Part shown: positions 1 through 64,000 of the stretch, piece by piece
Layout of the letters: each line of letters opens with the position of its first letter
Numbering within the stretch: position 1 is the first letter of the stretch
Source: an uncultured Bacteroidia bacterium
GTDB lineage: Bacteria; Bacteroidota; Bacteroidia; J057; CALLMJ01
DNA length: 64,000 nt
Direction of reading: 5' to 3'
Assembly: GCA_964493765.1 (NCBI GenBank)
Contig: CAZBPK010000022.1
Span: 9,958-73,957 of the forward strand
The notes under the pieces: model-generated
Database searches by the model: none
What the model was told of the DNA's origin: nothing
The model's input: the letters and a program-made list of their open reading frames with translations, nothing else
Position numbers and translations under genes: made by a program

Positions 1-1077
1 AATACTTTGAAAATCTGCTATCACTCTTGGAAATTCATTTTCACCTAAAGAATGAACTTTTTTAGAAGGTTTTCTTTGAAAGTCAAAAGGATTTAGTAGA
101 AAAGTAAAATTTTGAAAATCGGTTAAATAATTAGGATACAAACTAACCCAATGGTCTAAATTATCTTTTTGATTTTGAAAATGATGAAGAATTGCTTTTG
201 CAACGGGAATTTCTGCTTCGGGAGGTTCTGTTAAAGAAACGCGAATGGTATCTCCCAAACCATCCGCTAATAAAGTACCAATTCCAATGGTGGATTTAAT
301 ACGACCATCAGCACCATCACCAGCTTCTGTTACTCCTAAATGAAGTGGATACAAATATTTTGTTCTACCATTTAACATTTCATACACTAGTAAACGGTAA
401 GCATAAACCATAACTTGAGTATTAGAAGCTTTCATGGAAATTACAATATCATGGAAATCCTCTTTTTCACAAAAATGAATAAATTCTAAAGCAGATTCCA
501 CCATTCCTTTAGGGTTGTCGCCATAAAAACTCATAATTCTATCCGACAAAGAACCATGGTTTGTGCCAATTCTCAAAGCAGTTTTAAATTTTTTAAGGAT
601 TTTTAGAAGGGGTTGAAATTTTTTTTCAATTTTTTGAAGTTCATTTTGATATTCTTCTTGGGTATAATCAATTTGTTCAAATTTTTTTTTGTCAGCGTAA
701 TTACCGGGATTAATACGGACTTTTTCAACAATTTGAGCAGCTAATTCTGCTGCATTGGGAGTAAAATGAATATCCGCAACTAATGGAGTTTGATAACCTC
801 TTTTCCTTAATTCATTTTTGATATTTTCTAAATTTTGGGCTTCTTTTTTGGAAGGAGCTGTAATTCGTATTAATTCGCAACCCGCTTCTATCATTCTAAT
901 AGACTCCTCTACTGTTGCTTGGGTATCTAAGGTATCTGCAGTAGTCATAGACTGAACAACTATAGGATTAATACCTCCCATTTTGACATTACCTATCAAT
1001 ACTTCATGAGTTTTTAAACGATAGGGATAAATCCATGAATGGCAATAATGATGAACACAACAAAAATCAGGATTCAT
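1..1077 (-). CDS. ispG: 4-hydroxy-3-methylbut-2-enyl diphosphate synthase IspG/GcpE, N-terminal part (3' end lies beyond window start)
   Basis: Absent from the ORF track because it runs off the window edge. My minus-strand translation from the ATG (complement of 1075-1077) reads MNPDFCCVHHYCHSWIYPYRLKTHEVLIGNVKMGGINPIVVQSMTTADTLDTQATVEESIRMIEAGCELIRITAPSKKEAQNLENIKNELRKRGYQTPLVADIHFTPNAAELAAQIVEKVRINPGNYAD, the conserved IspG N-terminal TIM-barrel region. ATGA stop/start overlap with the upstream nifU-like gene. Confidence 0.85.
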   Translation of the reverse strand, partial: MNPDFCCVHHYCHSWIYPYRLKTHEVLIGNVKMGGINPIVVQSMTTADTLDTQATVEESIRMIEAGCELIRITAPSKKEAQNLENIKNELRKRGYQTPLVADIHFTPNAAELAAQIVEKVRINPGNYADKKKFEQIDYTQEEYQNELQKIEKKFQPLLKILKKFKTALRIGTNHGSLSDRIMSFYGDNPKGMVESALEFIHFCEKEDFHDIVISMKASNTQVMVYAYRLLVYEMLNGRTKYLYPLHLGVTEAGDGADGRIKSTIGIGTLLADGLGDTIRVSLTEPPEAEIPVAKAILHHFQNQKDNLDHWVSLYPNYLTDFQNFTFLLNPFDFQRKPSKKVHSLGENEFPRVIADFQSI

Positions 1078-1304
1078 AGAACAGCCTCCACTTTTTTTAT
1101 TTCGGGTATAGATTTAATAATCGTTTGTTCCAATCCTGCTTTCATGGTCATGGTGTTCATATTACAGTTTTCGCAATTTCCTAACAATTTGACTTTCAAT
1201 ACATCTCCTTCAATATCAATTACTTGAACATCACCACCATCGGATTGTAGATAAGGTCTTACAGTATCTAAAACCTCCTCAATTCTTTCAATAAGCGTTT
1301 TCAT
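1074..1304 (-). CDS. NifU-like (Nfu-type) Fe-S cluster carrier domain protein
   Basis: ORF 1074-1337. LIERIEEVLDTVRPYLQSDGGDVQVIDIEGDVLKVKLLGNCENCNMNTMTMKAGLEQTI matches the NifU C-terminal domain pattern with a CxxC pair. The track start at 1337 is GTG; the ATG at 1304 (MKTLIERIEE) is preferred. Confidence 0.8.
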   Translation of the reverse strand: MKTLIERIEEVLDTVRPYLQSDGGDVQVIDIEGDVLKVKLLGNCENCNMNTMTMKAGLEQTIIKSIPEIKKVEAVL

Positions 1305-1565
1305 GACTACAAATCTAATACGATTTTTATTGAACACAAAATAGCAACAAAAAATTCTTATAAGCGTTTATAACCATTTAGTTCAGACCTGTCCGCAAGC
1401 AAAAAGATTAAGTAAAACGAAAAAATATGTTGTCATTTGGATTTTTATTACATTTATCGTTAACTGTTTTGTCGCTTGGCGCGGTGGGGGATTTTGGAGT
1501 ACTTGATTTAACCAAGTCAGTCCCCATTGCGGCAAACGGCTTCTTGTCCTTCGTCTGCTTTGTTG

Positions 1566-2105
1566 TTAGTTGTCTGTACGTTTGTAATGTAGTTGAGTTA
1601 GTCCGGTGTCAAATGTTTTTACGTTTACAAGCTTCAGCTTTTGTTCAGGTCTGTTGTCTTTAAAAAGTCTTGTTCCGTTACCAACTAATATTGGAATAAC
1701 CGAAATTATTATTTCGTCCAATAAGTCGTTTTTTAAAAGTTCGTTTACTATTTCTGCTCCACCGTCACAAAAAACATTTTTACCTTTTTCACCTTTTAAT
1801 TTTCTCACTAATTCGGTCAAATCGCCTGAGTAAAAAGTTGTTTTGCCGATTGTCGGCCTTGATGTCCTTGTAATGATGTATGCGTTTTTGTCAGCGTGCG
1901 GAAACTCACCAACCTGTTTCCTTACCCAATCATAAGTTTTTCGTCCGAGTATTACGGTGTCAACGGTTGAAACAAAGTCTGCGTAACCATAGTCTTCTCC
2001 TTCTTTCTGAACTATTGAAAGAAAACTCAGGTCGTCATTTGGTTTAGCGATGTAGCCATCTAAACTCATTGCGATGTAAAGAATTACTTGTCTGTTATTA
2101 CTCAT
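1566..2105 (-). CDS. Dihydrofolate reductase family protein (RibD C-terminal-like domain)
   Basis: ORF 1566-2117. MSNNRQVILYIAMSLDGYIAKPNDDLSFL...VDTVILGRKTYDW...KNVFCDGGAEIVNELLKNDLLDEIIISVIPILVGNGTRLF is the typical RibD_C/DHFR-like pattern. The track start at 2117 is TTG; the ATG at 2105 is preferred. GC looks higher than in the flanks. Confidence 0.8.
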   Translation of the reverse strand: MSNNRQVILYIAMSLDGYIAKPNDDLSFLSIVQKEGEDYGYADFVSTVDTVILGRKTYDWVRKQVGEFPHADKNAYIITRTSRPTIGKTTFYSGDLTELVRKLKGEKGKNVFCDGGAEIVNELLKNDLLDEIIISVIPILVGNGTRLFKDNRPEQKLKLVNVKTFDTGLTQLHYKRTDN

Positions 2106-2246
2106 ATTATTTTTCAAAATATTTTTAATCGTTAGTAGTAAAGCTGTCGAATAATTGTCAGTCCTCTAACAAGTCCTTTTAGACCTATATTACTGTCCCC
2201 CGACAAAAATACGGAAAATATTTCCATTCGTGAAATTGAAGAGTTT

Positions 2247-2636
2247 TTATACCGCAAAATCAAACAGGACAACATATCTGCATCTTATCAAAAAACTTTG
2301 TGGGCGCCATTCAGTTTCTTTACCCTCTGCTCGTTTGCGAACAGACTCGTAGAATTTCTGTAGGGTTTCATCCTGCTGGGCAAAGTTACTACCTTTTTCC
2401 AAGGATTCAATCATGCTTTGCATAGCAACCGAAACGGCATTGGATTTTACAAAGGAATAGCCTTCAAAAAGAGCATCAAATATTGGTTGTGTAATAATGT
2501 GCTGTGCCAGCATTTCGATGGCTTGCTCTTCATTAATACTTGGGTTGATATTCTTTTGTAAACCCCTCAAGAATTTATCGAAAGCGGCACGTTGGTCTTT
2601 CTTTTCTTCAATGAGGTATTCATTTCCGGGTAATCT
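2247..2636 (-). pseudogene. Internal remnant (about 130 codons) of a large helicase-methylase restriction-type protein (type ISP-like family)
   Basis: The frame is open from 2636 with no plausible start. It reads RLPGNEYLIEEKKDQRAAFDKFLRGLQKNINPSINEEQAIEMLAQHIITQPIFDALFEGYSFVKSNAVSVAMQSMIESLEKG...LQKFYESVRKRAEG. I recognise this as the region between the helicase and methylase modules of Mrr-nuclease/SF2-helicase/MTase fusion enzymes. The C-terminal 25 codons look out of frame. It is truncated about 20 bp from repeat copy 1. Confidence 0.55.
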
Positions 2637-2659
2637 CTATTTTTTTAATAATATACTTT

Positions 2660-2790
2660 TTTGGGCGTGCCCCTTGCTATGCTGCGGGTCGGGCTGTTTT
2701 GGGCTTCGCTATCGCTTCGGCAATCCTTTGGATGCTCATACTTCGCAACCAAAGGCAGTGCCACTTTGTGCCCTTCACATCCCTCACGCA
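2660..2790 (+). repeat. GC-rich REP/MITE-like intergenic repeat, copy 1 (most divergent)
   Basis: ttgggcgtgccccttgctatgctgcgggtcgggctg...ggcagtgccactttgtgcccttcacatccctcacgca aligns by eye with copies at 11054, 28151, 32441 and 62046. Confidence 0.9.
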
Positions 2791-2911
2791 TTATCAAAAG
2801 CAAACTTTTTTTCACATATTTTTAATAGGATAATTTTTTATTAGGGTCAAAAAAAATTTGCAGTAAATAGATTTTTTTTATTTACTTTGTGGTTTAATAG
2901 AAAAAAGAAAA

Positions 2912-4618
2912 ATGGGTAAAGTCATTATAGATGGAAAAACTTATGAGTTTGAAGGAAAGCACTACTTACTTCAATTTGCATTGGATAATGGTGTAGAAAT
3001 TCCTTATTTTTGTTACCACCCTGCTATGTCATTGCCAACTAACTGTAGAATGTGTTTAGTAGAAACAGGCATGCCAATTATCAATCGTGAAACTAAACAA
3101 CCTGAATTAGATGAAAATGGAAATGTAAAAATTATGTGGGGTAGGAAGCCTTCAACAGCTTGTAATACTCCTCTCGCAGATGGAATGCATGTAAAAACTC
3201 ATAAAACCTCTAAAGTAGTAGAAAAAGCTCAAAAAGGTGTTTTAGAGTTTATGCTGATTAACCATCCCCTAGACTGCCCAATCTGTGACCAAGCAGGTGA
3301 ATGTCCTTTACAAATCAATACTTATAAATATGGTCCAGAAGGTTCTCGTTTTGAATTAGAAAAAGTTCATAAACCCAAAAGAATTCATTTAGGACCTCGT
3401 GTTGTTTTAGATGCTGAAAGATGTATCAATTGCACAAGATGCGTTCGTTTTTCTGAAGAAATATCAAAATCCAATCAATTAACTATTATTTCAAGAGGTG
3501 ATAAAAACTTTCCAGCAGCTGCTCCGGGTTTGGTATTTGACGACCCTTATTCAATGAACGTAATTGATATATGTCCTGTTGGTGCTTTAACTTCTGAATC
3601 TTTTCGCTTTAAAGCAAGAGTTTGGGAAATGAATTTTACACCCACTGTTTGCACTTCTTGTTCCAATAATTGCGCAGTAGATGTATGGGTACGTGATAAT
3701 GAAGTTCTTAGATTAACTCCTAGAAAAAATTTATCTGTAAACCAATATTGGATGTGTGATGATGGAAGATTGAATATTTCATGGTTAAATGAAAATCGTA
3801 TTTCTGGCGCAAAAGCGAAAGGTGATACCCCTATATCTATAGAAGATGCATTAAATGGCATTAAAGATTTACTCAGTCAGCATAAAGGAAAGGTTTTATT
3901 TATTGGTTCTGCGTTTTCAACATTAGAAAATCAATATGCTTTTAAGCAATTTGCAGGTGCTAATGGTTCTAATGAAGTTTTTTATGTTAAGCATATTGAT
4001 ACAAATTTTGGCGACAATTTCTTAAAGAAAAATGACAGAACTCCTAATGCTGCCGGTGCTGAATTAGTTGGCTTTAAGTCTATTTCTTTGGAAGAGTTGT
4101 CTGAAAAAATACAAAAAGTTGAAGTAGTTTATATTTTAGAAGACGATAAAACAGCAGAGGCTTTATCTAAACATGCTTCTCATAAGCCTTTTGTAGTTCA
4201 TGGTTTTAATTATGTGAAAGGTTATGAAAACTTTACTTATTTATTACCTGCTGCTACTCATACTGAACAAAATGGAGTATTTGTTAATGAAAAGCAAATT
4301 GCTCAAGTCTCGTTAATGGCTAGACAAATTAAAAGAATGACCCCTGATATGTGGATGTTATTACCCAAATCCCGTTTAGATGCTGGGGGTCAATTAACTG
4401 ATAATTGGAGAAATCCTGAGCATATTATTGATTGTTTACCTTCTTGGATGTTCTTCTCTTATATGTTCCCTGCTAATAAAGAACTGTTTAATCAAACCCA
4501 TTTGGAAATTTTTAATAAAATAAAATCCAAATTGCCGCTTATTAAGGACTTAAAATTACCCAAAAGACAAAGAAAAGAAGTATTCAAAATGAGCCAATTA
4601 GAATTTGCTCAAAAATAA
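2912..4618 (+). CDS. NuoG-like 2Fe-2S/4Fe-4S iron-sulfur oxidoreductase subunit (NADH-quinone oxidoreductase subunit G family)
   Basis: The N-terminus MGKVIIDGKTYEFEG...EIPYFCYHPAMSLPTNCRMCLVE (2Fe-2S ferredoxin-like) is followed by HPLDCPICDQAGECPLQ and CINCTRCVRF cluster motifs typical of NuoG/NADH-G. No other nuo genes are adjacent. Confidence 0.75.
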   Translation: MGKVIIDGKTYEFEGKHYLLQFALDNGVEIPYFCYHPAMSLPTNCRMCLVETGMPIINRETKQPELDENGNVKIMWGRKPSTACNTPLADGMHVKTHKTSKVVEKAQKGVLEFMLINHPLDCPICDQAGECPLQINTYKYGPEGSRFELEKVHKPKRIHLGPRVVLDAERCINCTRCVRFSEEISKSNQLTIISRGDKNFPAAAPGLVFDDPYSMNVIDICPVGALTSESFRFKARVWEMNFTPTVCTSCSNNCAVDVWVRDNEVLRLTPRKNLSVNQYWMCDDGRLNISWLNENRISGAKAKGDTPISIEDALNGIKDLLSQHKGKVLFIGSAFSTLENQYAFKQFAGANGSNEVFYVKHIDTNFGDNFLKKNDRTPNAAGAELVGFKSISLEELSEKIQKVEVVYILEDDKTAEALSKHASHKPFVVHGFNYVKGYENFTYLLPAATHTEQNGVFVNEKQIAQVSLMARQIKRMTPDMWMLLPKSRLDAGGQLTDNWRNPEHIIDCLPSWMFFSYMFPANKELFNQTHLEIFNKIKSKLPLIKDLKLPKRQRKEVFKMSQLEFAQK

Positions 4619-4683
4619 TTTCATTTTTTTTGTAACTTTTTAAAAATTTCAACGTATAATTGCATAACTAAACCATAAATTAT

Positions 4684-5295
4684 ATGTTTGAAAATTTAAT
4701 TAATAAAGTTCTTGGAATATTTAAAGGAGAAGTAGAAAAAAAAATATCTAATATTGTTTTTTCAAAAAGCATTTCAATTGATAATATTCCCCAAACAACA
4801 GAAGATTTTATAACATTTAGAGATAAACTTGCAACAACACCCGAAGGGGGAGTTGTTGCATTTTTAGTTGCTTGTTTAATTTATAATCAAAATGAGCAAA
4901 TTGGAAGAGAATGTATTATTATTCAAACAGATGCATCTCAATTACAACCTTCTAATGCTGGTTATAAGGGTTATGATTTAACATCATCAAATCATAACAT
5001 GATAATTCAACTAAGGCAAAAACCCTATATTATCAATTCATATATTCAAGGAACTTCATTTGAAAATGGATACTCACTTCCTAAATTACCGTTTAATTTT
5101 TCTATTGAGAAGAGTGAAGAAACTGATGGAGGAAAATATGTAAAAGTATTTGTCCGTTCTACTGGTGCTGATACAGCAAGACCTATTAGAATGAGTAAAA
5201 ATGATAAAGGGATTTGGAAAGGGATTGAGTTTTCTAGTTTGTTTGTTGGAGTGAATCCTCCCAAAAATAATGGTCCAAAAGCTGGAGATTTTTAG
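4684..5295 (+). CDS. Conserved hypothetical protein, paralogue 1 (no signal peptide)
   Basis: 203 aa. By-eye alignment suggests roughly 60% identity with the next ORF over about 170 aa (FITFRDK.ATTPEGG.VAF.VA...Y.QN...GREC.IIQTD.SQLQ.SN.GYKG.DLTSSN...STGAD.ARPI...KNDKGIWK..EFSS). I could not name a family. Confidence 0.6.
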   Translation: MFENLINKVLGIFKGEVEKKISNIVFSKSISIDNIPQTTEDFITFRDKLATTPEGGVVAFLVACLIYNQNEQIGRECIIIQTDASQLQPSNAGYKGYDLTSSNHNMIIQLRQKPYIINSYIQGTSFENGYSLPKLPFNFSIEKSEETDGGKYVKVFVRSTGADTARPIRMSKNDKGIWKGIEFSSLFVGVNPPKNNGPKAGDF

Positions 5296-5355
5296 GATTG
5301 GCACGGGTTTTGTCTTTGTACTAAAATTAAAAATTTAAACTTAAATTAAAATACC

Positions 5356-5946
5356 ATGAAAAAATTAGTTTTCTTATTCGCGTTATGTATTAGTTTTTTG
5401 GCTAATGCTCAAAAAACTATCACTGTAGACAAATTACCTAGCTCTACAGAAGAGTTTATTACTTTTAGAGACAAAATGGCAACGACCCCAGAGGGAGGTG
5501 CAGTTGCTTTTATTGTTGCTTCAATGCTTTATTCTCAAAACCCATCTATGGGAAGAGAATGTGTAATTATTCAAACCGATATGTCTCAATTACAACAATC
5601 TAATTCAGGATATAAAGGTTTTGACTTAACCTCTTCCAATAATTTTCAGTTAAAACAAATTGATAGCAGAAAACACATTCCTTTTTCTTATGTTCAAGGA
5701 ACAACCAATGAAAATGGTTATCAATTACCTGGTGGTGCAATGAAGTTCAAAATAGAACGCACCATGGATGCTGGTCCTAATATGATTAAAGTATTTGTTT
5801 GGTCCACAGGTGCAGATTCAGCTAGACCTATCACCTTAAAAAAGAATGATAAAGGTATTTGGAAACCAGTAGAATTTTCAAGCATTATGGTTGCGGTTCG
5901 TCCTCCAGTAGTAAAATCTAAAGGAGCTGTAGACGGCGACTTTTAA
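5356..5946 (+). CDS. Conserved hypothetical protein, paralogue 2 (secreted)
   Basis: 196 aa with an N-terminal signal peptide (MKKLVFLFALCISFLANAQ). Paralogous to 4684-5295. Confidence 0.65.
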   Translation: MKKLVFLFALCISFLANAQKTITVDKLPSSTEEFITFRDKMATTPEGGAVAFIVASMLYSQNPSMGRECVIIQTDMSQLQQSNSGYKGFDLTSSNNFQLKQIDSRKHIPFSYVQGTTNENGYQLPGGAMKFKIERTMDAGPNMIKVFVWSTGADSARPITLKKNDKGIWKPVEFSSIMVAVRPPVVKSKGAVDGDF

Positions 5947-5964
5947 TCTTACTAAAATATCAAT

Positions 5965-5997
5965 AAAAAAAGCATTCAGAAATGAGTGCTTTTTTTA
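5965..5997 (+). terminator. Rho-independent terminator
   Basis: The hairpin agcattca-gaaa-tgagtgct (5971-5990) is flanked by an A-run and followed by tttttt. Confidence 0.7.
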
Positions 5998-6052
5998 TTA
6001 TTTTTTTTAGCGTTAAATAAATTTTAATATTTTTTGACTTTTTCAATTAAAA

Positions 6053-6976
6053 ATGAAAACATATCTTTGCAATATGAAAAAGTCAATTTGCACTATTGGA
6101 ATATTTATACTCCTATTTTCTTTAGCATTCGGCAATCATGATAAAAATAAAAGATTGAAAAACAAAAGAATAGAAGAAATTTTAAAATTTCCAAAACATG
6201 TTTCTCATCTTAAAAAAATTAAAACTCACAATTTGAAAATTGAGAAAAATTTCTATGCTAATCATGAAAGAAATTATTATCTGATTTGTAATAATACTGA
6301 GCAGACCCATTATAAAAAAGCCATTTTTTATGTGCATGGAGGTGGTTGGATTTTAGGTAAACCTGAAAACCACTTAAAACTTGCAGAGTTATTAACTGAA
6401 CAAGGGTTTTTAGTGATTCTTGCTTCATACCGTTATGTATATCAAACTGAAGGAGTTGAAATTATTAATGACTTAAAAAAGGCTTTTCAAAATGCAAATG
6501 TTGTCATAAAGGAAAAATTTCCTGAAATTGAAAGTGTAATAATAGGTGGTGCTTCAGCAGGTGGAAATTTAGCAAGTTTACTTGCATTGTCAGATTTTGA
6601 AAGTCTTATTCCAATTAAAGGATTATTTTCTTTGTCCGGAGCATTAGATTTATCTGAAATGAAATATAACTCCATTATTAGAAGATTTGCAAAAGAACCA
6701 AATTCATTAGATTATCAATTAGTTAATCCAATATCTTATTTATCTAACTCAAAAAGTCAATTTCCCATATTGTGTATTCACGGTTCGCAAGATGGTTTAG
6801 TACCCGTTTGTTCAAGTAGCAATTTTGTGGAAGTTTCAAGAAGTAAGAGTTGCCATCCTACTGAGGTTTTTTATTTTAATGCTAATCATATAGATATTAC
6901 ATCAGCTTGGTATTATGATAACAACAAAAATTATGGGCAAAAAGAACTTTTGTTATCATGGCTACTAAGTTTATAA
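6053..6976 (+). CDS. Alpha/beta hydrolase (esterase/lipase, HSL-like)
   Basis: Has the HGGGW oxyanion motif (FYVHGGGWILG), the nucleophile elbow GGASAGGNLA, and a late HGSQDGLVP plus His. N-terminal hydrophobic signal/anchor. An alternative ATG lies at 6074. Confidence 0.8.
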   Translation: MKTYLCNMKKSICTIGIFILLFSLAFGNHDKNKRLKNKRIEEILKFPKHVSHLKKIKTHNLKIEKNFYANHERNYYLICNNTEQTHYKKAIFYVHGGGWILGKPENHLKLAELLTEQGFLVILASYRYVYQTEGVEIINDLKKAFQNANVVIKEKFPEIESVIIGGASAGGNLASLLALSDFESLIPIKGLFSLSGALDLSEMKYNSIIRRFAKEPNSLDYQLVNPISYLSNSKSQFPILCIHGSQDGLVPVCSSSNFVEVSRSKSCHPTEVFYFNANHIDITSAWYYDNNKNYGQKELLLSWLLSL

Positions 6977-7060
6977 TGGGTATTTTTTAAGTTTTAAAGG
7001 TAAATTTTTTTTAGGTACAAAATAAAATTGGCATTAACTTTGCCGTAATAAAACATAAAT

Positions 7061-7741
7061 ATGTTAAAAATGAGATTTTCTTTATTGTTATTGATTTCCT
7101 TAATGAGCTTAAAAGCTATAGCTCAAAGTTTTACAGGAACTATCACTTATGATTTTAAGATTTCTGGTCCAATGGCAGACCAAGTAAAAGGCATGATGCA
7201 AGAAAAGCAGATTATTAAAATCAAAGGTAATAATATGCGTCAAAGCATGAAAGGAGGAATGATGGCTCAAATGATGGGTGATATTATTTTCTTAGGTGAT
7301 AAAAAAGAAGCCTATATTCTTCAGCCTTCTGAGAAAAAAGCCTTAAAAATGGCAACTGATGAAATGAAAGAAGAAGGTGCAAAACCTAAAGTTACTAAAT
7401 TAAATGAAGTGGTGGATATTGCTGGCTATAAATGCCAAAAATATTCCATTGAAATTGAAAATGAACAACTTGGCGGTACTTTAACCGAATATGTTTGGGC
7501 AACAAAAGATATTCAAGTATCTAATCCAAAATCAGGATTGAAAACACAAAATTCTATTACAATGGAAGGTGTTGATGGTGTTGTATTAAAAATGGTTACA
7601 GATATGAATGGAATGTTTACCTTAACTATGATTGCAACACAGGTGCAAAAAGGCGATATTCCCGATTCAGAATTTACTTTACCCAAAGATTATAAAATTG
7701 AAAAATTTGATCCTAGTTCCTTTGGATTAGGAGGTAAATAA
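7061..7741 (+). CDS. Secreted DUF4412-like protein
   Basis: Signal peptide MLKMRFSLLLLISLMSLKAIAQ. The Met/Gly-rich region (MKGGMMAQMMGD) and overall pattern recall DUF4412 family proteins of Bacteroidota. Confidence 0.5.
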   Translation: MLKMRFSLLLLISLMSLKAIAQSFTGTITYDFKISGPMADQVKGMMQEKQIIKIKGNNMRQSMKGGMMAQMMGDIIFLGDKKEAYILQPSEKKALKMATDEMKEEGAKPKVTKLNEVVDIAGYKCQKYSIEIENEQLGGTLTEYVWATKDIQVSNPKSGLKTQNSITMEGVDGVVLKMVTDMNGMFTLTMIATQVQKGDIPDSEFTLPKDYKIEKFDPSSFGLGGK

Positions 7742-7758
7742 ATATAACTTATAATACG

Positions 7759-7791
7759 AAAAAAGCTGCCATAAAGGCAGCTTTTTTTTTT
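7759..7791. terminator. Bidirectional rho-independent terminator between convergent genes
   Basis: aaaaGCTGCC-ataaa-GGCAGCtttttttttt; A-run on one side, T-run on the other. Confidence 0.75.
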
Positions 7792-7805
7792 CAAAAACTA
7801 TTCTT

Positions 7806-8207
7806 TTACTTGTTTGGTGAATAAGGGACTAATAAAACAGGTTTTATTATAACTTCTTTATAGGTAGGTTCTTTTGTAGGAGTGGTATTGGTGAGGTTTA
7901 CTATCTTTTTTTCTGATGAAAAAGCCTTTTGTTCTTGAATAGGAACCAAATTTTTGCTTTCTTGAATTTCTTTTACAGCATTTTCCTGTGTAATTTGTCC
8001 CGGTAAATTCTCTATTCTTTTGTTGGACGGTTTTATAGTATTGAGTTCATAAGGAATTAAGTTATTTTGGATGTTAACCTGCTTTACTCCATCGTTAAAA
8101 CTTGGTGGAGTATTAACGCTATTTTTTGTTATGGAAATAGGTTCTTGAGAAAACCCCTTTAAAAATATAAGCTCAAAACCTAGAAACAATAAAAACGTGT
8201 GTTTCAT
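7806..8207 (-). CDS. Hypothetical secreted protein
   Basis: 133 aa with an N-terminal signal peptide (MKHTFLLFLGFELIFLKGFSQ). The remainder is low-complexity and I recognised no family. Confidence 0.4.
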   Translation of the reverse strand: MKHTFLLFLGFELIFLKGFSQEPISITKNSVNTPPSFNDGVKQVNIQNNLIPYELNTIKPSNKRIENLPGQITQENAVKEIQESKNLVPIQEQKAFSSEKKIVNLTNTTPTKEPTYKEVIIKPVLLVPYSPNK

Positions 8208-8219
8208 AAATTGTTAATA

Positions 8220-10918
8220 TTAAGGTTTAATAACAGTAATCCTAAAATCCATTCCCATATAATTTGTCAATGGAGCTCTATTGAATACAATGAATCGTAT
8301 TTCGTTTGTTCTTGCTTCAACGTGTTCAATAACAACGCTAGGCGCTGTGCCCCAGTCTCCAACTAAATTAACAAATACCGCATCGGTAGACTGAAGCCCT
8401 GGCAAAAACCCAGTAATAGTGTAACGAGTGTTTGCGTTAATATTGGTAGGTGGATAATACCAAAGACTAATATTTTGGTTTACTGTTTTTATCCATCTTG
8501 TTCCATTCCAGTAATAGTATCCAGGAGATACATCATTGGGATAGGTGCCTGAAGTAGCAGTATTATAAACAATTAATCCTGTTGCGGGAGCAGTTACAGG
8601 AGCAGGGTTGTTGGAAGCTATTAAACTCACTCTGGGAGCTAAGAATCCTTTATTTGTAGAACTTACATCTAAAATCGCAGAAGCATCAGGAGTTCCTGTT
8701 CCAATACCTACATTACCATTAGAAGCAATACGCATTCTTTCTGCTCCATTAGTAGAAAAGCCTAATTCATCAATAGAAGCTCTAAATAAGCCTATATCAG
8801 AATCAGATTCCCAAGAATAAAAAGGGGCATTTGCAGTACCATTCGCTAAACCAAACACTTGATTTCCATTAGCAATACGGAATCGAGCTGTGTTGTTGGT
8901 TCTAAAAGTGAGTGGTTGTGCATCGGTTGTACCCACAAAGTTTACAGCTGCATCAGTACCAGCGTTTCCAAGTAACGCCCAATCATTTCCTGCACCATCT
9001 GTTAATCTTACCCATTCTGTGCCATTCCAATAATAATAACCGGGAGTTACTGCATTGATACCAGTCCCTGCAGTTGCTGTATTATAAACCAATAAGCTAT
9101 TGACGATACTCGCCCCAATAGGTGCGTTATTATTTCTTGCCACTAGGGCTACATTAGGGATTCTTACTCCTCTGTTATTGGCATTGACATCCAAAATAGC
9201 TGCATTAGATGGGGTTGTGTTGATACCTACATTACCTCCTGAAGTAACACGCATTTTCTCAGTATTATTAGTTCTTGTTACAAAGTCTTGGTTATCGGTG
9301 GTACCAATAAAATTGACGTTGGGGTCAGTACCTGCATTTCCTAGTAAAGTCCAATCGTTTGTAACATTGTCTATAAGTCTTACCCACTCTGTACCATTCC
9401 AATAATAATAGCCCGGAGTAACAGCATTCGCACCAGTCCCAGCAGTTGCTGTATTATACACTAATAAGCTATTAACGATACCTGCCCCAATAGGAGCGTT
9501 GTTATTTCTTGCCACTAGTGAACATTAGGTATTCTAATTCCTCTGTTGTTTGCATTGACATCCAAAATAGCTGCATTAGATGGGGTTGTGTTGATACCCA
9601 CATTGCCGCCAGAAGTTACACGCATTTTCTCAGTATTATTAGTTCTTGTTACAAAGTCTTGGTTATCGGTGGTACCTATAAAATTGACGTTGGGGTCAGT
9701 ACCTGCATTTCCTAGTAAAGTCCAATCGTTTGTAACATTGTCTATGAGTCTTACCCACTCTGTACCATTCCAATAATAATAGCCCGGAGTTACTGCATTG
9801 ATACCAGTCCCTGCAGTTGCTGTATTATACACTAATAAGCTATTAACGATACCTGCCCCAATAGGAGCGTTGTTATTTCTTGCCACTAGTGCAACATTAG
9901 GTATTCTAATTCCTTTGTTGTTTGCATTGACATCCAAAATAGCTGCATTAGATGGGGTTGTATTGATACCCACATTACCACCAGAAGTAACACGCATTTG
10001 TTACGTATTATTAGTTAGTGTTACGAAGTCTTGGTTATCGGTGGTACCAGTAAAATTGACGTTGGGGTCAGTACCTTCATTTCCTAGTAAAGTCCAATCG
10101 TTTGTAACAGTGTCTATAAGTCGTACCCACTCTGTACCAGTCCAATAATAATGGCCCGGAGTAACAGCATTCGCACCAGTCGCAGCAGTTGCTGTATTAT
10201 ACACTAATAAGCTATTGACGATACCTGCCCCAATAGGAGCGTTGTTATTTCTTGCCACTAGTGCAACATTAGGGATTCTAATTCCTCTGTTGTTTGCATT
10301 GACATCCAAAATAGCTGCATTAGATGGGGTTGTGTTGATACCCACATTGCCACCAGAAGTTACACGAACTCTTTCTGTACCACTTGTAGAAAGCCCAAGT
10401 TCATCTGCACCAGGATTAAATAAACCTGTATTAGCATCATTTTCCCAAGAATAAAAAGGAGCAGTTGCAGAGCCTCCGTTTAAACCAAACACTTGATTTC
10501 CATTAGCAATACGGAATCTAGCTGTGTTGTTGGTTCTAAAAGTTAATGCTTGTGCATCTGTTGTACCTACAAAATTATTATTGGAATTAGTTCCTAAATT
10601 TCCATTTATAAACCAAGCATCAGTAGCACCTCCAGCAGAAATACTCACCCATTTTGTTCCATCCCAATAATAAAATCCAGGAATTACATCATTTATTGTA
10701 GCTTGATTATAAACTAATAAACTCACCGCAGGGTTGGTAACAGGTGCAGGGTTAGTCGTAGCCACTAAATTTACACGAGGAATTAATACTCCTTTATCAG
10801 TGGAGACTACATCTAAACGTGCAGAAGCATCAGGGTTCAAAGTACCTATACCTACGCCTTGATTTTGAGCAAAAACTAACGAACTGCAAAATACGAATAG
10901 TATTAAACTTTTTTTCAT
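8220..10918 (-). pseudogene. Repetitive surface/tail-fibre-like repeat protein gene, disrupted (or misassembled)
   Basis: Three consecutive ORFs (10001-10978, 9515-9997, 8220-9515) form one reading frame family. The signal peptide MKKSLILFVFCSSLVFAQ starts at ATG 10918. Repeated modules read GNVGI.T..P....LDV.....G...P...L......AP.G..V.SLLVYNT......PG.YYWNGTEW. There is an in-frame TAA at 10001-10003, where sister repeats read gag-aaa (TEK). One nt is missing between 9520 and 9521 (gtgaacatt versus gtgcaacatt in sister repeats). Confidence 0.75.
8975..10375 (-). repeat. Tandem array of about 3.8 near-identical units of 369-370 bp (123 codons) inside the repeat-protein gene
   Basis: The same string (ggagt.ac.gcatt...ccagtccc.gcagttgctgtattata.ac.aataagctatt.acgata...gccccaatagg.gcgtt.ttatttcttgccactag) recurs at about 9041, 9412, 9786 and 10156, with only scattered substitutions. 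Confidence 0.9.
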
Positions 10919-11053
10919 AACTATTGTGTTGCTATTTAAAGAATTTTCAAAAATAAATGTAGTTTCATTACAATGCAACTAAAATTTTATTTTTTTTTAA
11001 AAGAAATTTTCATCAATTGTGGATTCACTTTATTTTATTGTAAGATTTTATCA

Positions 11054-11184
11054 TTTGGGCGTTCCCCTCACTACATTCGGGTCGGGCTGGCTACGGGTTT
11101 CACTTCGTTTCAGCAATCCTTTTTCCACTTTTTTCAAAAGTAGAAAAAGGCAGTGCCACTTCGTGCCCTTCGCATCCCTAACGC
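11054..11184 (+). repeat. GC-rich REP/MITE-like intergenic repeat, copy 2
   Basis: tttgggcgttcccctcactacattcgggtcgggctggctacgggtttcacttcgtttcagcaatcctttttccacttttttcaaaagtagaaaaaggcagtgccacttcgtgcccttcgcatccctaacgc. Confidence 0.9.
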
Positions 11185-11210
11185 TTACTTACCATTACTG
11201 CCTCTTTCTT

Positions 11211-11948
11211 TTAAGCTACTAACTCAGATATTTTTACAAATTCTTCAATGGATAGCTGTTCAGGTCTTAAAGTTTTATAATTTTCTGGTAATTCTGAAAT
11301 TATGGATTTTAAGCTATTCCCTAACATTTTCCTTCTTTGTTGAAATGCAGTTTTAACAATTTTAAAAAGTTTATCTTGTTGAAAATTAGGTATATTATGC
11401 TTTTTTTTGAGCGTAATTACGGCGGAATCTACTTTGGGCGGTGGAAAAAAAGCCCCTGGTTTTACTTGAAATTCTAATTTAGGTTCATAATATAATCCTA
11501 ATAAAACCGATAGAATTCCATAAGTTTTAGAGCCTGGTTTCGCTGTGATTCTTTCTGCAACTTCTTTTTGTATCATTACGGCAGCAAAATCAATTTTTTC
11601 ATAATTTTCAATAATGCGAAAAAAAATAGGAGACGAAATGTTATAAGGTAAATTTCCTATTAAGAAAATGGGGCTATCAGGAAAGCAGTAGGTTAAAATA
11701 TCTTGTTCAAGAATAGTGAGATTGGTAGAAGTAAAATGCTTTTTGAGGTATTCAATAGATTCTGAATCAATATCTAAAGCAAAAACGGAATTAGGTAATT
11801 CTTGTAGGAATTGGGTTAAAATACCTTTACCGGGACCCACTTCGATAATGGTGTGTGCATCAGATGGGGGTAAAAGGTTTACAATTTTTTGAGCAGTATG
11901 AGGCTGAATAAGAAAATGCTGCCCTAGATGCTTTTTGGGTTTAACCAT
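11211..11948 (-). CDS. rsmA: 16S rRNA (adenine1518/1519-N6)-dimethyltransferase RsmA/KsgA
   Basis: MVKPKKHLGQHFLIQPHTAQKIV..., SAM motif IIEVGPGKGILTQ, GNLPYNISSPIFF. Confidence 0.92.
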   Translation of the reverse strand: MVKPKKHLGQHFLIQPHTAQKIVNLLPPSDAHTIIEVGPGKGILTQFLQELPNSVFALDIDSESIEYLKKHFTSTNLTILEQDILTYCFPDSPIFLIGNLPYNISSPIFFRIIENYEKIDFAAVMIQKEVAERITAKPGSKTYGILSVLLGLYYEPKLEFQVKPGAFFPPPKVDSAVITLKKKHNIPNFQQDKLFKIVKTAFQQRRKMLGNSLKSIISELPENYKTLRPEQLSIEEFVKISELVA

Positions 11949-11959
11949 AATGATGATGT

Positions 11960-11990
11960 AAAAAAGAAAAGCAGGCTTTTAAATGCCTGC
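11960..11990 (-). terminator. Rho-independent terminator downstream of tRNA-Pro
   Basis: On the minus strand: GCAGGC-atttaaaa-GCCTGC followed by ttttctttttt. Confidence 0.65.
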
Positions 11991-12000
11991 AATGTTATTG

Positions 12001-12072
12001 TCGGAATGGCGGGACTTGAACCCACGACCTCTTGCACCCCAAGCAAGTGCGCTACCTCTGCGCTACATCCCG
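12001..12072 (-). tRNA. tRNA-Pro (anticodon GGG)
   Basis: Hand-folded cloverleaf on the minus strand: acceptor CGGGATG/CATTCCG (one G-U), D arm GCGC-agaggta-GCGC, anticodon arm CTTGC-ttGGGgt-GCAAG, T arm GTGGG-ttcaagt-CCCGC, discriminator A. No encoded CCA. Confidence 0.9.
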
Positions 12073-12140
12073 AACTCAATTTTTGGACTGCAAAATTAAA
12101 TATGCTTCTTTTCAAAAACAAATTTTTTTTAATTATTTTA

Positions 12141-13298
12141 TTAATGAAGCCAAGATAAATAATATTCTTTTACCTCAATTTGTTCTGAGATATCCGTTAA
12201 CCATAGTGGTTTAAAGGTATCAATCATAACGGCTAATTCTAAGGTTTCTTTAGCACCAATGCTTTTTTCTATAGTACCCGGATGAGGACCATGAGGAATA
12301 CCCATAGGGTGTAATGTAATTTGCCCTTTTTCTACATTGTTTCTACTCATAAAATCTCCATCTACATAATAGAGCACTTCATCAGAATCTATATTGGAAT
12401 GATGATAAGGAGCAGGAATGGCTAATGGGTGGTAATCAAATAATCTAGGAACAAAAGAACATATCACGAAGTTATGAGCTTCAAAGGTTTGATGCACAGG
12501 AGGCGGCTGATGTACACGACCGGTTATGGGTTCAAAATCGTGTATAGAAAATTTATAAGGATAAAAACAACCATCCCAGCCTACATAGTCAAAAGGATGG
12601 TTTCCATAAATATAAGGATATAAAATGTCTTCTTTTTTGATATATACTAAAAATTCCCCTTTTTCGTCATGGGTGATTAATTCGGAAGGTCCATGAATAT
12701 CTCTTTCATAAAAGGGGCTATGTTCTAATAATTGTCCGAATTTATTCATGTACCTTTTGGGAAATTCTACAGGACTAAAACTTTCTATGATTAATAACCG
12801 ATTATCGGGAGTATCAAAATGCAATTGATAAATGGTTCCTCTAGGGATATGTACATAGTCGCCATATTCAAATTTTAGATTTCCGAAGGGTGAAAGTAAA
12901 GTTCCTGAACCTTTGTGAATAAATAGGATTTCATCTGCTTGAGCATTCTTAAAAAAATAATCTTTTTGAGAAGCTGAAGGTGCAGCCAAAGAAATTTGAA
13001 CATCGTTATTTAATAAAACCGTTTTACGACTTTTTAAATAATCTTTTTCAGGGGCAATGTTCCAACCTTTATAAGACCTGTGCTGCATATTATGCATTTG
13101 CAACACCGTAGGTTTATAAGGTATAGGATTTCCTATGGATTTAACAATTGTAGGTGGATATACGTGATAAGCCAATGAATACAGGTTAGAAAAACCTTCA
13201 CTGCTAATTAGTTCTTCATGATATAAAGAGCCATTTGAATTTCTAAATTGCACATGTCTTTTGTTGGGAATATTACCCATTTTTTTGTAATAAGGCAT
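12141..13298 (-). CDS. hmgA: Homogentisate 1,2-dioxygenase
   Basis: 385 aa. MPYYKKMGNIPNKRHVQFRNSNGSLYHEELISSEGFSNLYSLAYH... and the C-terminal HPMGIPHGPHPG are typical of bacterial HmgA. Confidence 0.88.
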   Translation of the reverse strand: MPYYKKMGNIPNKRHVQFRNSNGSLYHEELISSEGFSNLYSLAYHVYPPTIVKSIGNPIPYKPTVLQMHNMQHRSYKGWNIAPEKDYLKSRKTVLLNNDVQISLAAPSASQKDYFFKNAQADEILFIHKGSGTLLSPFGNLKFEYGDYVHIPRGTIYQLHFDTPDNRLLIIESFSPVEFPKRYMNKFGQLLEHSPFYERDIHGPSELITHDEKGEFLVYIKKEDILYPYIYGNHPFDYVGWDGCFYPYKFSIHDFEPITGRVHQPPPVHQTFEAHNFVICSFVPRLFDYHPLAIPAPYHHSNIDSDEVLYYVDGDFMSRNNVEKGQITLHPMGIPHGPHPGTIEKSIGAKETLELAVMIDTFKPLWLTDISEQIEVKEYYLSWLH

Positions 13299-13435
13299 AA
13301 CTTTAAGGTTTCTGCAAATATAGAAAATTTTTAAATTCTCAAAATAAAATCTATAAATATTTAATCAAAGTAAATAAGAAGTAAAAATAAACCTATGAAT
13401 AGAACTAGTAGTGGTAAGTTTGTTAAACTTTTTTA

Positions 13436-15361
13436 TTAAAGTTGATGAACGGCAATCATATTTTTTACTGTTTGGATAACCGCCGTTTCATCATAAAAAC
13501 ATTCTTGATAAAGTTGTTTTTGTGTACCATGTTCAATGACTTTATCTGGAGCACCTAATCTTTTTAGTGGTATTAGATACTGGTTATCAGCCATAAACTC
13601 TAAAACTGCAGAACCAAAACCACCCATTAAGCAACCGTCTTCAATGGTTATAATTGCAGAATAGTTCTTGCAAATAAAGTGTAAAAGATCCTCATCTGTG
13701 GGTTTTACAAATCGCATGTCATATAATGAAGGGTAAATACCCTCTTGATTTAATTTTTGAATAGCCTCTAATGCTATATTTCCAATATGACCAATAGATA
13801 AAATTGCAATGTTTTCTCCTTCAATAACATTTCTTCCTTTACCGATTTGTATTAACTCAAAATCTTTTTTCCAGTCTATAATAACTCCTTCACCACGAGG
13901 ATAGCGAATAACAAATGGATGTTGATTAGAATCGTGGGCAGCGGTGTACATTAAGTTACGTAATTCAATCTCATTCATTGGAGCAGACACAATAAGATTA
14001 GGAATACAACGCATATAAGCCAAATCATATAAACCATGATGGGTTGCTCCATCTGCTCCTACTAATCCTCCCCTGTCTAAACAAAAAATTACTTTTAAAT
14101 CTTGGATAGCAACATCATGAATCACTTGGTCATAGGCTCTTTGCATGAAAGAAGAATAAATATTACAAAAAGGAATTAATCCCTGAGTTGCAAGCCCTGC
14201 TGAAAAAGTTACTGCGTGCTGTTCTGCAATACCCACATCAAAAGCTCTATGGGGCATCACTTCCATCATCAAATTTAAACTAGAACCAGAAGGCATCGCG
14301 GGAGTAATTCCCATAATTCTTTCATCTTTTTTTGCTAGTTCAATAATAGTTTCTCCAAAAACGGTTTGATATTTTGGAGGTTTGGCTTCACCAAGATTTT
14401 TCGGTTTAAAAAGTTCTCCTGTTAAAGGATTGAATTTATAAGAGGGAGCATGCCAAAAAGTTTGGTCTTTTTCCGCAGGTTCAAAGCCTTTTCCTTTTAC
14501 TGTAACAATATGCAATAATTTTGGTCCTTTGATTTCTTTTAAATCTTTTAAAATATGGACTAAATGCAAAACATCATGACCATCAATAGGTCCGAAATAT
14601 CGAAAGCCTAAATTTTCAAATAATATACCGGGGCGAGTAGCCGAAGCTGTAAAATAGGCTTCTAACTTGGAAGCAATTTTCCTAGCATCAGGGCCAAATT
14701 TCTGAACTTTTCCTAACCAATTCCAAACTTCTTCACGAATTTTATTGTAGGTTTTAGAAGTTGTAATATCAATTAAATAGTCTTTTAAAGCCCCAACGTT
14801 AGGATCAATAGACATGCAATTGTCATTAAGAACCACAAGCAAATCAGCATCTTTTAAAGAACCCGCATGATTTAATCCTTCAAAAGCTAAACCTGCTGTC
14901 ATGGCTCCGTCCCCAATAATTGCTACTTGCTTAGTGTTTTTGTTCTTATAATGATTAGCTACAGCCATTCCTAATGCTGCTGAAATTGATGTAGAGGAAT
15001 GCCCCACGCCAAAAGTATCGTACTCTGATTCTGTTCTTTTAGGGAAACCCGAAATTCCACCATATATTCTGTTGGTATGAAATTGTTCTTTTCTACCGGT
15101 TATAATTTTATGACCATAAGCCTGATGCCCTACATCCCAAACCAATAAATCTTCAGGTGTATTATACACGTAATGTAAAGCAGTGGTTAATTCTACTACT
15201 CCAAGGCTTGCACCAAAATGCCCTCCATAAATAGAACAATGCTCAATAATATATTGTCGTAATTCTTCACAAAATTTGATTAAGTCCGCTTCGGGTAAAC
15301 GTCTTAAATCTTGTGGATTTTTATATGAGCTGAGAAAAAGTTCAGGCTTATGATTTTCCAT
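13436..15361 (-). CDS. dxs: 1-deoxy-D-xylulose-5-phosphate synthase
   Basis: 641 aa. GGHFGASLGVVELTTALHYV, TPP motif IIGDGAMTAGLAFEGLNHAG, transketolase-like C-terminal half. Confidence 0.95.
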   Translation of the reverse strand: MENHKPELFLSSYKNPQDLRRLPEADLIKFCEELRQYIIEHCSIYGGHFGASLGVVELTTALHYVYNTPEDLLVWDVGHQAYGHKIITGRKEQFHTNRIYGGISGFPKRTESEYDTFGVGHSSTSISAALGMAVANHYKNKNTKQVAIIGDGAMTAGLAFEGLNHAGSLKDADLLVVLNDNCMSIDPNVGALKDYLIDITTSKTYNKIREEVWNWLGKVQKFGPDARKIASKLEAYFTASATRPGILFENLGFRYFGPIDGHDVLHLVHILKDLKEIKGPKLLHIVTVKGKGFEPAEKDQTFWHAPSYKFNPLTGELFKPKNLGEAKPPKYQTVFGETIIELAKKDERIMGITPAMPSGSSLNLMMEVMPHRAFDVGIAEQHAVTFSAGLATQGLIPFCNIYSSFMQRAYDQVIHDVAIQDLKVIFCLDRGGLVGADGATHHGLYDLAYMRCIPNLIVSAPMNEIELRNLMYTAAHDSNQHPFVIRYPRGEGVIIDWKKDFELIQIGKGRNVIEGENIAILSIGHIGNIALEAIQKLNQEGIYPSLYDMRFVKPTDEDLLHFICKNYSAIITIEDGCLMGGFGSAVLEFMADNQYLIPLKRLGAPDKVIEHGTQKQLYQECFYDETAVIQTVKNMIAVHQL

Positions 15362-15549
15362 TTTTAAAAAACGAACAACAAAGATAATTATTTTTCTAAA
15401 ACAAAGACTTAAAACAAAAAATTCCTTTTAAAAGTAGTAACGTTAGGGCATAAATAGTGCCTTAATAAACAAAAGATAACATATTAATGAAGAGTGGTAT
15501 GAATGCGAAATAAAAAAATTTCAAAAAATAAAGAAAAAAAATGGATATT

Positions 15550-15581
15550 TTTGGAAAGAATGTAAAATGGTCGTAACTTGC
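15550..15581 (+). promoter_or_regulatory. Putative Bacteroidota-type promoter for atpDC
   Basis: TTTG (15550-15553), a 20-nt spacer, then TAACTTGC (15574-15581). This is one mismatch to the TAnnTTTG -7 consensus and lies about 30 nt upstream of the atpD ATG. Confidence 0.3.
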
Positions 15582-15593
15582 GGCGATTTTTAA

Positions 15594-17129
<1,536 letters not shown>

Positions 17130-17131
17130 TC

Positions 17132-17389
17132 ATGAAAAAACTGAAAGTAGTTTTTGTTACTCCAGAAGGAAAATTATTTGATGGAGAAGCGAATTATGTA
17201 AATATTCCAGGAAGTAATGGCAGCTTTGGAGTTTATCCAGACCATGCTGCTTTAATTTCTACTTTACAAAATGGTAAAGTTGAAATATCCACAAATCAAG
17301 AGATAAAGTCTTTTAATGTGGATAGTGGAGTAGTAGAGGTTCTTAATAATCAAGTATCTATTTTAGTAGAAAAGTTGGTTCATGCCTAA
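17132..17389 (+). CDS. atpC: F0F1 ATP synthase subunit epsilon
   Basis: 85 aa, starts 2 nt after atpD. Beta-sandwich N-terminal domain pattern (VVFVTPEGKLFDGEANYVNIPGSNGSFGVYPDHAALISTL). Confidence 0.85.
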   Translation: MKKLKVVFVTPEGKLFDGEANYVNIPGSNGSFGVYPDHAALISTLQNGKVEISTNQEIKSFNVDSGVVEVLNNQVSILVEKLVHA

Positions 17390-18242
17390 AGTTTCGGTTG
17401 TAATACCTGCTTATAATGCAGAAAAATTTATTGCTGAGACCATCCAATCAGTATTAAATCAAACCTATAAAGACTTTGAACTTATTGTATTAAATGATGG
17501 CTCAAAAGACAAAACTCCTGATATTGTTCAGGAGTTTTGCAATAATGATAGCAGAGTAATTTTAATTAATAAGCCCAACACCGGAGTTTCTGATACTAGA
17601 AATTTAGGAATGGGAACCGCTAAAGGCGAATATATTGCTCTTTTAGATGCTGACGACTTATTCTTGCCTTCTTATATTGAAAAAAAATTATCTTTTTTAG
17701 AACAAAATCCTGACTATCATTTTGTATATTCTGATTTTATTGATATTGATGAATCGGGTAAAGAAAACGAAATTGAAATAATCCAATGGTCGGAAAATAA
17801 TTTTCAAGCCATATTAGAATGGAGAGGTATTACTACCTGTCCTTCTAATATATTTTTTAGAACGACTTGTTTAAAGAAAAATATATCTTTCTCAAAAGAA
17901 CTTTCTACTCTTGCTGATAAGCATTTCGTTTTGCAGTTATTTTTTTATTTTAAAGGTTATTCCATTCCAGAGCCTCTATGGAAATATAGAAATGTTCAAG
18001 GTAGCATGAGTAAAAGCTTATTAGTGCATGAAAAAGATAGTTTAAAAAGTATTCAACTTTATGATGAACTTGGCTTTTATCCTACAAAATCCTATAAAAA
18101 TTATTGTGCATCAAGAACTTATTTAATGCTCGCCGGCTCTTGGTGGAAAGAAGGAAATAATAAATTGCAAGGATTAAAATATATTTTCAAAAGTTTATTC
18201 ACTCATCCTAAACCATTATTAAAGAAAATTTTTAAATTTTAA
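17382..18242 (+). CDS. Family 2 glycosyltransferase
   Basis: VSVVIPAYNAEKFIAETIQSVLNQTY, DxD (LLDADD). Overlaps the atpC stop by 8 nt. Confidence 0.85.
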   Translation: MPKVSVVIPAYNAEKFIAETIQSVLNQTYKDFELIVLNDGSKDKTPDIVQEFCNNDSRVILINKPNTGVSDTRNLGMGTAKGEYIALLDADDLFLPSYIEKKLSFLEQNPDYHFVYSDFIDIDESGKENEIEIIQWSENNFQAILEWRGITTCPSNIFFRTTCLKKNISFSKELSTLADKHFVLQLFFYFKGYSIPEPLWKYRNVQGSMSKSLLVHEKDSLKSIQLYDELGFYPTKSYKNYCASRTYLMLAGSWWKEGNNKLQGLKYIFKSLFTHPKPLLKKIFKF

Positions 18243-19465
18243 TGAAAAATCAAAATGTTTTAGTGCTTACTTACTGGTCTTACAAAGAAGCATTAGTTCA
18301 GACTTATACATTGCCTTTTATTGAAATGATAAAAAAGGCAAGCCCAAGTTCTAAAATCTTCTTGGTTACTTTTGAACAAAAGCATCTAAAACTTTCTAAT
18401 GAGCAAATCCTATTAGAAAAAGAAAAACTGAAAAGTCTCAATATTGAGTGGATAGCTTTTCCATATTTTCATTTTGGGCTTACTTCTATTTTCGTAATAC
18501 TAAAAGCCGTTTTTCAACTGATATTTTTTATTTGGAAAAATAAAATTAGCCATATTCATGCTTTTTGTACACCTGCGGGCGCAATTGCTTATATTTTAAA
18601 AAAATTAACGTTTACTCGTTTAGTTATAGATAGTTATGAACCTCATGCAGAGGCTATGGTAGAAAATGGAGAATGGAGCATTCATTCTAAGGCATTTAAA
18701 ATATTGAATTTTTTTGAAAAATATCAAACGAAAGCCGCTTCCCATATTATTGCCACTACTTCAAAAATGAAAGATTATGCTAAAAATCGTTGGGGCTATG
18801 AAATACAGTCTTTTTTTGTTAAACCTGCAGGTGTAAATATAGAAAAATTTAATCCGCAAAATCTTAATAAAAATGATATACGTTCGCAATTGAATATACC
18901 CACCGATGCTGTAGTTTGTGTCTATATAGGAAAATTTGGTGGTATTTACTACAAAGAAGAAATTTTTCAATTTATTAAAGCAGCTCAAGATTATTGGAAA
19001 AACAAATTTTATTTTGTTGTTGGTACGCCTTTTCAAAGAAATGAATTTGAACAATTGGCTAATCAATATCAAATAAATTTAAATCAAGTATTATATCAGT
19101 CTTACATACCTCATGAAAAAGTTCCTGAGTTTTTAGCTGCAGCAGATTTTGGTTTAAATCCAGTTAAACCTTTGCCCACTAAAAGATACTGTACCTCTGT
19201 TAAAGATGGAGAATATTGGGCAATGGAACTTCCTGTTGTTATTCCTCCCAATATTTCTGATGATTCGGATTTTATACAACAAAAAAGAATAGGGGTTATA
19301 TGGGAAGATGCTTCTAATGAAGGATGTTTGAAAGCTTGTCAACAGATGGACGAACTATTACAATCTGATAAATTGCCTGAAATTAAAAAAGAGATTCGCA
19401 AACTAGCTATTGAAGTAAGAGAATTTAAAAACTTTGAAAAAATTTATCAAGCTATTTACGGTTAA
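18242..19465 (+). CDS. GT-B fold glycosyltransferase (GT4-like)
   Basis: 407 aa with a TAATG overlap onto the GT2 gene. The two-domain pattern fits group-1 glycosyltransferases, but this rests on weak motif-level evidence only. Confidence 0.5.
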   Translation: MKNQNVLVLTYWSYKEALVQTYTLPFIEMIKKASPSSKIFLVTFEQKHLKLSNEQILLEKEKLKSLNIEWIAFPYFHFGLTSIFVILKAVFQLIFFIWKNKISHIHAFCTPAGAIAYILKKLTFTRLVIDSYEPHAEAMVENGEWSIHSKAFKILNFFEKYQTKAASHIIATTSKMKDYAKNRWGYEIQSFFVKPAGVNIEKFNPQNLNKNDIRSQLNIPTDAVVCVYIGKFGGIYYKEEIFQFIKAAQDYWKNKFYFVVGTPFQRNEFEQLANQYQINLNQVLYQSYIPHEKVPEFLAAADFGLNPVKPLPTKRYCTSVKDGEYWAMELPVVIPPNISDDSDFIQQKRIGVIWEDASNEGCLKACQQMDELLQSDKLPEIKKEIRKLAIEVREFKNFEKIYQAIYG

Positions 19466-21054
19466 TTCTTTAATTTTTCTATGGTATAAGTAAATTTTAA
19501 TCTCTTTGAAGGGTTATATTTTCCAAACGGGCAGGGGTCTTCCTGAATTTCGCCATAATTGTAAAGAATAAATTTCTGTTTCCCATGAATTTCTGAAGTT
19601 TTATGGTAACTATAACCATCCCTTAAAACATCATCTTTGCAACCTGCTACTCCTATTGGTTGAAAATTGATAAGTTTTTTTATGATTGTTTTTTTCGTTA
19701 AATATTCACAGTCACAATCTTGATTGAGTAACTCGCCGAATACCTTGTCTACTCCATCGGCTTCCCAAGCACCAAATTGAACTCTAAATAATGAGTCTTT
19801 ATGAATGAACAAAGTATCGGAAATTTCAAACTTCCATTTTCTTTTACAAGTTTTGCCCCAACCTTGATTTAATATATCTTCACTGGGAGACCATTCGTTA
19901 ATGAAATAGTAATTCTGGTGAATATTAGCAAAAACTCTCAGCTGTGGTTTTTTTAAAAAATCTACAGATTTTCTTCTCTTGAGTTCTTGAAGGGTAACTA
20001 CTATTTTTTCGTAGTCCTGAGTATGATTAGAAGGGTTTTTTTTAGGTACTAAATAAATTCGTTGATGAAATTTGACTGTATTTTCTAGGTTTTGAGATTT
20101 CCATGGGACCATTAATTTTACTTGGTCAGTATGAGTTTTTTGGATTGAACAAGAAATAGGGGCTGTATGTCCATTTTGGTTGATGATGAGTGCATCGAAA
20201 TCAGTATTTTTTAGGTAATCAGGGAGTTGAATAGTAACTTCATAGTCTTTTTGGTTCATAAGGACAGGATGAACGAAATCGGGTTGATTGGGGAGATTAT
20301 TATAAAAAGCAGAGCCATCACCATTAGCGAACAGGTCTATTCGTAGGGATGGTTTTTGATTATAGATTTCAGGGGTTCTTCTTTTGGTAACCATAAAAAA
20401 AATGGGGTGAATTTCTGTTTTTGCGGGGGGATGCCCTCTATCCCAAACATACATTCCTTCTAAATGAACCCAGTCTCCTACAGTAGGTAAATGTTCTAAG
20501 GGTTGTTTTCTTTGGTGTCCATAACTTAAAAAACCTGCGCTGTTTCCTTTACACATTTCTTTTTTTAAAGGATTAGAAGGATTTCCGTTGCCCATTCCGA
20601 TTTCCCATTCTACGTGCATATGCTTTCTACAAGCCCATTCTCCTTTTGCATCATAAAAATAACAAAGTAAGTGTTTATAAGCCGAGTCAGGGAATACATT
20701 AAAGCAAAAATCATGAGAGTAATGATAGTTAGGAAAGTCTTCTTCTGATATATGGGGACCTCTTATAGGGTTTTCAGGTGTTTGCATAGAAACGGTACCT
20801 TCTAGAACGGTGAATTTTTGATGCCCATGAATGGCTTGCCAAGCGGGGAAAATAAGTCCTAAATCAACGGGCTTTTTAAAAAATAAGAATTTTATTGTAT
20901 CCCAACATTCTTTTGTATAAAGTTCTCTACCTGAATACCTCATAAAGGCTAAACTATCCGGTGGCTCTAAATTTTGTGCATAGATAAAATAAGGATTAAC
21001 CAAGCATAAAAATTTGACAATAAATGTTTTTAAAAGTTCAATCTGATATTTCAT
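19462..21054 (-). CDS. Hypothetical secreted Cys/His/Trp-rich protein
   Basis: 530 aa with a hydrophobic N-terminus ending ...YAQ. I recognised no family. Its start abuts the stop of the gldB-like gene with zero spacing, which suggests an operon. Confidence 0.55.
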   Translation of the reverse strand: MKYQIELLKTFIVKFLCLVNPYFIYAQNLEPPDSLAFMRYSGRELYTKECWDTIKFLFFKKPVDLGLIFPAWQAIHGHQKFTVLEGTVSMQTPENPIRGPHISEEDFPNYHYSHDFCFNVFPDSAYKHLLCYFYDAKGEWACRKHMHVEWEIGMGNGNPSNPLKKEMCKGNSAGFLSYGHQRKQPLEHLPTVGDWVHLEGMYVWDRGHPPAKTEIHPIFFMVTKRRTPEIYNQKPSLRIDLFANGDGSAFYNNLPNQPDFVHPVLMNQKDYEVTIQLPDYLKNTDFDALIINQNGHTAPISCSIQKTHTDQVKLMVPWKSQNLENTVKFHQRIYLVPKKNPSNHTQDYEKIVVTLQELKRRKSVDFLKKPQLRVFANIHQNYYFINEWSPSEDILNQGWGKTCKRKWKFEISDTLFIHKDSLFRVQFGAWEADGVDKVFGELLNQDCDCEYLTKKTIIKKLINFQPIGVAGCKDDVLRDGYSYHKTSEIHGKQKFILYNYGEIQEDPCPFGKYNPSKRLKFTYTIEKLKN

Positions 21055-22116
21055 TTAGGGTTTATATTTTGATTCTTTGATAATTTTTTGATAATCAGTA
21101 GTTTTTACTAATTGTTCTAAGGTAACTTCAGGGTGGTTACGCATATATTCGGATACAATTTTCAATCCTAAAAATTCTCCGAGCCTTCCTGGGGACTGCC
21201 TATCTAAGCCTTGAGTAAAGGGTTTATCTAATAAATATTTTTCGGTTGCTTTGGGGTCTGTTTTGAAGAAATAAGGAATTAATTCGTTGTAAATATTTTT
21301 TTCAAAATAGTTTACCCATTCCATTTGTTCAGGTGTATAAGATAAAAGGATAGAATCTTGAATTTCGGGAGCAATTTTTTGGGTAAAATAAAGTTTTATA
21401 CCTTGGTGAATCATTCTATCAGCAAAAGTTGGCATATTTTCGGGTTTTAAAGGTGGCTGCCAACGATTTACATAACGCATTAATATTGAAGCTAATAAAT
21501 ATTCCTTTCTGCATTTTTTCCTCATATACATTGGTATATCCATGTGATAATCAGCATCTATTCCTAAAAAATAATCCAAACTAATTCCCCAGTATTGAGT
21601 AGTGATAAAAAGTTGCTCTTTTTCTAAAATTAAGGGAGCTGGCACTCCGGGTGGGGGATAACCAGTAATATAAGTATAAACTTGAGGAAATTCAAAGTCT
21701 TTAAAATATAACTTTAAACGCTTAATGGCTTTTTCAAAATGTAGAAAAGGCTCATTTTCTGGATATAACTTACGAATTGAATCTAATAACGCTTGAGTGG
21801 GCTTATCCATTAAAAATGTTTTAAAGTCCATAGCAATTATACTATCAGGGACAACCACAGAGTCCCCTAAATTATAATTCCACTCTCTAATAAAATCTAA
21901 ATGTTTCCCGAAATATTGAATAAACAATTCATAAGTAGAATCAGGTTTTTCTTGTGCAGTTTTGTAAAATTTTTCCATTGCTACATCTAATCGATTTACC
22001 TGAAATTGATAATTAATTTGTTCTAATTGTTTATCTTCTTCAGATTGACAACTTACTAAACAAAAACTATAAAAAATAACTATTAATCTCAACCAATAAC
22101 TTTGGAAACTTCTCAT
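21055..22116 (-). CDS. gldB: Gliding motility lipoprotein GldB-like
   Basis: Lipoprotein signal MRSFQSYWLRLIVIFYSFCLVSC (ATG 22116; the track start at 22146 is TTG). The C-terminus RQSPGRLGEFLGLKIVSEYMRNHPEVTLEQLVKTTDYQKIIKESKYKP matches my recollection of the GldB C-terminal signature (ESPGR.G.WIG.QIV..YM......L..L......I...SKYKP). Confidence 0.65.
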   Translation of the reverse strand: MRSFQSYWLRLIVIFYSFCLVSCQSEEDKQLEQINYQFQVNRLDVAMEKFYKTAQEKPDSTYELFIQYFGKHLDFIREWNYNLGDSVVVPDSIIAMDFKTFLMDKPTQALLDSIRKLYPENEPFLHFEKAIKRLKLYFKDFEFPQVYTYITGYPPPGVPAPLILEKEQLFITTQYWGISLDYFLGIDADYHMDIPMYMRKKCRKEYLLASILMRYVNRWQPPLKPENMPTFADRMIHQGIKLYFTQKIAPEIQDSILLSYTPEQMEWVNYFEKNIYNELIPYFFKTDPKATEKYLLDKPFTQGLDRQSPGRLGEFLGLKIVSEYMRNHPEVTLEQLVKTTDYQKIIKESKYKP

Positions 22117-22398
22117 TGAAAAGTAAACTCTCATAATAAACTTCAAAATTTGCAGTTAATAGGGGAAATTCCAAATTTATTTTTTTGTTTTAGATGGCTT
22201 AAATTGAGCCAGCAAGAAATGTAAAAAACACTACCATAGGAAGATATTAAATGATATTATTAACAAAAAAGCAGGTTTTAATTTTTGCTAGTTGGTTCAT
22301 TTGAACACAAAAATAAATTTTACTTCATTTTTGTTTTACTTTTTCTATCAAATTTTGACTGTACATCAAAAGTTTTTACATCCAAAGATTAAAATGAT

Positions 22399-23943
22399 TT
22401 ATAAAGGAATATTTCCATGTTTTTTTCTTGGATTTTTTACAGCTTTGTTTTCTAAAAATTGGAAACCTTGAATTAACCTTTGGCGAGTTTCATGAGGGAA
22501 AATTACTTCATCAACGAAACCACGATTAGCAGCTCGATAAGGATTTGCAAATTTTTTCAAATATTCTTGTTCTTTTTCTACAAATTTTTCAGCGGGATTT
22601 TCTGCGGTTTCAATTTCTTTTTTAAAGATAATTTCTGCGGCACCTTTTGCTCCCATGACTGCGATTTCCGCTTTAGGCCAAGCAAAATTCAAATCACAAC
22701 CTATATGTTTGGAATTCATTACATCATAAGCACCTCCATAAGCCTTTCTGGTAATAACGGTTATTCTAGGAACTGTAGCCTCAGAAAATGCATACAATAA
22801 TTTTGCTCCATTAGTAATAATTGCATTCCATTCTTGGTCAGTACCAGGCAAAAAACCGGGTACATCTACTAAAGTTAGTAAAGGAACATTGAAACAATCA
22901 CAAAATCTCACAAATCTAGCAGCTTTTTGAGAAGCTTTTATGTCTAAACAGCCAGCTAAAACCGAAGGTTGATTAGCTACTATCCCAATGCTTCTGCCTT
23001 CTAATCTAGCAAATCCTACTACGATATTTTCTGCGTAATCTTTATGAACCTCAAAAAAGCTATCTTTATCTGCTATAGCGTGAATTACATCTTTAATATC
23101 ATAAGGTAAATTAGAATTTTCAGGTACTATTTTATCAATATTTGAATCATCAGGATACATAGAATCATCATATTCCACTAATGGAGTAATTTCTTCACAA
23201 TTTTGAGGGATATAGGAAAGTAACTTTTTGATATGCTGAATACATTCAATTTCATTGGGTATAGCAAAGTGTGTAACTCCAGATTTTGAAGCGTGGGTCA
23301 TTGCACCGCCAAGTTCTTCAGAAGTTACAGTTTCATTAGTAACGGTTTTTACAACGTTGGGTCCTGTAACAAACATATAGGAAGAGTTTTCTACCATTAA
23401 AATAAAATCAGTAATTGCCGGGGAATAAACAGCTCCACCAGCACAAGGACCCATAATAGCAGAAATCTGAGGAATTACTCCTGATGCTAAGGTATTTCTA
23501 TAAAAAATATCAGCATAACCCCCTAAAGAAACCACTCCTTCTTGTATTCTCGCACCACCTGAATCATTCAAGCCGATTACAGGAGCACCCACTTTCATGG
23601 CTAAATCCATTACTTTGCAAATTTTTTCTGCAAATGTTTCGGATAAAGAGCCTCCAAAAACTGTAAAATCCTGAGAAAAAACAAATACTTGCCTACCGTT
23701 TATAGTTCCATAACCTGTAATAACACCATCACCAAGGTATTTTTGTTTATCTAAACCAAATTCATTAGAACGATGAGTAACAAAAGCTCCAATTTCTTGA
23801 AAACTATCTTTATCTAAAAGCAAATCAATGCGTTCACGAGCAGTTAATTTACCCTTTTTATGTTGTGCATTAATACGTTCTTGGCCGCCACCTAATAGCG
23901 ATTCTTTTCTTTTTCTTAATAATTTTTCTTCGGGAGTTTCCAT
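22399..23943 (-). CDS. Acyl-CoA carboxylase carboxyltransferase (beta) subunit (propionyl-CoA carboxylase beta / methylmalonyl-CoA carboxyltransferase family)
   Basis: 514 aa. [44 protein letters not shown]. Confidence 0.92.
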
Positions 23944-23946
23944 AAA

Positions 23947-24693
23947 TTAGATATTATCAAATAATTGAGCAATTTCATCGGTCATTTCATAATTCGCATA
24001 AACTTTCTGAACATCATCATCTTCTTCAATTTTCTTAAGAAGTTTGACTAATTTCACTGCATTATCCCCAGCAATAGCTACCTGATTCATTGGGAACCAG
24101 TTTAATACGGATTCTTCAGCTTCAATTTCTAAAAGTTCTAATTTGGCATTAATAGGACCGAACTGTTCGAATGGGCAAGTAACTATACAATTTTCTTCGT
24201 CCATTTCAATATCATCAGCACCAGAATCAATCATTTCCAATTCAAATTCTTCTAAATTTTTTATTTGAGATTTATGGATGGTAAATACTCCTAAATGATT
24301 AAACATAAAACTTACAGATCCAGAAGTTCCAAGGCTACCATCAAATTTATTAAAATAAGAACGTAAATTAGCAACAGTTCGGGTTGTGTTATTGGTAGCA
24401 GTTTCTATTAAAATGGCTACGCCGCCAGGTCCATATCCTTCATATAATACCTCATCAAAATCTTCATATTCTTTTGATATTGCTTTTTTTATAGCATTTT
24501 CTATATTGGATTTGGGCATATTAACCCCTTTTGCATTTTGAATAGCTATTCTTAGTCTAGAATTTGATTCAGGATTGGGACCCGATGCTTTAACAGCCAT
24601 CATAATTTCTTTTCCAATTCTTGTAAATGCCTTAGACATTGCAGCCCATCTTTTGAATTTTCTTTCTTTTCTATATTCAAACGCTCTTCCCAT
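23947..24693 (-). CDS. YebC/PmpR family DNA-binding transcriptional regulator
   Basis: MGRAFEYRKERKFKRWAAMSKAFTRIGKEI...IAIQNAKGVNMPK..IE.AIKKA. Confidence 0.92.
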   Translation of the reverse strand: MGRAFEYRKERKFKRWAAMSKAFTRIGKEIMMAVKASGPNPESNSRLRIAIQNAKGVNMPKSNIENAIKKAISKEYEDFDEVLYEGYGPGGVAILIETATNNTTRTVANLRSYFNKFDGSLGTSGSVSFMFNHLGVFTIHKSQIKNLEEFELEMIDSGADDIEMDEENCIVTCPFEQFGPINAKLELLEIEAEESVLNWFPMNQVAIAGDNAVKLVKLLKKIEEDDDVQKVYANYEMTDEIAQLFDNI

Positions 24694-24811
24694 CTTCTTT
24701 AATTGGTTTTTAAGGTTCGCAAATTTAGTGAAACTTTTCTTATTTCATAAATTTTACATTTTCCCTATCTTAAATTTATTAATGCAAAACATAGGTTAGT
24801 GAATCCAATAC

Positions 24812-26239
24812 CTACCAAATCAAAGATTTGATTTCTGTCATTTCTTCAAAAGCATATTTTACCCCTTCTCTTCCAAAACCTGAGTCTTTTACACCGCCGT
24901 AAGGCATATTATCTATTCTTAAAGATGGAGTATCATTCACAATTACACCGCCTACTTGAACTTTTTGATAAAACTTTTTAATAATCTCTAATTGATTACT
25001 AAAAATTGCTGATTGTAAACCATATTTAGATTGATTAATTTTTAGGATAGCTTCATTTTCATCTCCTACGGAAAAAACATTTACAATAGGCGCAAAAGCT
25101 TCTTCTTTTCCAATAGTCATTTTTTCGTTCACATTTTCTAAAATACAAGGTGAAATGATATTGTTACGTTTTTCTTCACCACCAGTAATTTTAACAGCTC
25201 CTTTTTTTTCTGCTTCTGCTATCCATTTGAGAACACGCTTATAATTATTGCTATCAATAATAGGACCACAAACCGTTCTTTCGTCTAATACATCACCCAT
25301 TTTAATTTTTTCGGTTTCATAAACAAATTGTTCTAAAAAAGGTAAATAAACATCTTGATGAATATAAATTCGTTGAACAGAAATACAAACTTGACCAGCA
25401 TAAGCAAAAGCTCCAAAAGCACATCTTTTTGCTGCTAATTCTAAATTGGCATCTTTGTGTATATAAACAGCTGCATCCCCTCCAAGTTCTAAAAGTACTT
25501 TCTTTTTACCTGAAATTTTTTTTAAATTCCATCCTACCCCTGCACTACCTGTAAAAGTTAATAATTTAGGAATATCGGATTCTACCATCATTTGAGCTAA
25601 AGGATTTTCACAAGGTACAACACTTAATAATTCTGGAGGAAACCCTGCTTCTAAAATAATTTCTCCTAATTTAATAGCTGTAATAGGAGTTTTGGAAGAA
25701 GGCTTTAAGATGATTGGACACCCTGCAGCAATAGCTGGAGCAACTTTATGAGCAACTAAATTTAATGGAAAATTAAAAGGAGTTATCGCTAAAACTGTTC
25801 CAACAGCAAAACGATTTACCCACCCCATTTTTCCTTCTAAACCTCTCATTAAATCTAAATTCATACCTTCACCATGGTAATTAATCGTTAAATCACAAGC
25901 TAATTTAAAAGTTAAAATAGCTCTTTGAACTTCTGCTCTTGCTAAGGTTAATGGTTTTCCCGCTTCTACTGCTATGGTTAAGGATAGGTCTTCTTCTTTA
26001 GATTTTAATAAATTAACAATTTTTTCTAAAATATCCCTTTTTGTGAAACTAGTTAGTTCAAATGCATAAGATTCATTTTCTTTATGATTTTTTAAGACTT
26101 TTTTAATTTGATTTTCACCAGCATGTGTGGTAGTAAATATAGTTTCACCAGTATAGGGATAAAGAACTTCAAGAGGTTCAGTACCTTCCACCCACTGGCT
26201 ATCTACAAAAATTTTGAAATATTTATAAAACATTGGCAT
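24812..26239 (-). CDS. NAD(P)-dependent aldehyde dehydrogenase family protein
   Basis: LELGGDAAVYI (ELGG), the catalytic-Cys region AGQVCISVQRIY, and EEAFAPIV. The track start at 26260 is TTG; ATGs at 26239 and 26233 are preferred. Confidence 0.88.
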   Translation of the reverse strand: MPMFYKYFKIFVDSQWVEGTEPLEVLYPYTGETIFTTTHAGENQIKKVLKNHKENESYAFELTSFTKRDILEKIVNLLKSKEEDLSLTIAVEAGKPLTLARAEVQRAILTFKLACDLTINYHGEGMNLDLMRGLEGKMGWVNRFAVGTVLAITPFNFPLNLVAHKVAPAIAAGCPIILKPSSKTPITAIKLGEIILEAGFPPELLSVVPCENPLAQMMVESDIPKLLTFTGSAGVGWNLKKISGKKKVLLELGGDAAVYIHKDANLELAAKRCAFGAFAYAGQVCISVQRIYIHQDVYLPFLEQFVYETEKIKMGDVLDERTVCGPIIDSNNYKRVLKWIAEAEKKGAVKITGGEEKRNNIISPCILENVNEKMTIGKEEAFAPIVNVFSVGDENEAILKINQSKYGLQSAIFSNQLEIIKKFYQKVQVGGVIVNDTPSLRIDNMPYGGVKDSGFGREGVKYAFEEMTEIKSLIW

Positions 26240-26349
26240 AAGTACAAGAATTTTTAGCAAATATAATGTACTAAATAAAGATTAAATGTTAAAACCTTAA
26301 AATTTAACAACTTAATTAACTTTATTTAACGATAAAAACCAATAAGTGA

Positions 26350-28089
26350 TTACTTTGCTCTCAAAATACCTGCACTTTCAAATGGCTTAAATAAACGATT
26401 TTTTAGTTCATCTTCCGTAAATTCATGAGGTTTTATGCTTACATCACGATTTCTTTGAGCTTTTTCTGTATGAAGTTCTTGAATTAAGGATTTGAAGTGG
26501 GTTTGCATTGCGGGTAAAGTATATTTTCCATATAAAGTACTAGAACCTTCATAATGTTGTAAAGCATACTCTTCAGGTGTAGCAGTATAAGAAGCATAAG
26601 CATTAGAATATCCCGCTACAATTACTTCTTTAATTCCTTTTAATGAATTTTTAATTTGCCTTTGAATTCTTAAGCCAGAGGTTGTTGTTAATTCTGTTGG
26701 AGCAGCAGCAATAGCAATATTTCCAATTTTGATAATTTGAAACGGTAAAATATCGGGTACTAATGGTTGAGATGCTTCATGAATTTCTCCTAAAACGGAT
26801 AATCTTTTAAGTTCTGCAATAAATGGGTCAATGAAATCAGGTATTGGGAGTTTATGAAAGGCTCTTGTGCCTCCAAATTCTCCTTTTCTACAATTTATCA
26901 ATACCACTTTTTCTACTTGTGCTTTAGATAAATTTTCATAATAAGGATTTCTTTTGAGCAGCTTTTGGTTTCTTTTAGAAACAAAATTTGAAAGTAAACG
27001 TATCCAAAAAGGAGGTATTCCCAAGCCTTCAGCAGTGCCTCCAACAAAATACATTCCAAAACAAGGGTCTCCTGTTGTTAATCCTTCCATTCCCCCCACA
27101 AATTCAGGATCTACTTGGGATTGAGTCATATCAAAATAATCCAAAGCATAATCTAATTCATAAGGCAAAGAAACTGTAGATTTCGCATAATAAATTAACT
27201 GTTGAGCTTTCTCCATTTGGTAAGTACCATTAATTTTACGATTGATATAATCATCGGTGGTTTCTCCTCTTTTTTCTTTTTCTCCTTTATGAATTATAAA
27301 ATTTGGGCTTACATCTCCTGCAGCTCCTTGAGCAAAAATAGCCACAAAATGAGGGTTTTGTATTCTCATTAAATTTTCTAATTGATGGGCTGCATAACCT
27401 TTATTATCAGAACTTATAGTCTTTTTATCGGAATGAACCGTTGTAGTATGAACAGCAAAAAAGTTTAATATACCCATTGGAATTAACTGTTCATTCAAAA
27501 AAGTAAGCTGATATGCATTACGATCTAAAGCTAAATGCCGATGTTGTTCATCCAATTTTTCATTTTCAGGATTTTGATTCCATGCTTCAATTGCTCTATT
27601 AAATGCGACATTAATATGGGGTTCAAATTCAGATTTTCCATAATAAATAAAAGCTTTTTCTTTGTTTTTATCGGCTTCAATGATTCCTTCAATGATACCA
27701 TTTACATAAGTTTCCGTAACTTCTTTAGAGTAACCGGGTATGGTTAAATTGTAAAGTAAATAATGAGAATTACCACCAGGGGAGCTGTGTGTATGCGTAG
27801 CCATAAGCATTACATTTTTTTCATCAAACCCTAAATGAGAGTAAGACTTTTTGAGCTTTTTTAAAACCATCTGCCTCATGGCTAAGGTCATAGTTGCGGT
27901 TTCTGTAACCACTATCGCTACTTTTTGATGATCATGTTCAATTACAACAACTCTTGCAAACAAATTGGATTCAACATCTTCTACTACGTTTCCGGGTTTA
28001 CACCAGCCCATCATTCCTATTCCCTTCAAAAATGCGGTTATATCTTTTTTGGAAAATCCTACTAAATACATACATGCAAATAAATTCAT
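26350..28089 (-). CDS. Neutral/alkaline ceramidase-like hydrolase
   Basis: VGFSKKDITAFLKGIGMMGW...NLFARVVVIE...VAIVVTE and MATHTHSSPGG resemble the N-terminal domain of neutral ceramidases. The track start (28167) lies inside repeat copy 3, so ATG 28089 or 28071 is preferred. Confidence 0.6.
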   Translation of the reverse strand: MNLFACMYLVGFSKKDITAFLKGIGMMGWCKPGNVVEDVESNLFARVVVIEHDHQKVAIVVTETATMTLAMRQMVLKKLKKSYSHLGFDEKNVMLMATHTHSSPGGNSHYLLYNLTIPGYSKEVTETYVNGIIEGIIEADKNKEKAFIYYGKSEFEPHINVAFNRAIEAWNQNPENEKLDEQHRHLALDRNAYQLTFLNEQLIPMGILNFFAVHTTTVHSDKKTISSDNKGYAAHQLENLMRIQNPHFVAIFAQGAAGDVSPNFIIHKGEKEKRGETTDDYINRKINGTYQMEKAQQLIYYAKSTVSLPYELDYALDYFDMTQSQVDPEFVGGMEGLTTGDPCFGMYFVGGTAEGLGIPPFWIRLLSNFVSKRNQKLLKRNPYYENLSKAQVEKVVLINCRKGEFGGTRAFHKLPIPDFIDPFIAELKRLSVLGEIHEASQPLVPDILPFQIIKIGNIAIAAAPTELTTTSGLRIQRQIKNSLKGIKEVIVAGYSNAYASYTATPEEYALQHYEGSSTLYGKYTLPAMQTHFKSLIQELHTEKAQRNRDVSIKPHEFTEDELKNRLFKPFESAGILRAK

Positions 28090-28150
28090 GCAAATATAAT
28101 AAAATTTCAAAATAAATTGAAAACAAAACAGAAATAATTGAATTAGACTT

Positions 28151-28252
28151 TTTCGGGCATGCCCCATGCTATGCTGCGGGTCGGGCTGCTATGGGTTTCA
28201 CTTCGTTTCAGAAATCCTTTTTCCACTTTTTTCAAAAGTGCATCCCTCACGC
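28151..28252 (+). repeat. GC-rich REP/MITE-like intergenic repeat, copy 3 (about 29-bp internal deletion)
   Basis: tttcgggcatgccccatgctatgctgcgggtcgggctgctatgggtttcacttcgtttcagaaatcctttttccacttttttcaaaagtgcatccctcacgc. It contains the perfect hairpin CACTTTT-ttc-AAAAGTG. Confidence 0.9.
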
Positions 28253-28383
28253 ATATATTAAAGCTAAGCTTTGTTCTTTTATAAAAAATGAAATAAAAGC
28301 GAACTTTAGTTCATTTATCTAAGATATTGGTAGCGGTATTAAAAAAACAACATTGCAACAACCCTAAATGTAGTAAAATAAAC

Positions 28384-28391
28384 TAAATTTG
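28384..28391 (+). promoter_or_regulatory. Putative -7 promoter box for the ATPase/nuclease-like cassette
   Basis: TAAATTTG is a perfect match to the Bacteroidota TAnnTTTG -7 consensus, 20 nt upstream of ATG 28412. No convincing -33 TTTG lies at canonical spacing. Confidence 0.35.
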
Positions 28392-28411
28392 TAATCTGAA
28401 ATAAAAGTAAA

Positions 28412-29485
28412 ATGATAAGCTCAATTACTATAAAGAATTTTATGGCTCATTCGGAATTAAGCTTAAAAGACATTCCTTCTATCAATGTGATAATTGGAAA
28501 GAACGATACAGGTAAGACAGGATTACTCAAACTTTTATATGCAACTGTTAAATCATTAGAGGTTTATAGTCTTAAATCAAAACAATCAGATGTAATGTTT
28601 AAGAAAGAACTTTCAGACAAGCTTCTTGACACATTTATGCCACGTAAAAATGGACTTGGCGACTTGGTTCAAAAGGGTAGTAAAGAAAAACTTGAAGTAA
28701 ATATTACAATAGTTGGAAACAATGGAAGATATAAGCAGACTATCTACTTCTCATTTGGAGAGAGAACAGAGAAATCAATTTCTACTTGCATTGAACACGT
28801 AGAACCATTTGCAAATAGTTCAATCAATACATTATTTATTCCAGCTAAAGAAGTTTTAACCGCTTTTACTGACATCAGAAATATTAGAGAGAATTTTTAT
28901 GGTGTCGGATTTGATGACACATATTTAGACTTAATCAAGGCTCTCAGCTTGGAAACAACAAAAGGGCGTGTTGCAACTGAACTTAGCCAAGTAAACAAGT
29001 CACTTGAAGACTTATTTGAAGGAAAGATTGAACAAACAGGGCAAAAAGAACAACCCTTCATTTTTAAGAAAGGCAATCAACAATTTGCAATGCAACAGAC
29101 AGCAGAAGGGATTAAAAAAATTGGAATTCTAACGACTCTAATAACCAATCGTCAATTAGGGAGAGGAACAATTCTATTTATGGACGAGCCTGAAACTGCA
29201 TTACACCCAGATGCAGTAAGACAAATGGTTGAAATGCTTGTTGCAATGAGTAAAGCGGGTGTTCAAATTTTTCTAGCCACACATAGCTATTTTGTTATAA
29301 AACAGCTTTCTAACTGTGCAAAAAGAGACGATTTAAATATTTATTGTTGGAATTTAAAAAGAGAAATGGGAAAACCCGTAAGCAACTCTTTTCACAACTT
29401 AATTGATGGAGTTTTACCTTCCAATTCAATTATTGATGAAGCAATTAAAATGTATGATGAAGAAATTAGTATTGACCTAAAATAG
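28412..29485 (+). CDS. Stand-alone ABC/SMC-type ATPase (AAA_21/AAA_15-like)
   Basis: 357 aa. Walker A G29-KNDT-G34-K35-T36, signature-like QQTAEGIKK (about residues 228-236), Walker B/D-loop ILFMDEPETALHP (D258-E259), H-loop LATHS (H291). No fused effector domain. Confidence 0.85.
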   Translation: MISSITIKNFMAHSELSLKDIPSINVIIGKNDTGKTGLLKLLYATVKSLEVYSLKSKQSDVMFKKELSDKLLDTFMPRKNGLGDLVQKGSKEKLEVNITIVGNNGRYKQTIYFSFGERTEKSISTCIEHVEPFANSSINTLFIPAKEVLTAFTDIRNIRENFYGVGFDDTYLDLIKALSLETTKGRVATELSQVNKSLEDLFEGKIEQTGQKEQPFIFKKGNQQFAMQQTAEGIKKIGILTTLITNRQLGRGTILFMDEPETALHPDAVRQMVEMLVAMSKAGVQIFLATHSYFVIKQLSNCAKRDDLNIYCWNLKREMGKPVSNSFHNLIDGVLPSNSIIDEAIKMYDEEISIDLK

Positions 29486-29493
29486 TTTTTGAT

Positions 29494-30042
29494 ATGCAGA
29501 TTACTGAAAGCTCAATAACATTAAATTTTCCCGACAACAACTACTTTAGGTTATGTGATTGTAAGGGCTATAAAGATATTCAAAATAATCTCGCTGAAAT
29601 GGATGTTTGTTGGTATGACCAAACAAGCGATACACTCTATATCATTGAATTGAAAAATTGGGAGAATAATACTCTTGTTGAAGAGATTGACCCGAATTAT
29701 ACACCTAACGAGATTCAAAAAATAAAAACTAAAATTTCAAATTATAGAATAGATAATCTTCTAAAAAAGTCTGTTGATACGACTTGTATGTTTATGTCAA
29801 TTTTACTCGGTAAGAAAAACGGCAATAAGATTCAACAATGTTCGCCTTTTACAATCTCAAATAATACTACAATAAAGCTTTTATCAATTATTAATTGGAC
29901 AAGCATTGATAGCTCATACATTTCAAATATAAACACCCAATACAAATCAAAATTTAATTCATACGCAAAGTTGTTTGATATAAAAACATTTTTGGTTTTA
30001 CCTAAGGACAAAGCTACTCAATTATTCACTTGGGTAAGCTGA
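29494..30042 (+). CDS. Small hypothetical protein with a PD-(D/E)xK-like nuclease motif
   Basis: 182 aa, starting 8 nt after the ATPase stop. Contains E35-M-D37-VCWYDQTSDTLYII-E52-L-K54-NW (D37 codon 29602-29604, E52 29647-29649, K54 29653-29655), which is the D-x14-ExK spacing of the restriction-endonuclease fold. I did not recognise the rest. Confidence 0.45.
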   Translation: MQITESSITLNFPDNNYFRLCDCKGYKDIQNNLAEMDVCWYDQTSDTLYIIELKNWENNTLVEEIDPNYTPNEIQKIKTKISNYRIDNLLKKSVDTTCMFMSILLGKKNGNKIQQCSPFTISNNTTIKLLSIINWTSIDSSYISNINTQYKSKFNSYAKLFDIKTFLVLPKDKATQLFTWVS

Positions 30043-30316
30043 GAACACCAAACGCACATTTTTGCAAAGCCATAAACCGTTATATCCAAATTTGAAATAT
30101 CAAAAAATCGAAAATAAAGAAATAAACAATAACGAAAAAGTGCAACACCTTTAGCACAAACTTTCTTTAATGTTAGTAAGGCAGACCTAAAGGTCGGAGA
30201 TTTTATTGAAGTTGGGCATAATTCTAATTATGAATGAAAAATACATTTTCTTAACATCGACGTTAGATCTCACGCTATCTTTCCGCTTGCATCCTATGAC
30301 AAAGATTGGCAAATTT

Positions 30317-31186
30317 TTAATTTTTATTAATAAAATCGTAGATACGTTTAAAATAGTTCTCTTCACCAGCAATTTTATGAATATTATTATGCTTTGCATC
30401 TTTAACAATCCAAATTTCTGAAGGTTTTGCAGAAGCTTCATGGCATTTCACTGTTTCATATAATGGACAAACTTCGTCTTTTTCCGCCGCAATAAATAAA
30501 GTCGGTTTATCTAAATGGCTACAGGCACCTATGACATCTACCTGATTTAACCATAGACCCGTTATTAATTTTACCCATAATCTAACCCCTGGTATCATAA
30601 TTCTTGACCAACTTCCTAATTGTTTAGATACTGTCCAACGAATAATTAAATCTAAGTTTGTATAAGGACTCTGGAAAACAAAAGCATTAAACTTTTCTTT
30701 GATTTTCAATCCTGCTTGTGAACCAATGATACTTCCATAAGAAATACCAAACATGGATAATTTTTGAAAGGGTTTATTTTTCTCTAACCATTCTACCGTT
30801 TGAATAATATCTTGAATCTCATTTTTTCCATAAGTAATCCATTTTCCATCACTATCACCATGGGCTCTATGGTCTGGTAAAAGAACATTTATACCCATAT
30901 TTTGAAAAGCTTTAGCAAAGGGAATTAAATAGGGTTTACTTAAATGAATTCCATGTAACAATAGCAGTGTATGATTGGAATTTGCAGGAAAATACCAAGC
31001 ATTTAATTGAAAATTATGGTTTTTCCTTAACGAAATTTCTTCGTAGATTAAGTTAAGTTCTGATGGATGTTTATAGGCTGGAGGTTTCTGATTTTTATCT
31101 TGAGGTTTAATAATCTTTAATGCAATAACTAAAGAGAATATTGCATAAGCAATTAATAAAAAAGAAAAAATGATGAAATAAATCAT
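30317..31186 (-). CDS. Membrane-anchored alpha/beta hydrolase
   Basis: N-terminal TM MIYFIIFSFLLIAYAIFSLVIAL (ATG 31186; the track start is TTG). LLLLHGIH, nucleophile elbow FGISYGS, and a late D/H (AAEKDEV...AKHNN). Confidence 0.75.
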   Translation of the reverse strand: MIYFIIFSFLLIAYAIFSLVIALKIIKPQDKNQKPPAYKHPSELNLIYEEISLRKNHNFQLNAWYFPANSNHTLLLLHGIHLSKPYLIPFAKAFQNMGINVLLPDHRAHGDSDGKWITYGKNEIQDIIQTVEWLEKNKPFQKLSMFGISYGSIIGSQAGLKIKEKFNAFVFQSPYTNLDLIIRWTVSKQLGSWSRIMIPGVRLWVKLITGLWLNQVDVIGACSHLDKPTLFIAAEKDEVCPLYETVKCHEASAKPSEIWIVKDAKHNNIHKIAGEENYFKRIYDFINKN

Positions 31187-31360
31187 GGCGCAAAGTTGCA
31201 AAAGAATTGAAAATGATTTTATAAATTTGTAAAAAATCTTAGTAGTTTACATTAATAAAAAACGAATCATAATTTGAAATCTCACCAGATACTTACTTTG
31301 TAACTAATGTAACGGTTAAAGCTCAAAAACAAAACTATTTTTGTATTCCAAAAATAGAAA

Positions 31361-32410
31361 ATGGAAAATAAAGGTTTATTAAAAGCGCTCTTTTGGATTA
31401 GTTTTGCATTAATTTCGTTTGTATTTGCTTTAATGGGGTTTAGCATTTACATCGTTATGCAAATGATGGGGCAACCACAACCCAAACAACCTAATAACAA
31501 TCAATCTTCTACACTTGTTTCAGAAATTCCTAAGCCCGTTGAAGATAATTCATGGAAAGCTCCAGATTTATCCACAATTACTGAAAACAAAGAATTAATT
31601 GAGTATGGAAAAGATTTAATTGTTCATACAGCAAAGTATTTTGGACCCAAAGGTACAGTATCTGCTAATGCCACGAATGGAATGAACTGTCAAAACTGTC
31701 ATTTAGATGCAGGTGCTAAAGCATTTGGTAATAATTACGGATTAGTGGCTTCTACTTATCCCAAATATCGTGCACGAAGCGGTTCCATGGAAGATATTGA
31801 AAAACGTGTCAATGATTGTTTTGAAAGAAGTTTGAATGGTAAACCCTTAGACCCTCAATCTAAAGAAATGAAAGCCATTAAAGCTTATATTCAATTTGTG
31901 GGCTCTAATGTCAAAAAAGACGATAAACAAAAAGGTTTAAGCATGAAAGACAATGAAATTGCCTTTTTAGACCGTGCCGCAAGTCCTGAAAATGGGAAAG
32001 TTGTGTATAAACAAAAATGTCAATCTTGTCATCAAGCCAATGGAGAAGGTCTAAAAAATGATGACAAATCCGAATATATTTATCCGCCTTTATGGGGCAA
32101 TAACAGTTATAACGACGCAGCTGGTTTGCATAGAATTTCTAATTTTGCGAAATTTGCAAAATACAATATGCCATTGGGTGCTAATCATACAAATGTAATG
32201 TTATCCGATGAAGAAGCTTGGGACATAGCCGCTTTCGTTAACTCTCAAACAAGACCCCACAAAAATACCCCAAACGATTGGCCTAAAATTCATGAAAAAC
32301 CTTTTGACCACCCTTTCGGTCCTTTTGCTGATCCTTACAACGAAAAACAACATAAATTTGGACCTTTCAAACCTATTCAAGAACATTACAAAAAAGCTAA
32401 GAAATCCTAA
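31361..32410 (+). CDS. Dihaem c-type cytochrome (possibly TsdA-like)
   Basis: N-terminal TM/signal and two CxxCH motifs (CQNCH, CQSCH). The surrounding sequence (FGNNYGLVASTYPKYRARSG..EDIE.RVNDCFERSLNG) recalls the thiosulfate dehydrogenase/SoxA-like dihaem family. Confidence 0.75.
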   Translation: MENKGLLKALFWISFALISFVFALMGFSIYIVMQMMGQPQPKQPNNNQSSTLVSEIPKPVEDNSWKAPDLSTITENKELIEYGKDLIVHTAKYFGPKGTVSANATNGMNCQNCHLDAGAKAFGNNYGLVASTYPKYRARSGSMEDIEKRVNDCFERSLNGKPLDPQSKEMKAIKAYIQFVGSNVKKDDKQKGLSMKDNEIAFLDRAASPENGKVVYKQKCQSCHQANGEGLKNDDKSEYIYPPLWGNNSYNDAAGLHRISNFAKFAKYNMPLGANHTNVMLSDEEAWDIAAFVNSQTRPHKNTPNDWPKIHEKPFDHPFGPFADPYNEKQHKFGPFKPIQEHYKKAKKS

Positions 32411-32412
32411 AT

Positions 32413-33930
32413 ATGTCATTAAAAAAATTGAATCAATTTATTTGGGCGTGTCCCTTCGCTAACGCTACGGGTCGGGCTGCTTCGGGTTTCACTTCGTTTC
32501 AGCAATCCTTTTCGCTTCGCTCAAAGGCAGTGCCAAGCCCTTCGCATCCCTCACGCTTATCCCTAAGCCTTGCTTTTCTCCTATTAATCCCCTTTTTACA
32601 TTCCAAAGCCCAAAATTCTCAAGACTCTTCCCTAAAACCACTTCTTTACTACTTCCAGAATGGTAAAACTTCTGGTTTATGGAGAAATCATTTTATGTAC
32701 ACCGATAACCAAAAGAACCTTATTGACTTCGGAGCTCTTGCCACAGGCTTAAATATCAACTACAAAACATTTACTCTCAAAAATTTTTCTTTCTCAGCAG
32801 GATTTTCTGCTGTTGGAAATGTTTGGCAACAAAATCTTTTAGCTCGTGACCCTCAAACTAATCAACCTTCTCGATATGAAATCGGCTTATATGATGTTGC
32901 TAATCCTAATAACTACAAAGCAGTTTTCTTACTTTCTGAATTAGCATTGAATTATTCTTATAAAAATTGGAAAGCTACTTTGGGTAAACAACTCATCAAA
33001 ACCACTTTTATCAATCCACAAGATGGTAGGATGGTGCCTACTTTGGTAGAAGGCTTGTACGTCCAAAAACAAGAAAAAAAATGGGATTTAGAGTTTGGAT
33101 ATTTATATAACATTGCACCGCGTGGAGTTTCTAAATGGTACTCCGTTGGGCAATCGATTGGCATTTATCCACAAGGAGTCCAAGAGAATAGTAAACCTTC
33201 ACAATACGCTGGGAATACTTTTTCCAATGGAATTGGCTTATTAGGCTATCAAAGAAACATTAGTAACTTTATGAAAATCAAAATCCACAATTTGTACGTG
33301 GATAATATCATGAATACCGCATTTTTGCAAACTGATTTTTTTAAAAATGATACTGCTCATCATTCTAAATGGAGTTTAAGCGGACAAATCATCAGGCAAG
33401 ATGGAGTTGGTAACGGTGGTAATATGGAGGTGAATAAAAGATATTTTATAAGAAACGGTAAAAGTTTAACTTTTGGTTGTCGTTTAGCTTGGGAAAATAC
33501 AAAGTGGAATGTTTCATTAAATTATAACAGAATTACTACCTTAGGAAGATTTTTAATTCCCCGAGAATGGGGCATAGAACCTTTTTTTACTTTTATTCCC
33601 CGTGAACGTTCCGATGGTTTTGGTGATGCTCACGCTTACGCTTTAAAAACAGTTTTCATTCCTCATAAATCCTTAAAACTTGGCTATCAATCTGCTTTTG
33701 TGCAATTACCCGATGTCAAAAATTATGCTTTAAATAAATACGGTATGCCTTCTTACTGGCAAAATAATTTAGAAATCCGCTTTTATCCAAATGCTATCTT
33801 TAAAAATTTAGAAGTCTTTGTTTTAATTGTACATAAGTATAACATTGGAGAAACTTATAACGAAAACCGATTCATTTTTAATCGTACCAATATGTTTCAG
33901 TGGAATTTGATTACCAATTATAGGTTTTAA
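32413..33930 (+). CDS. Outer-membrane beta-barrel (porin-like) protein with repeat copy 4 embedded in frame in its 5' end
   Basis: Alternating amphipathic strands and a C-terminal ...NLITNYRF. A signal-peptide-like LSLSLAFLLLIPFLHSKAQ follows the repeat. The only in-frame ATG (32413) lies upstream of the repeat. Starts 2 nt after the cytochrome c stop. Confidence 0.6.
   Translation: MSLKKLNQFIWACPFANATGRAASGFTSFQQSFSLRSKAVPSPSHPSRLSLSLAFLLLIPFLHSKAQNSQDSSLKPLLYYFQNGKTSGLWRNHFMYTDNQKNLIDFGALATGLNINYKTFTLKNFSFSAGFSAVGNVWQQNLLARDPQTNQPSRYEIGLYDVANPNNYKAVFLLSELALNYSYKNWKATLGKQLIKTTFINPQDGRMVPTLVEGLYVQKQEKKWDLEFGYLYNIAPRGVSKWYSVGQSIGIYPQGVQENSKPSQYAGNTFSNGIGLLGYQRNISNFMKIKIHNLYVDNIMNTAFLQTDFFKNDTAHHSKWSLSGQIIRQDGVGNGGNMEVNKRYFIRNGKSLTFGCRLAWENTKWNVSLNYNRITTLGRFLIPREWGIEPFFTFIPRERSDGFGDAHAYALKTVFIPHKSLKLGYQSAFVQLPDVKNYALNKYGMPSYWQNNLEIRFYPNAIFKNLEVFVLIVHKYNIGETYNENRFIFNRTNMFQWNLITNYRF
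32441..32556 (+). repeat. GC-rich REP/MITE-like repeat, copy 4 (short variant, inside an ORF)
   Basis: tttgggcgtgtcccttcgctaacgctacgggtcgggctgcttcgggtttcacttcgtttcagcaatccttttcgcttcgctcaaaggcagtgccaagcccttcgcatccctcacgc. Confidence 0.9.
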
Positions 33931-33936
33931 TTCTAT

Positions 33937-34001
33937 TTCTTTTTCATAATAAAAAAAAAGTAATGATTTTTCATTACTTTTTTTATTATTATGAAAAAGA
34001 A
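33937..34001. terminator. Long inverted repeat acting as a bidirectional terminator between convergent genes
   Basis: Core hairpin aaagtaatga-tttt-tcattacttt (33957-33980) with flanking A/T runs. The arms extend to about 30 nt (ttctttttcataataaaaaaaaagtaatga / tcattactttttttattattatgaaaaagaa) with one small bulge. Confidence 0.75.
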
Positions 34002-34058
34002 ATTTTTTGATTCTGTAAATAGAAAAGTTGAATTAATGCAGAAATACCTAAATAAAGA

Positions 34059-34883
34059 TTATTCTAAAGTTAAGAAATTAATGGTATAAATTCTTTCTTG
34101 AATCGCAACATTAGCATAAGAATCGCAAGAAGAGTAGTCAATTTTTCTTTGATTTTTATCTTCAGGATTTAAAAATGAAACACCATCTTTTAACCATTTA
34201 CAACCCATATCTAAAACGATAGCTTCATTTTCTGCGATACTAGTTGTAAATGATTTATTATCAATATTTTTGCCATTACCGTTTCCAAAAACTTGAATAA
34301 TATCATCGTATAATTCACCATAAGTATTTTTACCTTTCTTCCATTGATAGGTTCTGGTTGAAGTTCTAGAAATTTTATCAGAAGCAGTTTTATAAAATGT
34401 GATACTTTCAGTAGAAGTAAAGTGGGAATACGATTGGGTATTTACGGTAAAGTCAATATTAAATTGATAATATTTTGAACCATTTCCAACAAAATAATTA
34501 TTGGATTTTAGGGTTCTTACGCCATTTTCCTGAAAGTAATTGCCAGTCCATTGGATTTCTAGTTTACCTTTTCTAAACTTGCCATCAATTGCATCACACT
34601 TGCAACCATTACCAAAATCAATGGTAATTTTTTTGTTTTCGGTAGCAGTGGTATCAAAATTAATTGAAGCACAAGCTGGAAAAGTTGTAGAAGGGACTTT
34701 TAAGTACTGTTCTATATGTTCAAGCATATAAAAAGAATGAAAAGACTCGTCGTCCAGTCTATGTATATCTCCTGCAAGGGAAAGGTCTGTGTCTAAAGGT
34801 GTTTTTTTATCTGTTTCTTTACTACAAGAGAAGATTAGAAACACCATAAAAACTAAACTTAAATTGCGTACAAAAGTTATCAT
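34059..34883 (-). CDS. Hypothetical lipoprotein
   Basis: Lipobox MITFVRNLSLVFMVFLIFSC-SKE from ATG 34883 (the track start at 34910 is TTG). I recognised no family. Confidence 0.55.
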   Translation of the reverse strand: MITFVRNLSLVFMVFLIFSCSKETDKKTPLDTDLSLAGDIHRLDDESFHSFYMLEHIEQYLKVPSTTFPACASINFDTTATENKKITIDFGNGCKCDAIDGKFRKGKLEIQWTGNYFQENGVRTLKSNNYFVGNGSKYYQFNIDFTVNTQSYSHFTSTESITFYKTASDKISRTSTRTYQWKKGKNTYGELYDDIIQVFGNGNGKNIDNKSFTTSIAENEAIVLDMGCKWLKDGVSFLNPEDKNQRKIDYSSCDSYANVAIQERIYTINFLTLE

Positions 34884-34995
34884 AAACCCTAAATTTGAAT
34901 TACGCCGCAATATATAAAATAATTTGATACATCAAAATAGACTTTTTAAAAATAAAATTTATTTTTGCTATTGAAAATTAAAATAAATTTGTTGA

Positions 34996-37900
34996 ATGAA
35001 CATCCAGTTATTAGAAAATATTCTTCAATTATTTACTTCTGTTACTCATGATGCGGTTTCTGAAAGAGAAAAACAAATAGTGTATCGTTATTTTTATCAA
35101 TTTCTTGATGATACAACAGCGAAAAGATATGTTACCAAATTTGAATTATTAAGCCAAGGTCAATCTTTAGATATTCTCCAAGTTGCAGAAAATATTGCAC
35201 AGTTGTTTACTCCTAAACAAAAAGTTTTATTATATGTTCAAGTTTTTGAGCTTCTTTTTATTGATGGAATTTTAACCTCTGAAGCAAAAAATAAATTAGA
35301 TACGATTGCTCAAATTTTTAGAATTTCTGAATCTGATAAAGAGGATTTATTTGAATTTGTAACCAATAAAAACCTTAGAGATTGCCCTTTAAATAATTTA
35401 TTGTTGATAAAAAACTCAGAAGTCAAATTTAAAAAAAGTATAAAAGTTGAACATTTAGAGGGTACCTTTGGGGTTCTGTATTTACCTTTTATTGAAAGTT
35501 TTTTTATTAAATATGTAGGGAAATCGGATTATAATTTGAATGGTAGTTCTATGGAGCCTTATGCCATTTATCCTTTGGCTTATGGTTCAATAATTAGAGG
35601 CGAAAAAATTATGCCTATTTACTATTCAACTATAGAATCCTATTTTCAAGATTTAGAACAACAAACCAAAATTTATTTTTGTGCTCAAGATATTGAATAC
35701 AAATTTCCCGGTGGTCATATTGGATTGCATAATATCAATTTATCTGAAACCGGTGGAAATTTAGTAGCTTTAATGGGAGCTTCAGGTTCAGGGAAATCTA
35801 CATTAATCAACGTATTAAATGGTACTCTAAAACCTTCCAGAGGGAAAGTTCTATTAAATGGTTATGATATTCATAAAGACCCTGAAATGATCAAGGGAAG
35901 CATTGGTTATGTTGCTCAAGATGATTTACTCATTGAAGAATTAACAGTATGGGAAAATCTTTATTATTCTGCAAAATTGGCATTTAGCAACCTTACCAAA
36001 GATGAAATTCAGGATTTGGTAAAAAAACAACTGAAAGAACTTGGGTTGTATGAAATTAAAGATTTGCAAGTTGGTGATGTTTTGAATAAGAAAATTTCAG
36101 GGGGTCAAAGAAAAAGATTAAACATTGCATTAGAATTGATTAGAGAGCCTAATGTTTTATTTGTAGATGAACCTACATCTGGCTTATCATCCGCTGATTC
36201 TGATAATGTTATGGAGCTATTAAAAGCCCTTTCCAATAAAGGCAAACTGATTTTTGTGGTTATCCATCAACCTTCAAGTGAAATTTACAAACTTTTTGAT
36301 AGTTTATTATTATTAGATGCAGGTGGTTTTCCTGTTTATTATGGTAATCCAATTCAAGCTATTACTTATTTTAAGGAAAACATGAATTATGTAAATCCTA
36401 ATTATGTAGAGTGCCAGGAATGTGGACACGTAAACCCAGATTTATTACTCAATATTATTGAACAAAAAGCCATTGATGAAAATGGGAATTTAACTTATGA
36501 CAGAAAATTTTCCCCTGAATATTGGCACGGATTATTTTTAAAAAAAATCCCTACACCCAATTTTGAAAATATCCTCAACTATCCAATACAAAAATTTCAT
36601 TTTCCTTCTCGTTTCCAACAAATTCAAATTTTTATTACACGTGATTTTTTAGCTAAAATTAGAAATTTACCTTACCTTCTTATCAATCTGCTTGAAGCTC
36701 CATTTTTAGCACTGATTTTAACTTATTTACTTCGTTATAAACCTTTTAATGAATCCCAGTATTGGTTTAAAACCAACACCAATATTCCCATTTACTTATT
36801 TGTAATTGTATTGGTAGCATTATTTTTTGGTTTAACTGTAAGTGCAGAAGAAATTATCAAAGATAGAAAACTCTTAAAAAGAGAAAGTTTTTTAAAACTT
36901 AGCCGCTCTGGTTATTTGATTTCCAAAGTTTTGATTTTGTCTCTTATAAGCATAATTCAATCTTTGACTTTTTTATTAGTGGGTAATACCATTTTAGAAG
37001 TTGAAACAAGTATGTATTTTTCTTATTTTATGGTCATGTTTGTTTTGTGTTTATATGCAAATATTTTAGGTTTAAATTTATCTTCTACCTTTGATAATTC
37101 TGTAACCGTTTATATTTTGATACCGTTAATTTTAGTGCCTCAAATCATTTTGAGTGGTATTGTAGTAAATTTTGATAAACTCAATCCCAATTGGTCAACT
37201 CCCGGTAAAGTCCCTTTAGCTGCAGAAATGATGGTTTCTCGTTGGGGCTTTGAAGCATTAGCAGTTAATCAATTTAAAAATAATTCCTACAAATCTATTT
37301 TCTATGAATATGACCGTCAAATTTCCCATGCAAAATTTATGATTAACGATTGGATTGAACATATAGAAACCAAAACCAATAGAATTTATGATGATGTAAA
37401 GTCTAACCCACAATCTTTAGAATATAAACAAAAATTTATCAATATTTCTAAGTTATTAGAACCCGAAATGCCTTTTTTTAGAGGTAAATTTGACAACATT
37501 TTTAACAAATTAAAAAATCAAAACTTTAATCCTGAAAAAGAAGAAGACCGTGACGATTTATATGACCTTTATGCTGCTATTAGAAATCGTTATACCCAAA
37601 TATTAAACAATATTAATCGTAAAAGAGATGACTATGTAAGAAGAATTAAAAATCCTCAAGTTTTAATTGAACTTTCCAATCGCTGTGAAAATGAAGGATT
37701 AAATGATTTAGTCCAAATGAAAACCCTTGAACCACGTATCATTGAAAAAAACAATCAAATCATTCAGTTAGTAGAACCGATCTATTTATTACCAGAAATG
37801 AAATTTGACCCATTAGATTGGACATCTCATTTTTATAGCCCTTATAAAGTTTTTCTTGGTTATTATTGGGAAACTATCAGTTACAATGTATCAATCATTT

Positions 37901-38007
37901 TGTTTATGACGTTTATTTTATGTATCATGCTTTATTTTGATGTATTCCGTAAATTAATGGATTCTCCCAAAAATTTAAAATTCATCAGAAAAATGTTAAA
38001 AAAGTAA
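34996..38007 (+). CDS. ABC transporter, fused ATP-binding and ABC-2-type permease protein with long N- and C-terminal extensions
   Basis: Walker A GASGSGKST, signature ISGGQRKRL, Walker B LFVDEPTSGL, followed by multiple TM helices. An N-terminal region of about 230 aa and a C-terminal region of about 250 aa (ending in one more TM) have unknown function. Confidence 0.85.
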   Translation: MNIQLLENILQLFTSVTHDAVSEREKQIVYRYFYQFLDDTTAKRYVTKFELLSQGQSLDILQVAENIAQLFTPKQKVLLYVQVFELLFIDGILTSEAKNKLDTIAQIFRISESDKEDLFEFVTNKNLRDCPLNNLLLIKNSEVKFKKSIKVEHLEGTFGVLYLPFIESFFIKYVGKSDYNLNGSSMEPYAIYPLAYGSIIRGEKIMPIYYSTIESYFQDLEQQTKIYFCAQDIEYKFPGGHIGLHNINLSETGGNLVALMGASGSGKSTLINVLNGTLKPSRGKVLLNGYDIHKDPEMIKGSIGYVAQDDLLIEELTVWENLYYSAKLAFSNLTKDEIQDLVKKQLKELGLYEIKDLQVGDVLNKKISGGQRKRLNIALELIREPNVLFVDEPTSGLSSADSDNVMELLKALSNKGKLIFVVIHQPSSEIYKLFDSLLLLDAGGFPVYYGNPIQAITYFKENMNYVNPNYVECQECGHVNPDLLLNIIEQKAIDENGNLTYDRKFSPEYWHGLFLKKIPTPNFENILNYPIQKFHFPSRFQQIQIFITRDFLAKIRNLPYLLINLLEAPFLALILTYLLRYKPFNESQYWFKTNTNIPIYLFVIVLVALFFGLTVSAEEIIKDRKLLKRESFLKLSRSGYLISKVLILSLISIIQSLTFLLVGNTILEVETSMYFSYFMVMFVLCLYANILGLNLSSTFDNSVTVYILIPLILVPQIILSGIVVNFDKLNPNWSTPGKVPLAAEMMVSRWGFEALAVNQFKNNSYKSIFYEYDRQISHAKFMINDWIEHIETKTNRIYDDVKSNPQSLEYKQKFINISKLLEPEMPFFRGKFDNIFNKLKNQNFNPEKEEDRDDLYDLYAAIRNRYTQILNNINRKRDDYVRRIKNPQVLIELSNRCENEGLNDLVQMKTLEPRIIEKNNQIIQLVEPIYLLPEMKFDPLDWTSHFYSPYKVFLGYYWETISYNVSIILFMTFILCIMLYFDVFRKLMDSPKNLKFIRKMLKK

Positions 38008-38082
38008 AATGGTTAATAGCATAAAAATTGACTACTTGTTGTTATAGTAACAACGAAGAAAGTACACAATACGTTTAACAAT

Positions 38083-38116
38083 AAAAAAAGTGTAACCCAA
38101 AGAGTTACACTTTTTT
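38083..38116. terminator. Bidirectional rho-independent terminator
   Basis: aaaaaaaGTGTAAC-ccaaaga-GTTACACtttttt between convergent genes. Confidence 0.75.
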
Positions 38117-38134
38117 GTTTATGTTCTAATTAAA

Positions 38135-40771
38135 TTAAGGCTCAGGAACCGTAGTAAAATAAATATTATTATTCCCTAATTGTACTAAATCAAAATCTTC
38201 TGCATTTACATAACCATCTAAGTTTAGGTCTTCTCTAAGATATTTTCTATCTGGTAATTGGTCCACTTTACTGGATATCACAAAGAAGTCAGAAGCATTC
38301 GTTTCATAATAATCTAAATTAGGAAAATCCTCGGTTGCATTTCCTAAATATAAAGCATATTGATCAGGACCAGAACTATATTGGTAAGCAGTAGCATCCA
38401 TGATATTAGTAATATCCGTAAAATCAATAACCGTAGTTTCAGTGTTATGAGCAAAATTAATTGAACTTGATGTCATAACAGGTAAATGATTTCTGTGTTT
38501 AATTACCATATAACCTGTTCCTGAATTTCTATGAATGAACCTTAAAAAATTGGAGCCAGAGAGACTCTTAATAGAACCATCTTTCATTAACCAAGCCCAT
38601 TGAGAATCCATCACGGTATAGCTAGAAGTGTTATTATTTCTAATTTCCACTTGAATAATATCCACAGCCCCAACAGGAGCCTTATAGGAAGTCTGAATTA
38701 TGCCAGAACCAATCAAAGAGTCTAACATATAAGAAGAACTCAAATAAGTAGTCATTTCTTCTGGTTGAGAAAGTTTTTGAATGATTCTTAAATTATCTAT
38801 CAAAGGTGCAGGAATAGTGTTATCCGTAATGTTAGGAGCTCCCCAATTCACCTTATATCCGAAACGTATAGGAGTACTTCCTTTAATAAATCCGGGGAAA
38901 TTTGTAGAATTAAGCTCTAATCTAAATCGTTCCCATCTTCCCTCTGTAGGAGGAGTTGCGGCTAATGCAAGATCATTCCAAGTACCACCACCATTTACAG
39001 AATACTGGAATACCAAATAATTAGAAGCATTCCCAATGTATAAGTATTCAAATTCTACATAATATTTTTCAGAAGCAGAAAAAGAAATAGGTACATCAGC
39101 ATTCATAGTTGCGGTTCTATTACCGGAACCGGAATTTGCCCATCGGTTAGTATTACCCAGATTGTTCACACAAGCTAAACCATAAAAAGCAAACCTCCAA
39201 GGTCTACTTGTTACTACTATAGAACTGGAATCCGCTTGTGTCAAAAATTTCATAGCACCTCCTGGAGTATTCCAATCTGCAGGACTAAACGAAGTTTGTT
39301 CCCATAGAACCTTAGTACTATCCATTAAGGCACCTTGAAGCATAGCATTCAAATTAATTCTACCATCTTTGGCATAGCCTAAGCGTATATAGTATTTGGT
39401 GCCTTCTAAGGCTTCATCTACTTCCACAGTTCCATCAGAAATAATACCCGAATGAGTGAGTGTATAATTTTCATCGGTAGTGTAAGGTCCACTTAGGTTA
39501 GTAGAAAAAGCCACTCTTGTAGAATCTACGTTATACACGTCATCCCCTGCTTTAAAACTAATTTTCGTTTTTTTAGGAAACCCAAAAGTTCCTATATTCT
39601 CTGTTCTAACTTCCCAGTATCCAAGTGTAGAAACCGAGTCCAAAACATTGGATACAAAAGTGGGAGTATCCTTCTCTCTCCTATATCTAATAGTATAATG
39701 TAAATCTCCATTATCTAAAATAATGGGTCTATAAAGACCTTTGTTTCCTGTTGGGAAAAGTCGGTCAGTGATATTCGCATAATATTTTATAGGTGCATCC
39801 ACAAAGCCATCGTTACTAGCAATAGGATTATTGGAAGTAGTTAGGTTAATGGGAAATCGTTGGGCACTGGTTTTCAAGATACCCTTTGCAAAATGTAGCC
39901 TATCAGTAATCTTTAAAAAAGAATCTACTAAGACCGTTGTAAGGGGGGAAAATTTATCCACATAAAAAGTTCCAATGGAATTTACAGGAGCCTGAAACGT
40001 TTGAGGTTTATCCCCCCTAAATCTTATGGAATCCGCCGAAGAAGAAAAATAATCGCCTAAGCTCATAAAATCAGAGCCATTATCTAAAATAAAACTCCCT
40101 GAACTATATATACTAGAAAAATTATTACCCTTGTAATCCGCATTCTTCAAGTATAAAACCGCATTATTGCTTATAGAAAGCGTTGTACTTATATTAGTAA
40201 TATCCCAATCACTTGTAACAATAGCAAAATTGTCTATACCACAGCTGTTTCTTTGAGTAGGAATAACTATGGTTACTATGTCCAGTACAAAACGGAAATA
40301 AACATTAGCCCCAGGTGTAAAACCCGTTAAATCTGTTACAGGAAAACTCACTGTTTTCCACTTCGTAGACATTGGCAAATTGCTTAAAGTATACCAAGTA
40401 GAATTATCATAACTATATTCAATGAGTAAAGCATCAGCAGAAGGTCTTGCAAGGCTAGCATAATTAAATTTGATTTTGTATCCTGTTGAAGGAATAGTAA
40501 TAGGGGAATTCATACTAATGGTTGTCGTATTAGCTGTAAGACCAATTTCATATAAAGGATTTGAATTACAAGCAGTGCAGCTCACGAGTATACATTTTCC
40601 TTCCACACCAAAAATAGAATCGTTCCCGAATTCATTAATCCATCGGTTATTCCCAGTAAAAGAAACTGTCCAATCGGTTATATTTTCAAAATCTTCATTG
40701 TAAAGGTATTGTGCATACAAACCCTTACCTAGAAAAAGAAAAAGCAAAGAAAAGCGTAATATATAAAGCAT
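38135..40771 (-). CDS. Large secreted surface protein with a dockerin/EF-hand-like C-terminus
   Basis: Signal peptide MLYILRFSLLFLFLGKGLYAQ from ATG 40771 (the track start is TTG). Two similar N-terminal-type modules (EDFENITDWT... / ...ADWNTPGGAM..., choice-of-anchor-J-like). C-terminal DLNLDGYVNAEDFDLV Ca-binding-like repeat. Confidence 0.6.
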   Translation of the reverse strand: MLYILRFSLLFLFLGKGLYAQYLYNEDFENITDWTVSFTGNNRWINEFGNDSIFGVEGKCILVSCTACNSNPLYEIGLTANTTTISMNSPITIPSTGYKIKFNYASLARPSADALLIEYSYDNSTWYTLSNLPMSTKWKTVSFPVTDLTGFTPGANVYFRFVLDIVTIVIPTQRNSCGIDNFAIVTSDWDITNISTTLSISNNAVLYLKNADYKGNNFSSIYSSGSFILDNGSDFMSLGDYFSSSADSIRFRGDKPQTFQAPVNSIGTFYVDKFSPLTTVLVDSFLKITDRLHFAKGILKTSAQRFPINLTTSNNPIASNDGFVDAPIKYYANITDRLFPTGNKGLYRPIILDNGDLHYTIRYRREKDTPTFVSNVLDSVSTLGYWEVRTENIGTFGFPKKTKISFKAGDDVYNVDSTRVAFSTNLSGPYTTDENYTLTHSGIISDGTVEVDEALEGTKYYIRLGYAKDGRINLNAMLQGALMDSTKVLWEQTSFSPADWNTPGGAMKFLTQADSSSIVVTSRPWRFAFYGLACVNNLGNTNRWANSGSGNRTATMNADVPISFSASEKYYVEFEYLYIGNASNYLVFQYSVNGGGTWNDLALAATPPTEGRWERFRLELNSTNFPGFIKGSTPIRFGYKVNWGAPNITDNTIPAPLIDNLRIIQKLSQPEEMTTYLSSSYMLDSLIGSGIIQTSYKAPVGAVDIIQVEIRNNNTSSYTVMDSQWAWLMKDGSIKSLSGSNFLRFIHRNSGTGYMVIKHRNHLPVMTSSSINFAHNTETTVIDFTDITNIMDATAYQYSSGPDQYALYLGNATEDFPNLDYYETNASDFFVISSKVDQLPDRKYLREDLNLDGYVNAEDFDLVQLGNNNIYFTTVPEP

Positions 40772-40909
40772 AGATTCTTTTTGTTGCAATAATAATAAGA
40801 AAATTTGAATTTTCAAAATTCTTTATTAAAAAAAGTAAAAATAAAATTTAGCTAGGGACATGAAACTTATTCACAAATTATTATGTAATTTTGCAAAAAT
40901 GAATTCAGA

Positions 40910-43900
40910 ATGTTAGTTAATACAATACAAACTATTCCTTATAAGTCTTTAAACAAGATTCGAATTGTTACTGCGGCATCTTTATTTGATGGACATGATG
41001 CAAGTATCAACATCATGAGAAGAATTTTGCAAAGTTCTGGTGCTGAAGTAATACATTTAGGTCATAATCGTTCTGTGGCAGAAATTGTAAATTGTGCTAT
41101 TCAAGAAGATGCTCAGGCTATTGCAATTACTTCCTATCAAGGTGGGCATGTAGAATACCTAAAATACATGTATGACCTACTCAAAGAAAAGGGTGCTGGG
41201 CATATTAAGATTTTTGCTGGAGGAGGAGGCACTATCCTGCCATCTGAAATTGAAGAACTTCATCAGTACGGAATTACAAGAATTTATCACCCTGATGATG
41301 GTAGAGCATTAGGCTTGCAAGGTATGATTAACGACTTACTTCAAAAATCCGATTTTTCTACCATTTCCTCCCTAAACGGTGAATTAAAATCCTTAAAGCC
41401 ACAAAATACCCTTGCGATTGCTAAACTCTTAACTCTAGTAGAAAACCCCAATGAAAATACTCCTCAAATTCTTCAAAATATTGAAAACCAAATTCAAACA
41501 CAAAATAAAACTATACCCGTTTTAGGGATTACAGGTACAGGCGGAGCAGGAAAATCTTCTTTAACCGATGAGTTAGTTCGTAGATATTTAAGAAATTATC
41601 CCAACAAAACTTTAGCCATTATTTCTGTTGACCCCACCAAAAGAAAAACAGGAGGTGCTTTACTTGGGGATAGAATTAGAATGAACGCTATCCATCACCC
41701 TAATGTTTATATGCGTTCTTTTGCTACCCGAGAAGCCAATTTATCAGTGAATAGGCATATTCAAGATGCCATAAAAGTTTTGAAAGCCGCAGGTTTTGAT
41801 TTAATTATCGTAGAATCAGCAGGTATTGGACAATCGGATTCTCAAATTACTGAGTTTGCTGACGTAGCTTTATACGTTATGACTCCTGAATTTGGTGCCG
41901 CTACTCAATTAGAAAAAATTGATATGTTGGATTTTGCTGATATCGTTGCTATTAATAAATTTGACAAAAAAGGAGCTTTAGATGCACTTCGTGATGTCAA
42001 AAAACAATATCAAAGAAATCATCAATTATTTTCTACTCCCGTAGAGCAGATGCCTGTTTTTGGTACGATGGCTTCTCAATTCAATGACCCCGGTGTCAAT
42101 CAACTTTTTGCAAATTTAATCAAAACTATCAACTCCAAATTCAATGTTGATTTCCCTATTACTCAACACATTGAAAATATACTTTCCGAAAAAATTTATA
42201 TTATCCCACCGCATAGAGCAAGATATTTAGCAGAAATTGCCGAAGAATCTGAAAGATATGATGGTCAAGTTCAACAACAGTCTTTTATTGCTTCAAAAGC
42301 CTATCAACTTTTTGGCACTATTGAATACTTAATGTCTCAAAATATTGAAGCTTCAATCATTGATAAAATTCAAAAAGAATACGAAGAAGTCTATGGCAAA
42401 CTTACTCAAGAATCCCGAAAATTACTAGAAACTTGGGAAGAAAGAAAAGCAAGATTCACAAAACCAGAATATTCTTATTTCGTTCGTGGAAAAGAAATTA
42501 AAGTAAAAAATTTCACAGAGTCTTTATCTCACTTACAAATTCCTAAAATTGCTGTACCAAAATTTAAAGACTGGGGCGATATATTACGATGGAATTACCA
42601 AGAAAATTTCCCCGGAGAATTTCCTTATGCAGCAGGGGTATATCCTTACAAACGTACTAATGAAGACCCTACACGCATGTTTGCGGGGGAAGGTGGACCA
42701 GAAAGAACCAATAAACGATTCCATTATGTCTCTTTAGGAATGCCTGCAAAACGTTTAAGCACAGCGTTTGATTCCGTAACTTTATACGGTGAAAATCCTG
42801 ATTTCCGCCCCGATATCTACGGAAAAATTGGAAACTCAGGAGTTTCCATTGCTTGTTTAGACGATGCCAAAAAGTTATATTCAGGATTTGATTTATGTGA
42901 CCCTGCCACTTCCGTTTCTATGACCATCAATGGACCCGCTCCCATGCTCCTTGCCTTCTTTATGAATACCGCTATTGACCAACAATGCGAAAAATATATT
43001 AAACAAAACGGACTAGAAGAACAAGTTAATAAAAAAATTGCAGAAATTTATTTTGACAAATGGTGCTTTTTGCAGTTTGAGGGTAATGCAGGTGGTAGAG
43101 TAGAATGGAATAAAAAAAACATGAAGCCAGTCGTGCAAGCACCTAAAGCCTCACAATCTTACGGTAATTATGATATTGAAGAGATATCTCCTGAGTTTTG
43201 GAAAGCGGATATGAACCTAATACATTGGAGAGAACTTAATATCCCTCAATTTATTTACGATTTACTTCCTAAATATCATGGTAAACTCCCCGAAGGAAAC
43301 AATGGTTTAGGATTGTTATTACTCGGCGTTACAGGCGACCAAGTTCTCCCCAAAGAAATTTATGACAAAATCAAAGCAGAAGCCATTAGCGTTGTTCGGG
43401 GAACCGTCCAAGCCGATATATTAAAAGAAGACCAAGCGCAAAATACTTGCATTTTTTCTACTGAGTTCGCACTTCGTATGATGGGAGATATCCAAGAATG
43501 CTTTATCCAAAACAAAGTACGTAATTTTTATTCCGTTTCTATATCTGGCTACCATATCGCAGAAGCAGGGGCTAATCCTATTACCCAATTAGCACTCACT
43601 CTTTCTAATGGATTTACTTTTGTTGAATACTATTTAGCTCGTGGCATGCATATTGATGATTTTGCTCCGAATTTATCCTTTTTCTTTTCTAATGGTATGG
43701 ACCCAGAATATTCCGTAATAGGAAGAGTAGCAAGAAGAATTTGGGCTAAAGCCATGAAAAATAAATACGGCGCCAATGAACGCTCACAAATGTTAAAATA
43801 CCATATCCAAACCTCCGGACGCTCCCTCCATGCACAGGAAATCGATTTCAACGATATTCGTACTACTTTACAAGCACTTTATGCTATTTATGATAATTGT

Positions 43901-44497
43901 AACTCCTTACATACTAATGCTTATGACGAAGCAATCACTACCCCAACCGAAGAGTCCGTTCGTAGAGCCATGGCTATACAATTAATCATCAATAAAGAAC
44001 TAGGATTAGCCAAAAATGAAAATCCCCTACAAGGCTCTTTTATTATTGAAGAATTGACCGACCTCGTGGAGGAAGCCGTTTTAATGGAATTTAAACGTAT
44101 CTCTGAACGCGGCGGCGTACTAGGTGCCATGGAAACCATGTATCAACGCAATAAAATTCAAGAAGAATCTTTATATTACGAAACCCTCAAACATACTGGT
44201 GAATATCCTATCATCGGTGTAAATACCTTCCTAAGTAAAAACGGCTCGCCAACTATTATCCCCGCAGAAGTCATTCGTTCTACTGAAGAAGAGAAACTAC
44301 AACAAATCCAAAATATTCAAAGACTTCATAATATCATGGAAAAAGAATCCCAAGAAGCACTAAAAAAACTTCAAGAAGTCGCTTTAAAAAATGGTAACAT
44401 ATTTGAAGAACTCATGGAAACCGCAAAAGTTTGTTCCTTAGGACAAATTTCACAAGCCCTTTATGAAGTAGGCGGGCAATACAGAAGAAATATGTAA
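40910..44497 (+). CDS. icmF: Fused isobutyryl-CoA mutase-type enzyme (B12-binding domain + MeaB-like GTPase + acyl-CoA mutase catalytic domain; IcmF-like)
   Basis: B12 motif [11 protein letters not shown]...GHNRS, P-loop [13 protein letters not shown] with the NKFD G4 motif, and mutase core [24 protein letters not shown]...[11 protein letters not shown]. The domain order equals IcmF. Confidence 0.85.
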
Positions 44498-44517
44498 GAC
44501 CTTTCTACACAAAACTC

Positions 44518-44549
44518 TGCCCAAAGTACCAAGATTCTTACTTTGGGCA
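44518..44549 (+). terminator. Stem-loop downstream of icmF (probable terminator)
   Basis: Perfect 11-bp stem TGCCCAAAGTA / TACTTTGGGCA with a 10-nt loop, followed by a weak T-tract (tcttta). Confidence 0.5.
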
Positions 44550-44594
44550 TCTTTAATTCAAAGAATTTGGCTATCATTGCATAAAGTTCGTTAT

Positions 44595-45566
44595 ATGAAA
44601 AACTATCTCAAAACCCTACTATGGATAAGCATTCTTTTACAGACTTCCTATATTTTTGGGCAAGACAAAAATGTACAAGAACTGTATAAGGCAATCCAAG
44701 AACTGAATAAGGACAAAGTAGAAAAATACGCCAAAAAGATTGGAAACCTCAGCAATTCAAATCTCAATGGAGAACCACCCTTAAATTATTTATTTTATAC
44801 TTATCGGGAATATTTTCCAGACAAAGGTATAGAAATCATTGAAATTCTTGTAAAATATGGGGCAAATCCGAATAGTGTATTCTTAGGTGCATACAATACA
44901 AAATCATATGCATTAGAAAGTGCATGCCATAGTGGAAATCCTCAAGCCGTAAAAAAATTGATAGATTTAGGTGCTAGTGTAAAAAATGGCTATCCTTTGC
45001 ATATAGCCGCTATCTGGAGAAGAGAAGAAGTCATTAAACTTTTAGTAGAAGAGTATGGAGTAAATGTAAATTCCGTTGATCAAAAAGGGGATACGCCGCT
45101 TATTTGTTCCGTACTTTATTATGATAAAAGCCAAATTTCCTTACCTATTGTACAATATCTCATTCAAAAAGGTAGTAATAAAAACGCTACAAATTCCAAA
45201 GGACAAACAGCATTAGATTTAGCCATCAAAAATGATAATTACCCCGTAATCAATTACTTGAAAAGTTTAGGAGTACAACAAAATACTACCTTTAATTATG
45301 AAAAAAATAACAAAAAACAAAAAACTTGTCCTAGATGCGGAGGAACAGGTAACGAAGAAGAACCGCTCAAAATTTATAGAGATTGTAACTGGTGCCAAGG
45401 AAAAGGCTATAAAGAAGTAAAAGACCAAGTTGTAGGGGCAAGCCAAATCGTAAAGTTTTATCAAAAAAATCCTTGTGTCAATTGTAAAGGAAGCGGTAAA
45501 GTATTTTCGCATACAGAAATACAAAAATGTATCCAATGTAAAGGAAATCGGTACATAGATGAATGA
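44595..45566 (+). CDS. Secreted ankyrin-repeat protein with a C-terminal DnaJ-type CxxCxGxG zinc-finger domain
   Basis: Signal peptide MKNYLKTLLWISILLQTSYIFGQ (ATG 44595; the track start is TTG). ANK repeats (GANPN, G.TPL..., GQTALDLAIKNDNYPVINYLKSLG). Four Cys pairs: CPRCGGTG, CNWCQGKG, CVNCKGSG, CIQCKGNR. Confidence 0.75.
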   Translation: MKNYLKTLLWISILLQTSYIFGQDKNVQELYKAIQELNKDKVEKYAKKIGNLSNSNLNGEPPLNYLFYTYREYFPDKGIEIIEILVKYGANPNSVFLGAYNTKSYALESACHSGNPQAVKKLIDLGASVKNGYPLHIAAIWRREEVIKLLVEEYGVNVNSVDQKGDTPLICSVLYYDKSQISLPIVQYLIQKGSNKNATNSKGQTALDLAIKNDNYPVINYLKSLGVQQNTTFNYEKNNKKQKTCPRCGGTGNEEEPLKIYRDCNWCQGKGYKEVKDQVVGASQIVKFYQKNPCVNCKGSGKVFSHTEIQKCIQCKGNRYIDE

Positions 45567-45716
45567 TGAAGAAACTCGTAGAAAATACTCACTAATGACC
45601 TTCGCTCAATGTATTCATTACATTAATTCAAAAAATGAGGTTCTTTGTTGTTTTATTTATTATATTTGCAGAAAAAACTTTTAAAGTAAAAAATTACAAT
45701 TTTAATTACATAAACA

Positions 45717-46958
45717 ATGAAACCCGAAAGTTTAATGATGAGTTACGGCTATAAGCCTGAACTTTCCGAAGGAGCAATAAAATGCCCTATTTTTCAGACC
45801 TCTACTTTTGTATTCAAAAGTGCAGAAGAAGGCAAAGCCTTTTTTGAAGTTGCTTATGGGCTAAGAAACCCCAAAGAAGGCGAAGAATTAGGCTTAATTT
45901 ATAGCCGAATCAACAACCCTGATTTAGAGATTCTAGAAAACCGTTTGACCCTTTGGGACGAAGCCGAAGATGGCGCTGTCTTTGAAAGTGGTATGGCGGC
46001 AATTACTACTGTTTTATTAGAGTTCTTAAATCCAGGGGATTTGTTACTTATTAGTAGCCCATTGTACGGAGGAAGCGACCATTTTATAAAAAAAGTTTTG
46101 CCTAAATTCGGCATTCAGGTAGCCCAGTTTAGAGCAGGGCAATCCCAAAACGAAATTATGGATATTGTCCAAAAAACAGGTAAAGCCGATAAATTGGCTC
46201 TCATTTATATTGAAACTCCCGCCAATCCTACTAATGACCTTATCGATATTGCCGCTAGTAAAGAAATCGCTAAACATTTTTCTACTGCAACGAAAGAAGT
46301 ATATCTTGCCGTAGATAACACCTACATGGGACCTATATGGCAACATCCCCTCAAACATGGAGCAGATTTAGTGCTATATTCTGCCACAAAATACATTGGC
46401 GGACATAGTGATGTTATTGCAGGTGCTTGTTTAGGCTCTCAAAAACTCCTTAAAAGAGTAAAAGCCTTACGTACTTTCTTAGGCAATATGGCTAGCCCCC
46501 ATACAGGTTGGTTATTGTTAAGAAGCTTAGAAACCCTCAAAGTACGAATGGACGCCCAAGCAAAAAACGCAGAAAAAGTAGCAGAATTCCTCAATCAACA
46601 CCCCAAAATAGAAAAAGTCTATTACCTCGGTAATCTTACATCAGAAAATAACCCCGAGCAATTCCGTATCAAACAAAAGCAATGTATTACTAATGGGGCA
46701 ATGATTTCTTTTGATATTAAAGGAACTGAAAAACAAGCGTTTGCATTTCTGAATGCTTTAAAACTGATTAAATTAGCCGTAAGCTTAGGAAGTACGGAAA
46801 GTCTTGCGGAACATCCTGCTACTATGACCCACGCTGACGTAGACCCAGACTTTAAAAAAGAAATTGGTATTACTGAAAAAATGATTCGCCTTTCTGTGGG
46901 CATAGAACATTATGAGGACCTTATACAGGATATAGCACAAGCCCTAGAAAAAGTATAA
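45717..46958 (+). CDS. Cys/Met-metabolism PLP-dependent enzyme (methionine gamma-lyase / cystathionine gamma-synthase family)
   Basis: 413 aa. PIFQTSTFVF and the PLP-lysine motif YSATKYIGGHSDV. Confidence 0.85.
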   Translation: MKPESLMMSYGYKPELSEGAIKCPIFQTSTFVFKSAEEGKAFFEVAYGLRNPKEGEELGLIYSRINNPDLEILENRLTLWDEAEDGAVFESGMAAITTVLLEFLNPGDLLLISSPLYGGSDHFIKKVLPKFGIQVAQFRAGQSQNEIMDIVQKTGKADKLALIYIETPANPTNDLIDIAASKEIAKHFSTATKEVYLAVDNTYMGPIWQHPLKHGADLVLYSATKYIGGHSDVIAGACLGSQKLLKRVKALRTFLGNMASPHTGWLLLRSLETLKVRMDAQAKNAEKVAEFLNQHPKIEKVYYLGNLTSENNPEQFRIKQKQCITNGAMISFDIKGTEKQAFAFLNALKLIKLAVSLGSTESLAEHPATMTHADVDPDFKKEIGITEKMIRLSVGIEHYEDLIQDIAQALEKV

Positions 46959-47076
46959 TAACTTGGTTCTTATGAACTCATACAACAAAAAAAACCAAGT
47001 CTGATACAAAACTTTGTCAAACCCTATTGAAAAAATGAGTATCTTTGTACTTGAAACTTGACTTCAACAAACCAAA

Positions 47077-47772
47077 ATGAGCAAAGTAATATCAGACAAG
47101 TCTATCAAAAGACGTGAGTATTGGATTGAAGAAATCCGAAAACTAAGCGGACACTTTGGTAACGATACAGAAAAATTAGAAAAAGAATTAGAAGCTGAAA
47201 TCAAGAAAAATGGAGTTTCTTCACTTATTGACCACTTGCGACCTTGCGGAAACATTCCTGAAAGTTACGGACACGACACAAGCGAAGAAAAACTCTATTC
47301 AAAATACACCGATTGTTTACTTTCATTAGCTTATTCAGCATTAGGACTTAAAAGTTTGGTGCTTAAAGAGCGAGCAGATGCGGCAGACGTTGAAGTTTAT
47401 GCAAAAGATTACAGCTTTGTTGCAGATGCCAAAGCATTCAGATTAAGTAGAACTGCAAAAAATCAAAAGGACTTTAAAGTTCAAGCAATGCACGGCTGGA
47501 AACGTGGCAAACCCTACTCAATGGTGGTTTGCCCGATTTATCATCAAGCAACGACATAAAATGTTTGTGTTTTCACCTACTCAAACCTCGCTTTACTACT
47601 TGCATACTCTGAAAAAGAAGAAGCCCTGACTTTCTTAGCACAAGAACAAGAAAAGATAATGCGAATGAGCCACAAGGAAGCATTGAAAGAGCTTATCAAA
47701 GTTCACAAGATTGAAAGTAGAATTAAAACTATCAGTGCAATTTCAGACAACGGACTGTTTACACTTAAATAA
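47077..47772 (+). pseudogene. Type II restriction endonuclease gene inactivated by an in-frame TAA (codon 161 of about 231)
   Basis: ORF 47077-47559 ends at TAA 47557-47559. The same frame continues open: NVCVFTYSNLALLLAYSEKEEALTFLAQEQEKIMRMSHKEALKELIKVHKIESRIKTISAISDNGLFTLK to TAA 47770-47772, 6 nt before the MTase ATG. PD-(D/E)xK-like D-x13-D-A-K (DVEVYAKDYSFVADAK). Confidence 0.6.
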
Positions 47773-47778
47773 AAGACA

Positions 47779-48612
47779 ATGGATAACTTTATAAATAAAA
47801 TAATTGAAGGCAACTGCGTAGAAGTAATGCGACAGTTTGACGATAATGTAATTGACCTTACAGTTACTTCACCGCCTTATGACGATTTGCGAAACTACAA
47901 AGGGTTTGTTTTCCCCTTTGAAGATATTGCAAAAGAACTTTACAGAGTTACAAAACCAGGTGGTGTAGTAGTTTGGGTTGTAAATGATGCAACAATTAAC
48001 GGCAACGAAACAGGCACGAGCTTTAAACAAGCATTATATTTTCAACAAATTGGTTTCAATCTTCACGATACAATGATTTTTCGTAAGACAAACCCAATAC
48101 CTCAAATCTATCGCAAACGATATAATAATGAATTTGAATATATGTTTGTGTTCAGTAAGGGAACTGTGAAAACACACAACCCAATTATGGTTGACTGTTT
48201 GCACGCAGGTTTGGAACTCAATGGAACGACTTACAAAAACTTTTCTAAAAATGAACAAGTGCGTGAAAAATTGGCTAAACCCGTAAAAGATAAAAAAATA
48301 AAAGGTAATATTTGGGAGTATGTAGTTGGCAAAAAACAAGAAGACCAAGAAGCGAAAGGACACCCAGCACCATTTCCTTGTCAACTTGTAAGAGACCATA
48401 TTACCTCTTGGACAAATCAAGGCGACTTAGTATTTGACCCTATGTGTGGAAGTGGCACGACACCACGAGTGGCGTGTGAAATGGGACGAAAATATATCGG
48501 TATTGACATAAGCCACGAATACTGCGAAATTGCTAAACAACGAGTTCAGCGAATTTTAGAAACACCAACTTTGTTCATACACAAACCATTTTCGGAATAT
48601 CGGCAGGTATAG
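47779..48612 (+). CDS. Beta-class DNA methyltransferase (N4-cytosine or N6-adenine; SPPY motif)
   Basis: Motif IV TSPPYDDLRNY lies N-terminal to motif I FDPMCGSGTT, which is the beta permutation. The ORF is intact. Confidence 0.88.
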   Translation: MDNFINKIIEGNCVEVMRQFDDNVIDLTVTSPPYDDLRNYKGFVFPFEDIAKELYRVTKPGGVVVWVVNDATINGNETGTSFKQALYFQQIGFNLHDTMIFRKTNPIPQIYRKRYNNEFEYMFVFSKGTVKTHNPIMVDCLHAGLELNGTTYKNFSKNEQVREKLAKPVKDKKIKGNIWEYVVGKKQEDQEAKGHPAPFPCQLVRDHITSWTNQGDLVFDPMCGSGTTPRVACEMGRKYIGIDISHEYCEIAKQRVQRILETPTLFIHKPFSEYRQV

Positions 48613-48776
48613 GATTTATCATTTTGTTTGGAGATAATAATGATGACAGAATAATTGCAAGTGCATTAGAAATTCAACGAGACAACCCTTCATCGGCTGT
48701 TTGTCTGGTGACAAGTGATATTAACTTGCAAAACAAAGCAGAAATGGCAAGACTAATATACTTTGACATTGAATAA
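48612..48776 (+). pseudogene. C-terminal remnant of a PIN-domain (PhoH/YacL-like PIN) gene
   Basis: The frame that overlaps the MTase 3' end reads GFIILFGDNNDDRIIASALEIQRDNPSSAVCLVTSDINLQNKAEMARLIYFDIE*. The pattern (N)D.RI.A.AL...(V.LVT.D.NL..KA) matches the last third of PIN domains. There is no start codon and no N-terminal part. Confidence 0.45.
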
Positions 48777-48807
48777 AATGATAAGAACTACTGGTGCTAA
48801 CAGCCGT

Positions 48808-48900
48808 TTTGCAAACTTGGAGATCTGTGCTTCTTTTCACGTTCAGTGCTGGTTGACAGTTTTGTCCTCCCAAATCCGCACAGAACTGCACATTTGCAAA
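48808..48900 (+). other. Imperfect 23-nt inverted repeat (19/23 complementary) with a 47-nt loop in a GC-rich non-coding spacer
   Basis: Left arm TTTGCAAACTTGGAGATCTGTGC (48808-48830) and right arm GCACAGAACTGCACATTTGCAAA (48878-48900), followed by a C/A-rich, G-poor tail (48901-48950). Confidence 0.5.
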
Positions 48901-48999
48901 TCCCACAAGCCAACGCACCCAAGCCGAACCACCACTGCACGACTAATCAAATGTATTTTAGTTGTTTGATATTTAACGATAAAAAAAGGAGACTACGTA

Positions 49000-50646
49000 A
49001 TGAGCTTTTTAAAGATATTAGAGAAATACAGAACAATTTCATTCTCCGAAAGAGATAAAGGAGAACGCTTAATGCAAGCTTATTTGTTAACTGACCCACA
49101 ATATGCCAGTCAATTTAAAAAAGTATGGTTATGGAATGAATTTCCAGGTAAGAACGACCTGGGGGTAGCGACACAGGTTAGCAGTAACTCATCACAATGA
49201 ATATTGGGCAATACAATGCAAATGTTATCAGGAATCATCTACTATTGATAAACCTGCTGTTGACAGTTTTCTTTCCACTTCGAGCAGGGAATTTAAAGGC
49301 GAGGATTTAAAAACCACAAAATTCACTCAACGACTTTGGATTTCCACTACCAACAAATGGAGTTCAAATGCTCTTGAAGCCATCAGTAATCAAAATCCAC
49401 CTGTTACAAGAATTAATCTTCACAACCTTATTGAAGCCCCTATTGATTGGGAGAAACTCGAACAGGGTATCCATGGCGCTAATGCAAGAACTGAAAAGAA
49501 AAAATTATATCCCCATGTTCTTGAAGTTCGCGATAAAGTTGTTGAGTATTTCAAAGATAATGAACGTGGTCGCTTGATAATGGCATGTGGTACTGGTAAA
49601 ACCATAACCTCTCTCAAAATTGCCGAGAAATTTACCAACAAAAAAGGAACAATACTTTTTCTTGTGCCTTCTATTGCACTCGTTGGGCAAACCCTTCGTG
49701 AATGGACTTCGCAAGCCGATGAACCCATCAACCCAATTTGTATTTGCTCCGACCCCGAAATAACCAAAAAGAAAAATGTAACTGACCAGGATTTAACTAG
49801 TACCATTGATTTGGCTTGGCCTGCATCTACCGATGAAAAATATATTCTTAAACAATTTCAACACTATAAACAAAATGGCAATAGTGGAATGACTGTCGTT
49901 TTTTCCACTTATCAATCCATTGAAGTAATTGCCAATACACAAAAAGTACTATTAAAAAACGGATTTCCTGAATTGGATTTAATTATTTGCGACGAAGCAC
50001 ACCGCACAACAGGTTATACCGAACCAGGCATGGATGATTCTGCCTTTGTGAAAGTGCATGATAACAATTTCATCAAAGCAAAGAGGCGTTTGTACATGAC
50101 GGTTACACCTCGCTTATACAATGTTGATGCTAAGTCTCAAGCTGCCAAACTGGATATACCGCTGTGGTCAATGGACAATGAACAATATTTTGGAAAAGAA
50201 ATTCACCGCATTAGTTTTGGTGAAGCCGTTGAACGTGGTTTGCTTACTGATTACAAAGTAATCATTTTAACGTTGAACGATAAAGATGTTCCGCCAGCCG
50301 TACAAAAAATGATTGCCAATGGCGAAACTGAAATTAAAACCGATGACCTTACAAAACTAATTGGCACGGTAAACGCTTTATCCAATCAGTTTTTAGGTAA
50401 CGAAGCCATTAAAGTTGAAGGCGATGAAAAACCCATGAAACGGGTCGTTGCATTTTGTGGCAATATTACTAATTCTAAAAATATAGCCGAAATCTATAAT
50501 AAAGCTACTGAAAATTACCTAGAATCATTACCCTAAGAAAAAAAGCAAAAATGGTTACCGTGCAAGCCATGCACATGAACGGCACAATGGCTGCTCCGCA
50601 ACGCGACCAAATGCTTACTTGGCTCAAAGAAAATACGCCGTTTTGA
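49000..50646 (+). pseudogene. Mrr-like nuclease / SF2 helicase (type ISP-like restriction enzyme family) gene, frameshifted and 3'-truncated
   Basis: The N-terminus MSFLKILEKYRTISFSERDKGERLMQAYLLTDPQYASQFKKVWLWNEFPGKNDLG is followed by frame changes at the G5 run 49161-49165 and at about 49178. The open frame resumes (EYWAIQCKCYQESSTIDKPAVDSFL...) into helicase motif I MACGTGKT and motif II ICDEAHRT. Another frame change lies near the A-run 50538-50544. The reading stops at 50644-50646, before helicase motifs IV-VI. Helicase C-terminal, methylase and TRD modules are absent. Confidence 0.75.
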
Positions 50647-50665
50647 GACTATCTCTTTAATGTTT

Positions 50666-51811
50666 TTACACTTTTGTAAGTGCAAATTCAATAGATTCTA
50701 GTAAATCTTCGGTATCTTCAATACCTACTGATAATCGTATTAAGGTATCTTTTAAACCCGCTTTTAAGCGATCCTCACGGGGGATAGATGCGTGTGTCAT
50801 AGTTGCTGGATGCCCAACCAAGGATTCTACTCCACCTAAACTTTCCGCAAGAGTAAATAATTTTGCATTTTTCATAAAGTTAAATGCACTATCTAAGGAG
50901 TCACTTTTTAAAGTGAATGAAACCATACCCCCAAAGTCTTTCATTTGCTTTTTAGCTATTTCATGATTTTTATGTTGAGCTAAACCTGGATAGAATACTT
51001 GTTCAACTTTAGAATGATTGACTAAGAAATTGGCAATAGCTGAAGCATTTTTGCAATGTTGTACCATTCTTAAATGTAGAGTTTTTAAACCTCGTTGAAC
51101 TAAAAAACAATCAAAAGGACCTGGAACAGCACCGCATGAATTTTGTAAAAACGCAAGTTGTTGGTGAAGTTCGCTATGGTTTGTCATTAAACAACCCATA
51201 ACTACATCAGAGTGCCCTGCTAAATATTTAGTAGCTGAATGTACTACGATATCAGCCCCCAAATCTAAAGGATTTTGCAAAAATGGGGAGGCAAAAGTAT
51301 TATCAACTACAGTAAGAATATTGAATTTTCTTGCAATTTCTACAATTTTTTGAATATCAATGATATTTAAAAGCGGATTGGTAGGAGTTTCAACCCAAAA
51401 CATTTTAGTATTAGAATTAATCATAATTTCCACTAAATCAATTTCTTGAAGAGGAATAAAATGAAACTTAATACCATAGTTAGCAAATACTTTAGTAAAC
51501 AATCTAAAAGAGCCGCCGTATAGGTCATTGGTACAAATGACTTCATCACCGGGTTTAAGTAATTTCATGATAGTATCTTCGGTAGCCATACCAGAGGCAA
51601 AACATAAAGCATGATTAGCATTTTCTAATGCCGCTAAGGTAGTTTGTAAAGCTGTTCTAGTAGGATTGTGAGTTCTAGAATATTCATAGCCTTTATGCTT
51701 GCCAGGTTCTTCCTGAGCATAAGTTGAAGTTTGGTAAATAGGAGTAATTACTGCTCCTGTTAAACCTTCTGGATCATTTCCAATATGAATTGATTTTGTT
51801 CCGAATTTCAT
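50666..51811 (-). CDS. Cys/Met-metabolism PLP-dependent enzyme (cystathionine beta-lyase / gamma-synthase family)
   Basis: MKFGTKSIHIG (ATG 51811; the track start is TTG), PIYQTSTY, PLP-lysine motif HSATKYLAGHSDV. Confidence 0.88.
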   Translation of the reverse strand: MKFGTKSIHIGNDPEGLTGAVITPIYQTSTYAQEEPGKHKGYEYSRTHNPTRTALQTTLAALENANHALCFASGMATEDTIMKLLKPGDEVICTNDLYGGSFRLFTKVFANYGIKFHFIPLQEIDLVEIMINSNTKMFWVETPTNPLLNIIDIQKIVEIARKFNILTVVDNTFASPFLQNPLDLGADIVVHSATKYLAGHSDVVMGCLMTNHSELHQQLAFLQNSCGAVPGPFDCFLVQRGLKTLHLRMVQHCKNASAIANFLVNHSKVEQVFYPGLAQHKNHEIAKKQMKDFGGMVSFTLKSDSLDSAFNFMKNAKLFTLAESLGGVESLVGHPATMTHASIPREDRLKAGLKDTLIRLSVGIEDTEDLLESIEFALTKV

Positions 51812-51827
51812 ATTTATATTAAACAAA

Positions 51828-54800
51828 TTATTTCACTTCAAATCCAATTAACAGAACATCATCTGTTTGTTGTTGATTTCCTTTCCAATCATCATAAGCT
51901 TTTTCAATAATTTTGATTTGCTCCTCTAATGATAGGTTAGCATTATTTTTAATAAGGTTTCTTAATTGCTTAGGGGTAAATTTTCTACCTTCTGGACCAC
52001 CGAATTGGTCAACAATACCATCTGAACACATAAAAAATCTATCTCCATTTTCTAGTTGAATGTTTCTAGGAGTGTACATTTTATTGGCGTATTGGTCACC
52101 ACCAATTGGGAAACGATCGGGTTTCATTTCAATGTATTCACCATCTTTTTTCAAAATGTATAAAGAACGGTTTGCCCCTGCAAATTCTAACCATTTAGAT
52201 TTTATATCAAATTTTACAAGCACCATATCCATACCATCATTACTGTCTCCACCTTGTTGGCGTAATAAAACTTGAACTCTTAAGTCTAGTAATTGTAGAA
52301 TTTCTGCGGGTTCATTTACTGCATTTTCTGTAATTATAGATTGTAAAGAGTTTTGCCCGAGCATACTCATTAAAGCACCGGGTACACCATGCCCTGTACA
52401 GTCTGCAACTACTAAAAATAAATTATCACCTTGTTTATCAAAGAAATAAAAATCCCCTGATACAATATCTCTAGGTTTATAAATAATAGAAATATTTAGA
52501 AAATCAGTATAGTCATTAGGAGAGGGTAAAATAGCTTCTTGGATTCTTTTAGCGTAAATGATACTTTCATACAATTCTTCATTAATGATTTCCAATTCTT
52601 TCTTTTGTTCATTAATTTCTTGAGTTGCTTCATCAATCTTGGTAGCAAGTTCTCTATTTCTTGCTTCTAAACGCTTTAAATTGTATTGAATTAGTAACCA
52701 AATTAAAACGACCATCACTAAAAGATAAAAAATATAAGCCCAAAGGGTTCTATACCAAGGCGGAGTTATATATACGTGAATAAAGTCTGCTTCGCCAATA
52801 GTACCATCAGCAGCTTGTACCCTTACATGAAAAGTATATTGACCTTCAGAAATACCATTTAAAACAAAAACTGATGATTTTTGCCATTCAGACCATGTCT
52901 CAATTAGCCCACCTATTTTAAATTGGTAATATAACCCGTCTCCACTTACTAAATCATTACTTGATGCAATTAATTTTAAAACAGAGCCATAAGGTACCAT
53001 TATGGATTTAGATTCTTGATTTTTAAAATCTCCTAAACCTCCATATAAAGTTTCTTTATCATTCTCAAAAAATCTAATGCTTGTTTTTATTTTTTTAGGT
53101 TGATATTTAGATAAATTCAGCTTCATTAATTGATCAGGAAAGGCAATCCATGAAGTATTTCCATCAGTATAAAATGCAGTTGGCAATTCTTTTCTAAAAC
53201 GGTTAAAGGAAATACTATCTAATAATATCTGATTATTGGATAACTTGAAAGGCAAAATTCCCGAATTGTCATAAGTAACTAAAACGGAATTAGCTTCCCA
53301 TAAATTGGATTTAGCAATTTTTAAAGCATCAAAAAGTTTAAATTGAGTTTCATTTTCAAGTATAAAGTATCCTTTTCCTGATTCAACAATTAATTGGTTA
53401 TTGACAAAATGCACAATAGCTTTTGCAGAAGGAATACCTTCTTCTTTACCATAAAACTTAGCAGTAGAAGGAGGAATAAATTTTACTAAGCCTTTATAAT
53501 TGGTTCCAATCCAAATATTTCCTTTGGAATCTTTTACAATAGAGTTAGTTTCTAATGAAACATTTTCTATTAAATTTTCAATTTTATATTTACCTTCGTT
53601 AGATTGAATATTACCAGCACAATCCTGACCGGCAAACCACAATGAATTTGCTTGAACATTCAAGTTATAAACGGGCTTTTCACTATAAATTAATTGTGTG
53701 CTCAAATCATTAACAACAGAAATCCCTAAATTGGAAGCAATAAAAAGTTTATCATTATAATTAACAATTTTCCAACTTTCAGTATTTTCTAAGCCTTTTA
53801 AAGCTATAAATCCATTTCCAGATTTTTTATAGGCACCTGTAGTTGCTGTTAAATAAAGTTCTCCCTTCCATTCAACAATGGAGGTAATTTTACCACCAAT
53901 GTTGTCAATATTATAAATTTCCATAGGAAGGTTCAATAAAATTTGCGTAACTCCTTTGGAAGTAGCTACCCATAAATTTTGGTCTTTGTCAACAAATAAA
54001 TTGTAAATATTATTATCAGGAATTAGGTTTCCTTTACTAATTCTTCTTATTAACTTTCCTTGAGCATCAATAATATATACACCTGTACTGTAAGTACCAA
54101 CTGCAACATTTCCATTATCAAAACAAGCTACATCAATAATATGGTATTTTGAAAACTCTGCATCTAATTCTGTTTTAAAAGGTTTTAGTGAACCATCGTA
54201 CCAAAATAATTCATCAGCTAAGGAAACAATAAGTTCTTTTTCTTTACAACTAGTAGATTTGTAAATACCACTAGAGGTTAAAGCCTCAAATCCTTTTAAA
54301 TCTGTTATATTTTTATCTTTTATACTTTTTAAACCTCCTTTTTCTGAATAAATCCAAGCTTCGTTTTTGGAACTCCCAGAACCTTCTATACTAAAATTCC
54401 ATTTTAATTGGGTTGGTTTATTTTCTAAGCTAGAAATGTCAAGATGGTAAATACTTTTATCAGTTATGTAAGTAACTTGATTTCCTAAAACGTGAATGTT
54501 AATTACTTCATTAAAACTGAGTTTATTGTCTAATAAATTTTTATAGGATTTATAAACATAATGATGATTTTCACCGGGAATTAATGCTCCAAAATCTTCT
54601 TTACAACCCACCAAAATAATTTTATTGGGACCTAAAGCTAAATTCCTAACAGGATTAGGAGTTTCAATGAGTTTCCAATTGGAACCATCATAAATTAACA
54701 CACCATTATTGTTTGCCAAATACAAAAAATGATTTTCATCTTGAATGATATGCCATACTAAACTATTTGCTCCCATCTCTTTATAAGAAAAATTTCTGGA

Positions 54801-54872
54801 TAAAGGATTTTGGGCTTTAATGAATTGAAATAGTAGAAAAAAAGATAAACTAAACGCCGATAGTAGTTTCAT
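51828..54872 (-). CDS. Sensor protein: periplasmic beta-propeller (two-component regulator propeller-like) + TM + coiled coil + SpoIIE/PP2C phosphatase domain
   Basis: Signal peptide MKLLSAFSLSFFLLFQFIKAQ, about 700 aa of repeated propeller-like modules, a TM (WAYIFYLLVMVVLIWLLIQ), and a C-terminal SGDFYFF...VADCTGHGVPGALMS...DGMDMVLV...GDRFFMCSDGIVDQ. Confidence 0.8.
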   Translation of the reverse strand: MKLLSAFSLSFFLLFQFIKAQNPLSRNFSYKEMGANSLVWHIIQDENHFLYLANNNGVLIYDGSNWKLIETPNPVRNLALGPNKIILVGCKEDFGALIPGENHHYVYKSYKNLLDNKLSFNEVINIHVLGNQVTYITDKSIYHLDISSLENKPTQLKWNFSIEGSGSSKNEAWIYSEKGGLKSIKDKNITDLKGFEALTSSGIYKSTSCKEKELIVSLADELFWYDGSLKPFKTELDAEFSKYHIIDVACFDNGNVAVGTYSTGVYIIDAQGKLIRRISKGNLIPDNNIYNLFVDKDQNLWVATSKGVTQILLNLPMEIYNIDNIGGKITSIVEWKGELYLTATTGAYKKSGNGFIALKGLENTESWKIVNYNDKLFIASNLGISVVNDLSTQLIYSEKPVYNLNVQANSLWFAGQDCAGNIQSNEGKYKIENLIENVSLETNSIVKDSKGNIWIGTNYKGLVKFIPPSTAKFYGKEEGIPSAKAIVHFVNNQLIVESGKGYFILENETQFKLFDALKIAKSNLWEANSVLVTYDNSGILPFKLSNNQILLDSISFNRFRKELPTAFYTDGNTSWIAFPDQLMKLNLSKYQPKKIKTSIRFFENDKETLYGGLGDFKNQESKSIMVPYGSVLKLIASSNDLVSGDGLYYQFKIGGLIETWSEWQKSSVFVLNGISEGQYTFHVRVQAADGTIGEADFIHVYITPPWYRTLWAYIFYLLVMVVLIWLLIQYNLKRLEARNRELATKIDEATQEINEQKKELEIINEELYESIIYAKRIQEAILPSPNDYTDFLNISIIYKPRDIVSGDFYFFDKQGDNLFLVVADCTGHGVPGALMSMLGQNSLQSIITENAVNEPAEILQLLDLRVQVLLRQQGGDSNDGMDMVLVKFDIKSKWLEFAGANRSLYILKKDGEYIEMKPDRFPIGGDQYANKMYTPRNIQLENGDRFFMCSDGIVDQFGGPEGRKFTPKQLRNLIKNNANLSLEEQIKIIEKAYDDWKGNQQQTDDVLLIGFEVK

Positions 54873-55117
54873 TTAAAATGTTTATTAATAAACTGCAAAA
54901 ATAAAAATTTTTTCTAACTGTAAAAATCCAAGCTAATAAAAAAAGACTGTCCCCACATTTTACTATCATTCCAATTGAATAGCATTCTATATACTAACTT
55001 GAATGTTGATAAAATTATGAATGGGATTAGGATAAATTGAAACCTCAATAGTATTTGAATGCACATTGCTAGTAACAATTCTAAACCTTAAAGATTATTC
55101 CATTTACGATGAAATAT

Positions 55118-55777
55118 CTAATGAAGCAAAACGTATAATAAAATATTTGTACCCATTTGAAAGGCTTTCTGTCTTACTTCTTCAGGGTCTCTATGCACTT
55201 CAGGGTCTTCCCAACCATCCCCTAAATCACACTCATAAGTAACCAAACATAATACTCTTCCTTCATGAATAATGCCAAATAATTGAGCAGGTTTACCATC
55301 ATGTTCATGAATTTTGGGTAAACCATTAGGAAAATTAAACTGTTTATGGAATATAGGATGCTGAAAAGAAAGCTCTGTCAATTCATATTCAGGGAAAACT
55401 TTTTTGATTTCACGTTTGATATAAGGAAACATTCCATAATTATCATCTGCTAAAAGTACACCGCCCGCCAACATATATTTTCGTAAATTTTCAACATCCT
55501 TTGGGTTAAATAAAACATTTCCATGTCCCGTCATATATACCATGGGGTATTGAAAAATAGATGGGCTTCCCGGTTCAACTATTTCCTCTTCTAATTGAAT
55601 TAAGCCCTTTGTGTTTTGGCGAAAATAACGATAAAAATTAGGCAATGAGGAAGGATTTGCATACCAATCCCCACCTCCATCATATTTTAATTTTCCTACC
55701 TTAAAACTATGCAAAGAAGAATTTTGCCCGTATAATAATCCACTAATCAAAAAGCAAAAGAAAAAGAAATTTTTCAT
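55118..55777 (-). CDS. DUF4159 domain-containing protein
   Basis: KLKYDGGGDWYANPSSLPNF...YMTGHGN...GGVLLADDNYG is characteristic of DUF4159. Has a signal peptide. Confidence 0.6.
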   Translation of the reverse strand: MKNFFFFCFLISGLLYGQNSSLHSFKVGKLKYDGGGDWYANPSSLPNFYRYFRQNTKGLIQLEEEIVEPGSPSIFQYPMVYMTGHGNVLFNPKDVENLRKYMLAGGVLLADDNYGMFPYIKREIKKVFPEYELTELSFQHPIFHKQFNFPNGLPKIHEHDGKPAQLFGIIHEGRVLCLVTYECDLGDGWEDPEVHRDPEEVRQKAFQMGTNILLYVLLH

Positions 55778-55778
55778 G

Positions 55779-57164
55779 TTACAAAGATAAAGATTTTAAC
55801 CAATCCCAAGCAGTTGCATCTTTTTCATAAAACTCTAAATAAGTTAACAAATGCTCTTTCGCTTGTTTTTTATTTCCTAAAACAATGTGATACATGGCTG
55901 CTGTAAAATTATAATCTGGATCACGAGGATCTATTTGTTTAGCTAAATAAAGGTATTTTTCTACTTCATTCATTTTCCTAAACTTTAAATAATATTGAGC
56001 CAAGGCTGTAAAAATATGAGGTTCTTTAGGCTTTTTTTCTAATAACTTTCGCAATGTTTCCTCTGTTTGATAATAATTTTTGGCAAAAAAATACGCTTTT
56101 GCTAACATCAAATAGTGATTTTCATCAGGAATATTTTTGACTAAAAGAGAAGCTGATTTAACGCATTCTTTATAATTTTCCATTTCAAATTGAAATTGAA
56201 TATAGTTGTAATAAACAGGTTTATAGTAATTATCGATTTCAATCGCTTTTTCAAAGTGCTTTCTTGCTTGGAGAGTATCTTTTTCTAAAAATTTAATAAG
56301 TGATAATAAAGAATGCCCCACCGCTTGATTATTCAAATAAGGTAAATGAGCTAACCAATGATGATACAAAGAATCAGAACTATTTTTTAGAACCATTGGA
56401 AGCCTCCAAGTTTTAAAACTCATTTCTCCAAATTCATAATCGGTTAATTGTAAAATAAAATTTATAGTTTCTATGTAAGTTTTTAGAATATGCAAAGACT
56501 TATAATCAGGATTTTTTTTTATTTCTTTGTCAAGCAAAGCATAATCATCATGTATTCCATAATAGGCATTTTCATAAAAATTTAAAATTACTAAGTTATA
56601 TATAGCTTTTAAATGGGTGGGTTTTTGGTTTAAGATTTGTTGAGAGAGAAGTTTGGCTTGTTCATAATTTTGATTTTCAAGACAATAATCCAAATAAAAC
56701 TCTTTGACTTTGAATTCTTCAGGGTAATATTTTAAGGCTGAGTCTAATAAATTCATTTGTAAAAATTTATCTTTTTTGATACGATTATACTCAGAAGCAT
56801 GCAAAAGCCCTAACATATCCTTCGGATTTTGAGATAATTTTTTATCTATAGTATTTTTGTATCGTATGAGAGTATTTTTTTGACCCTCTAAATTATAAAT
56901 GTATCCTTGAACTTCATAAAGCCTTAATATGCTATCCAAATCGTTAGGATTTTTTTCTAAATATTTGGATAATTGAGTTTGATAGTTGTATGAATAAATG
57001 GGATAAGAACTTTCTAAATCTGTAGAAGATAAAGCAAATTGAAGGTTATTATTTTTGTTAAAAATATAAATATTAGAATCAATCTCTTGTGCAGTGATGG
57101 TTCGTTGCCCATGAACTTGAAGGGAAAACAACAACAAGAAAATAGATAAAATGTATTTATTCAT
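55779..57164 (-). CDS. Tetratricopeptide (TPR) repeat protein, secreted
   Basis: Signal peptide followed by multiple TPR-like helical pairs (..AK.YF....Y..A...L...L...P). Starts 1 nt upstream of the DUF4159 gene. Confidence 0.65.
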   Translation of the reverse strand: MNKYILSIFLLLFSLQVHGQRTITAQEIDSNIYIFNKNNNLQFALSSTDLESSYPIYSYNYQTQLSKYLEKNPNDLDSILRLYEVQGYIYNLEGQKNTLIRYKNTIDKKLSQNPKDMLGLLHASEYNRIKKDKFLQMNLLDSALKYYPEEFKVKEFYLDYCLENQNYEQAKLLSQQILNQKPTHLKAIYNLVILNFYENAYYGIHDDYALLDKEIKKNPDYKSLHILKTYIETINFILQLTDYEFGEMSFKTWRLPMVLKNSSDSLYHHWLAHLPYLNNQAVGHSLLSLIKFLEKDTLQARKHFEKAIEIDNYYKPVYYNYIQFQFEMENYKECVKSASLLVKNIPDENHYLMLAKAYFFAKNYYQTEETLRKLLEKKPKEPHIFTALAQYYLKFRKMNEVEKYLYLAKQIDPRDPDYNFTAAMYHIVLGNKKQAKEHLLTYLEFYEKDATAWDWLKSLSL

Positions 57165-57243
57165 TTTGGGTAATTATAGTAGATATTTTATTTTACGTAG
57201 AAACTCTTTCATAAGTTTCTAACCCATTGGAATTTTAAAAAAA

Positions 57244-57918
57244 TTACCTAGCTCTTCTACCCTCTCCTTCTATAACCATTTGCATGGATAAACTTAAATG
57301 CATCATTTTATCATTACCACTTTGTGTTCCTAACTTACCGATGTTATCCAAATAATCGGTTGTAGTGAAAACATAAAAATAATTTAAACCCACACTAAAA
57401 TTTCTAGAAAGCTTAAAATCAAAACCTAAATTTAAAGGAAAGTTTAAGGTATTAGAAGCATAAGATTCACCGGGCATTCTGGTGGATAATACGGTGGATA
57501 AATTTTGGTTTTGTTCATTTTTGGGAGTAAAATGTAAAAGTCCTAATCCTAAACCTAAAAATGGACTTACAGGACTTTTAAAGAGAGGTCTAAATTTTAA
57601 AGAAAAAGCTGCATTAACAAAAGGAGTTTTTACAAAAGCATTTGGTTGGCGACCTTCCACAGGAGGTAAATTTCTTGTTTGAGCAATAAATTTACCGATA
57701 ATAATATGAAACCCGGGCATAAACATTTTTTGAGTTTCAAAACCTAAACTTAAATGGACTCCCGGATAAAAACGGTGCATTTTTTCATTAGCGTTTAAAT
57801 CCCCGAAATAGGTATTTCCTGAATATCCAATACCTATTCGTGGACCTTTAACGCTAATTTGAGCGTGGTTATTATGTAGGATAAAAAATAAAGATACTAA
57901 CAAAAACCACTTTTTCAT
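57244..57918 (-). CDS. Outer-membrane beta-barrel protein (small porin/OmpA-barrel-like)
   Basis: Signal peptide MKKWFLLVSLFFILHNNHAQ followed by alternating beta-strand pattern with aromatic girdles. Confidence 0.6.
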   Translation of the reverse strand: MKKWFLLVSLFFILHNNHAQISVKGPRIGIGYSGNTYFGDLNANEKMHRFYPGVHLSLGFETQKMFMPGFHIIIGKFIAQTRNLPPVEGRQPNAFVKTPFVNAAFSLKFRPLFKSPVSPFLGLGLGLLHFTPKNEQNQNLSTVLSTRMPGESYASNTLNFPLNLGFDFKLSRNFSVGLNYFYVFTTTDYLDNIGKLGTQSGNDKMMHLSLSMQMVIEGEGRRAR

Positions 57919-57931
57919 CTTTTAATAATTT

Positions 57932-58471
57932 TTAGAAATTTTCAAAACCAATGTCTTGTAATTCTTCTTGGGTAGCGGGTCTAACATTTACAATTTTACC
58001 AGCAAAATGTAAATCTTTACCAGCTAATTCATGATTAAAATCTAGTGTAACTTGTTCTAATCCTACATGATGAACTTTTGCCATAAATTGATTTCCTTGT
58101 TGGTCCATTAATTGAATGTGATTACCAACTTTGATATTTTCAGCGTCAAATTGTCCATTCTCATTTAAAAAATGTTCAATAGGAAAAGGGATAATATTTT
58201 CTTGCTTTTTTTCTCCATAAGCTTCATTTGCAGGAATCCAAAAATCAAAAGTATCACCAGCAATTTTACCAGCAATAGCTTTTTCAAAACCGGGTATTAA
58301 TTGACCTGCTCCAAATAAAAAGATAAATGGATCTTTTTCTGGGGTTTCTTGAATACTGATTTCTTCGGTACCTAAATCATTTTTTACGGTTAAATGGTAA
58401 GTAAGTGTTACCACTTTCTTGGGTTCTATAATCATTTGTTTAAAAAAAACGCAATTTAAGGATTTTTTCAT
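57932..58471 (-). CDS. FKBP-type peptidyl-prolyl cis-trans isomerase (SlyD/FkpB-like)
   Basis: KKVVTLTYHLTV...FIFLFGAGQLIPGFEKAIAGK.AGDTFDF.IP..EAYGE...LAGKDLHF...V. The start is uncertain: either the track ATG at 58471 or the internal Met of MIIEPKK near 58434. My hand count across the homopolymer run 58438-58449 did not reconcile the two. Confidence 0.8.
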   Translation of the reverse strand: MKKSLNCVFFKQMIIEPKKVVTLTYHLTVKNDLGTEEISIQETPEKDPFIFLFGAGQLIPGFEKAIAGKIAGDTFDFWIPANEAYGEKKQENIIPFPIEHFLNENGQFDAENIKVGNHIQLMDQQGNQFMAKVHHVGLEQVTLDFNHELAGKDLHFAGKIVNVRPATQEELQDIGFENF

Positions 58472-58686
58472 TATTCCAATGTTTTTCTAATCGTTTTTTG
58501 ATTTTGATATTTGAATTTTATTCTTTGAGTCTTGAATTTTCAATCATTATTTTTGTTCTCAAAAATCAATTCAGGTAAAATAGAAAACCATATCAGCCCG
58601 AAGAGTGGCAATCCAATCAACTAATTACATTTACATTTTATCCACTTTTATTGGTTGCCGAATATTTTTTTTATAATTTTGCAACG

Positions 58687-60561
58687 ATGCAAAAAAATGT
58701 TGGTAATTCTTTAATTCACCACCTTCTATTTTTCGTTTTATTTTTTATTTCTTCAGGATGTTCTCATGCTGAACCCTGCTACTCATGTCCTGAATATATT
58801 GAACAAAAAATTTATTACGAAAAAAAATATCCCTTCATAAGATACCATTACAACATTTTTCAATGGTCTGATTATAAAGCGATAGAACCTATGGTTCAGT
58901 CTATGAAAAATATTGGTTCCCGAAAACTTAAAGTTATTCATTTTGGGGATTCTCACGTTCAAGCAGATATATTTACTCACGAAATAAGGACTAGATTACA
59001 AAAAGTTTTTGGGGAAGGGGGGAGAGGAATGGTTTTCCCTTACTCTGCAGCAAGAACACATCCCGGCTCCGATTATACTACAACTTTTACGGGTCTTTGG
59101 GAAAGTGCGAAAAATGTCCAGTTTCAACCCAAATTAGATATTGGAATTTCTGGTGTTACCATCAAAACCTTAGATAAAAAAGCTACTTTCACCATTCGTT
59201 TTGCTCCTAATCCTCAACATGCAAATAATAGAATTTTAAAAATTTACCGAAAATATTCAGAAAATAGTTTTGATTTAAAGATTTTACCTAGTGGAGTTCA
59301 ACAATCAGCTATTTATGTCAATACAAAATTAAATCCTGACAAGCCTTACGTAGAAGTAGAATTACCTAAAGCTAGTGATAATCTAACTTTTTATATCTAT
59401 CAATCTGAAAAAAATCAAACTTTTTTTGAGTGTCATGGTATATCCTTTGAAACTCCTGAAAATCAAGGAATTTTATACCATAGTGTTGGAATCAATGGAG
59501 CAGGATTTTTAAGTATTTTAAGGCAAAACCTCATGGACCAACAAATTGCAGAAATGCAACCTGATATTCTGGTTATTGATTTAGGTGGCAACGATTATTA
59601 TGCAGGGATTAATGAACCCATGTATGAATATAATTTAAGAGCCATTATTAACCGATTTAAAAATGCAGCACCCAATTCTACAGTCATTATTTCATGCTCT
59701 CATGATCTTTACAGAGGTGGTTTAAGCATTCCAGAAGTTGGTAAGGCTCAGGCTATTGCTAAACGAGTAGCTTTTGATACCCAATCTGTTTTTTTTGATT
59801 ATTATAACGTTTCTGGTGGTCGTTATTCTATGTTAGAATGGCATAAAAATAACCTTAGCCAATGGGATAGAGTGCATCTGAATTTTCCTGGTTATAAACT
59901 TAGAGGTGAACTTTACGCTAATGCTTATCTGAATACTTACCATCAAATCTTACTCAACGGAATTTTTGATAAATCCGATTTGAGTTTGATTGTAATAAAT
60001 AAAGAAGAACCCCAAAAAATTCCAACAGCTTTAGTAGAAAACACGCATTCTCATAAAAAAGATGAAAATAAAATAGAAAAAAAAGTACCTGTTAAAGCTT
60101 GGCATAGAGTAAACAAAGGAGAATATTTATCCACATTAGCAGATAAATATGAAGTTTCTGTCTCTGATATTCAAAAATGGAATTTAATTAGAGGGAACAC
60201 CATTTATGCAGGTCAGTATTTAACGATTTATACCGATTCTAGCTTAGTACCTAAAAAACAGATTATTCAAATAATAGTACCTCTAAGCACTAAAAATCAA
60301 CAAGTACATGTTTCAAATAATCCCAAAAACACTACCTTAAAACCTCAGAATAACCAAATATCTTCAAACTCTTCTAATCAAAACTCCATCAAACCTCTGA
60401 ATAATACAAATACCCAAACTTCTAAAAAGTACACCGTAAAAAGTGGTGATAATTTATGGCTTATTGCAAAAAAACATCATACTTCTGTAGAAAAACTATT
60501 GAAACTCAATCCGGGAAAAGATAAAAAATTAATGCCCGGTGATATTCTTAATTTGCCTTAA
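58687..60561 (+). CDS. SGNH/GDSL-type hydrolase/acyltransferase lipoprotein with two C-terminal LysM domains
   Basis: Lipobox LFFVLFFISSGC-S from ATG 58687 (the track start at 58651 is TTG). Block I HFGDSHVQ, then LGGNDY. Two LysM motifs: HRVNKGEYLSTLADKYEVSVSDIQKWNL and YTVKSGDNLWLIAKKHHTSVEKLLKLNP. Confidence 0.75.
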   Translation: MQKNVGNSLIHHLLFFVLFFISSGCSHAEPCYSCPEYIEQKIYYEKKYPFIRYHYNIFQWSDYKAIEPMVQSMKNIGSRKLKVIHFGDSHVQADIFTHEIRTRLQKVFGEGGRGMVFPYSAARTHPGSDYTTTFTGLWESAKNVQFQPKLDIGISGVTIKTLDKKATFTIRFAPNPQHANNRILKIYRKYSENSFDLKILPSGVQQSAIYVNTKLNPDKPYVEVELPKASDNLTFYIYQSEKNQTFFECHGISFETPENQGILYHSVGINGAGFLSILRQNLMDQQIAEMQPDILVIDLGGNDYYAGINEPMYEYNLRAIINRFKNAAPNSTVIISCSHDLYRGGLSIPEVGKAQAIAKRVAFDTQSVFFDYYNVSGGRYSMLEWHKNNLSQWDRVHLNFPGYKLRGELYANAYLNTYHQILLNGIFDKSDLSLIVINKEEPQKIPTALVENTHSHKKDENKIEKKVPVKAWHRVNKGEYLSTLADKYEVSVSDIQKWNLIRGNTIYAGQYLTIYTDSSLVPKKQIIQIIVPLSTKNQQVHVSNNPKNTTLKPQNNQISSNSSNQNSIKPLNNTNTQTSKKYTVKSGDNLWLIAKKHHTSVEKLLKLNPGKDKKLMPGDILNLP

Positions 60562-60567
60562 TTCAAA

Positions 60568-62040
60568 ATGGACTTTTGGAAATTTTTTACATATTCAACG
60601 GAGTACTTACCTACATTTACATCTGGCATTTTTGCCATTTTTTTTGTCTTTTTTTATTTGATTTGGTCTATTACTCAACACCAAATCAAATTAAGAAATA
60701 TTGTTTTATTGGTTTTTAGTTTATATATTTATTATAAACTAGCGAACGAATTTGTTCTCCTTTTAATATTATATGCTATAATTGATTATTTTATTGCCTT
60801 ACAAATTCATAAAGAAAAAAAGGATAGCCTCAAAAAACTTTTGCTTTATACAAGTATTATTGTAAATATTAGTATCTTGTTTGTTTTCAAATACTTAGGA
60901 TTTACTCTTCAAACTTGGAATCTTTGGACAGGTCAAGAGATTTTTATTCCGCAAATTATAGTACCTTTAGGAATTTCTTTTTGGATTTTCAGAAGTCTTT
61001 CTTATATTTTTGATGTTTACAATGAAATGATTGAAGAACCCGAAACCAATTATTTTCATTACCTACTCTATTTAAGCTACTTCCCAACCATTTTAGCAGG
61101 TCCTATTAGTAAAGCAGAACCTTTTTTGAAACAAATTAAAAATAATACCCAAGTGGACGACAAAATCATTAGTTTGGGTTATTGGTTAATCATTTGTGGA
61201 CTAGCAAAAAAAATAATTTTATCAGACCCAATGGGTTCTAATTTTGTTCAAAGAATTTTTGAAAATCCTGGTTTTTATACAGGTTTAGAATCACTATTGG
61301 CGGCTTTCGCTTATGGATTTTATTTATATTATGATTTTTCTGGTTATACCGATATGGCAATCGGAATGAGTTTGTTAGTAGGTATTCAAATTCCACAAAA
61401 TTTTAACGAACCCTTTAAATCTCAATCTATTACAGAATTTTGGAGACGTTGGCATATTACTTTATTTCAGTGGTTTAACGACTATGTTTTTACACCCTTA
61501 AATTTTTCATTAAGAAGTTGGGGTAAATCTGCTGCAATTTTTAGCATGATGGTAACATTTTTATTATCAGGGATTTGGCATGGAGCTAATTTTACATTTA
61601 TCGTTTGGGGGCTTTTACATGGAATTGCTATTAGCTATGAAATTGCAACTCAAAAATTTCGTATCACTTTAAAAAATTTCTGGGGTCCACATTTTCATAC
61701 CATTTTCAGCATTTTGATTACTTATACCTTTCTTACTTTTACATTTTTCTTTTTCAATTCCCCTTCATTGGAAAGCACTTTCAAAATGTTTGATAGAATC
61801 TTGAATGATTTTCATGCAGAATTATTTATGAAGTGGTACGATGAATACCAATTGGTAGCTCATATTTTGCTGGCTGGTATGATTTTACATTTTATTCCAA
61901 CCTCATGGAAACAATTTTTTGAATCACAATTTATAGTTTTACATTGGAGCTTAAAAATTGTGGTGATAGTGATAATGGTAATAGTGATTTATCAATTTAA
62001 AACCTTGGGTTCTATACCTTTTGTTTATTTACAGTTTTAG
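60568..62040 (+). CDS. MBOAT family membrane O-acyltransferase (AlgI/PatA/DltB-like)
   Basis: Multi-pass membrane protein with the conserved FWRRWHITL and the catalytic-His region SGIWHGANFTFIVWGLLHG. Starts 6 nt after the SGNH-LysM gene. Confidence 0.88.
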   Translation: MDFWKFFTYSTEYLPTFTSGIFAIFFVFFYLIWSITQHQIKLRNIVLLVFSLYIYYKLANEFVLLLILYAIIDYFIALQIHKEKKDSLKKLLLYTSIIVNISILFVFKYLGFTLQTWNLWTGQEIFIPQIIVPLGISFWIFRSLSYIFDVYNEMIEEPETNYFHYLLYLSYFPTILAGPISKAEPFLKQIKNNTQVDDKIISLGYWLIICGLAKKIILSDPMGSNFVQRIFENPGFYTGLESLLAAFAYGFYLYYDFSGYTDMAIGMSLLVGIQIPQNFNEPFKSQSITEFWRRWHITLFQWFNDYVFTPLNFSLRSWGKSAAIFSMMVTFLLSGIWHGANFTFIVWGLLHGIAISYEIATQKFRITLKNFWGPHFHTIFSILITYTFLTFTFFFFNSPSLESTFKMFDRILNDFHAELFMKWYDEYQLVAHILLAGMILHFIPTSWKQFFESQFIVLHWSLKIVVIVIMVIVIYQFKTLGSIPFVYLQF

Positions 62041-62045
62041 GTTCA

Positions 62046-62176
62046 TTTGGGCGTGCCCCTTGCTACGCTGCGGGTCGGGCTGCTACGGGTTCCACTTCGT
62101 TCCAGCAATCCTTTTTCCACTTTTTTCAAAAGCGTTAAAAGGCAGTGCCACTTCGTGCCCTTCGCATCCCTCACGC
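62046..62176 (+). repeat. GC-rich REP/MITE-like intergenic repeat, copy 5
   Basis: tttgggcgtgccccttgctacgctgcgggtcgggctgctacgggttccacttcgttccagcaatcctttttccacttttttcaaaagcgttaaaaggcagtgccacttcgtgcccttcgcatccctcacgc. Confidence 0.9.
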
Positions 62177-62314
62177 AAATCCCTCACTTTGTAAAGCATT
62201 GTCATATATTATCACAAAAATAAAACATATCAAGCGTTTATTGAAACAGTAATGACCTTGATTTCTAATACAAAGAGCAATTCTCTTGTACATTTTTACG
62301 AAATTCATAAAAAA

Positions 62315-62345
62315 AGCCTATCAATTTATCATGATAGGCTTTTTT
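62315..62345. terminator. Bidirectional rho-independent terminator
   Basis: aaaaaAGCCTATCA-atttatca-TGATAGGCTttttt between the convergent MBOAT and aminopeptidase genes. Confidence 0.7.
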
Positions 62346-62361
62346 AATTTCTCTTTAACCT

Positions 62362-64000
62362 TTAAAAGTTTTCAAGCATCTTTTTTACTTGACCATTTTT
62401 TTCTTTATCCTTTAATGATTTGATAAAATCTTTAATTTCGGGTTTATCTTTAAAAACTCCTAAACTTCTAATAGCACCTAATCTTAACCACCATGTACCA
62501 TTGTTTTCTGCAATATTTTTGAGTAAATCGATACCCTTAGTTTGTGTTTCTTGATTTTGCCCAGACAAATATCCAGAGAATTTTTGGAGTAACCCAAATT
62601 TTTCAAAACCATCTTCCATTTTATTGAAGATATTCGATACAAAATCAAATGCTTCTGGCTTGTTTTCGTCCATTAAAATTTCGGCAACAGAGCTTTGGAT
62701 TTTTAAGGAACGAATATTTTTCAATTTATCTACTTGTTTGATAGTAAGCTCAGGATCAATTGCATAAAGAGAACCTAGTGCTGAAGCTACTACTGAATAG
62801 CTACTATCATTGGTTGCAGCCACAAATAAGCTTTTGCATTGGTCTTTTGTATTTTGAGGCACTTCCATAGTTGCAACTGTACCCAATAAATCTACTGTAG
62901 CACTTCTAACACGTGATTTAGGGTCACTCTTTGCTAATTTCATAAGTTTTTCAATAATTTTAGTTTGATTAACTTTATTTGAAGAACCAAATGCTTCCAC
63001 TGCAATTACTCTAACTCCATCAAAAGGATGATCTAAAAGTTTTAAATAAGCTTCTATTACATCATCATCATCCATATTCAATTTTAAATAACTATCAGCC
63101 TCTACAATTTGTTTATAATTATCAGCATTAGAAATTTGATATATCCAATAAGACTTATCTTTTTGAGATTTTGGTTTGGCAATCAGAACTTTATCAGGGT
63201 CAAAATCTACATTTAAAGGATTTTGGGACAATGAAAATTCAAAAGTAGTATCCGCAGTAGAAAGAACAACAGGAAAATTTACTTTTTGATTAGGGTAGGA
63301 AACTTGAATTTTTGTAGGAATATAGTAAATAGGAGTATATTTAGGGTTTTGTTTTTGTTGAACTTGAACTTTCAATTTTTTGGTATCAGGGTTATAATTG
63401 TAATTAATAGAAAGTTCTGCATGTCCAGCTTCCATAAAGTATTGGTTAAAGAACCACATCAAATCTTGCCCTGTAACATCTTCAAAAGCCATTCTTAGTT
63501 CTGCAATTTCTACATCTGTAAAAGCATTTTTTTTCAAATATTGTTTAATTCCTTCAAAGAAAGCTTCATCTCCAATAGTATTTCTTAACAAGTGTAAGAC
63601 TCTACCACCTTTTTGATAGGAATGCCCGTCGAACATATCTTCACGAGATTTATAATAGTAGCGAATTAAGGGTTCTCTTTTTTGAGAAGCTTCTGCTAAA
63701 TAAGTGGATAAATCATTTTCCAGACCTTCATCAGCCATCCATTTACCATATTTGTATTCATTCCATAAATATTCACCATAAGTAGCAAAACTTTCATTTA
63801 GTGGTAAATTAGCCCAAGATTCACAAGTAACTAAGTCTCCAAACCAATGGTGAAACAATTCATGTGCAATAATATCTTCATGAGTGTTATCTAAATGAGA
63901 ACGGTCATCATGTTGTAAAGCACCATAATGAATTGTAGCAGTAGTATTTTCCATAGCACCAGAAACAAAGTCTCTTACAACCACCTGAGAGTATTTTTCC
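62362..64000 (-). CDS. pepN: M1 family aminopeptidase (aminopeptidase N-like) with a C-terminal HEAT-like repeat region; 5' end beyond window
   Basis: GAMEN exopeptidase motif and HELFHHWFGDLVT...NESFATYGE (HExxH-x18-E). The frame stays open to the window edge at 64000. Confidence 0.88.
   Translation of the reverse strand, partial: EKYSQVVVRDFVSGAMENTTATIHYGALQHDDRSHLDNTHEDIIAHELFHHWFGDLVTCESWANLPLNESFATYGEYLWNEYKYGKWMADEGLENDLSTYLAEASQKREPLIRYYYKSREDMFDGHSYQKGGRVLHLLRNTIGDEAFFEGIKQYLKKNAFTDVEIAELRMAFEDVTGQDLMWFFNQYFMEAGHAELSINYNYNPDTKKLKVQVQQKQNPKYTPIYYIPTKIQVSYPNQKVNFPVVLSTADTTFEFSLSQNPLNVDFDPDKVLIAKPKSQKDKSYWIYQISNADNYKQIVEADSYLKLNMDDDDVIEAYLKLLDHPFDGVRVIAVEAFGSSNKVNQTKIIEKLMKLAKSDPKSRVRSATVDLLGTVATMEVPQNTKDQCKSLFVAATNDSSYSVVASALGSLYAIDPELTIKQVDKLKNIRSLKIQSSVAEILMDENKPEAFDFVSNIFNKMEDGFEKFGLLQKFSGYLSGQNQETQTKGIDLLKNIAENNGTWWLRLGAIRSLGVFKDKPEIKDFIKSLKDKEKNGQVKKMLENF

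Follow-up and report, generated by a model that had tools for sequence, protein, structure and literature searches.

The GC-rich repeats in this 64-kb window, the whole stretch of DNA analysed here, are real copies of an apparently undescribed family of insertion elements. The element is small and non-coding, and occurs in multiple copies in many Bacteroidota and some Spirochaetota. Five copies and no more are present in the window, each on the + strand and each detected with an nhmmer profile built from the five (E = 2e-42 to 2.5e-25): copy 1 at 2660..2790 (131 nt, 56.5% GC), copy 2 at 11054..11184 (131 nt), copy 3 at 28151..28252 (102 nt), copy 4 at 32441..32556 (116 nt) and copy 5 at 62046..62176 (131 nt), the last being the top match to the family profile. 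In the rest of the window the same profile gave no credible match on the + or the - strand, and a core-only profile recovered the identical five. Their mutual alignment has a mean column identity of 76%, flanks included, and the copies are 50-58% GC, against 28-38% in 2-kb windows of the stretch (background approximately 32%). The initial annotation's account of five co-oriented, GC-rich copies at these positions was therefore accurate, and the boxes it listed as common to them are present in the alignment, as are the deletion it described in copy 3, an internal loss of approximately 30 nt that leaves the inner P3 helix without its 3' strand, and the shorter core of copy 4, which has a reduced centre and a 5-nt gap. 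A read-assembly contig from the same organism terminates inside the start of copy 5.

Covariation indicates that one strand of the element adopts a conserved fold, comprising helices termed P1, P2, P3 and P4 and a set of variable distal arms. In copy 5, P1 is formed between GCGTG (62051..62055) and CACGC (62172..62176); the variable P2 hairpin (62056..62075) is closed by CCC(C)/GGG(T); the strands of P3 are GGGCTGCTACGGG (62077..62089) and CCCTTCGCATCCC (62158..62170); the P4 core hairpin is TTCCACTTCGTTCCA (62090..62104; minus strand UGGAACGAAGUGGAA); and the distal region (62105..62157) consists of a GCAATCCTTTT...AAAAGGCAGTGC arm with an apical CACTTTT/AAAAG hairpin, followed by CACTTCGTG. 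The complementarity of the extreme ends, already pointed out in the initial annotation, is real, and this 5-bp end-to-end helix is the best supported of the family: of 32 elements with a non-consensus P1, 27 show compensation, compared with 3.4% in a cross-class control, none of these 32 retains the consensus helix, and the compensatory changes span at least nine classes. By contrast, the proposed 5' palindrome GGGC-GT-GCCC does not form a hairpin, as covariation instead pairs GCGTG with the 3' CACGC, and CCC(C) with the core GGG(T) across the variable hairpin. In other family members P2 holds 2-128 nt of unrelated sequence, and it closes in 48 of 52 such inserts. P3 is a long helix with three interspersed mismatches, which are G.A/A.G when read on the minus strand, while in P4 the closing pair is followed by a 3x3 GNA/GNA internal loop and then by two pairs capped with a GAA loop; the core pairs are Watson-Crick in 99% and 100% of cases, with three and two pair types respectively. 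The distal arms vary between lineages in both sequence and number, the closing pair of the arm hairpin occurring as four Watson-Crick types. The covariation check suggested at the outset thus upheld a conserved structure, with a score of 0.156, reached by none of 500 shuffles (0.066 +/- 0.006), and 78% paired cells against at most 50% in slid registers in the same formal test. Within the window, copy 1 has a one-base-insert form of the core hairpin, GCTATCGC (minus strand GCGATAGC), copy 2 the compensated end helix GCGTT/AACGC, and copy 3 an A.C mismatch in its end helix.

The strand predicted to fold well is the complement of the one described initially. The minus strand is the more stable in 61 of 66 elements, an energy advantage deriving partly from nearest-neighbour bonuses for purine-rich loops, and its minimum-energy fold with DNA parameters reproduces P1 and P3. 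Mismatches on this strand are purine.purine in 107 instances and pyrimidine.pyrimidine in 14, and include 36 tandem GA/GA loops; G.U pairs are few on both strands (13 vs 9), unlike typical functional RNAs. On the minus strand the core is GCGAAGC, in most family members, or GCGNNAGC; that is, the "mini-hairpin DNA" motif. Such motifs number 243 on the minus strand and four on the plus strand, against approximately 42 in shuffles, an enrichment of about six-fold. As DNA, GCGAAGC, GCGATAGC, GCGAAAGC, GCGACAGC and GCGAGAGC are reported to melt at 71-76.5 C (PMC13037366), and the core forms of the element are identical to these sequences.

A wider scan with a 21-base core pattern, the counts from which are lower bounds, placed the family in Chryseobacterium, Hymenobacter, Schleiferia, Chitinophagales, Cyclobacteriaceae and Spirochaetota, at no fewer than 96 loci. 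Four of the genomes carry at least 14, 14, 12 and 9 copies. Copy number differs widely among related genomes, and in Chryseobacterium bin4, Schleiferia and SKW94 the copies form near-identical multi-copy sets, implying that amplification was recent. Some copies are also found at orthologous loci, with their helices compensated, across six Hymenobacter and six Chryseobacterium genomes, retention which could signal a host-level function and not selfish mobility. Across the family the element is 81-395 nt long, with a compact form of 81-130 nt, and it matched no Rfam family, a comparison named at the outset as a check, nor any plasmid or phage record.

An insertion is seen in copy 4, which occupies codons 10-48 of an OprD-family porin ORF (32413..33930, + strand), interrupting it near its 5' end, such that the N-terminus reads MSLKKLNQF, then 39 residues encoded by the repeat, then LSLSLAFLLLIPFLHSKAQ. 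The two closest homologues of this porin (84% and 75% identity) have the element at the same codon, whereas those at 62-69% identity, and typical members of the family (451-476 aa), have ordinary signal peptides. Copy 4 is orthologous to copies at loci L107 and L110 and missing from L108 and L109, the gene order of cytochrome c then porin being kept in filled and empty genomes alike; as the three filled copies share lineage-specific features, they represent one ancestral insertion event. The initial description of a repeat lying in a coding 5' end was hence correct but understated, this being an insertion in signal-peptide codons that is shared with two related genomes. The comparison of filled and empty sites indicates that the element inserts into new sites, coding sequence included. 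The more distant L107 orthologue retains every box, and relative to the window copy has remained intact over a long divergence, its changes compensated, whereas the closer L110 orthologue has lost all boxes. The reading frame through the element is broken in L107, and therefore in-frame tolerance is no rule for the element.

The genes flanking the copies are unrelated, which marks the repeats as a dispersed family and not a gene-specific signal. Copy 1 is flanked by a type ISP restriction-enzyme remnant (2247-2570, -), the frame of which reaches a stop approximately 20 nt from the repeat, and by a NuoG-like gene (2912-4618, +); copy 2 lies between a gene at 10001-10978 (-) and a ksgA-like gene (11211-11948, -); and copy 5 between convergent MBOAT (60568-62040, +) and M1 peptidase (62362-63984, -) genes. 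The effects on ORFs that had been attributed to the repeats hold mechanically: copy 1 adjoins the truncation point of the remnant; ORF 2497-2844, which spans copy 1, has no Pfam match; and copy 3 supplies the ATG (28167) and first five codons (MGHAR) of a ceramidase ORF (26350-28167, -), although the Pfam domain of the latter begins at residue 34, and Met27 and Met33 lie outside the repeat.

Strict co-orientation holds within the window but is not a rule of the family. The two-sided chance probability of all five copies lying on one strand is 1/16, and so is not significant alone. A replication-strand effect is nevertheless real at the family level: with 8-kb GC skew as no more than a proxy for replication direction, skew read in the window's + orientation is negative at 50 of 72 independent loci (p = 0.0013), and at 33 of 40 with strong skew. 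Elsewhere in the family, neighbouring copies share an orientation in two cases and oppose one another in three within loci (seven and four, respectively, along contigs), and as some opposite-orientation copies lie within 3 kb of one another, the strand bias is partial. A transcription-related effect, also proposed initially, was not seen, the orientation relative to neighbouring genes being nearly symmetric (24/17/13/10) and independent of host transcription.

At its insertion sites the element adjoins A/T-rich sequence, and positions beyond -12 and +2 are unconserved, with no conserved promoter-like or terminator-like sequence seen. The designation as a dispersed repeat of the REP, MITE or ncRNA kind survives as regards dispersal, with unrelated flanks, but the defining features of MITEs and classical REPs are missing. 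A check for target-site duplications detected none beyond a permuted control (2.2 vs 2.3 nt), and terminal complementarity extends for 5 bp only, after which the ends differ (CCCC vs AGGG), leaving no long terminal inverted repeats. The window flanks examined and 96 eight-kb loci contained no transposase, HUH nuclease or recurrent partner gene, nor was any RAYT gene, tnpA or tnpB found near the element at the loci examined.

The explanation we favour, with about even confidence, is that of a non-autonomous insertion element mobilised via a folded single strand. An enzyme acting in trans would recognise the purine-rich strand in its folded, single-stranded form, most probably during its exposure as lagging-strand template, and might handle it as HUH (Y1) nucleases do IS200/IS605 elements and REP sequences; GCGAAGC-type mini-hairpins would stabilise the folded state, and copies would afterwards be kept intact, through selection or gene conversion from other copies, or decay. 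Counting against such mobilisation are the lack of a partner enzyme at the loci surveyed, the end-paired build of the whole element, the dissimilarity of the REPs listed for RAYT subclass 2.6, the merely partial strand bias, and the compensated copies kept at orthologous loci. Small size, multiple copies, an intergenic position, A/T-rich insertion sites and complementary extreme ends would also fit a classical MITE, derived by deletion from a DDE-transposase IS and moved as double-stranded DNA via terminal inverted repeats, but this is scarcely credible given the brevity of that complementarity, the lack of duplications, the strong strand asymmetry with covarying internal helices, and the failure to see a related full-length IS. 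Inert, decaying repeat DNA, its structure inherited from a single structured ancestor and now devoid of activity or function, would account for the divergence of the window copies, the deleted copy 3, the shortened copy 4 and the boxless L110 orthologue; it is nonetheless quite unlikely, in view of the compensatory changes in P1 and the core pairs, the recently amplified sets, and the retention of all boxes in the distant L107 orthologue but not the closer L110.

It is unlikely that the repeats are a structured non-coding RNA family or cis-acting RNA module with a folding minus-strand transcript, the role of which would be that of an sRNA, of an RNA element that binds protein or confers stability, or of a self-cleaving ribozyme on a mobile repeat. 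Several helices covary, the GAAA, GUAA and GAA loops and tandem GA/GA of the minus strand are classic RNA motifs, the copies are GC-rich islands within AT-rich genomes, and compensated orthologues are retained in Hymenobacter and Chryseobacterium. However, the symmetry relative to genes means about half of the copies would have their poorly folding strand transcribed if they lacked promoters of their own, of which the unconserved flanks give no sign; moreover, G.U pairs are rare and without strand bias, the GAA triloop that forms the dominant apex is exceptional as DNA and not as RNA, Rfam has no match, and one copy lies within coding sequence with the weaker strand in sense orientation. Alternatively, the host could have domesticated the folded element as a single-stranded-DNA signal for replication or repair, acting on the lagging-strand template and spread by an earlier mobile phase. 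It might then admit primase or a primosome, in the manner of phage G4 origins or plasmid ssiA, or form a structure that excludes SSB or resists nucleases. Intact copies conserved over long divergence with compensated changes, such as L107, would fit this. The mini-hairpins of G4-type origins and RSF1010 ssiA are those enriched on one strand, which tends to be the G-rich strand, yet this seems highly improbable: the wide variation in copy number, the decay of L110, the internal loss in copy 3, the landing of copies in coding sequence and the opposite-orientation neighbours are more in keeping with a selfish element than with a signal that the host requires.

Among known systems, the REP/BIME/REPIN sequences of RAYT (TnpA-REP, HUH Y1) are likewise GC-rich and non-coding and occur in many copies outside genes; they are recognised in the form of folded single strands and, like the element, are without target-site duplication; many apexes of classical RAYT-associated REPs are GCGAAGC/CCGAAGG mini-hairpins, similar to the element core. 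A classical REP was rejected, however, as each of these is one imperfect palindrome, 20-40 nt long and bearing a 5' GTAG/CGTC-type tag, and inverted pairs are frequent, whereas the element forms five helices in an asymmetric arrangement of 81-130 nt or more (up to 395 nt), its ends paired, and has neither a tag nor inverted doublets. One RAYT subclass, 2.6, is dominated by Bacteroidetes and has 'atypical' REPs (PMC6006769), but its REPs as listed are short hairpins, unlike the element. IS200/IS605 and PATEs share the lack of terminal inverted repeats and target-site duplication and a short A/T-rich motif on one side, and likewise rely on single-strand secondary structure, with orientation biased relative to the lagging-strand template (PMC6006769). 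Their ends nevertheless form separate left and right subterminal hairpins, whereas the whole fold of the element is closed by an end-to-end helix, a build shared with neither IS200/IS605 ends nor REPs; the Rfam transposon-associated RNA families do not match it either. Integron attC sites also act as one folded DNA strand with paired ends, structure being conserved over sequence and one strand preferred, but the element has no RYYYAAC/GTTRRRY boxes or cassette arrays, its copies lying 4-30 kb apart among housekeeping genes. Rickettsia palindromic elements are structured repeats of approximately 100-150 nt that can sit in protein-coding genes without closing the reading frame, as seen for copy 4 and the porin, although sequence and host lineage are unrelated and the L107 frame is broken. 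MITEs such as Correia/NEMIS and that of Porphyromonas gingivalis (PMC4596501) are similarly short, non-autonomous, dispersed and able to alter or create ORFs and gene starts, but the element has no long terminal inverted repeats or target-site duplication and is strongly strand-asymmetric. Mini-hairpin DNA (GCGNAGC / GCGNNAGC) occurs at phage G4-type origins and RSF1010 ssiA (PMC13037366), and the core hairpin and several arm apexes on the minus strand of the element are exactly these sequences; there they are single hairpins in replication origins, whereas here they sit within a larger, dispersed mobile repeat.

The five GC-rich repeats described in the initial annotation, at 2660-2790, 11054-11184, 28151-28252, 32441-32556 and 62046-62176 (copies 1-5), are borne out: they align with one another end to end, and a profile built from these five copies recovers exactly five, all on the plus strand, with E-values of 2e-42 to 2.5e-25. 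No further credible copy was found on either strand of the window with the full profile, and a core-only profile returned the same five. Their GC content is 50-58%, against 28-38% in the window's 2-kb windows; copy 3 lacks around 30 nt, and the centre of copy 4 is shorter. The copies lie 4-30 kb apart among unrelated housekeeping genes, the adjoining genes encoding a type ISP restriction-enzyme remnant, a NuoG-like oxidoreductase, KsgA, a ceramidase, an AAA ATPase, a SoxA/TsdA cytochrome c, an MBOAT protein and an M1 peptidase. Copies 2-5 have one core variant in common, pointing either to homogenisation between them or to a recent shared origin. The remnant of the type ISP restriction-modification enzyme, on the minus strand at 1566-2636 and retaining only the coupler domain (ORF 2247-2570), has a reading frame that ends approximately 20 nt from copy 1, so that the breakpoint of a deletion or rearrangement may lie at the element. 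The repeat also breaks short-read assemblies, as a Logan contig of the same organism (SRR8581213, L097), 100% identical to positions 56200-62071, stops inside the start of copy 5. In annotation, the family gives rise to spurious ORFs, for which a Pfam search at the window copies produced no match, and to false start codons; a family model would tidy the annotation of Bacteroidota genomes.

All copies of the family, in the window and elsewhere, follow a single layout: a 5' box, (TTT)GGGCGTGCCCC, is separated by 2-128 nt of variable sequence from the core, GGGTCGGGCTG-N4/5-GGGNTNCRCT(N)TCGYTNCNG, which is followed by one to three variable arms and a 3' box, GCCCTNCGCATCCCTCACGC. Covariation supports a five-helix fold for these sequences, comprising a 5 bp end-to-end helix (P1), a variable hairpin (P2), a long helix punctuated by G.A pairs (P3), the core hairpin (P4) and distal arms; compensatory changes preserve the fold of the element as a whole across the phylum and into the Spirochaetota. 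As MAFFT and RNAalifold misaligned the 3' end when applied to full elements, P1 was tested without an alignment, the two boxes being located independently. The 5 nt situated 3' of CCCT fall into 13 sequence classes; among the 32 elements with a non-consensus tail, the 5' box of the same element carries the exact reverse complement of that tail in 27 cases and the consensus GCGTG in none, and the rate of matching to the boxes of other classes is 3.4%. Copy 2 of the window carries a compensated variant (GCGTT/AACGC), and P1 sequences differ between six Hymenobacter genomes at one locus, mostly in a compensated manner (GTGCA/TGCAC, GGCTG/CAGCC and GCTG/CAGC), with two of unclear P1.

The remaining helices are similarly supported. 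The P4 core pair B20-B35 ranked first in an unbiased mutual-information scan (C-G in 51 elements, G-C in 30, T-A in four and one non-pair), which also recovered B24-B31 (G-C in 80, A-T in six) and the P1 columns. P3, in which CCC-NNNN-CATCCC pairs with GGGCTG-NNNN-GGG, was predicted independently by RNAalifold and by single-sequence DNA folding, and the arm hairpin NGC-GA-CC-GAAA-GG-GA-GCN shows four Watson-Crick types at its closing pair. In the block alignment the covariation score of the structure was 0.156, compared with 0.066 +/- 0.006 in shuffles, none of 500 reaching the observed value, and with a best score of 0.116 when the register was slid; paired cells comprised 78% in the structure and at most 50% when slid. 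Of the 52 distinct inserts, which are unrelated in sequence, 48 allow P2 to close end to end. A small perfect palindrome (CTCATAGGTTTTTAAAAACCTATGAG and variants) lies inside P2 of orthologous Chryseobacterium copies (L049, L092 and L094), indicating that this hairpin tolerates nested insertions.

The two strands differ strongly in their predicted capacity to fold. Read on the plus strand, the orientation used in the initial annotation, conserved mismatches comprise T.C and C.T, with TTC, TTTC and TTAC as loops; on the purine-rich minus strand the same mismatches are G.A pairs, and the loops GAA, GAAA and GUAA. When folded as RNA, 61 of 66 elements were more stable on the minus strand, with a mean advantage of 5.6 kcal/mol, a gap that in part reflects the bonuses given by the model to purine-rich loops. 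With DNA parameters z-scores were also better for the minus strand, the minimum-energy fold of which is predicted on thermodynamic grounds to contain P1 and P3. Watson-Crick-only folds of this strand left 107 purine.purine single mismatches versus 14 pyrimidine.pyrimidine, as well as 36 tandem GA/GA loops.

Part of this asymmetry stems from motifs of mini-hairpin DNA, of which there are two forms, GCGNAGC and GCGNNAGC. Melting points of 71-76.5 C are reported for these as short oligomers of DNA, compared with 33 C for GCTTTTGC (PMC13037366). One or other of these motifs is present on the predicted folding strand of the element: in 63 of 86 elements the minus-strand core is GCGAAGC, or a close A-U-closed variant, without a loop insert; in the other 23 it is a tetraloop with a one-base insert (GCGNNAGC, or an A-U-closed variant such as ACGACAGT in the locus L002). 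The minus-strand forms with one extra loop base include GCGATAGC, GCGAAAGC, GCGACAGC and GCGAGAGC. Strict mini-hairpin motifs number 243 on the minus strand and four on the plus strand, compared with around 42 (maximum 59) in dinucleotide shuffles. The arms also repeat CCGAAAGG, reported to melt at 65 C (PMC13037366), and the ssiA motif CCGAAGG.

That the element inserts into existing sequence is evident from the OprD-family porin gene at 32413-33930 (plus strand), where copy 4 lengthens the predicted N-terminus of the protein: MSLKKLNQF is followed by 39 repeat-encoded residues in the signal-peptide region and then by LSLSLAFLLLIPFLHSKAQ. Homologues of this porin are mostly 451-476 aa in length. 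Three of them (P0003-P0005, at L108 and L109; 62-69% identity) have plain signal peptides, for example MKRLFVILFFGQILNAQ, and no element. In all four genomes, those with the element and those without it, a cytochrome c gene lies directly upstream of the porin. The element is present in two others, and the three filled copies have lineage-specific features in common, namely a short core, the box GTGTCCC and the spacer CTTCGGG; they therefore descend from one ancestral insertion approximately nine codons into the gene. In the window the frame is open from the upstream ATG. It is likewise open in the closer relative, P0001 (L110; 84% identity), where the element is degraded, with a 24-nt insertion and every conserved box mutated (GGGCG to GTGCG, GGGTCGGG to GGGACGGG and CATCCCTCACGC to CAACCCTCTCGC). 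In the more distant P0002 (L107, from KatS3mg035; 75% identity) the element is intact, with every box kept, and the upstream ATG is out of the porin frame. In the L107 copy two core pairs differ from those of the window copy through compensated double changes (T-A to C-G and A-T to G-C), and the loop, though also different, retains one of the mini-hairpin forms when read on the minus strand (GCGTTAGC).

Throughout the family, insertion is without target-site duplication: across 79 copies, the longest direct repeat in the flanks averaged 2.2 nt, compared with 2.34 nt in permuted pairs. The left boundary consists of T-T-T-G-G before P1, with A/T-rich sequence upstream even in GC-rich hosts, while on the right P1 is followed by two purines (R-R); the T-rich motif is found on the left side of the element only. 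Relative to adjoining genes, as defined by a crude ORF caller, orientation is nearly symmetric (24 co-directional, 17 anti-directional, 13 divergent and 10 convergent).

It had been suggested that the strict co-orientation of the window copies could reflect selection related to the replication strand or to transcription. All five do lie on one strand, for which the two-sided chance probability is 1/16, but adjacent copies in other genomes are of mixed orientation (two same and three opposite within loci; seven same and four opposite along contigs), and co-orientation is hence not a rule of the family. What stands is a bias relative to GC skew, used here as a proxy for the replication strand. 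In the plus-strand orientation of the element, the skew of the 8-kb flanks is negative in 55 of 84 loci, in 50 of 72 once orthologous and duplicate loci are collapsed (binomial p = 0.0013, Wilcoxon p = 3e-5), and in 33 of the 40 where its absolute value exceeds 0.05 (p = 4e-5); that of the whole window has the same sign (-0.026). If the general rule of a G-rich leading strand extends to these taxa, the lagging-strand template would tend to carry the purine-rich strand, the one that folds well.

The family is present in multiple copies over the Bacteroidota and extends into the Spirochaetota. Scanning one genome per species with an exact 21-base core pattern identified at least 96 stretches; positions fixed by the pattern cannot vary among the matches, and all counts are minimum values. 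Among the matches listed, hosts are mostly Bacteroidota (Chryseobacterium, Hymenobacter, Schleiferia thermophila, Chitinophagales, Cyclobacteriaceae, Sphingobacteriaceae and Flavobacterium); carriers among the Spirochaetota, all represented by long contigs, are Leptospiraceae KatS3mg129, two uncultured Spirochaetota and Leptospira idonii. A match in Opitutaceae has no end boxes and probably arose by chance. There are at least 14 copies in each of Chryseobacterium bin4 and Bacteroidia SKW94, at least 12 in Chitinophagales SKYG42 and at least nine in Schleiferia. The GC content of the element stays at 48-80% while that of the host locus ranges over 25-63%. The nearest relatives of the window organism are Bacteroidia SKW94 and KatS3mg035, and many hosts among the matches listed are thermophilic or from hot springs (SKW94, SKYG42, SKYG25, KatS3mg027/035/129, HBSIN02 and Schleiferia thermophila), where hairpin stability could matter. 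These include the Leptospiraceae MAG; among the matches listed from outside the window, its copy resembles the window copies most closely (57 bits), suggesting transfer within a habitat. A metagenome scan for the window subfamily found just two contigs, from another organism. BLAST searches of plasmid and phage collections with the element gave no match, and the core pattern occurs in just seven of 2.9 million viral contigs (L098-L104, IMG/VR); in one of these, L103, the element is nearly complete.

In Bacteroidia SKW94 and in Chryseobacterium, a further repeat unrelated to the element (GTCATTGCGARCGAAGYGAAGCAATC, containing GCGAAGC twice) lies beside its variable arms or nested within them (L019 2780-2805, L042 994-1019, L041 3124-3149, L081 1640-1665 and L095 101-126); it is absent from the window with up to three mismatches allowed. 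An Acido-Lenti-1 RNA match (43.7 bits; gathering score 37) was observed in Chryseobacterium at L092 4567-4612, 1.3 kb from the element.

These properties would best be accounted for if the purine-rich strand folded as single-stranded DNA and the element were mobilised or maintained in this form by an enzyme supplied in trans. Alternatively, a transcript of the minus strand may have a role as RNA. G.U pairs are rare, as functional RNAs seldom show and as would suit DNA, without being decisive. They show no strand bias (13 versus 9), and counting G.U against A.C was uninformative as a pointer to the folded strand. A gene-specific leader or riboswitch was ruled out, because neighbouring genes are unrelated and orientation is symmetric, and by eye no consistent Bacteroidota-type -7 box (TAnnTTTG) was seen at the TTTG of the 5' box that might represent a promoter of the element's own. 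The element may also have been domesticated for a replication-related role, with which the skew-linked orientation would be consistent; the degraded porin copy of L110 and the mixed orientation of neighbouring copies fit this less readily. Returning to mobilisation as single-stranded DNA, an unlikely, though more specific, version is that the family represents a new class of mobile or genome-structuring element: the purine-rich strand of a phylum-spanning module of around 100 nt would take a five-helix shape built of mini-hairpin motifs and G.A pairs, and an HUH nuclease of new specificity or a component of the primase or primosome would recognise it in the lagging-strand template, copies in the same genome being kept alike by gene conversion. 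An element built around sequences known for exceptionally stable DNA hairpins, with an orientation that follows strand asymmetry, opens two questions to direct test: the identity of the enzyme that moves the element, and whether mini-hairpin DNA plays a natural part in bacterial chromosomes outside phage and plasmid origins.

The family appears to be undescribed in the sources searched. With Rfam release 15, at the gathering score or E <= 10, no known family corresponds to it, answering a check proposed in the initial annotation: the window's sole match, also the only one with ARAGORN, is a tRNA-Pro(GGG) at 12000-12072 on the minus strand, approximately 0.8 kb from copy 2 and with no evident link to the element; copy 5 gave nothing relevant at E <= 10; and nothing overlapped the element in 16 conserved related loci. 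A literature search for the strings of four conserved boxes returned irrelevant matches only, and a descriptive search did not find the family. The first 12 nt of the minus strand of every copy (GCGTGAGGGATG) also occur in cyanobacterial 16S rRNA sequences (PMC9030849), which is treated as coincidence because Rfam SSU models do not match the element.

The initial description of the repeats as REP- or MITE-like calls for correction. MITEs have terminal inverted repeats of around 10 bp or more and a target-site duplication at each copy, whereas here only 5 bp are complementary (GCGTG/CACGC), the next bases being CCCC and AGGG, and there is no duplication. In the window and in 96 eight-kb loci, no related autonomous IS with the element's ends was found. 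REPs and REPINs are based on a single imperfect palindrome of 20-40 nt with a 5' GTAG/CGTC-type tetranucleotide at the hairpin foot, but the element has five helices, with 81-395 nt between the P1 strands, and boundaries that lack such a tag. The 96 eight-kb loci contained no recurrent HUH-like neighbour that might be a cognate RAYT, and all-against-all clustering of their ORFs revealed no recurrent partner gene or transposase, yielding only common paralogues (ABC ATPase and SprB) and synteny groups (six Hymenobacter genomes at one locus, and six and four Chryseobacterium genomes at two others). RAYT subclass 2.6 is dominated by Bacteroidetes and associated with 'atypical' REPs, but those listed for it are simple hairpins of 24-35 nt, unlike the element, and were rejected as its identity; the apexes of classical REPs in the same table are often of the GCGAAGC type (PMC6006769). 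Integron attC sites have RYYYAAC...GTTRRRY boxes and form cassette arrays beside intI, while the element ends in GCGTG/CACGC and is dispersed at intervals of 4-30 kb. In comparison with the IS200/IS605-derived PATEs, the element has a hairpin beside each end (P2 at one, the 3' part of P3 at the other), but its two ends pair mutually and there is no known parent IS. Like single-strand elements of the IS200/IS605 type themselves, it inserts without duplication, has a one-sided A/T-rich target and, by the GC-skew proxy, exhibits a strand bias.

Follow-up and report, generated by a model that had tools for sequence, protein, structure and literature searches.

A two-gene cassette in a Bacteroidota genome is assigned by homology to the named phage defence system HEC-02

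Hma is a helicase-methylase-ATPase system, and embedding in Hma was the route by which the candidate defence system HEC-02 was discovered, not a requirement for membership of it. HEC-02 (Hma-embedded candidate 02) consists of an ABC ATPase and a NERD-like PD-(D/E)xK protein, and cassettes of this kind are widespread outside Hma (Payne et al., bioRxiv 10.1101/2024.01.29.577857). The tested representative is that of Dickeya dianthicola NCPPB 3534 (WP_024108366.1 and WP_024108365.1), which in E. coli cut plaque formation by several phages by orders of magnitude, with both genes needed for this effect (10.1101/2024.01.29.577857). In the same study HEC-02B was overlaid on a NERD model and the catalytic residues coincided, and most HEC candidates were reported to lack enrichment near defence systems (Payne et al., 10.1101/2024.01.29.577857). 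Beyond this 2024 preprint and papers that list HEC-02, we found no newer name or mechanism for the system in the literature.

In a 64,000-nucleotide stretch of Bacteroidota DNA, which was analysed as a whole and which we call the window, two genes on the plus strand, ORF A and ORF B, form a compact cassette (Table 1). An earlier note on this DNA had proposed these two reading frames, 8 nt apart and transcribed in the opposite direction to a ceramidase-like and an alpha/beta hydrolase gene, and the coordinates, strand and flanking orientations were all verified. The stop codon of A occupies positions 29483-29485 and the ATG of B begins at 29494, and both flanking genes (the ceramidase-like ORF at 26350-28086/28167 and the hydrolase at 30317-31201) lie on the minus strand. 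The non-coding stretch 3′ of B, put at about 270 bp in the note, measures 274 nt. Gene callers differ on the start of A, with M1 giving 357 aa and M11 giving 347 aa; we favour the start at 28412, since the alignments of both the HEC-02A model and the homologues begin at residue 1 of A.

Table 1. Features of the cassette, in positions of the window
Feature	Position	Strand	Basis or remark
Candidate Bacteroidota-type -7 promoter box TAAATTTG	28384..28391	+	Ends 20 nt upstream of the ATG of A
ORF A, assigned to HEC-02A: stand-alone ABC (SMC/OLD/PtuA-type) ATPase, 357 aa	28412..29485	+	PADLOC, Pfam, homology to the Dickeya protein
Walker A / P-loop G29-K-N-D-T-G34-K35-T36	28496..28519	+	At least 95% conserved (64 homologues)
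Walker B D258-E259	29183..29188	+	At least 95% conserved (64 homologues); aligned with DEPES of the Dickeya protein
H-loop histidine H291	29282..29284	+	At least 95% conserved; aligned with ASHS of the Dickeya protein
ORF B, assigned to HEC-02B: NERD-like PD-(D/E)xK candidate effector, 182 aa	29494..30042	+	PADLOC, hhalign
Putative catalytic segment E35-M-D37 ... E52-L-K54 of B	29596..29655	+	Two adjacent beta strands in the model

Both proteins were assigned with the models of PADLOC-DB v2. Residues 1-355 of A align with positions 1-336 of the 338 in the HEC-02A model PDLC04214 (E=1.1e-106), and a second model, PDLC04213, follows at E=2.6e-76, whereas the best model outside HEC-02 reaches only 8.9e-23. 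For B, residues 4-173 align with positions 5-167 of the 182 in the HEC-02B model PDLC04224 (E=3.2e-26); three more HEC-02B models match this protein, and no other PADLOC family does. Judged by these matches, the pair is an ordinary copy of the already named and tested HEC-02, not a new system.

Direct sequence comparison likewise identifies the window proteins as distant homologues of the tested Dickeya pair. A is 27% identical to the Dickeya ATPase over 310 aa (E=7e-39), and B is 29% identical to the Dickeya effector over 70 aa (BLASTP E=4e-7). By hhalign the two effectors match with a probability of 97.6% (E=2.8e-12) and their catalytic residues are aligned, such that E35-M-D37...E52-L-K54 of B falls on MDV...IEVK of the Dickeya protein. 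Gene order and orientation agree between the two cassettes: the ATPase (about 340-357 aa) is encoded first and the D...ExK protein (about 170-182 aa) second. The ATPase motifs also align. The two cassettes differ, apart from their low identity, in that the alignment of the effectors is confined to about the first 95-100 residues of B, while its C-terminal half fails to align, and in that the host of the window copy is a low-GC Bacteroidota genome rather than a gammaproteobacterium. Unlike in the setting in which HEC-02 was discovered, the window copy lies outside any Hma system.

The stretch of B that has no detectable counterpart in the Dickeya effector (residues ~100-182) is highly conserved within its own clade. 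It is possible, but in our estimate unlikely, that the HEC-02 cassettes of Bacteroidota and Chlorobi form a functionally distinct subtype. If they did, the C-terminal half of B could set a different substrate (for example RNA or tRNA, not DNA) or a different coupling to the ATPase, and B would be a minimal PD-(D/E)xK effector of a new structural kind.

The motifs of A class it as an ABC-type, not AAA+, ATPase whose Walker A, Walker B and H-loop are intact. All of the ATPase motifs that the earlier note had read in this protein are present and conserved. Among the 64 homologues, which include the tested Dickeya protein, the Walker A residues conserved to at least 95% are G29, N31, D32, G34, K35 and T36; the EG of the signature-like segment is also conserved, and a D-loop region, P260-E261...H265-P266, directly follows Walker B. 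Pfam matches A with AAA_15 and AAA_21 (both E=3e-20) and also with SMC_N, and the top NCBIfam match is to the Eco8 OLD nuclease (7.7e-18, under the family cut-off). The bare ATPase head spans all 357 aa, with no Toprim match in Pfam. A structural model of A reached a pLDDT of only 56, the input alignment being too shallow (at least 73% identity), and served as a class-level sanity check only; at this low confidence its fold matches were retron Eco8 OLD at the top, PtuA, SMC heads, RecN, GajA and Rad50.

The small partner, B, matches nothing in Pfam (E<=1) or NCBIfam, and the case for a nuclease is built from its motif and predicted topology together with the published structural comparison. 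B carries the (D/E/Q)xK phosphodiesterase signature as E52-L-K54, with D37 ahead of it, and among 32 close homologues none of these three residues varies. Across 90 divergent representatives, whose mean column identity is 20%, position 37 is D in 88 and E in 2, position 52 is E in 88 and D in 2, and position 54 is K in 83, so that the motif proposed in the earlier note is both present and kept in ~92-98% of these relatives, with the few changes at D37 and E52 being conservative D/E swaps. The AlphaFold2 model of B is confident (pLDDT 96.5). It has strands at 38-42 and 47-57, with D37 and E52-x-K54 on a pair of adjacent strands and a long helix after them. An adjacent strand pair carrying D-x14-ExK and then a helix is the canonical PD-(D/E)xK arrangement.

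Although the structure that the earlier note had called for could thus be modelled well, and although PD-(D/E)xK nucleases predominate among its weak Foldseek matches, no significant structural neighbour was found by Foldseek (best E=0.46 in PDB and 6e-3 in BFVD; TM-scores <=0.38). The top match, itself non-significant, was HamA, and SduA was also listed, with TM-scores to solved nucleases of <=0.34. A profile of the 90 relatives matched no PDB sequence even at E<=10. B does not reach the gathering threshold of NERD (PF08378), and 2 of its 90 relatives touch this family, weakly (best E=0.005), while a Belliella homologue is named a ‘Nuclease-related domain-containing’ protein in UniRef. Two candidates were set aside: the second-best match of the representative search (P0121) is a 3,962-aa tandem-repeat artefact, and the neighbours that match the PADLOC ‘NERD+UvrD’ model, considered as a source of NERD, are ordinary UvrD/RecD2 helicases without NERD. 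Taken together, a nuclease fold for B is plausible.

The lack of any significant structural or Pfam match could also mean that B is not an active nuclease, that its D/E/K residues bind A or a ligand, and that the activity of the system lies elsewhere, for example in ATP depletion by A or in the recruitment of a host factor. Other positions of B, namely E5, F18 and K92, are as conserved among the 90 representatives as the putative catalytic residues, and may form an interface. We nevertheless consider an inactive B distinctly improbable, given the canonical layout of the motif in the model, its retention in very divergent relatives and the superposition of HEC-02B on a NERD model by Payne et al.

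Several other described systems resemble the pair in part. Septu, including the effectors of retron I-A/Ec78, likewise combines a separate ABC ATPase with a small nuclease, and PtuA ranks with the nearest solved relatives of A both in sequence (E=4e-6, over the C-terminal third only) and in fold. However, the partner in Septu is the HNH protein PtuB, whereas here it is a PD-(D/E)xK candidate with no HNH or PtuB match; the PADLOC PtuA model covers only residues 213-302 of A at 2e-13, against 1e-106 for HEC-02A, and the NCBIfam PtuA model gives 30 bits against a cut-off of 500. PARIS (AriA and the Toprim protein AriB) shares the logic of an ABC ATPase that acts as scaffold or sensor and governs a separate nuclease effector. 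AriA models match the C-terminal half of A at 4.5e-22, far under HEC-02A, and AriA in the PDB is a remote relative (E=4.7e-3), but the effector of PARIS is of the DUF4435/Toprim type and B matches no AriB model.

Gabija GajA, the OLD nucleases and the effector of retron Eco8 belong to the same ABC ATPase clade as A. In those proteins a Toprim domain is fused to the ATPase, whereas in the window the candidate nuclease is a separate PD-(D/E)xK protein; the Old and ATPase-Toprim models of PADLOC match the ATPase part only. AbiL (AbiLi and AbiLii) is also a two-gene abortive-infection module, and the ABC ATPase that heads it is likewise of the AAA_21 type and close to A in size. The AbiLi model covers A from end to end (4.2e-21), but far under the HEC-02A score, and B matches no AbiLii model. 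B, for its part, has in common with NERD (PF08378), Hachiman HamA and Shedu SduA a D...(D/E/Q)xK signature on a restriction-endonuclease-like strand pair, which for B is predicted. The partner of HamA is a helicase, however, and SduA acts on its own, so that neither has an ABC ATPase partner.

The linkage of A and B homologues had been suggested as a check. In all 70 loci with a relative of B, A lies directly upstream of it on the same strand, with the identity of B falling to as low as 25%. The spacer measures 5-53 nt in 69 of the 70 loci, and in the remaining one (L070) the genes overlap by 17 nt. The architecture read in the earlier note is correct: a bare SMC/OLD-type ABC ATPase and a separate small protein with a conserved D...ExK motif, in a tightly linked, defence-type module.

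The note had further described the cassette as an autonomous insert, citing an upstream repeat and a ‘perfect’ -7 box. The box TAAATTTG is indeed present, and its position, the one feature in its favour, is compatible with a promoter. As proof that the cassette has its own promoter it was rejected as uninformative: matches to TANNTTTG number 113 in the window against 111 expected, so that this class of motif is not enriched. The repeat (28143-28276), called copy 3 in the note, is one of five copies dispersed in the window and is not specific to it. No terminator-like site was found after B in a terminator scan, and the sigma-70 and terminator scans were all at background level.

Indirect evidence from other genomes does favour an insert. 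GC content was measured in 22 loci: the cassette has 0.29-0.35 in 20 of them, and the remaining two stand at 0.39 and 0.42. The window, like most of these loci, is at ~0.32 in the cassette. The flanks range over 0.33-0.52, and in all 22 loci the cassette lies under its flanks. The neighbours of the cassette are heterogeneous and vary between loci, and the proteins are up to 91-94% identical between different orders of Bacteroidota. Since low GC is constant among hosts while the neighbours vary, we regard the cassette as a mobile module; this combination is typical of mobile defence cassettes. A search for an empty site found none: the flanking ceramidase has three metagenomic relatives, at 79-83% identity, and these share no synteny.

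The surroundings themselves give little independent support for a defence function, and the enrichment beside known defence genes that the earlier note had proposed looking for was not seen. In the window the cassette is solitary and set amid housekeeping genes: the five ORFs to each side of it include no defence gene, and the sole PADLOC match there is a generic ABC transporter nucleotide-binding domain. Among the top neighbour families in the 69 other loci there are no Hma genes, defence neighbours are rare, and most ‘defence’ matches fall on helicase or ABC domains of a generic kind. In Chlorobiaceae loci, the upstream ORFs of 1,640 aa are NACHT plus FGE-sulfatase proteins and do not account for the DRT matches.

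Horizontal movement into such unrelated housekeeping contexts would also suit a selfish addiction or toxin-antitoxin-like module, in which a toxic nuclease B is neutralised by A, the module stabilises itself or a mobile element, and phage defence is incidental or absent in the native host. The Pfam family AAA_21 bears the label ‘putative AbiEii toxin, Type IV TA system’, and the lack of enrichment of most HEC candidates near defence systems (Payne et al.) points the same way. We think this reading quite unlikely, as the tested homologue, with both of its genes, acted strongly against several phages, and next to the cassette in the window there was no sign of an integrase, a transposase or a plasmid gene; abortive-infection defence and toxin-antitoxin behaviour are, moreover, not mutually exclusive.

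A further reading takes the pair for a housekeeping DNA repair or processing couple, analogous to SbcCD, in which a Rad50/RecF/RecN-like ATPase works with a cognate nuclease. A resembles Rad50, RecN, RecF, UvrA and SMC heads weakly in sequence and fold, and UvrD or RecD2 helicases occur among the neighbours of the cassette in other genomes. However, the low GC of the cassette relative to its flanks points to horizontal transfer and speaks against a core role; the proteins are highly similar between different orders, and the neighbours are not conserved. A, at 357 aa, has no coiled-coil insertion of the Rad50/SMC kind, and the tested homologue is a defence system. We hold this reading very improbable. 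Scarcely credible, finally, is the new, unnamed defence system with a novel short PD-(D/E)xK effector that the earlier note had thought possible: B has no family or structural match and the ATPase models of Septu, PARIS, Gabija and AbiL fit A partially or much more weakly, but full-length matches to both HEC-02 models, significant homology to the tested pair, and a best B model whose 182 positions are the typical length in the clade, so that its training set probably included close relatives, place the cassette squarely in a named system, an outcome that the note had itself foreseen.

We therefore hold it very probable that the cassette is an intact, solitary copy of HEC-02, in which an ATPase would serve as sensor and switch for a putative PD-(D/E)xK nuclease. 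In such a system HEC-02A, an ABC ATPase of the SMC/OLD/PtuA kind, would dimerise through its nucleotide-binding heads around ATP, and would most likely sense infection through some trigger and act as the switch. HEC-02B would be a small metal-dependent NERD-like nuclease whose likely active site comprises D37, E52 and K54, probably with E35. We infer that A most likely restrains or activates B, presumably in a complex with it, and that B would then cleave its substrate, phage or host nucleic acid, and so stop the infection, whether by direct restriction or by abortive infection.

The main gain is one of annotation, in that this genome carries one solitary HEC-02 cassette that PADLOC would call automatically, and nothing here makes the locus itself surprising. 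For the family, the strict linkage of the two genes and the deep conservation of D37, E52 and K54 give independent support to the ATPase-plus-nuclease model of HEC-02. With no solved structural relative of HEC-02B, the system remains a mechanistic target. The system was validated in an enterobacterial host; in the distant Bacteroidota and Chlorobi, the cassette is common and moves horizontally.

The cassette, an ABC-type ATPase gene (A) followed by the gene for a small PD-(D/E)xK-like protein (B), is already known, as the defence system HEC-02 (Hma-embedded candidate 02, where Hma is the helicase-methylase-ATPase system). The earlier note had suggested a possibly new, uncharacterised system; the PADLOC-DB v2 models put both proteins in the named one. 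A matches HEC-02A (PDLC04214) with E=1.1e-106, residues 1-355 aligning with positions 1-336 of 338 in the model, and unrelated ATPase models (PDC-M38A, PD-T4-4_A, AriA, AbiLi, NsnB, Old and PtuA) follow only at 1e-23 or worse. B matches only HEC-02B models, with E=3.2e-26 for PDLC04224 (residues 4-173 on 5-167 of 182). These matches are decisive, and every defining feature of HEC-02 that can be tested is present, save for the fold of B, which is no more than plausible. More general libraries say less: A matches Pfam AAA_15 and AAA_21 (E=3e-20) and, below threshold, ABC-type NCBIfam models only, and B matches nothing in Pfam or NCBIfam. A further PADLOC-DB model labelled ‘HEC-02B’, PDLC04146, matches the ATPase (E=2.3e-46, residues 1-307) and leaves the small protein unmatched, which looks like an inconsistency of labelling in the database.

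Features of the cassette and its surroundings (window coordinates; motifs of A and B as read from the sequence)
Feature	Position	Strand	Detail
A (HEC-02A)	28412-29485	+	357 aa ORF
B (HEC-02B)	29494-30042	+	182 aa ORF
TAAATTTG box	28384-28391		
Walker A, A			G29-KNDT-G34-K35-T36
Walker B, A			D258-E259
H-loop histidine, A			H291
D...ExK segment, B			E35-M-D37 and E52-L-K54
Dispersed repeat, five copies	2651-2790, 11045-11185, 28143-28276, 32434-32580, 62037-62177		all same orientation; ~135-150 nt, relatively GC-rich
Tandem units	8704-10620	-	4-5 copies of ~372 nt, 67-84% identity
ORFs spanned by tandem units	8220-9515, 9515-9997, 10001-10978	-	consecutive
ORF reaching into a repeat copy	26350-28167	-	N-terminal extension
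ORF reaching into a repeat copy	32413-33930	+	N-terminal extension

Payne et al. (bioRxiv 10.1101/2024.01.29.577857) came upon HEC-02 inside Hma systems, as two genes encoding an ABC ATPase and a NERD-like PD-(D/E)xK protein that bears a (D/E/Q)xK motif. Their tested representative, which Table S2 of that preprint assigns to Dickeya dianthicola NCPPB 3534, made several coliphages plaque less in E. coli, an effect that needed both genes (bioRxiv 10.1101/2024.01.29.577857). In BLASTP, A is 27% identical to the Dickeya HEC-02A over 310 residues (E=7e-39), with the P-loop, AEG(I/L)(K/R)K, DEPE(T/S) and (T/S)HS segments paired, and B is 29% identical to the Dickeya HEC-02B over its first 70 residues (E=4e-7). 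When a profile of 90 B relatives was compared with the Dickeya HEC-02B using hhalign, the probability was 97.6% (E=2.8e-12, 90 columns), and D37, E52 and K54 aligned onto MDV...IEVK. The C-terminal half of B gave no alignment with the Dickeya protein.

All motifs that the earlier note had listed can be read directly in the sequence, and they are conserved. In A, conservation is 95% or higher at G29, G34, K35, T36, E232, G233, D258, E259 and H291 among 64 sequences, the Dickeya protein included. In B, none of E35, D37, E52 and K54 varies among 32 homologues (55-87% identity). Searching 1.84 billion representatives exhaustively with a profile yielded 209 relatives of B, and 90 of these formed a divergent set (16-77% identity to the window B; mean column identity 20%). 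Here D37 is D in 88/90 and E in two, E52 is E in 88/90 and D in two, K54 is K in 83/90, and the E35 position holds E or D in 85/90; E5, F18 and K92 are as conserved as these motif residues. B thus retains the catalytic motif. The second-best representative match, P0121, was rejected as a relative: this protein of 3,962 aa comprises ~60 tandem copies of a ~65-residue unit containing ‘EMDVVLYEQ...FVMEV’, and its match is an artefact of summed scores.

The proposal that B is a nuclease with a restriction-endonuclease fold holds for the motif and fits the predicted topology, but finds no significant structural neighbour. In the AlphaFold2 model (pLDDT 96.5, pTM 0.90), D37 opens strand 38-42, E52-x-K54 lies within the neighbouring strand 47-57, and after these come a long helix (71-104), on which K92 lies, and more beta-alpha units, an arrangement compatible with a restriction-endonuclease-like core. 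The best Foldseek match in the PDB, HamA of Hachiman, was not significant (E=0.46), nor was any match to viral models, where the best value was E=6e-3 (TM 0.38 or less); the B profile found nothing among PDB sequences. The weak Foldseek lists are mostly PD-(D/E)xK enzymes (HamA, bunyavirus cap-snatching endonucleases, HincII, MunI, EcoRV, YaeQ, Mus81, FAN1, SduA, RecE-like and RecU-like proteins), and Pfam NERD is touched by only 2/90 B relatives (E=0.005). A NERD-like fold is no more than plausible; a non-catalytic B seems very improbable. For A, the nearest solved proteins by sequence, all remote, are PtuA, the retron Eco8 OLD nuclease, Rad50, UvrA and AriA; by structure, a model of low confidence (pLDDT 56) retrieves these same proteins together with SMC/cohesin heads, RecN and GajA.

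In the mechanism that we propose, A would be an ABC sensor that also works as an ATP-dependent switch, with B as a metal-dependent PD-(D/E)xK nuclease effector; infection would alter the state of A, freeing or activating B, which would then cleave nucleic acid. Septu, PARIS and Gabija likewise pair an ABC ATPase with a nuclease, but their partner is an HNH or Toprim nuclease, and since B is neither, the cassette does not belong to these systems. Defence has been shown elsewhere, for the tested homologue; that the cassette is instead a selfish TA-like module, or serves a repair function, is in each case a reading to which we give little credence. We consider the HEC-02 identity and general function of the cassette quite likely and the mechanistic details less so. 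Membership, linkage, motif conservation and mobility come from the present analysis; we infer nuclease activity, substrate, trigger, stoichiometry and the choice between abortive infection and direct restriction. Such novelty as remains lies in the B protein of this clade, whose C-terminal half is unrelated to the tested homologue and which has no structural neighbour.

The cassette's ORFs read exactly as first described, opposite to the minus-strand genes on either side, with 8 nt between A and B and 274 nt of non-coding DNA 3′ of B, where a scan found no terminator-like site. A contig assembled from public sequencing data encodes a B protein of identical sequence, beside the same genes as in the window: on one side those for alkaline ceramidase, aldehyde dehydrogenase, YebC, acetyl-CoA carboxylase carboxyltransferase and GldB, on the other those for alpha/beta hydrolase and cytochrome c. 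Public gene calls start A at M1 (28412, 357 aa) or M11 (28442, 347 aa). Because the HEC-02A model and homologues align from residue 1, including a conserved N-terminal strand ‘I-x-I-K-N-F’, 28412 is the better start. The two ORFs that extend into repeat copies probably begin downstream of their first in-frame start; for the ceramidase, which is the ORF at 26350-28167, the public call is 579 aa against 605 aa for the ORF.

Two features that had been credited to the cassette carry less weight. Its proposed -7 box, TAAATTTG, is present, but is uninformative alone, since the window holds 113 copies of TANNTTTG where shuffled sequence predicts 111. The upstream repeat copy is also there, but as one of five dispersed through the window, not as a feature of the cassette; it lacks ~30 nt common to the others. 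The repeat has no match in Rfam, and a conserved RNA structure is weakly supported, by a single compensatory pair and a covariation term that is positive. The separate tandem units may encode a surface protein built of repeat domains, whose reading frame could have been broken up by frameshifts or by faulty assembly.

By the test of linkage that the earlier note had proposed, the two genes stay together in other genomes: an A homologue lies directly upstream of B on the same strand in 70/70 loci encoding a B relative (69 others and the window's contig), with a spacer of 5-53 nt in 69 and tblastn matches overlapping by 17 nt in the other (L070). This linkage persists where B identity falls to 25-38%. 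What lies nearest the pair differs among the 69 loci: out of 128 flanking ORFs, no family accounts for more than 5, and apparent defence matches are mostly generic UvrD/RecD2 helicases or ABC transporter domains. Three Chlorobiaceae MAGs (L046 2866-10483, L047 2936-10477, L065 2855-10357) carry the pair directly 3′ of a same-strand ~1,640-aa protein with NACHT and FGE-sulfatase domains, itself preceded in 3/3 by a ~340-aa ORF, which in L046, the sole one scanned, encodes an AAA_5 ATPase of the MoxR type; the surroundings may be those of an NLR-like conflict system.

At 31.5% GC against 32.8% for the window, the cassette is not distinct in its own context. Among 22 other genomes, it has 29-35% GC in 20 and 39% and 42% in two, whereas flanks range over 33-52%; in Arsenicibacter the values are 32% and 49%. 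In most genomes measured, with L002, L005 and L015 (cassette ~8900-10550) as examples, it stays near 32%, even where flanks reach 47-52%. Cytophagales, Chitinophagales and Saprospirales carry proteins that are 88-94% identical, and more distant copies are present in Bacteroidales, Chlorobiaceae, Ignavibacteria and one Hyphomicrobiales MAG. A copy 81-86% identical lies on a 1.85-kb contig (L008) assigned to Desulfosporosinus, probably through faulty binning. The sequence identities across Bacteroidota orders and the ~32% GC point to recent horizontal spread; a search for an empty site found none, for lack of synteny. In the window, no defence model matched within five ORFs on each side, except for the nucleotide-binding domain of an ABC transporter, so that this copy is solitary and not Hma-embedded. 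That agrees with the report that such cassettes are widespread outside Hma, mostly without enrichment near other systems (bioRxiv 10.1101/2024.01.29.577857). Its low GC relative to flanks in other genomes, spread across orders and varied neighbours thus mark the cassette as a self-contained, horizontally mobile pair.
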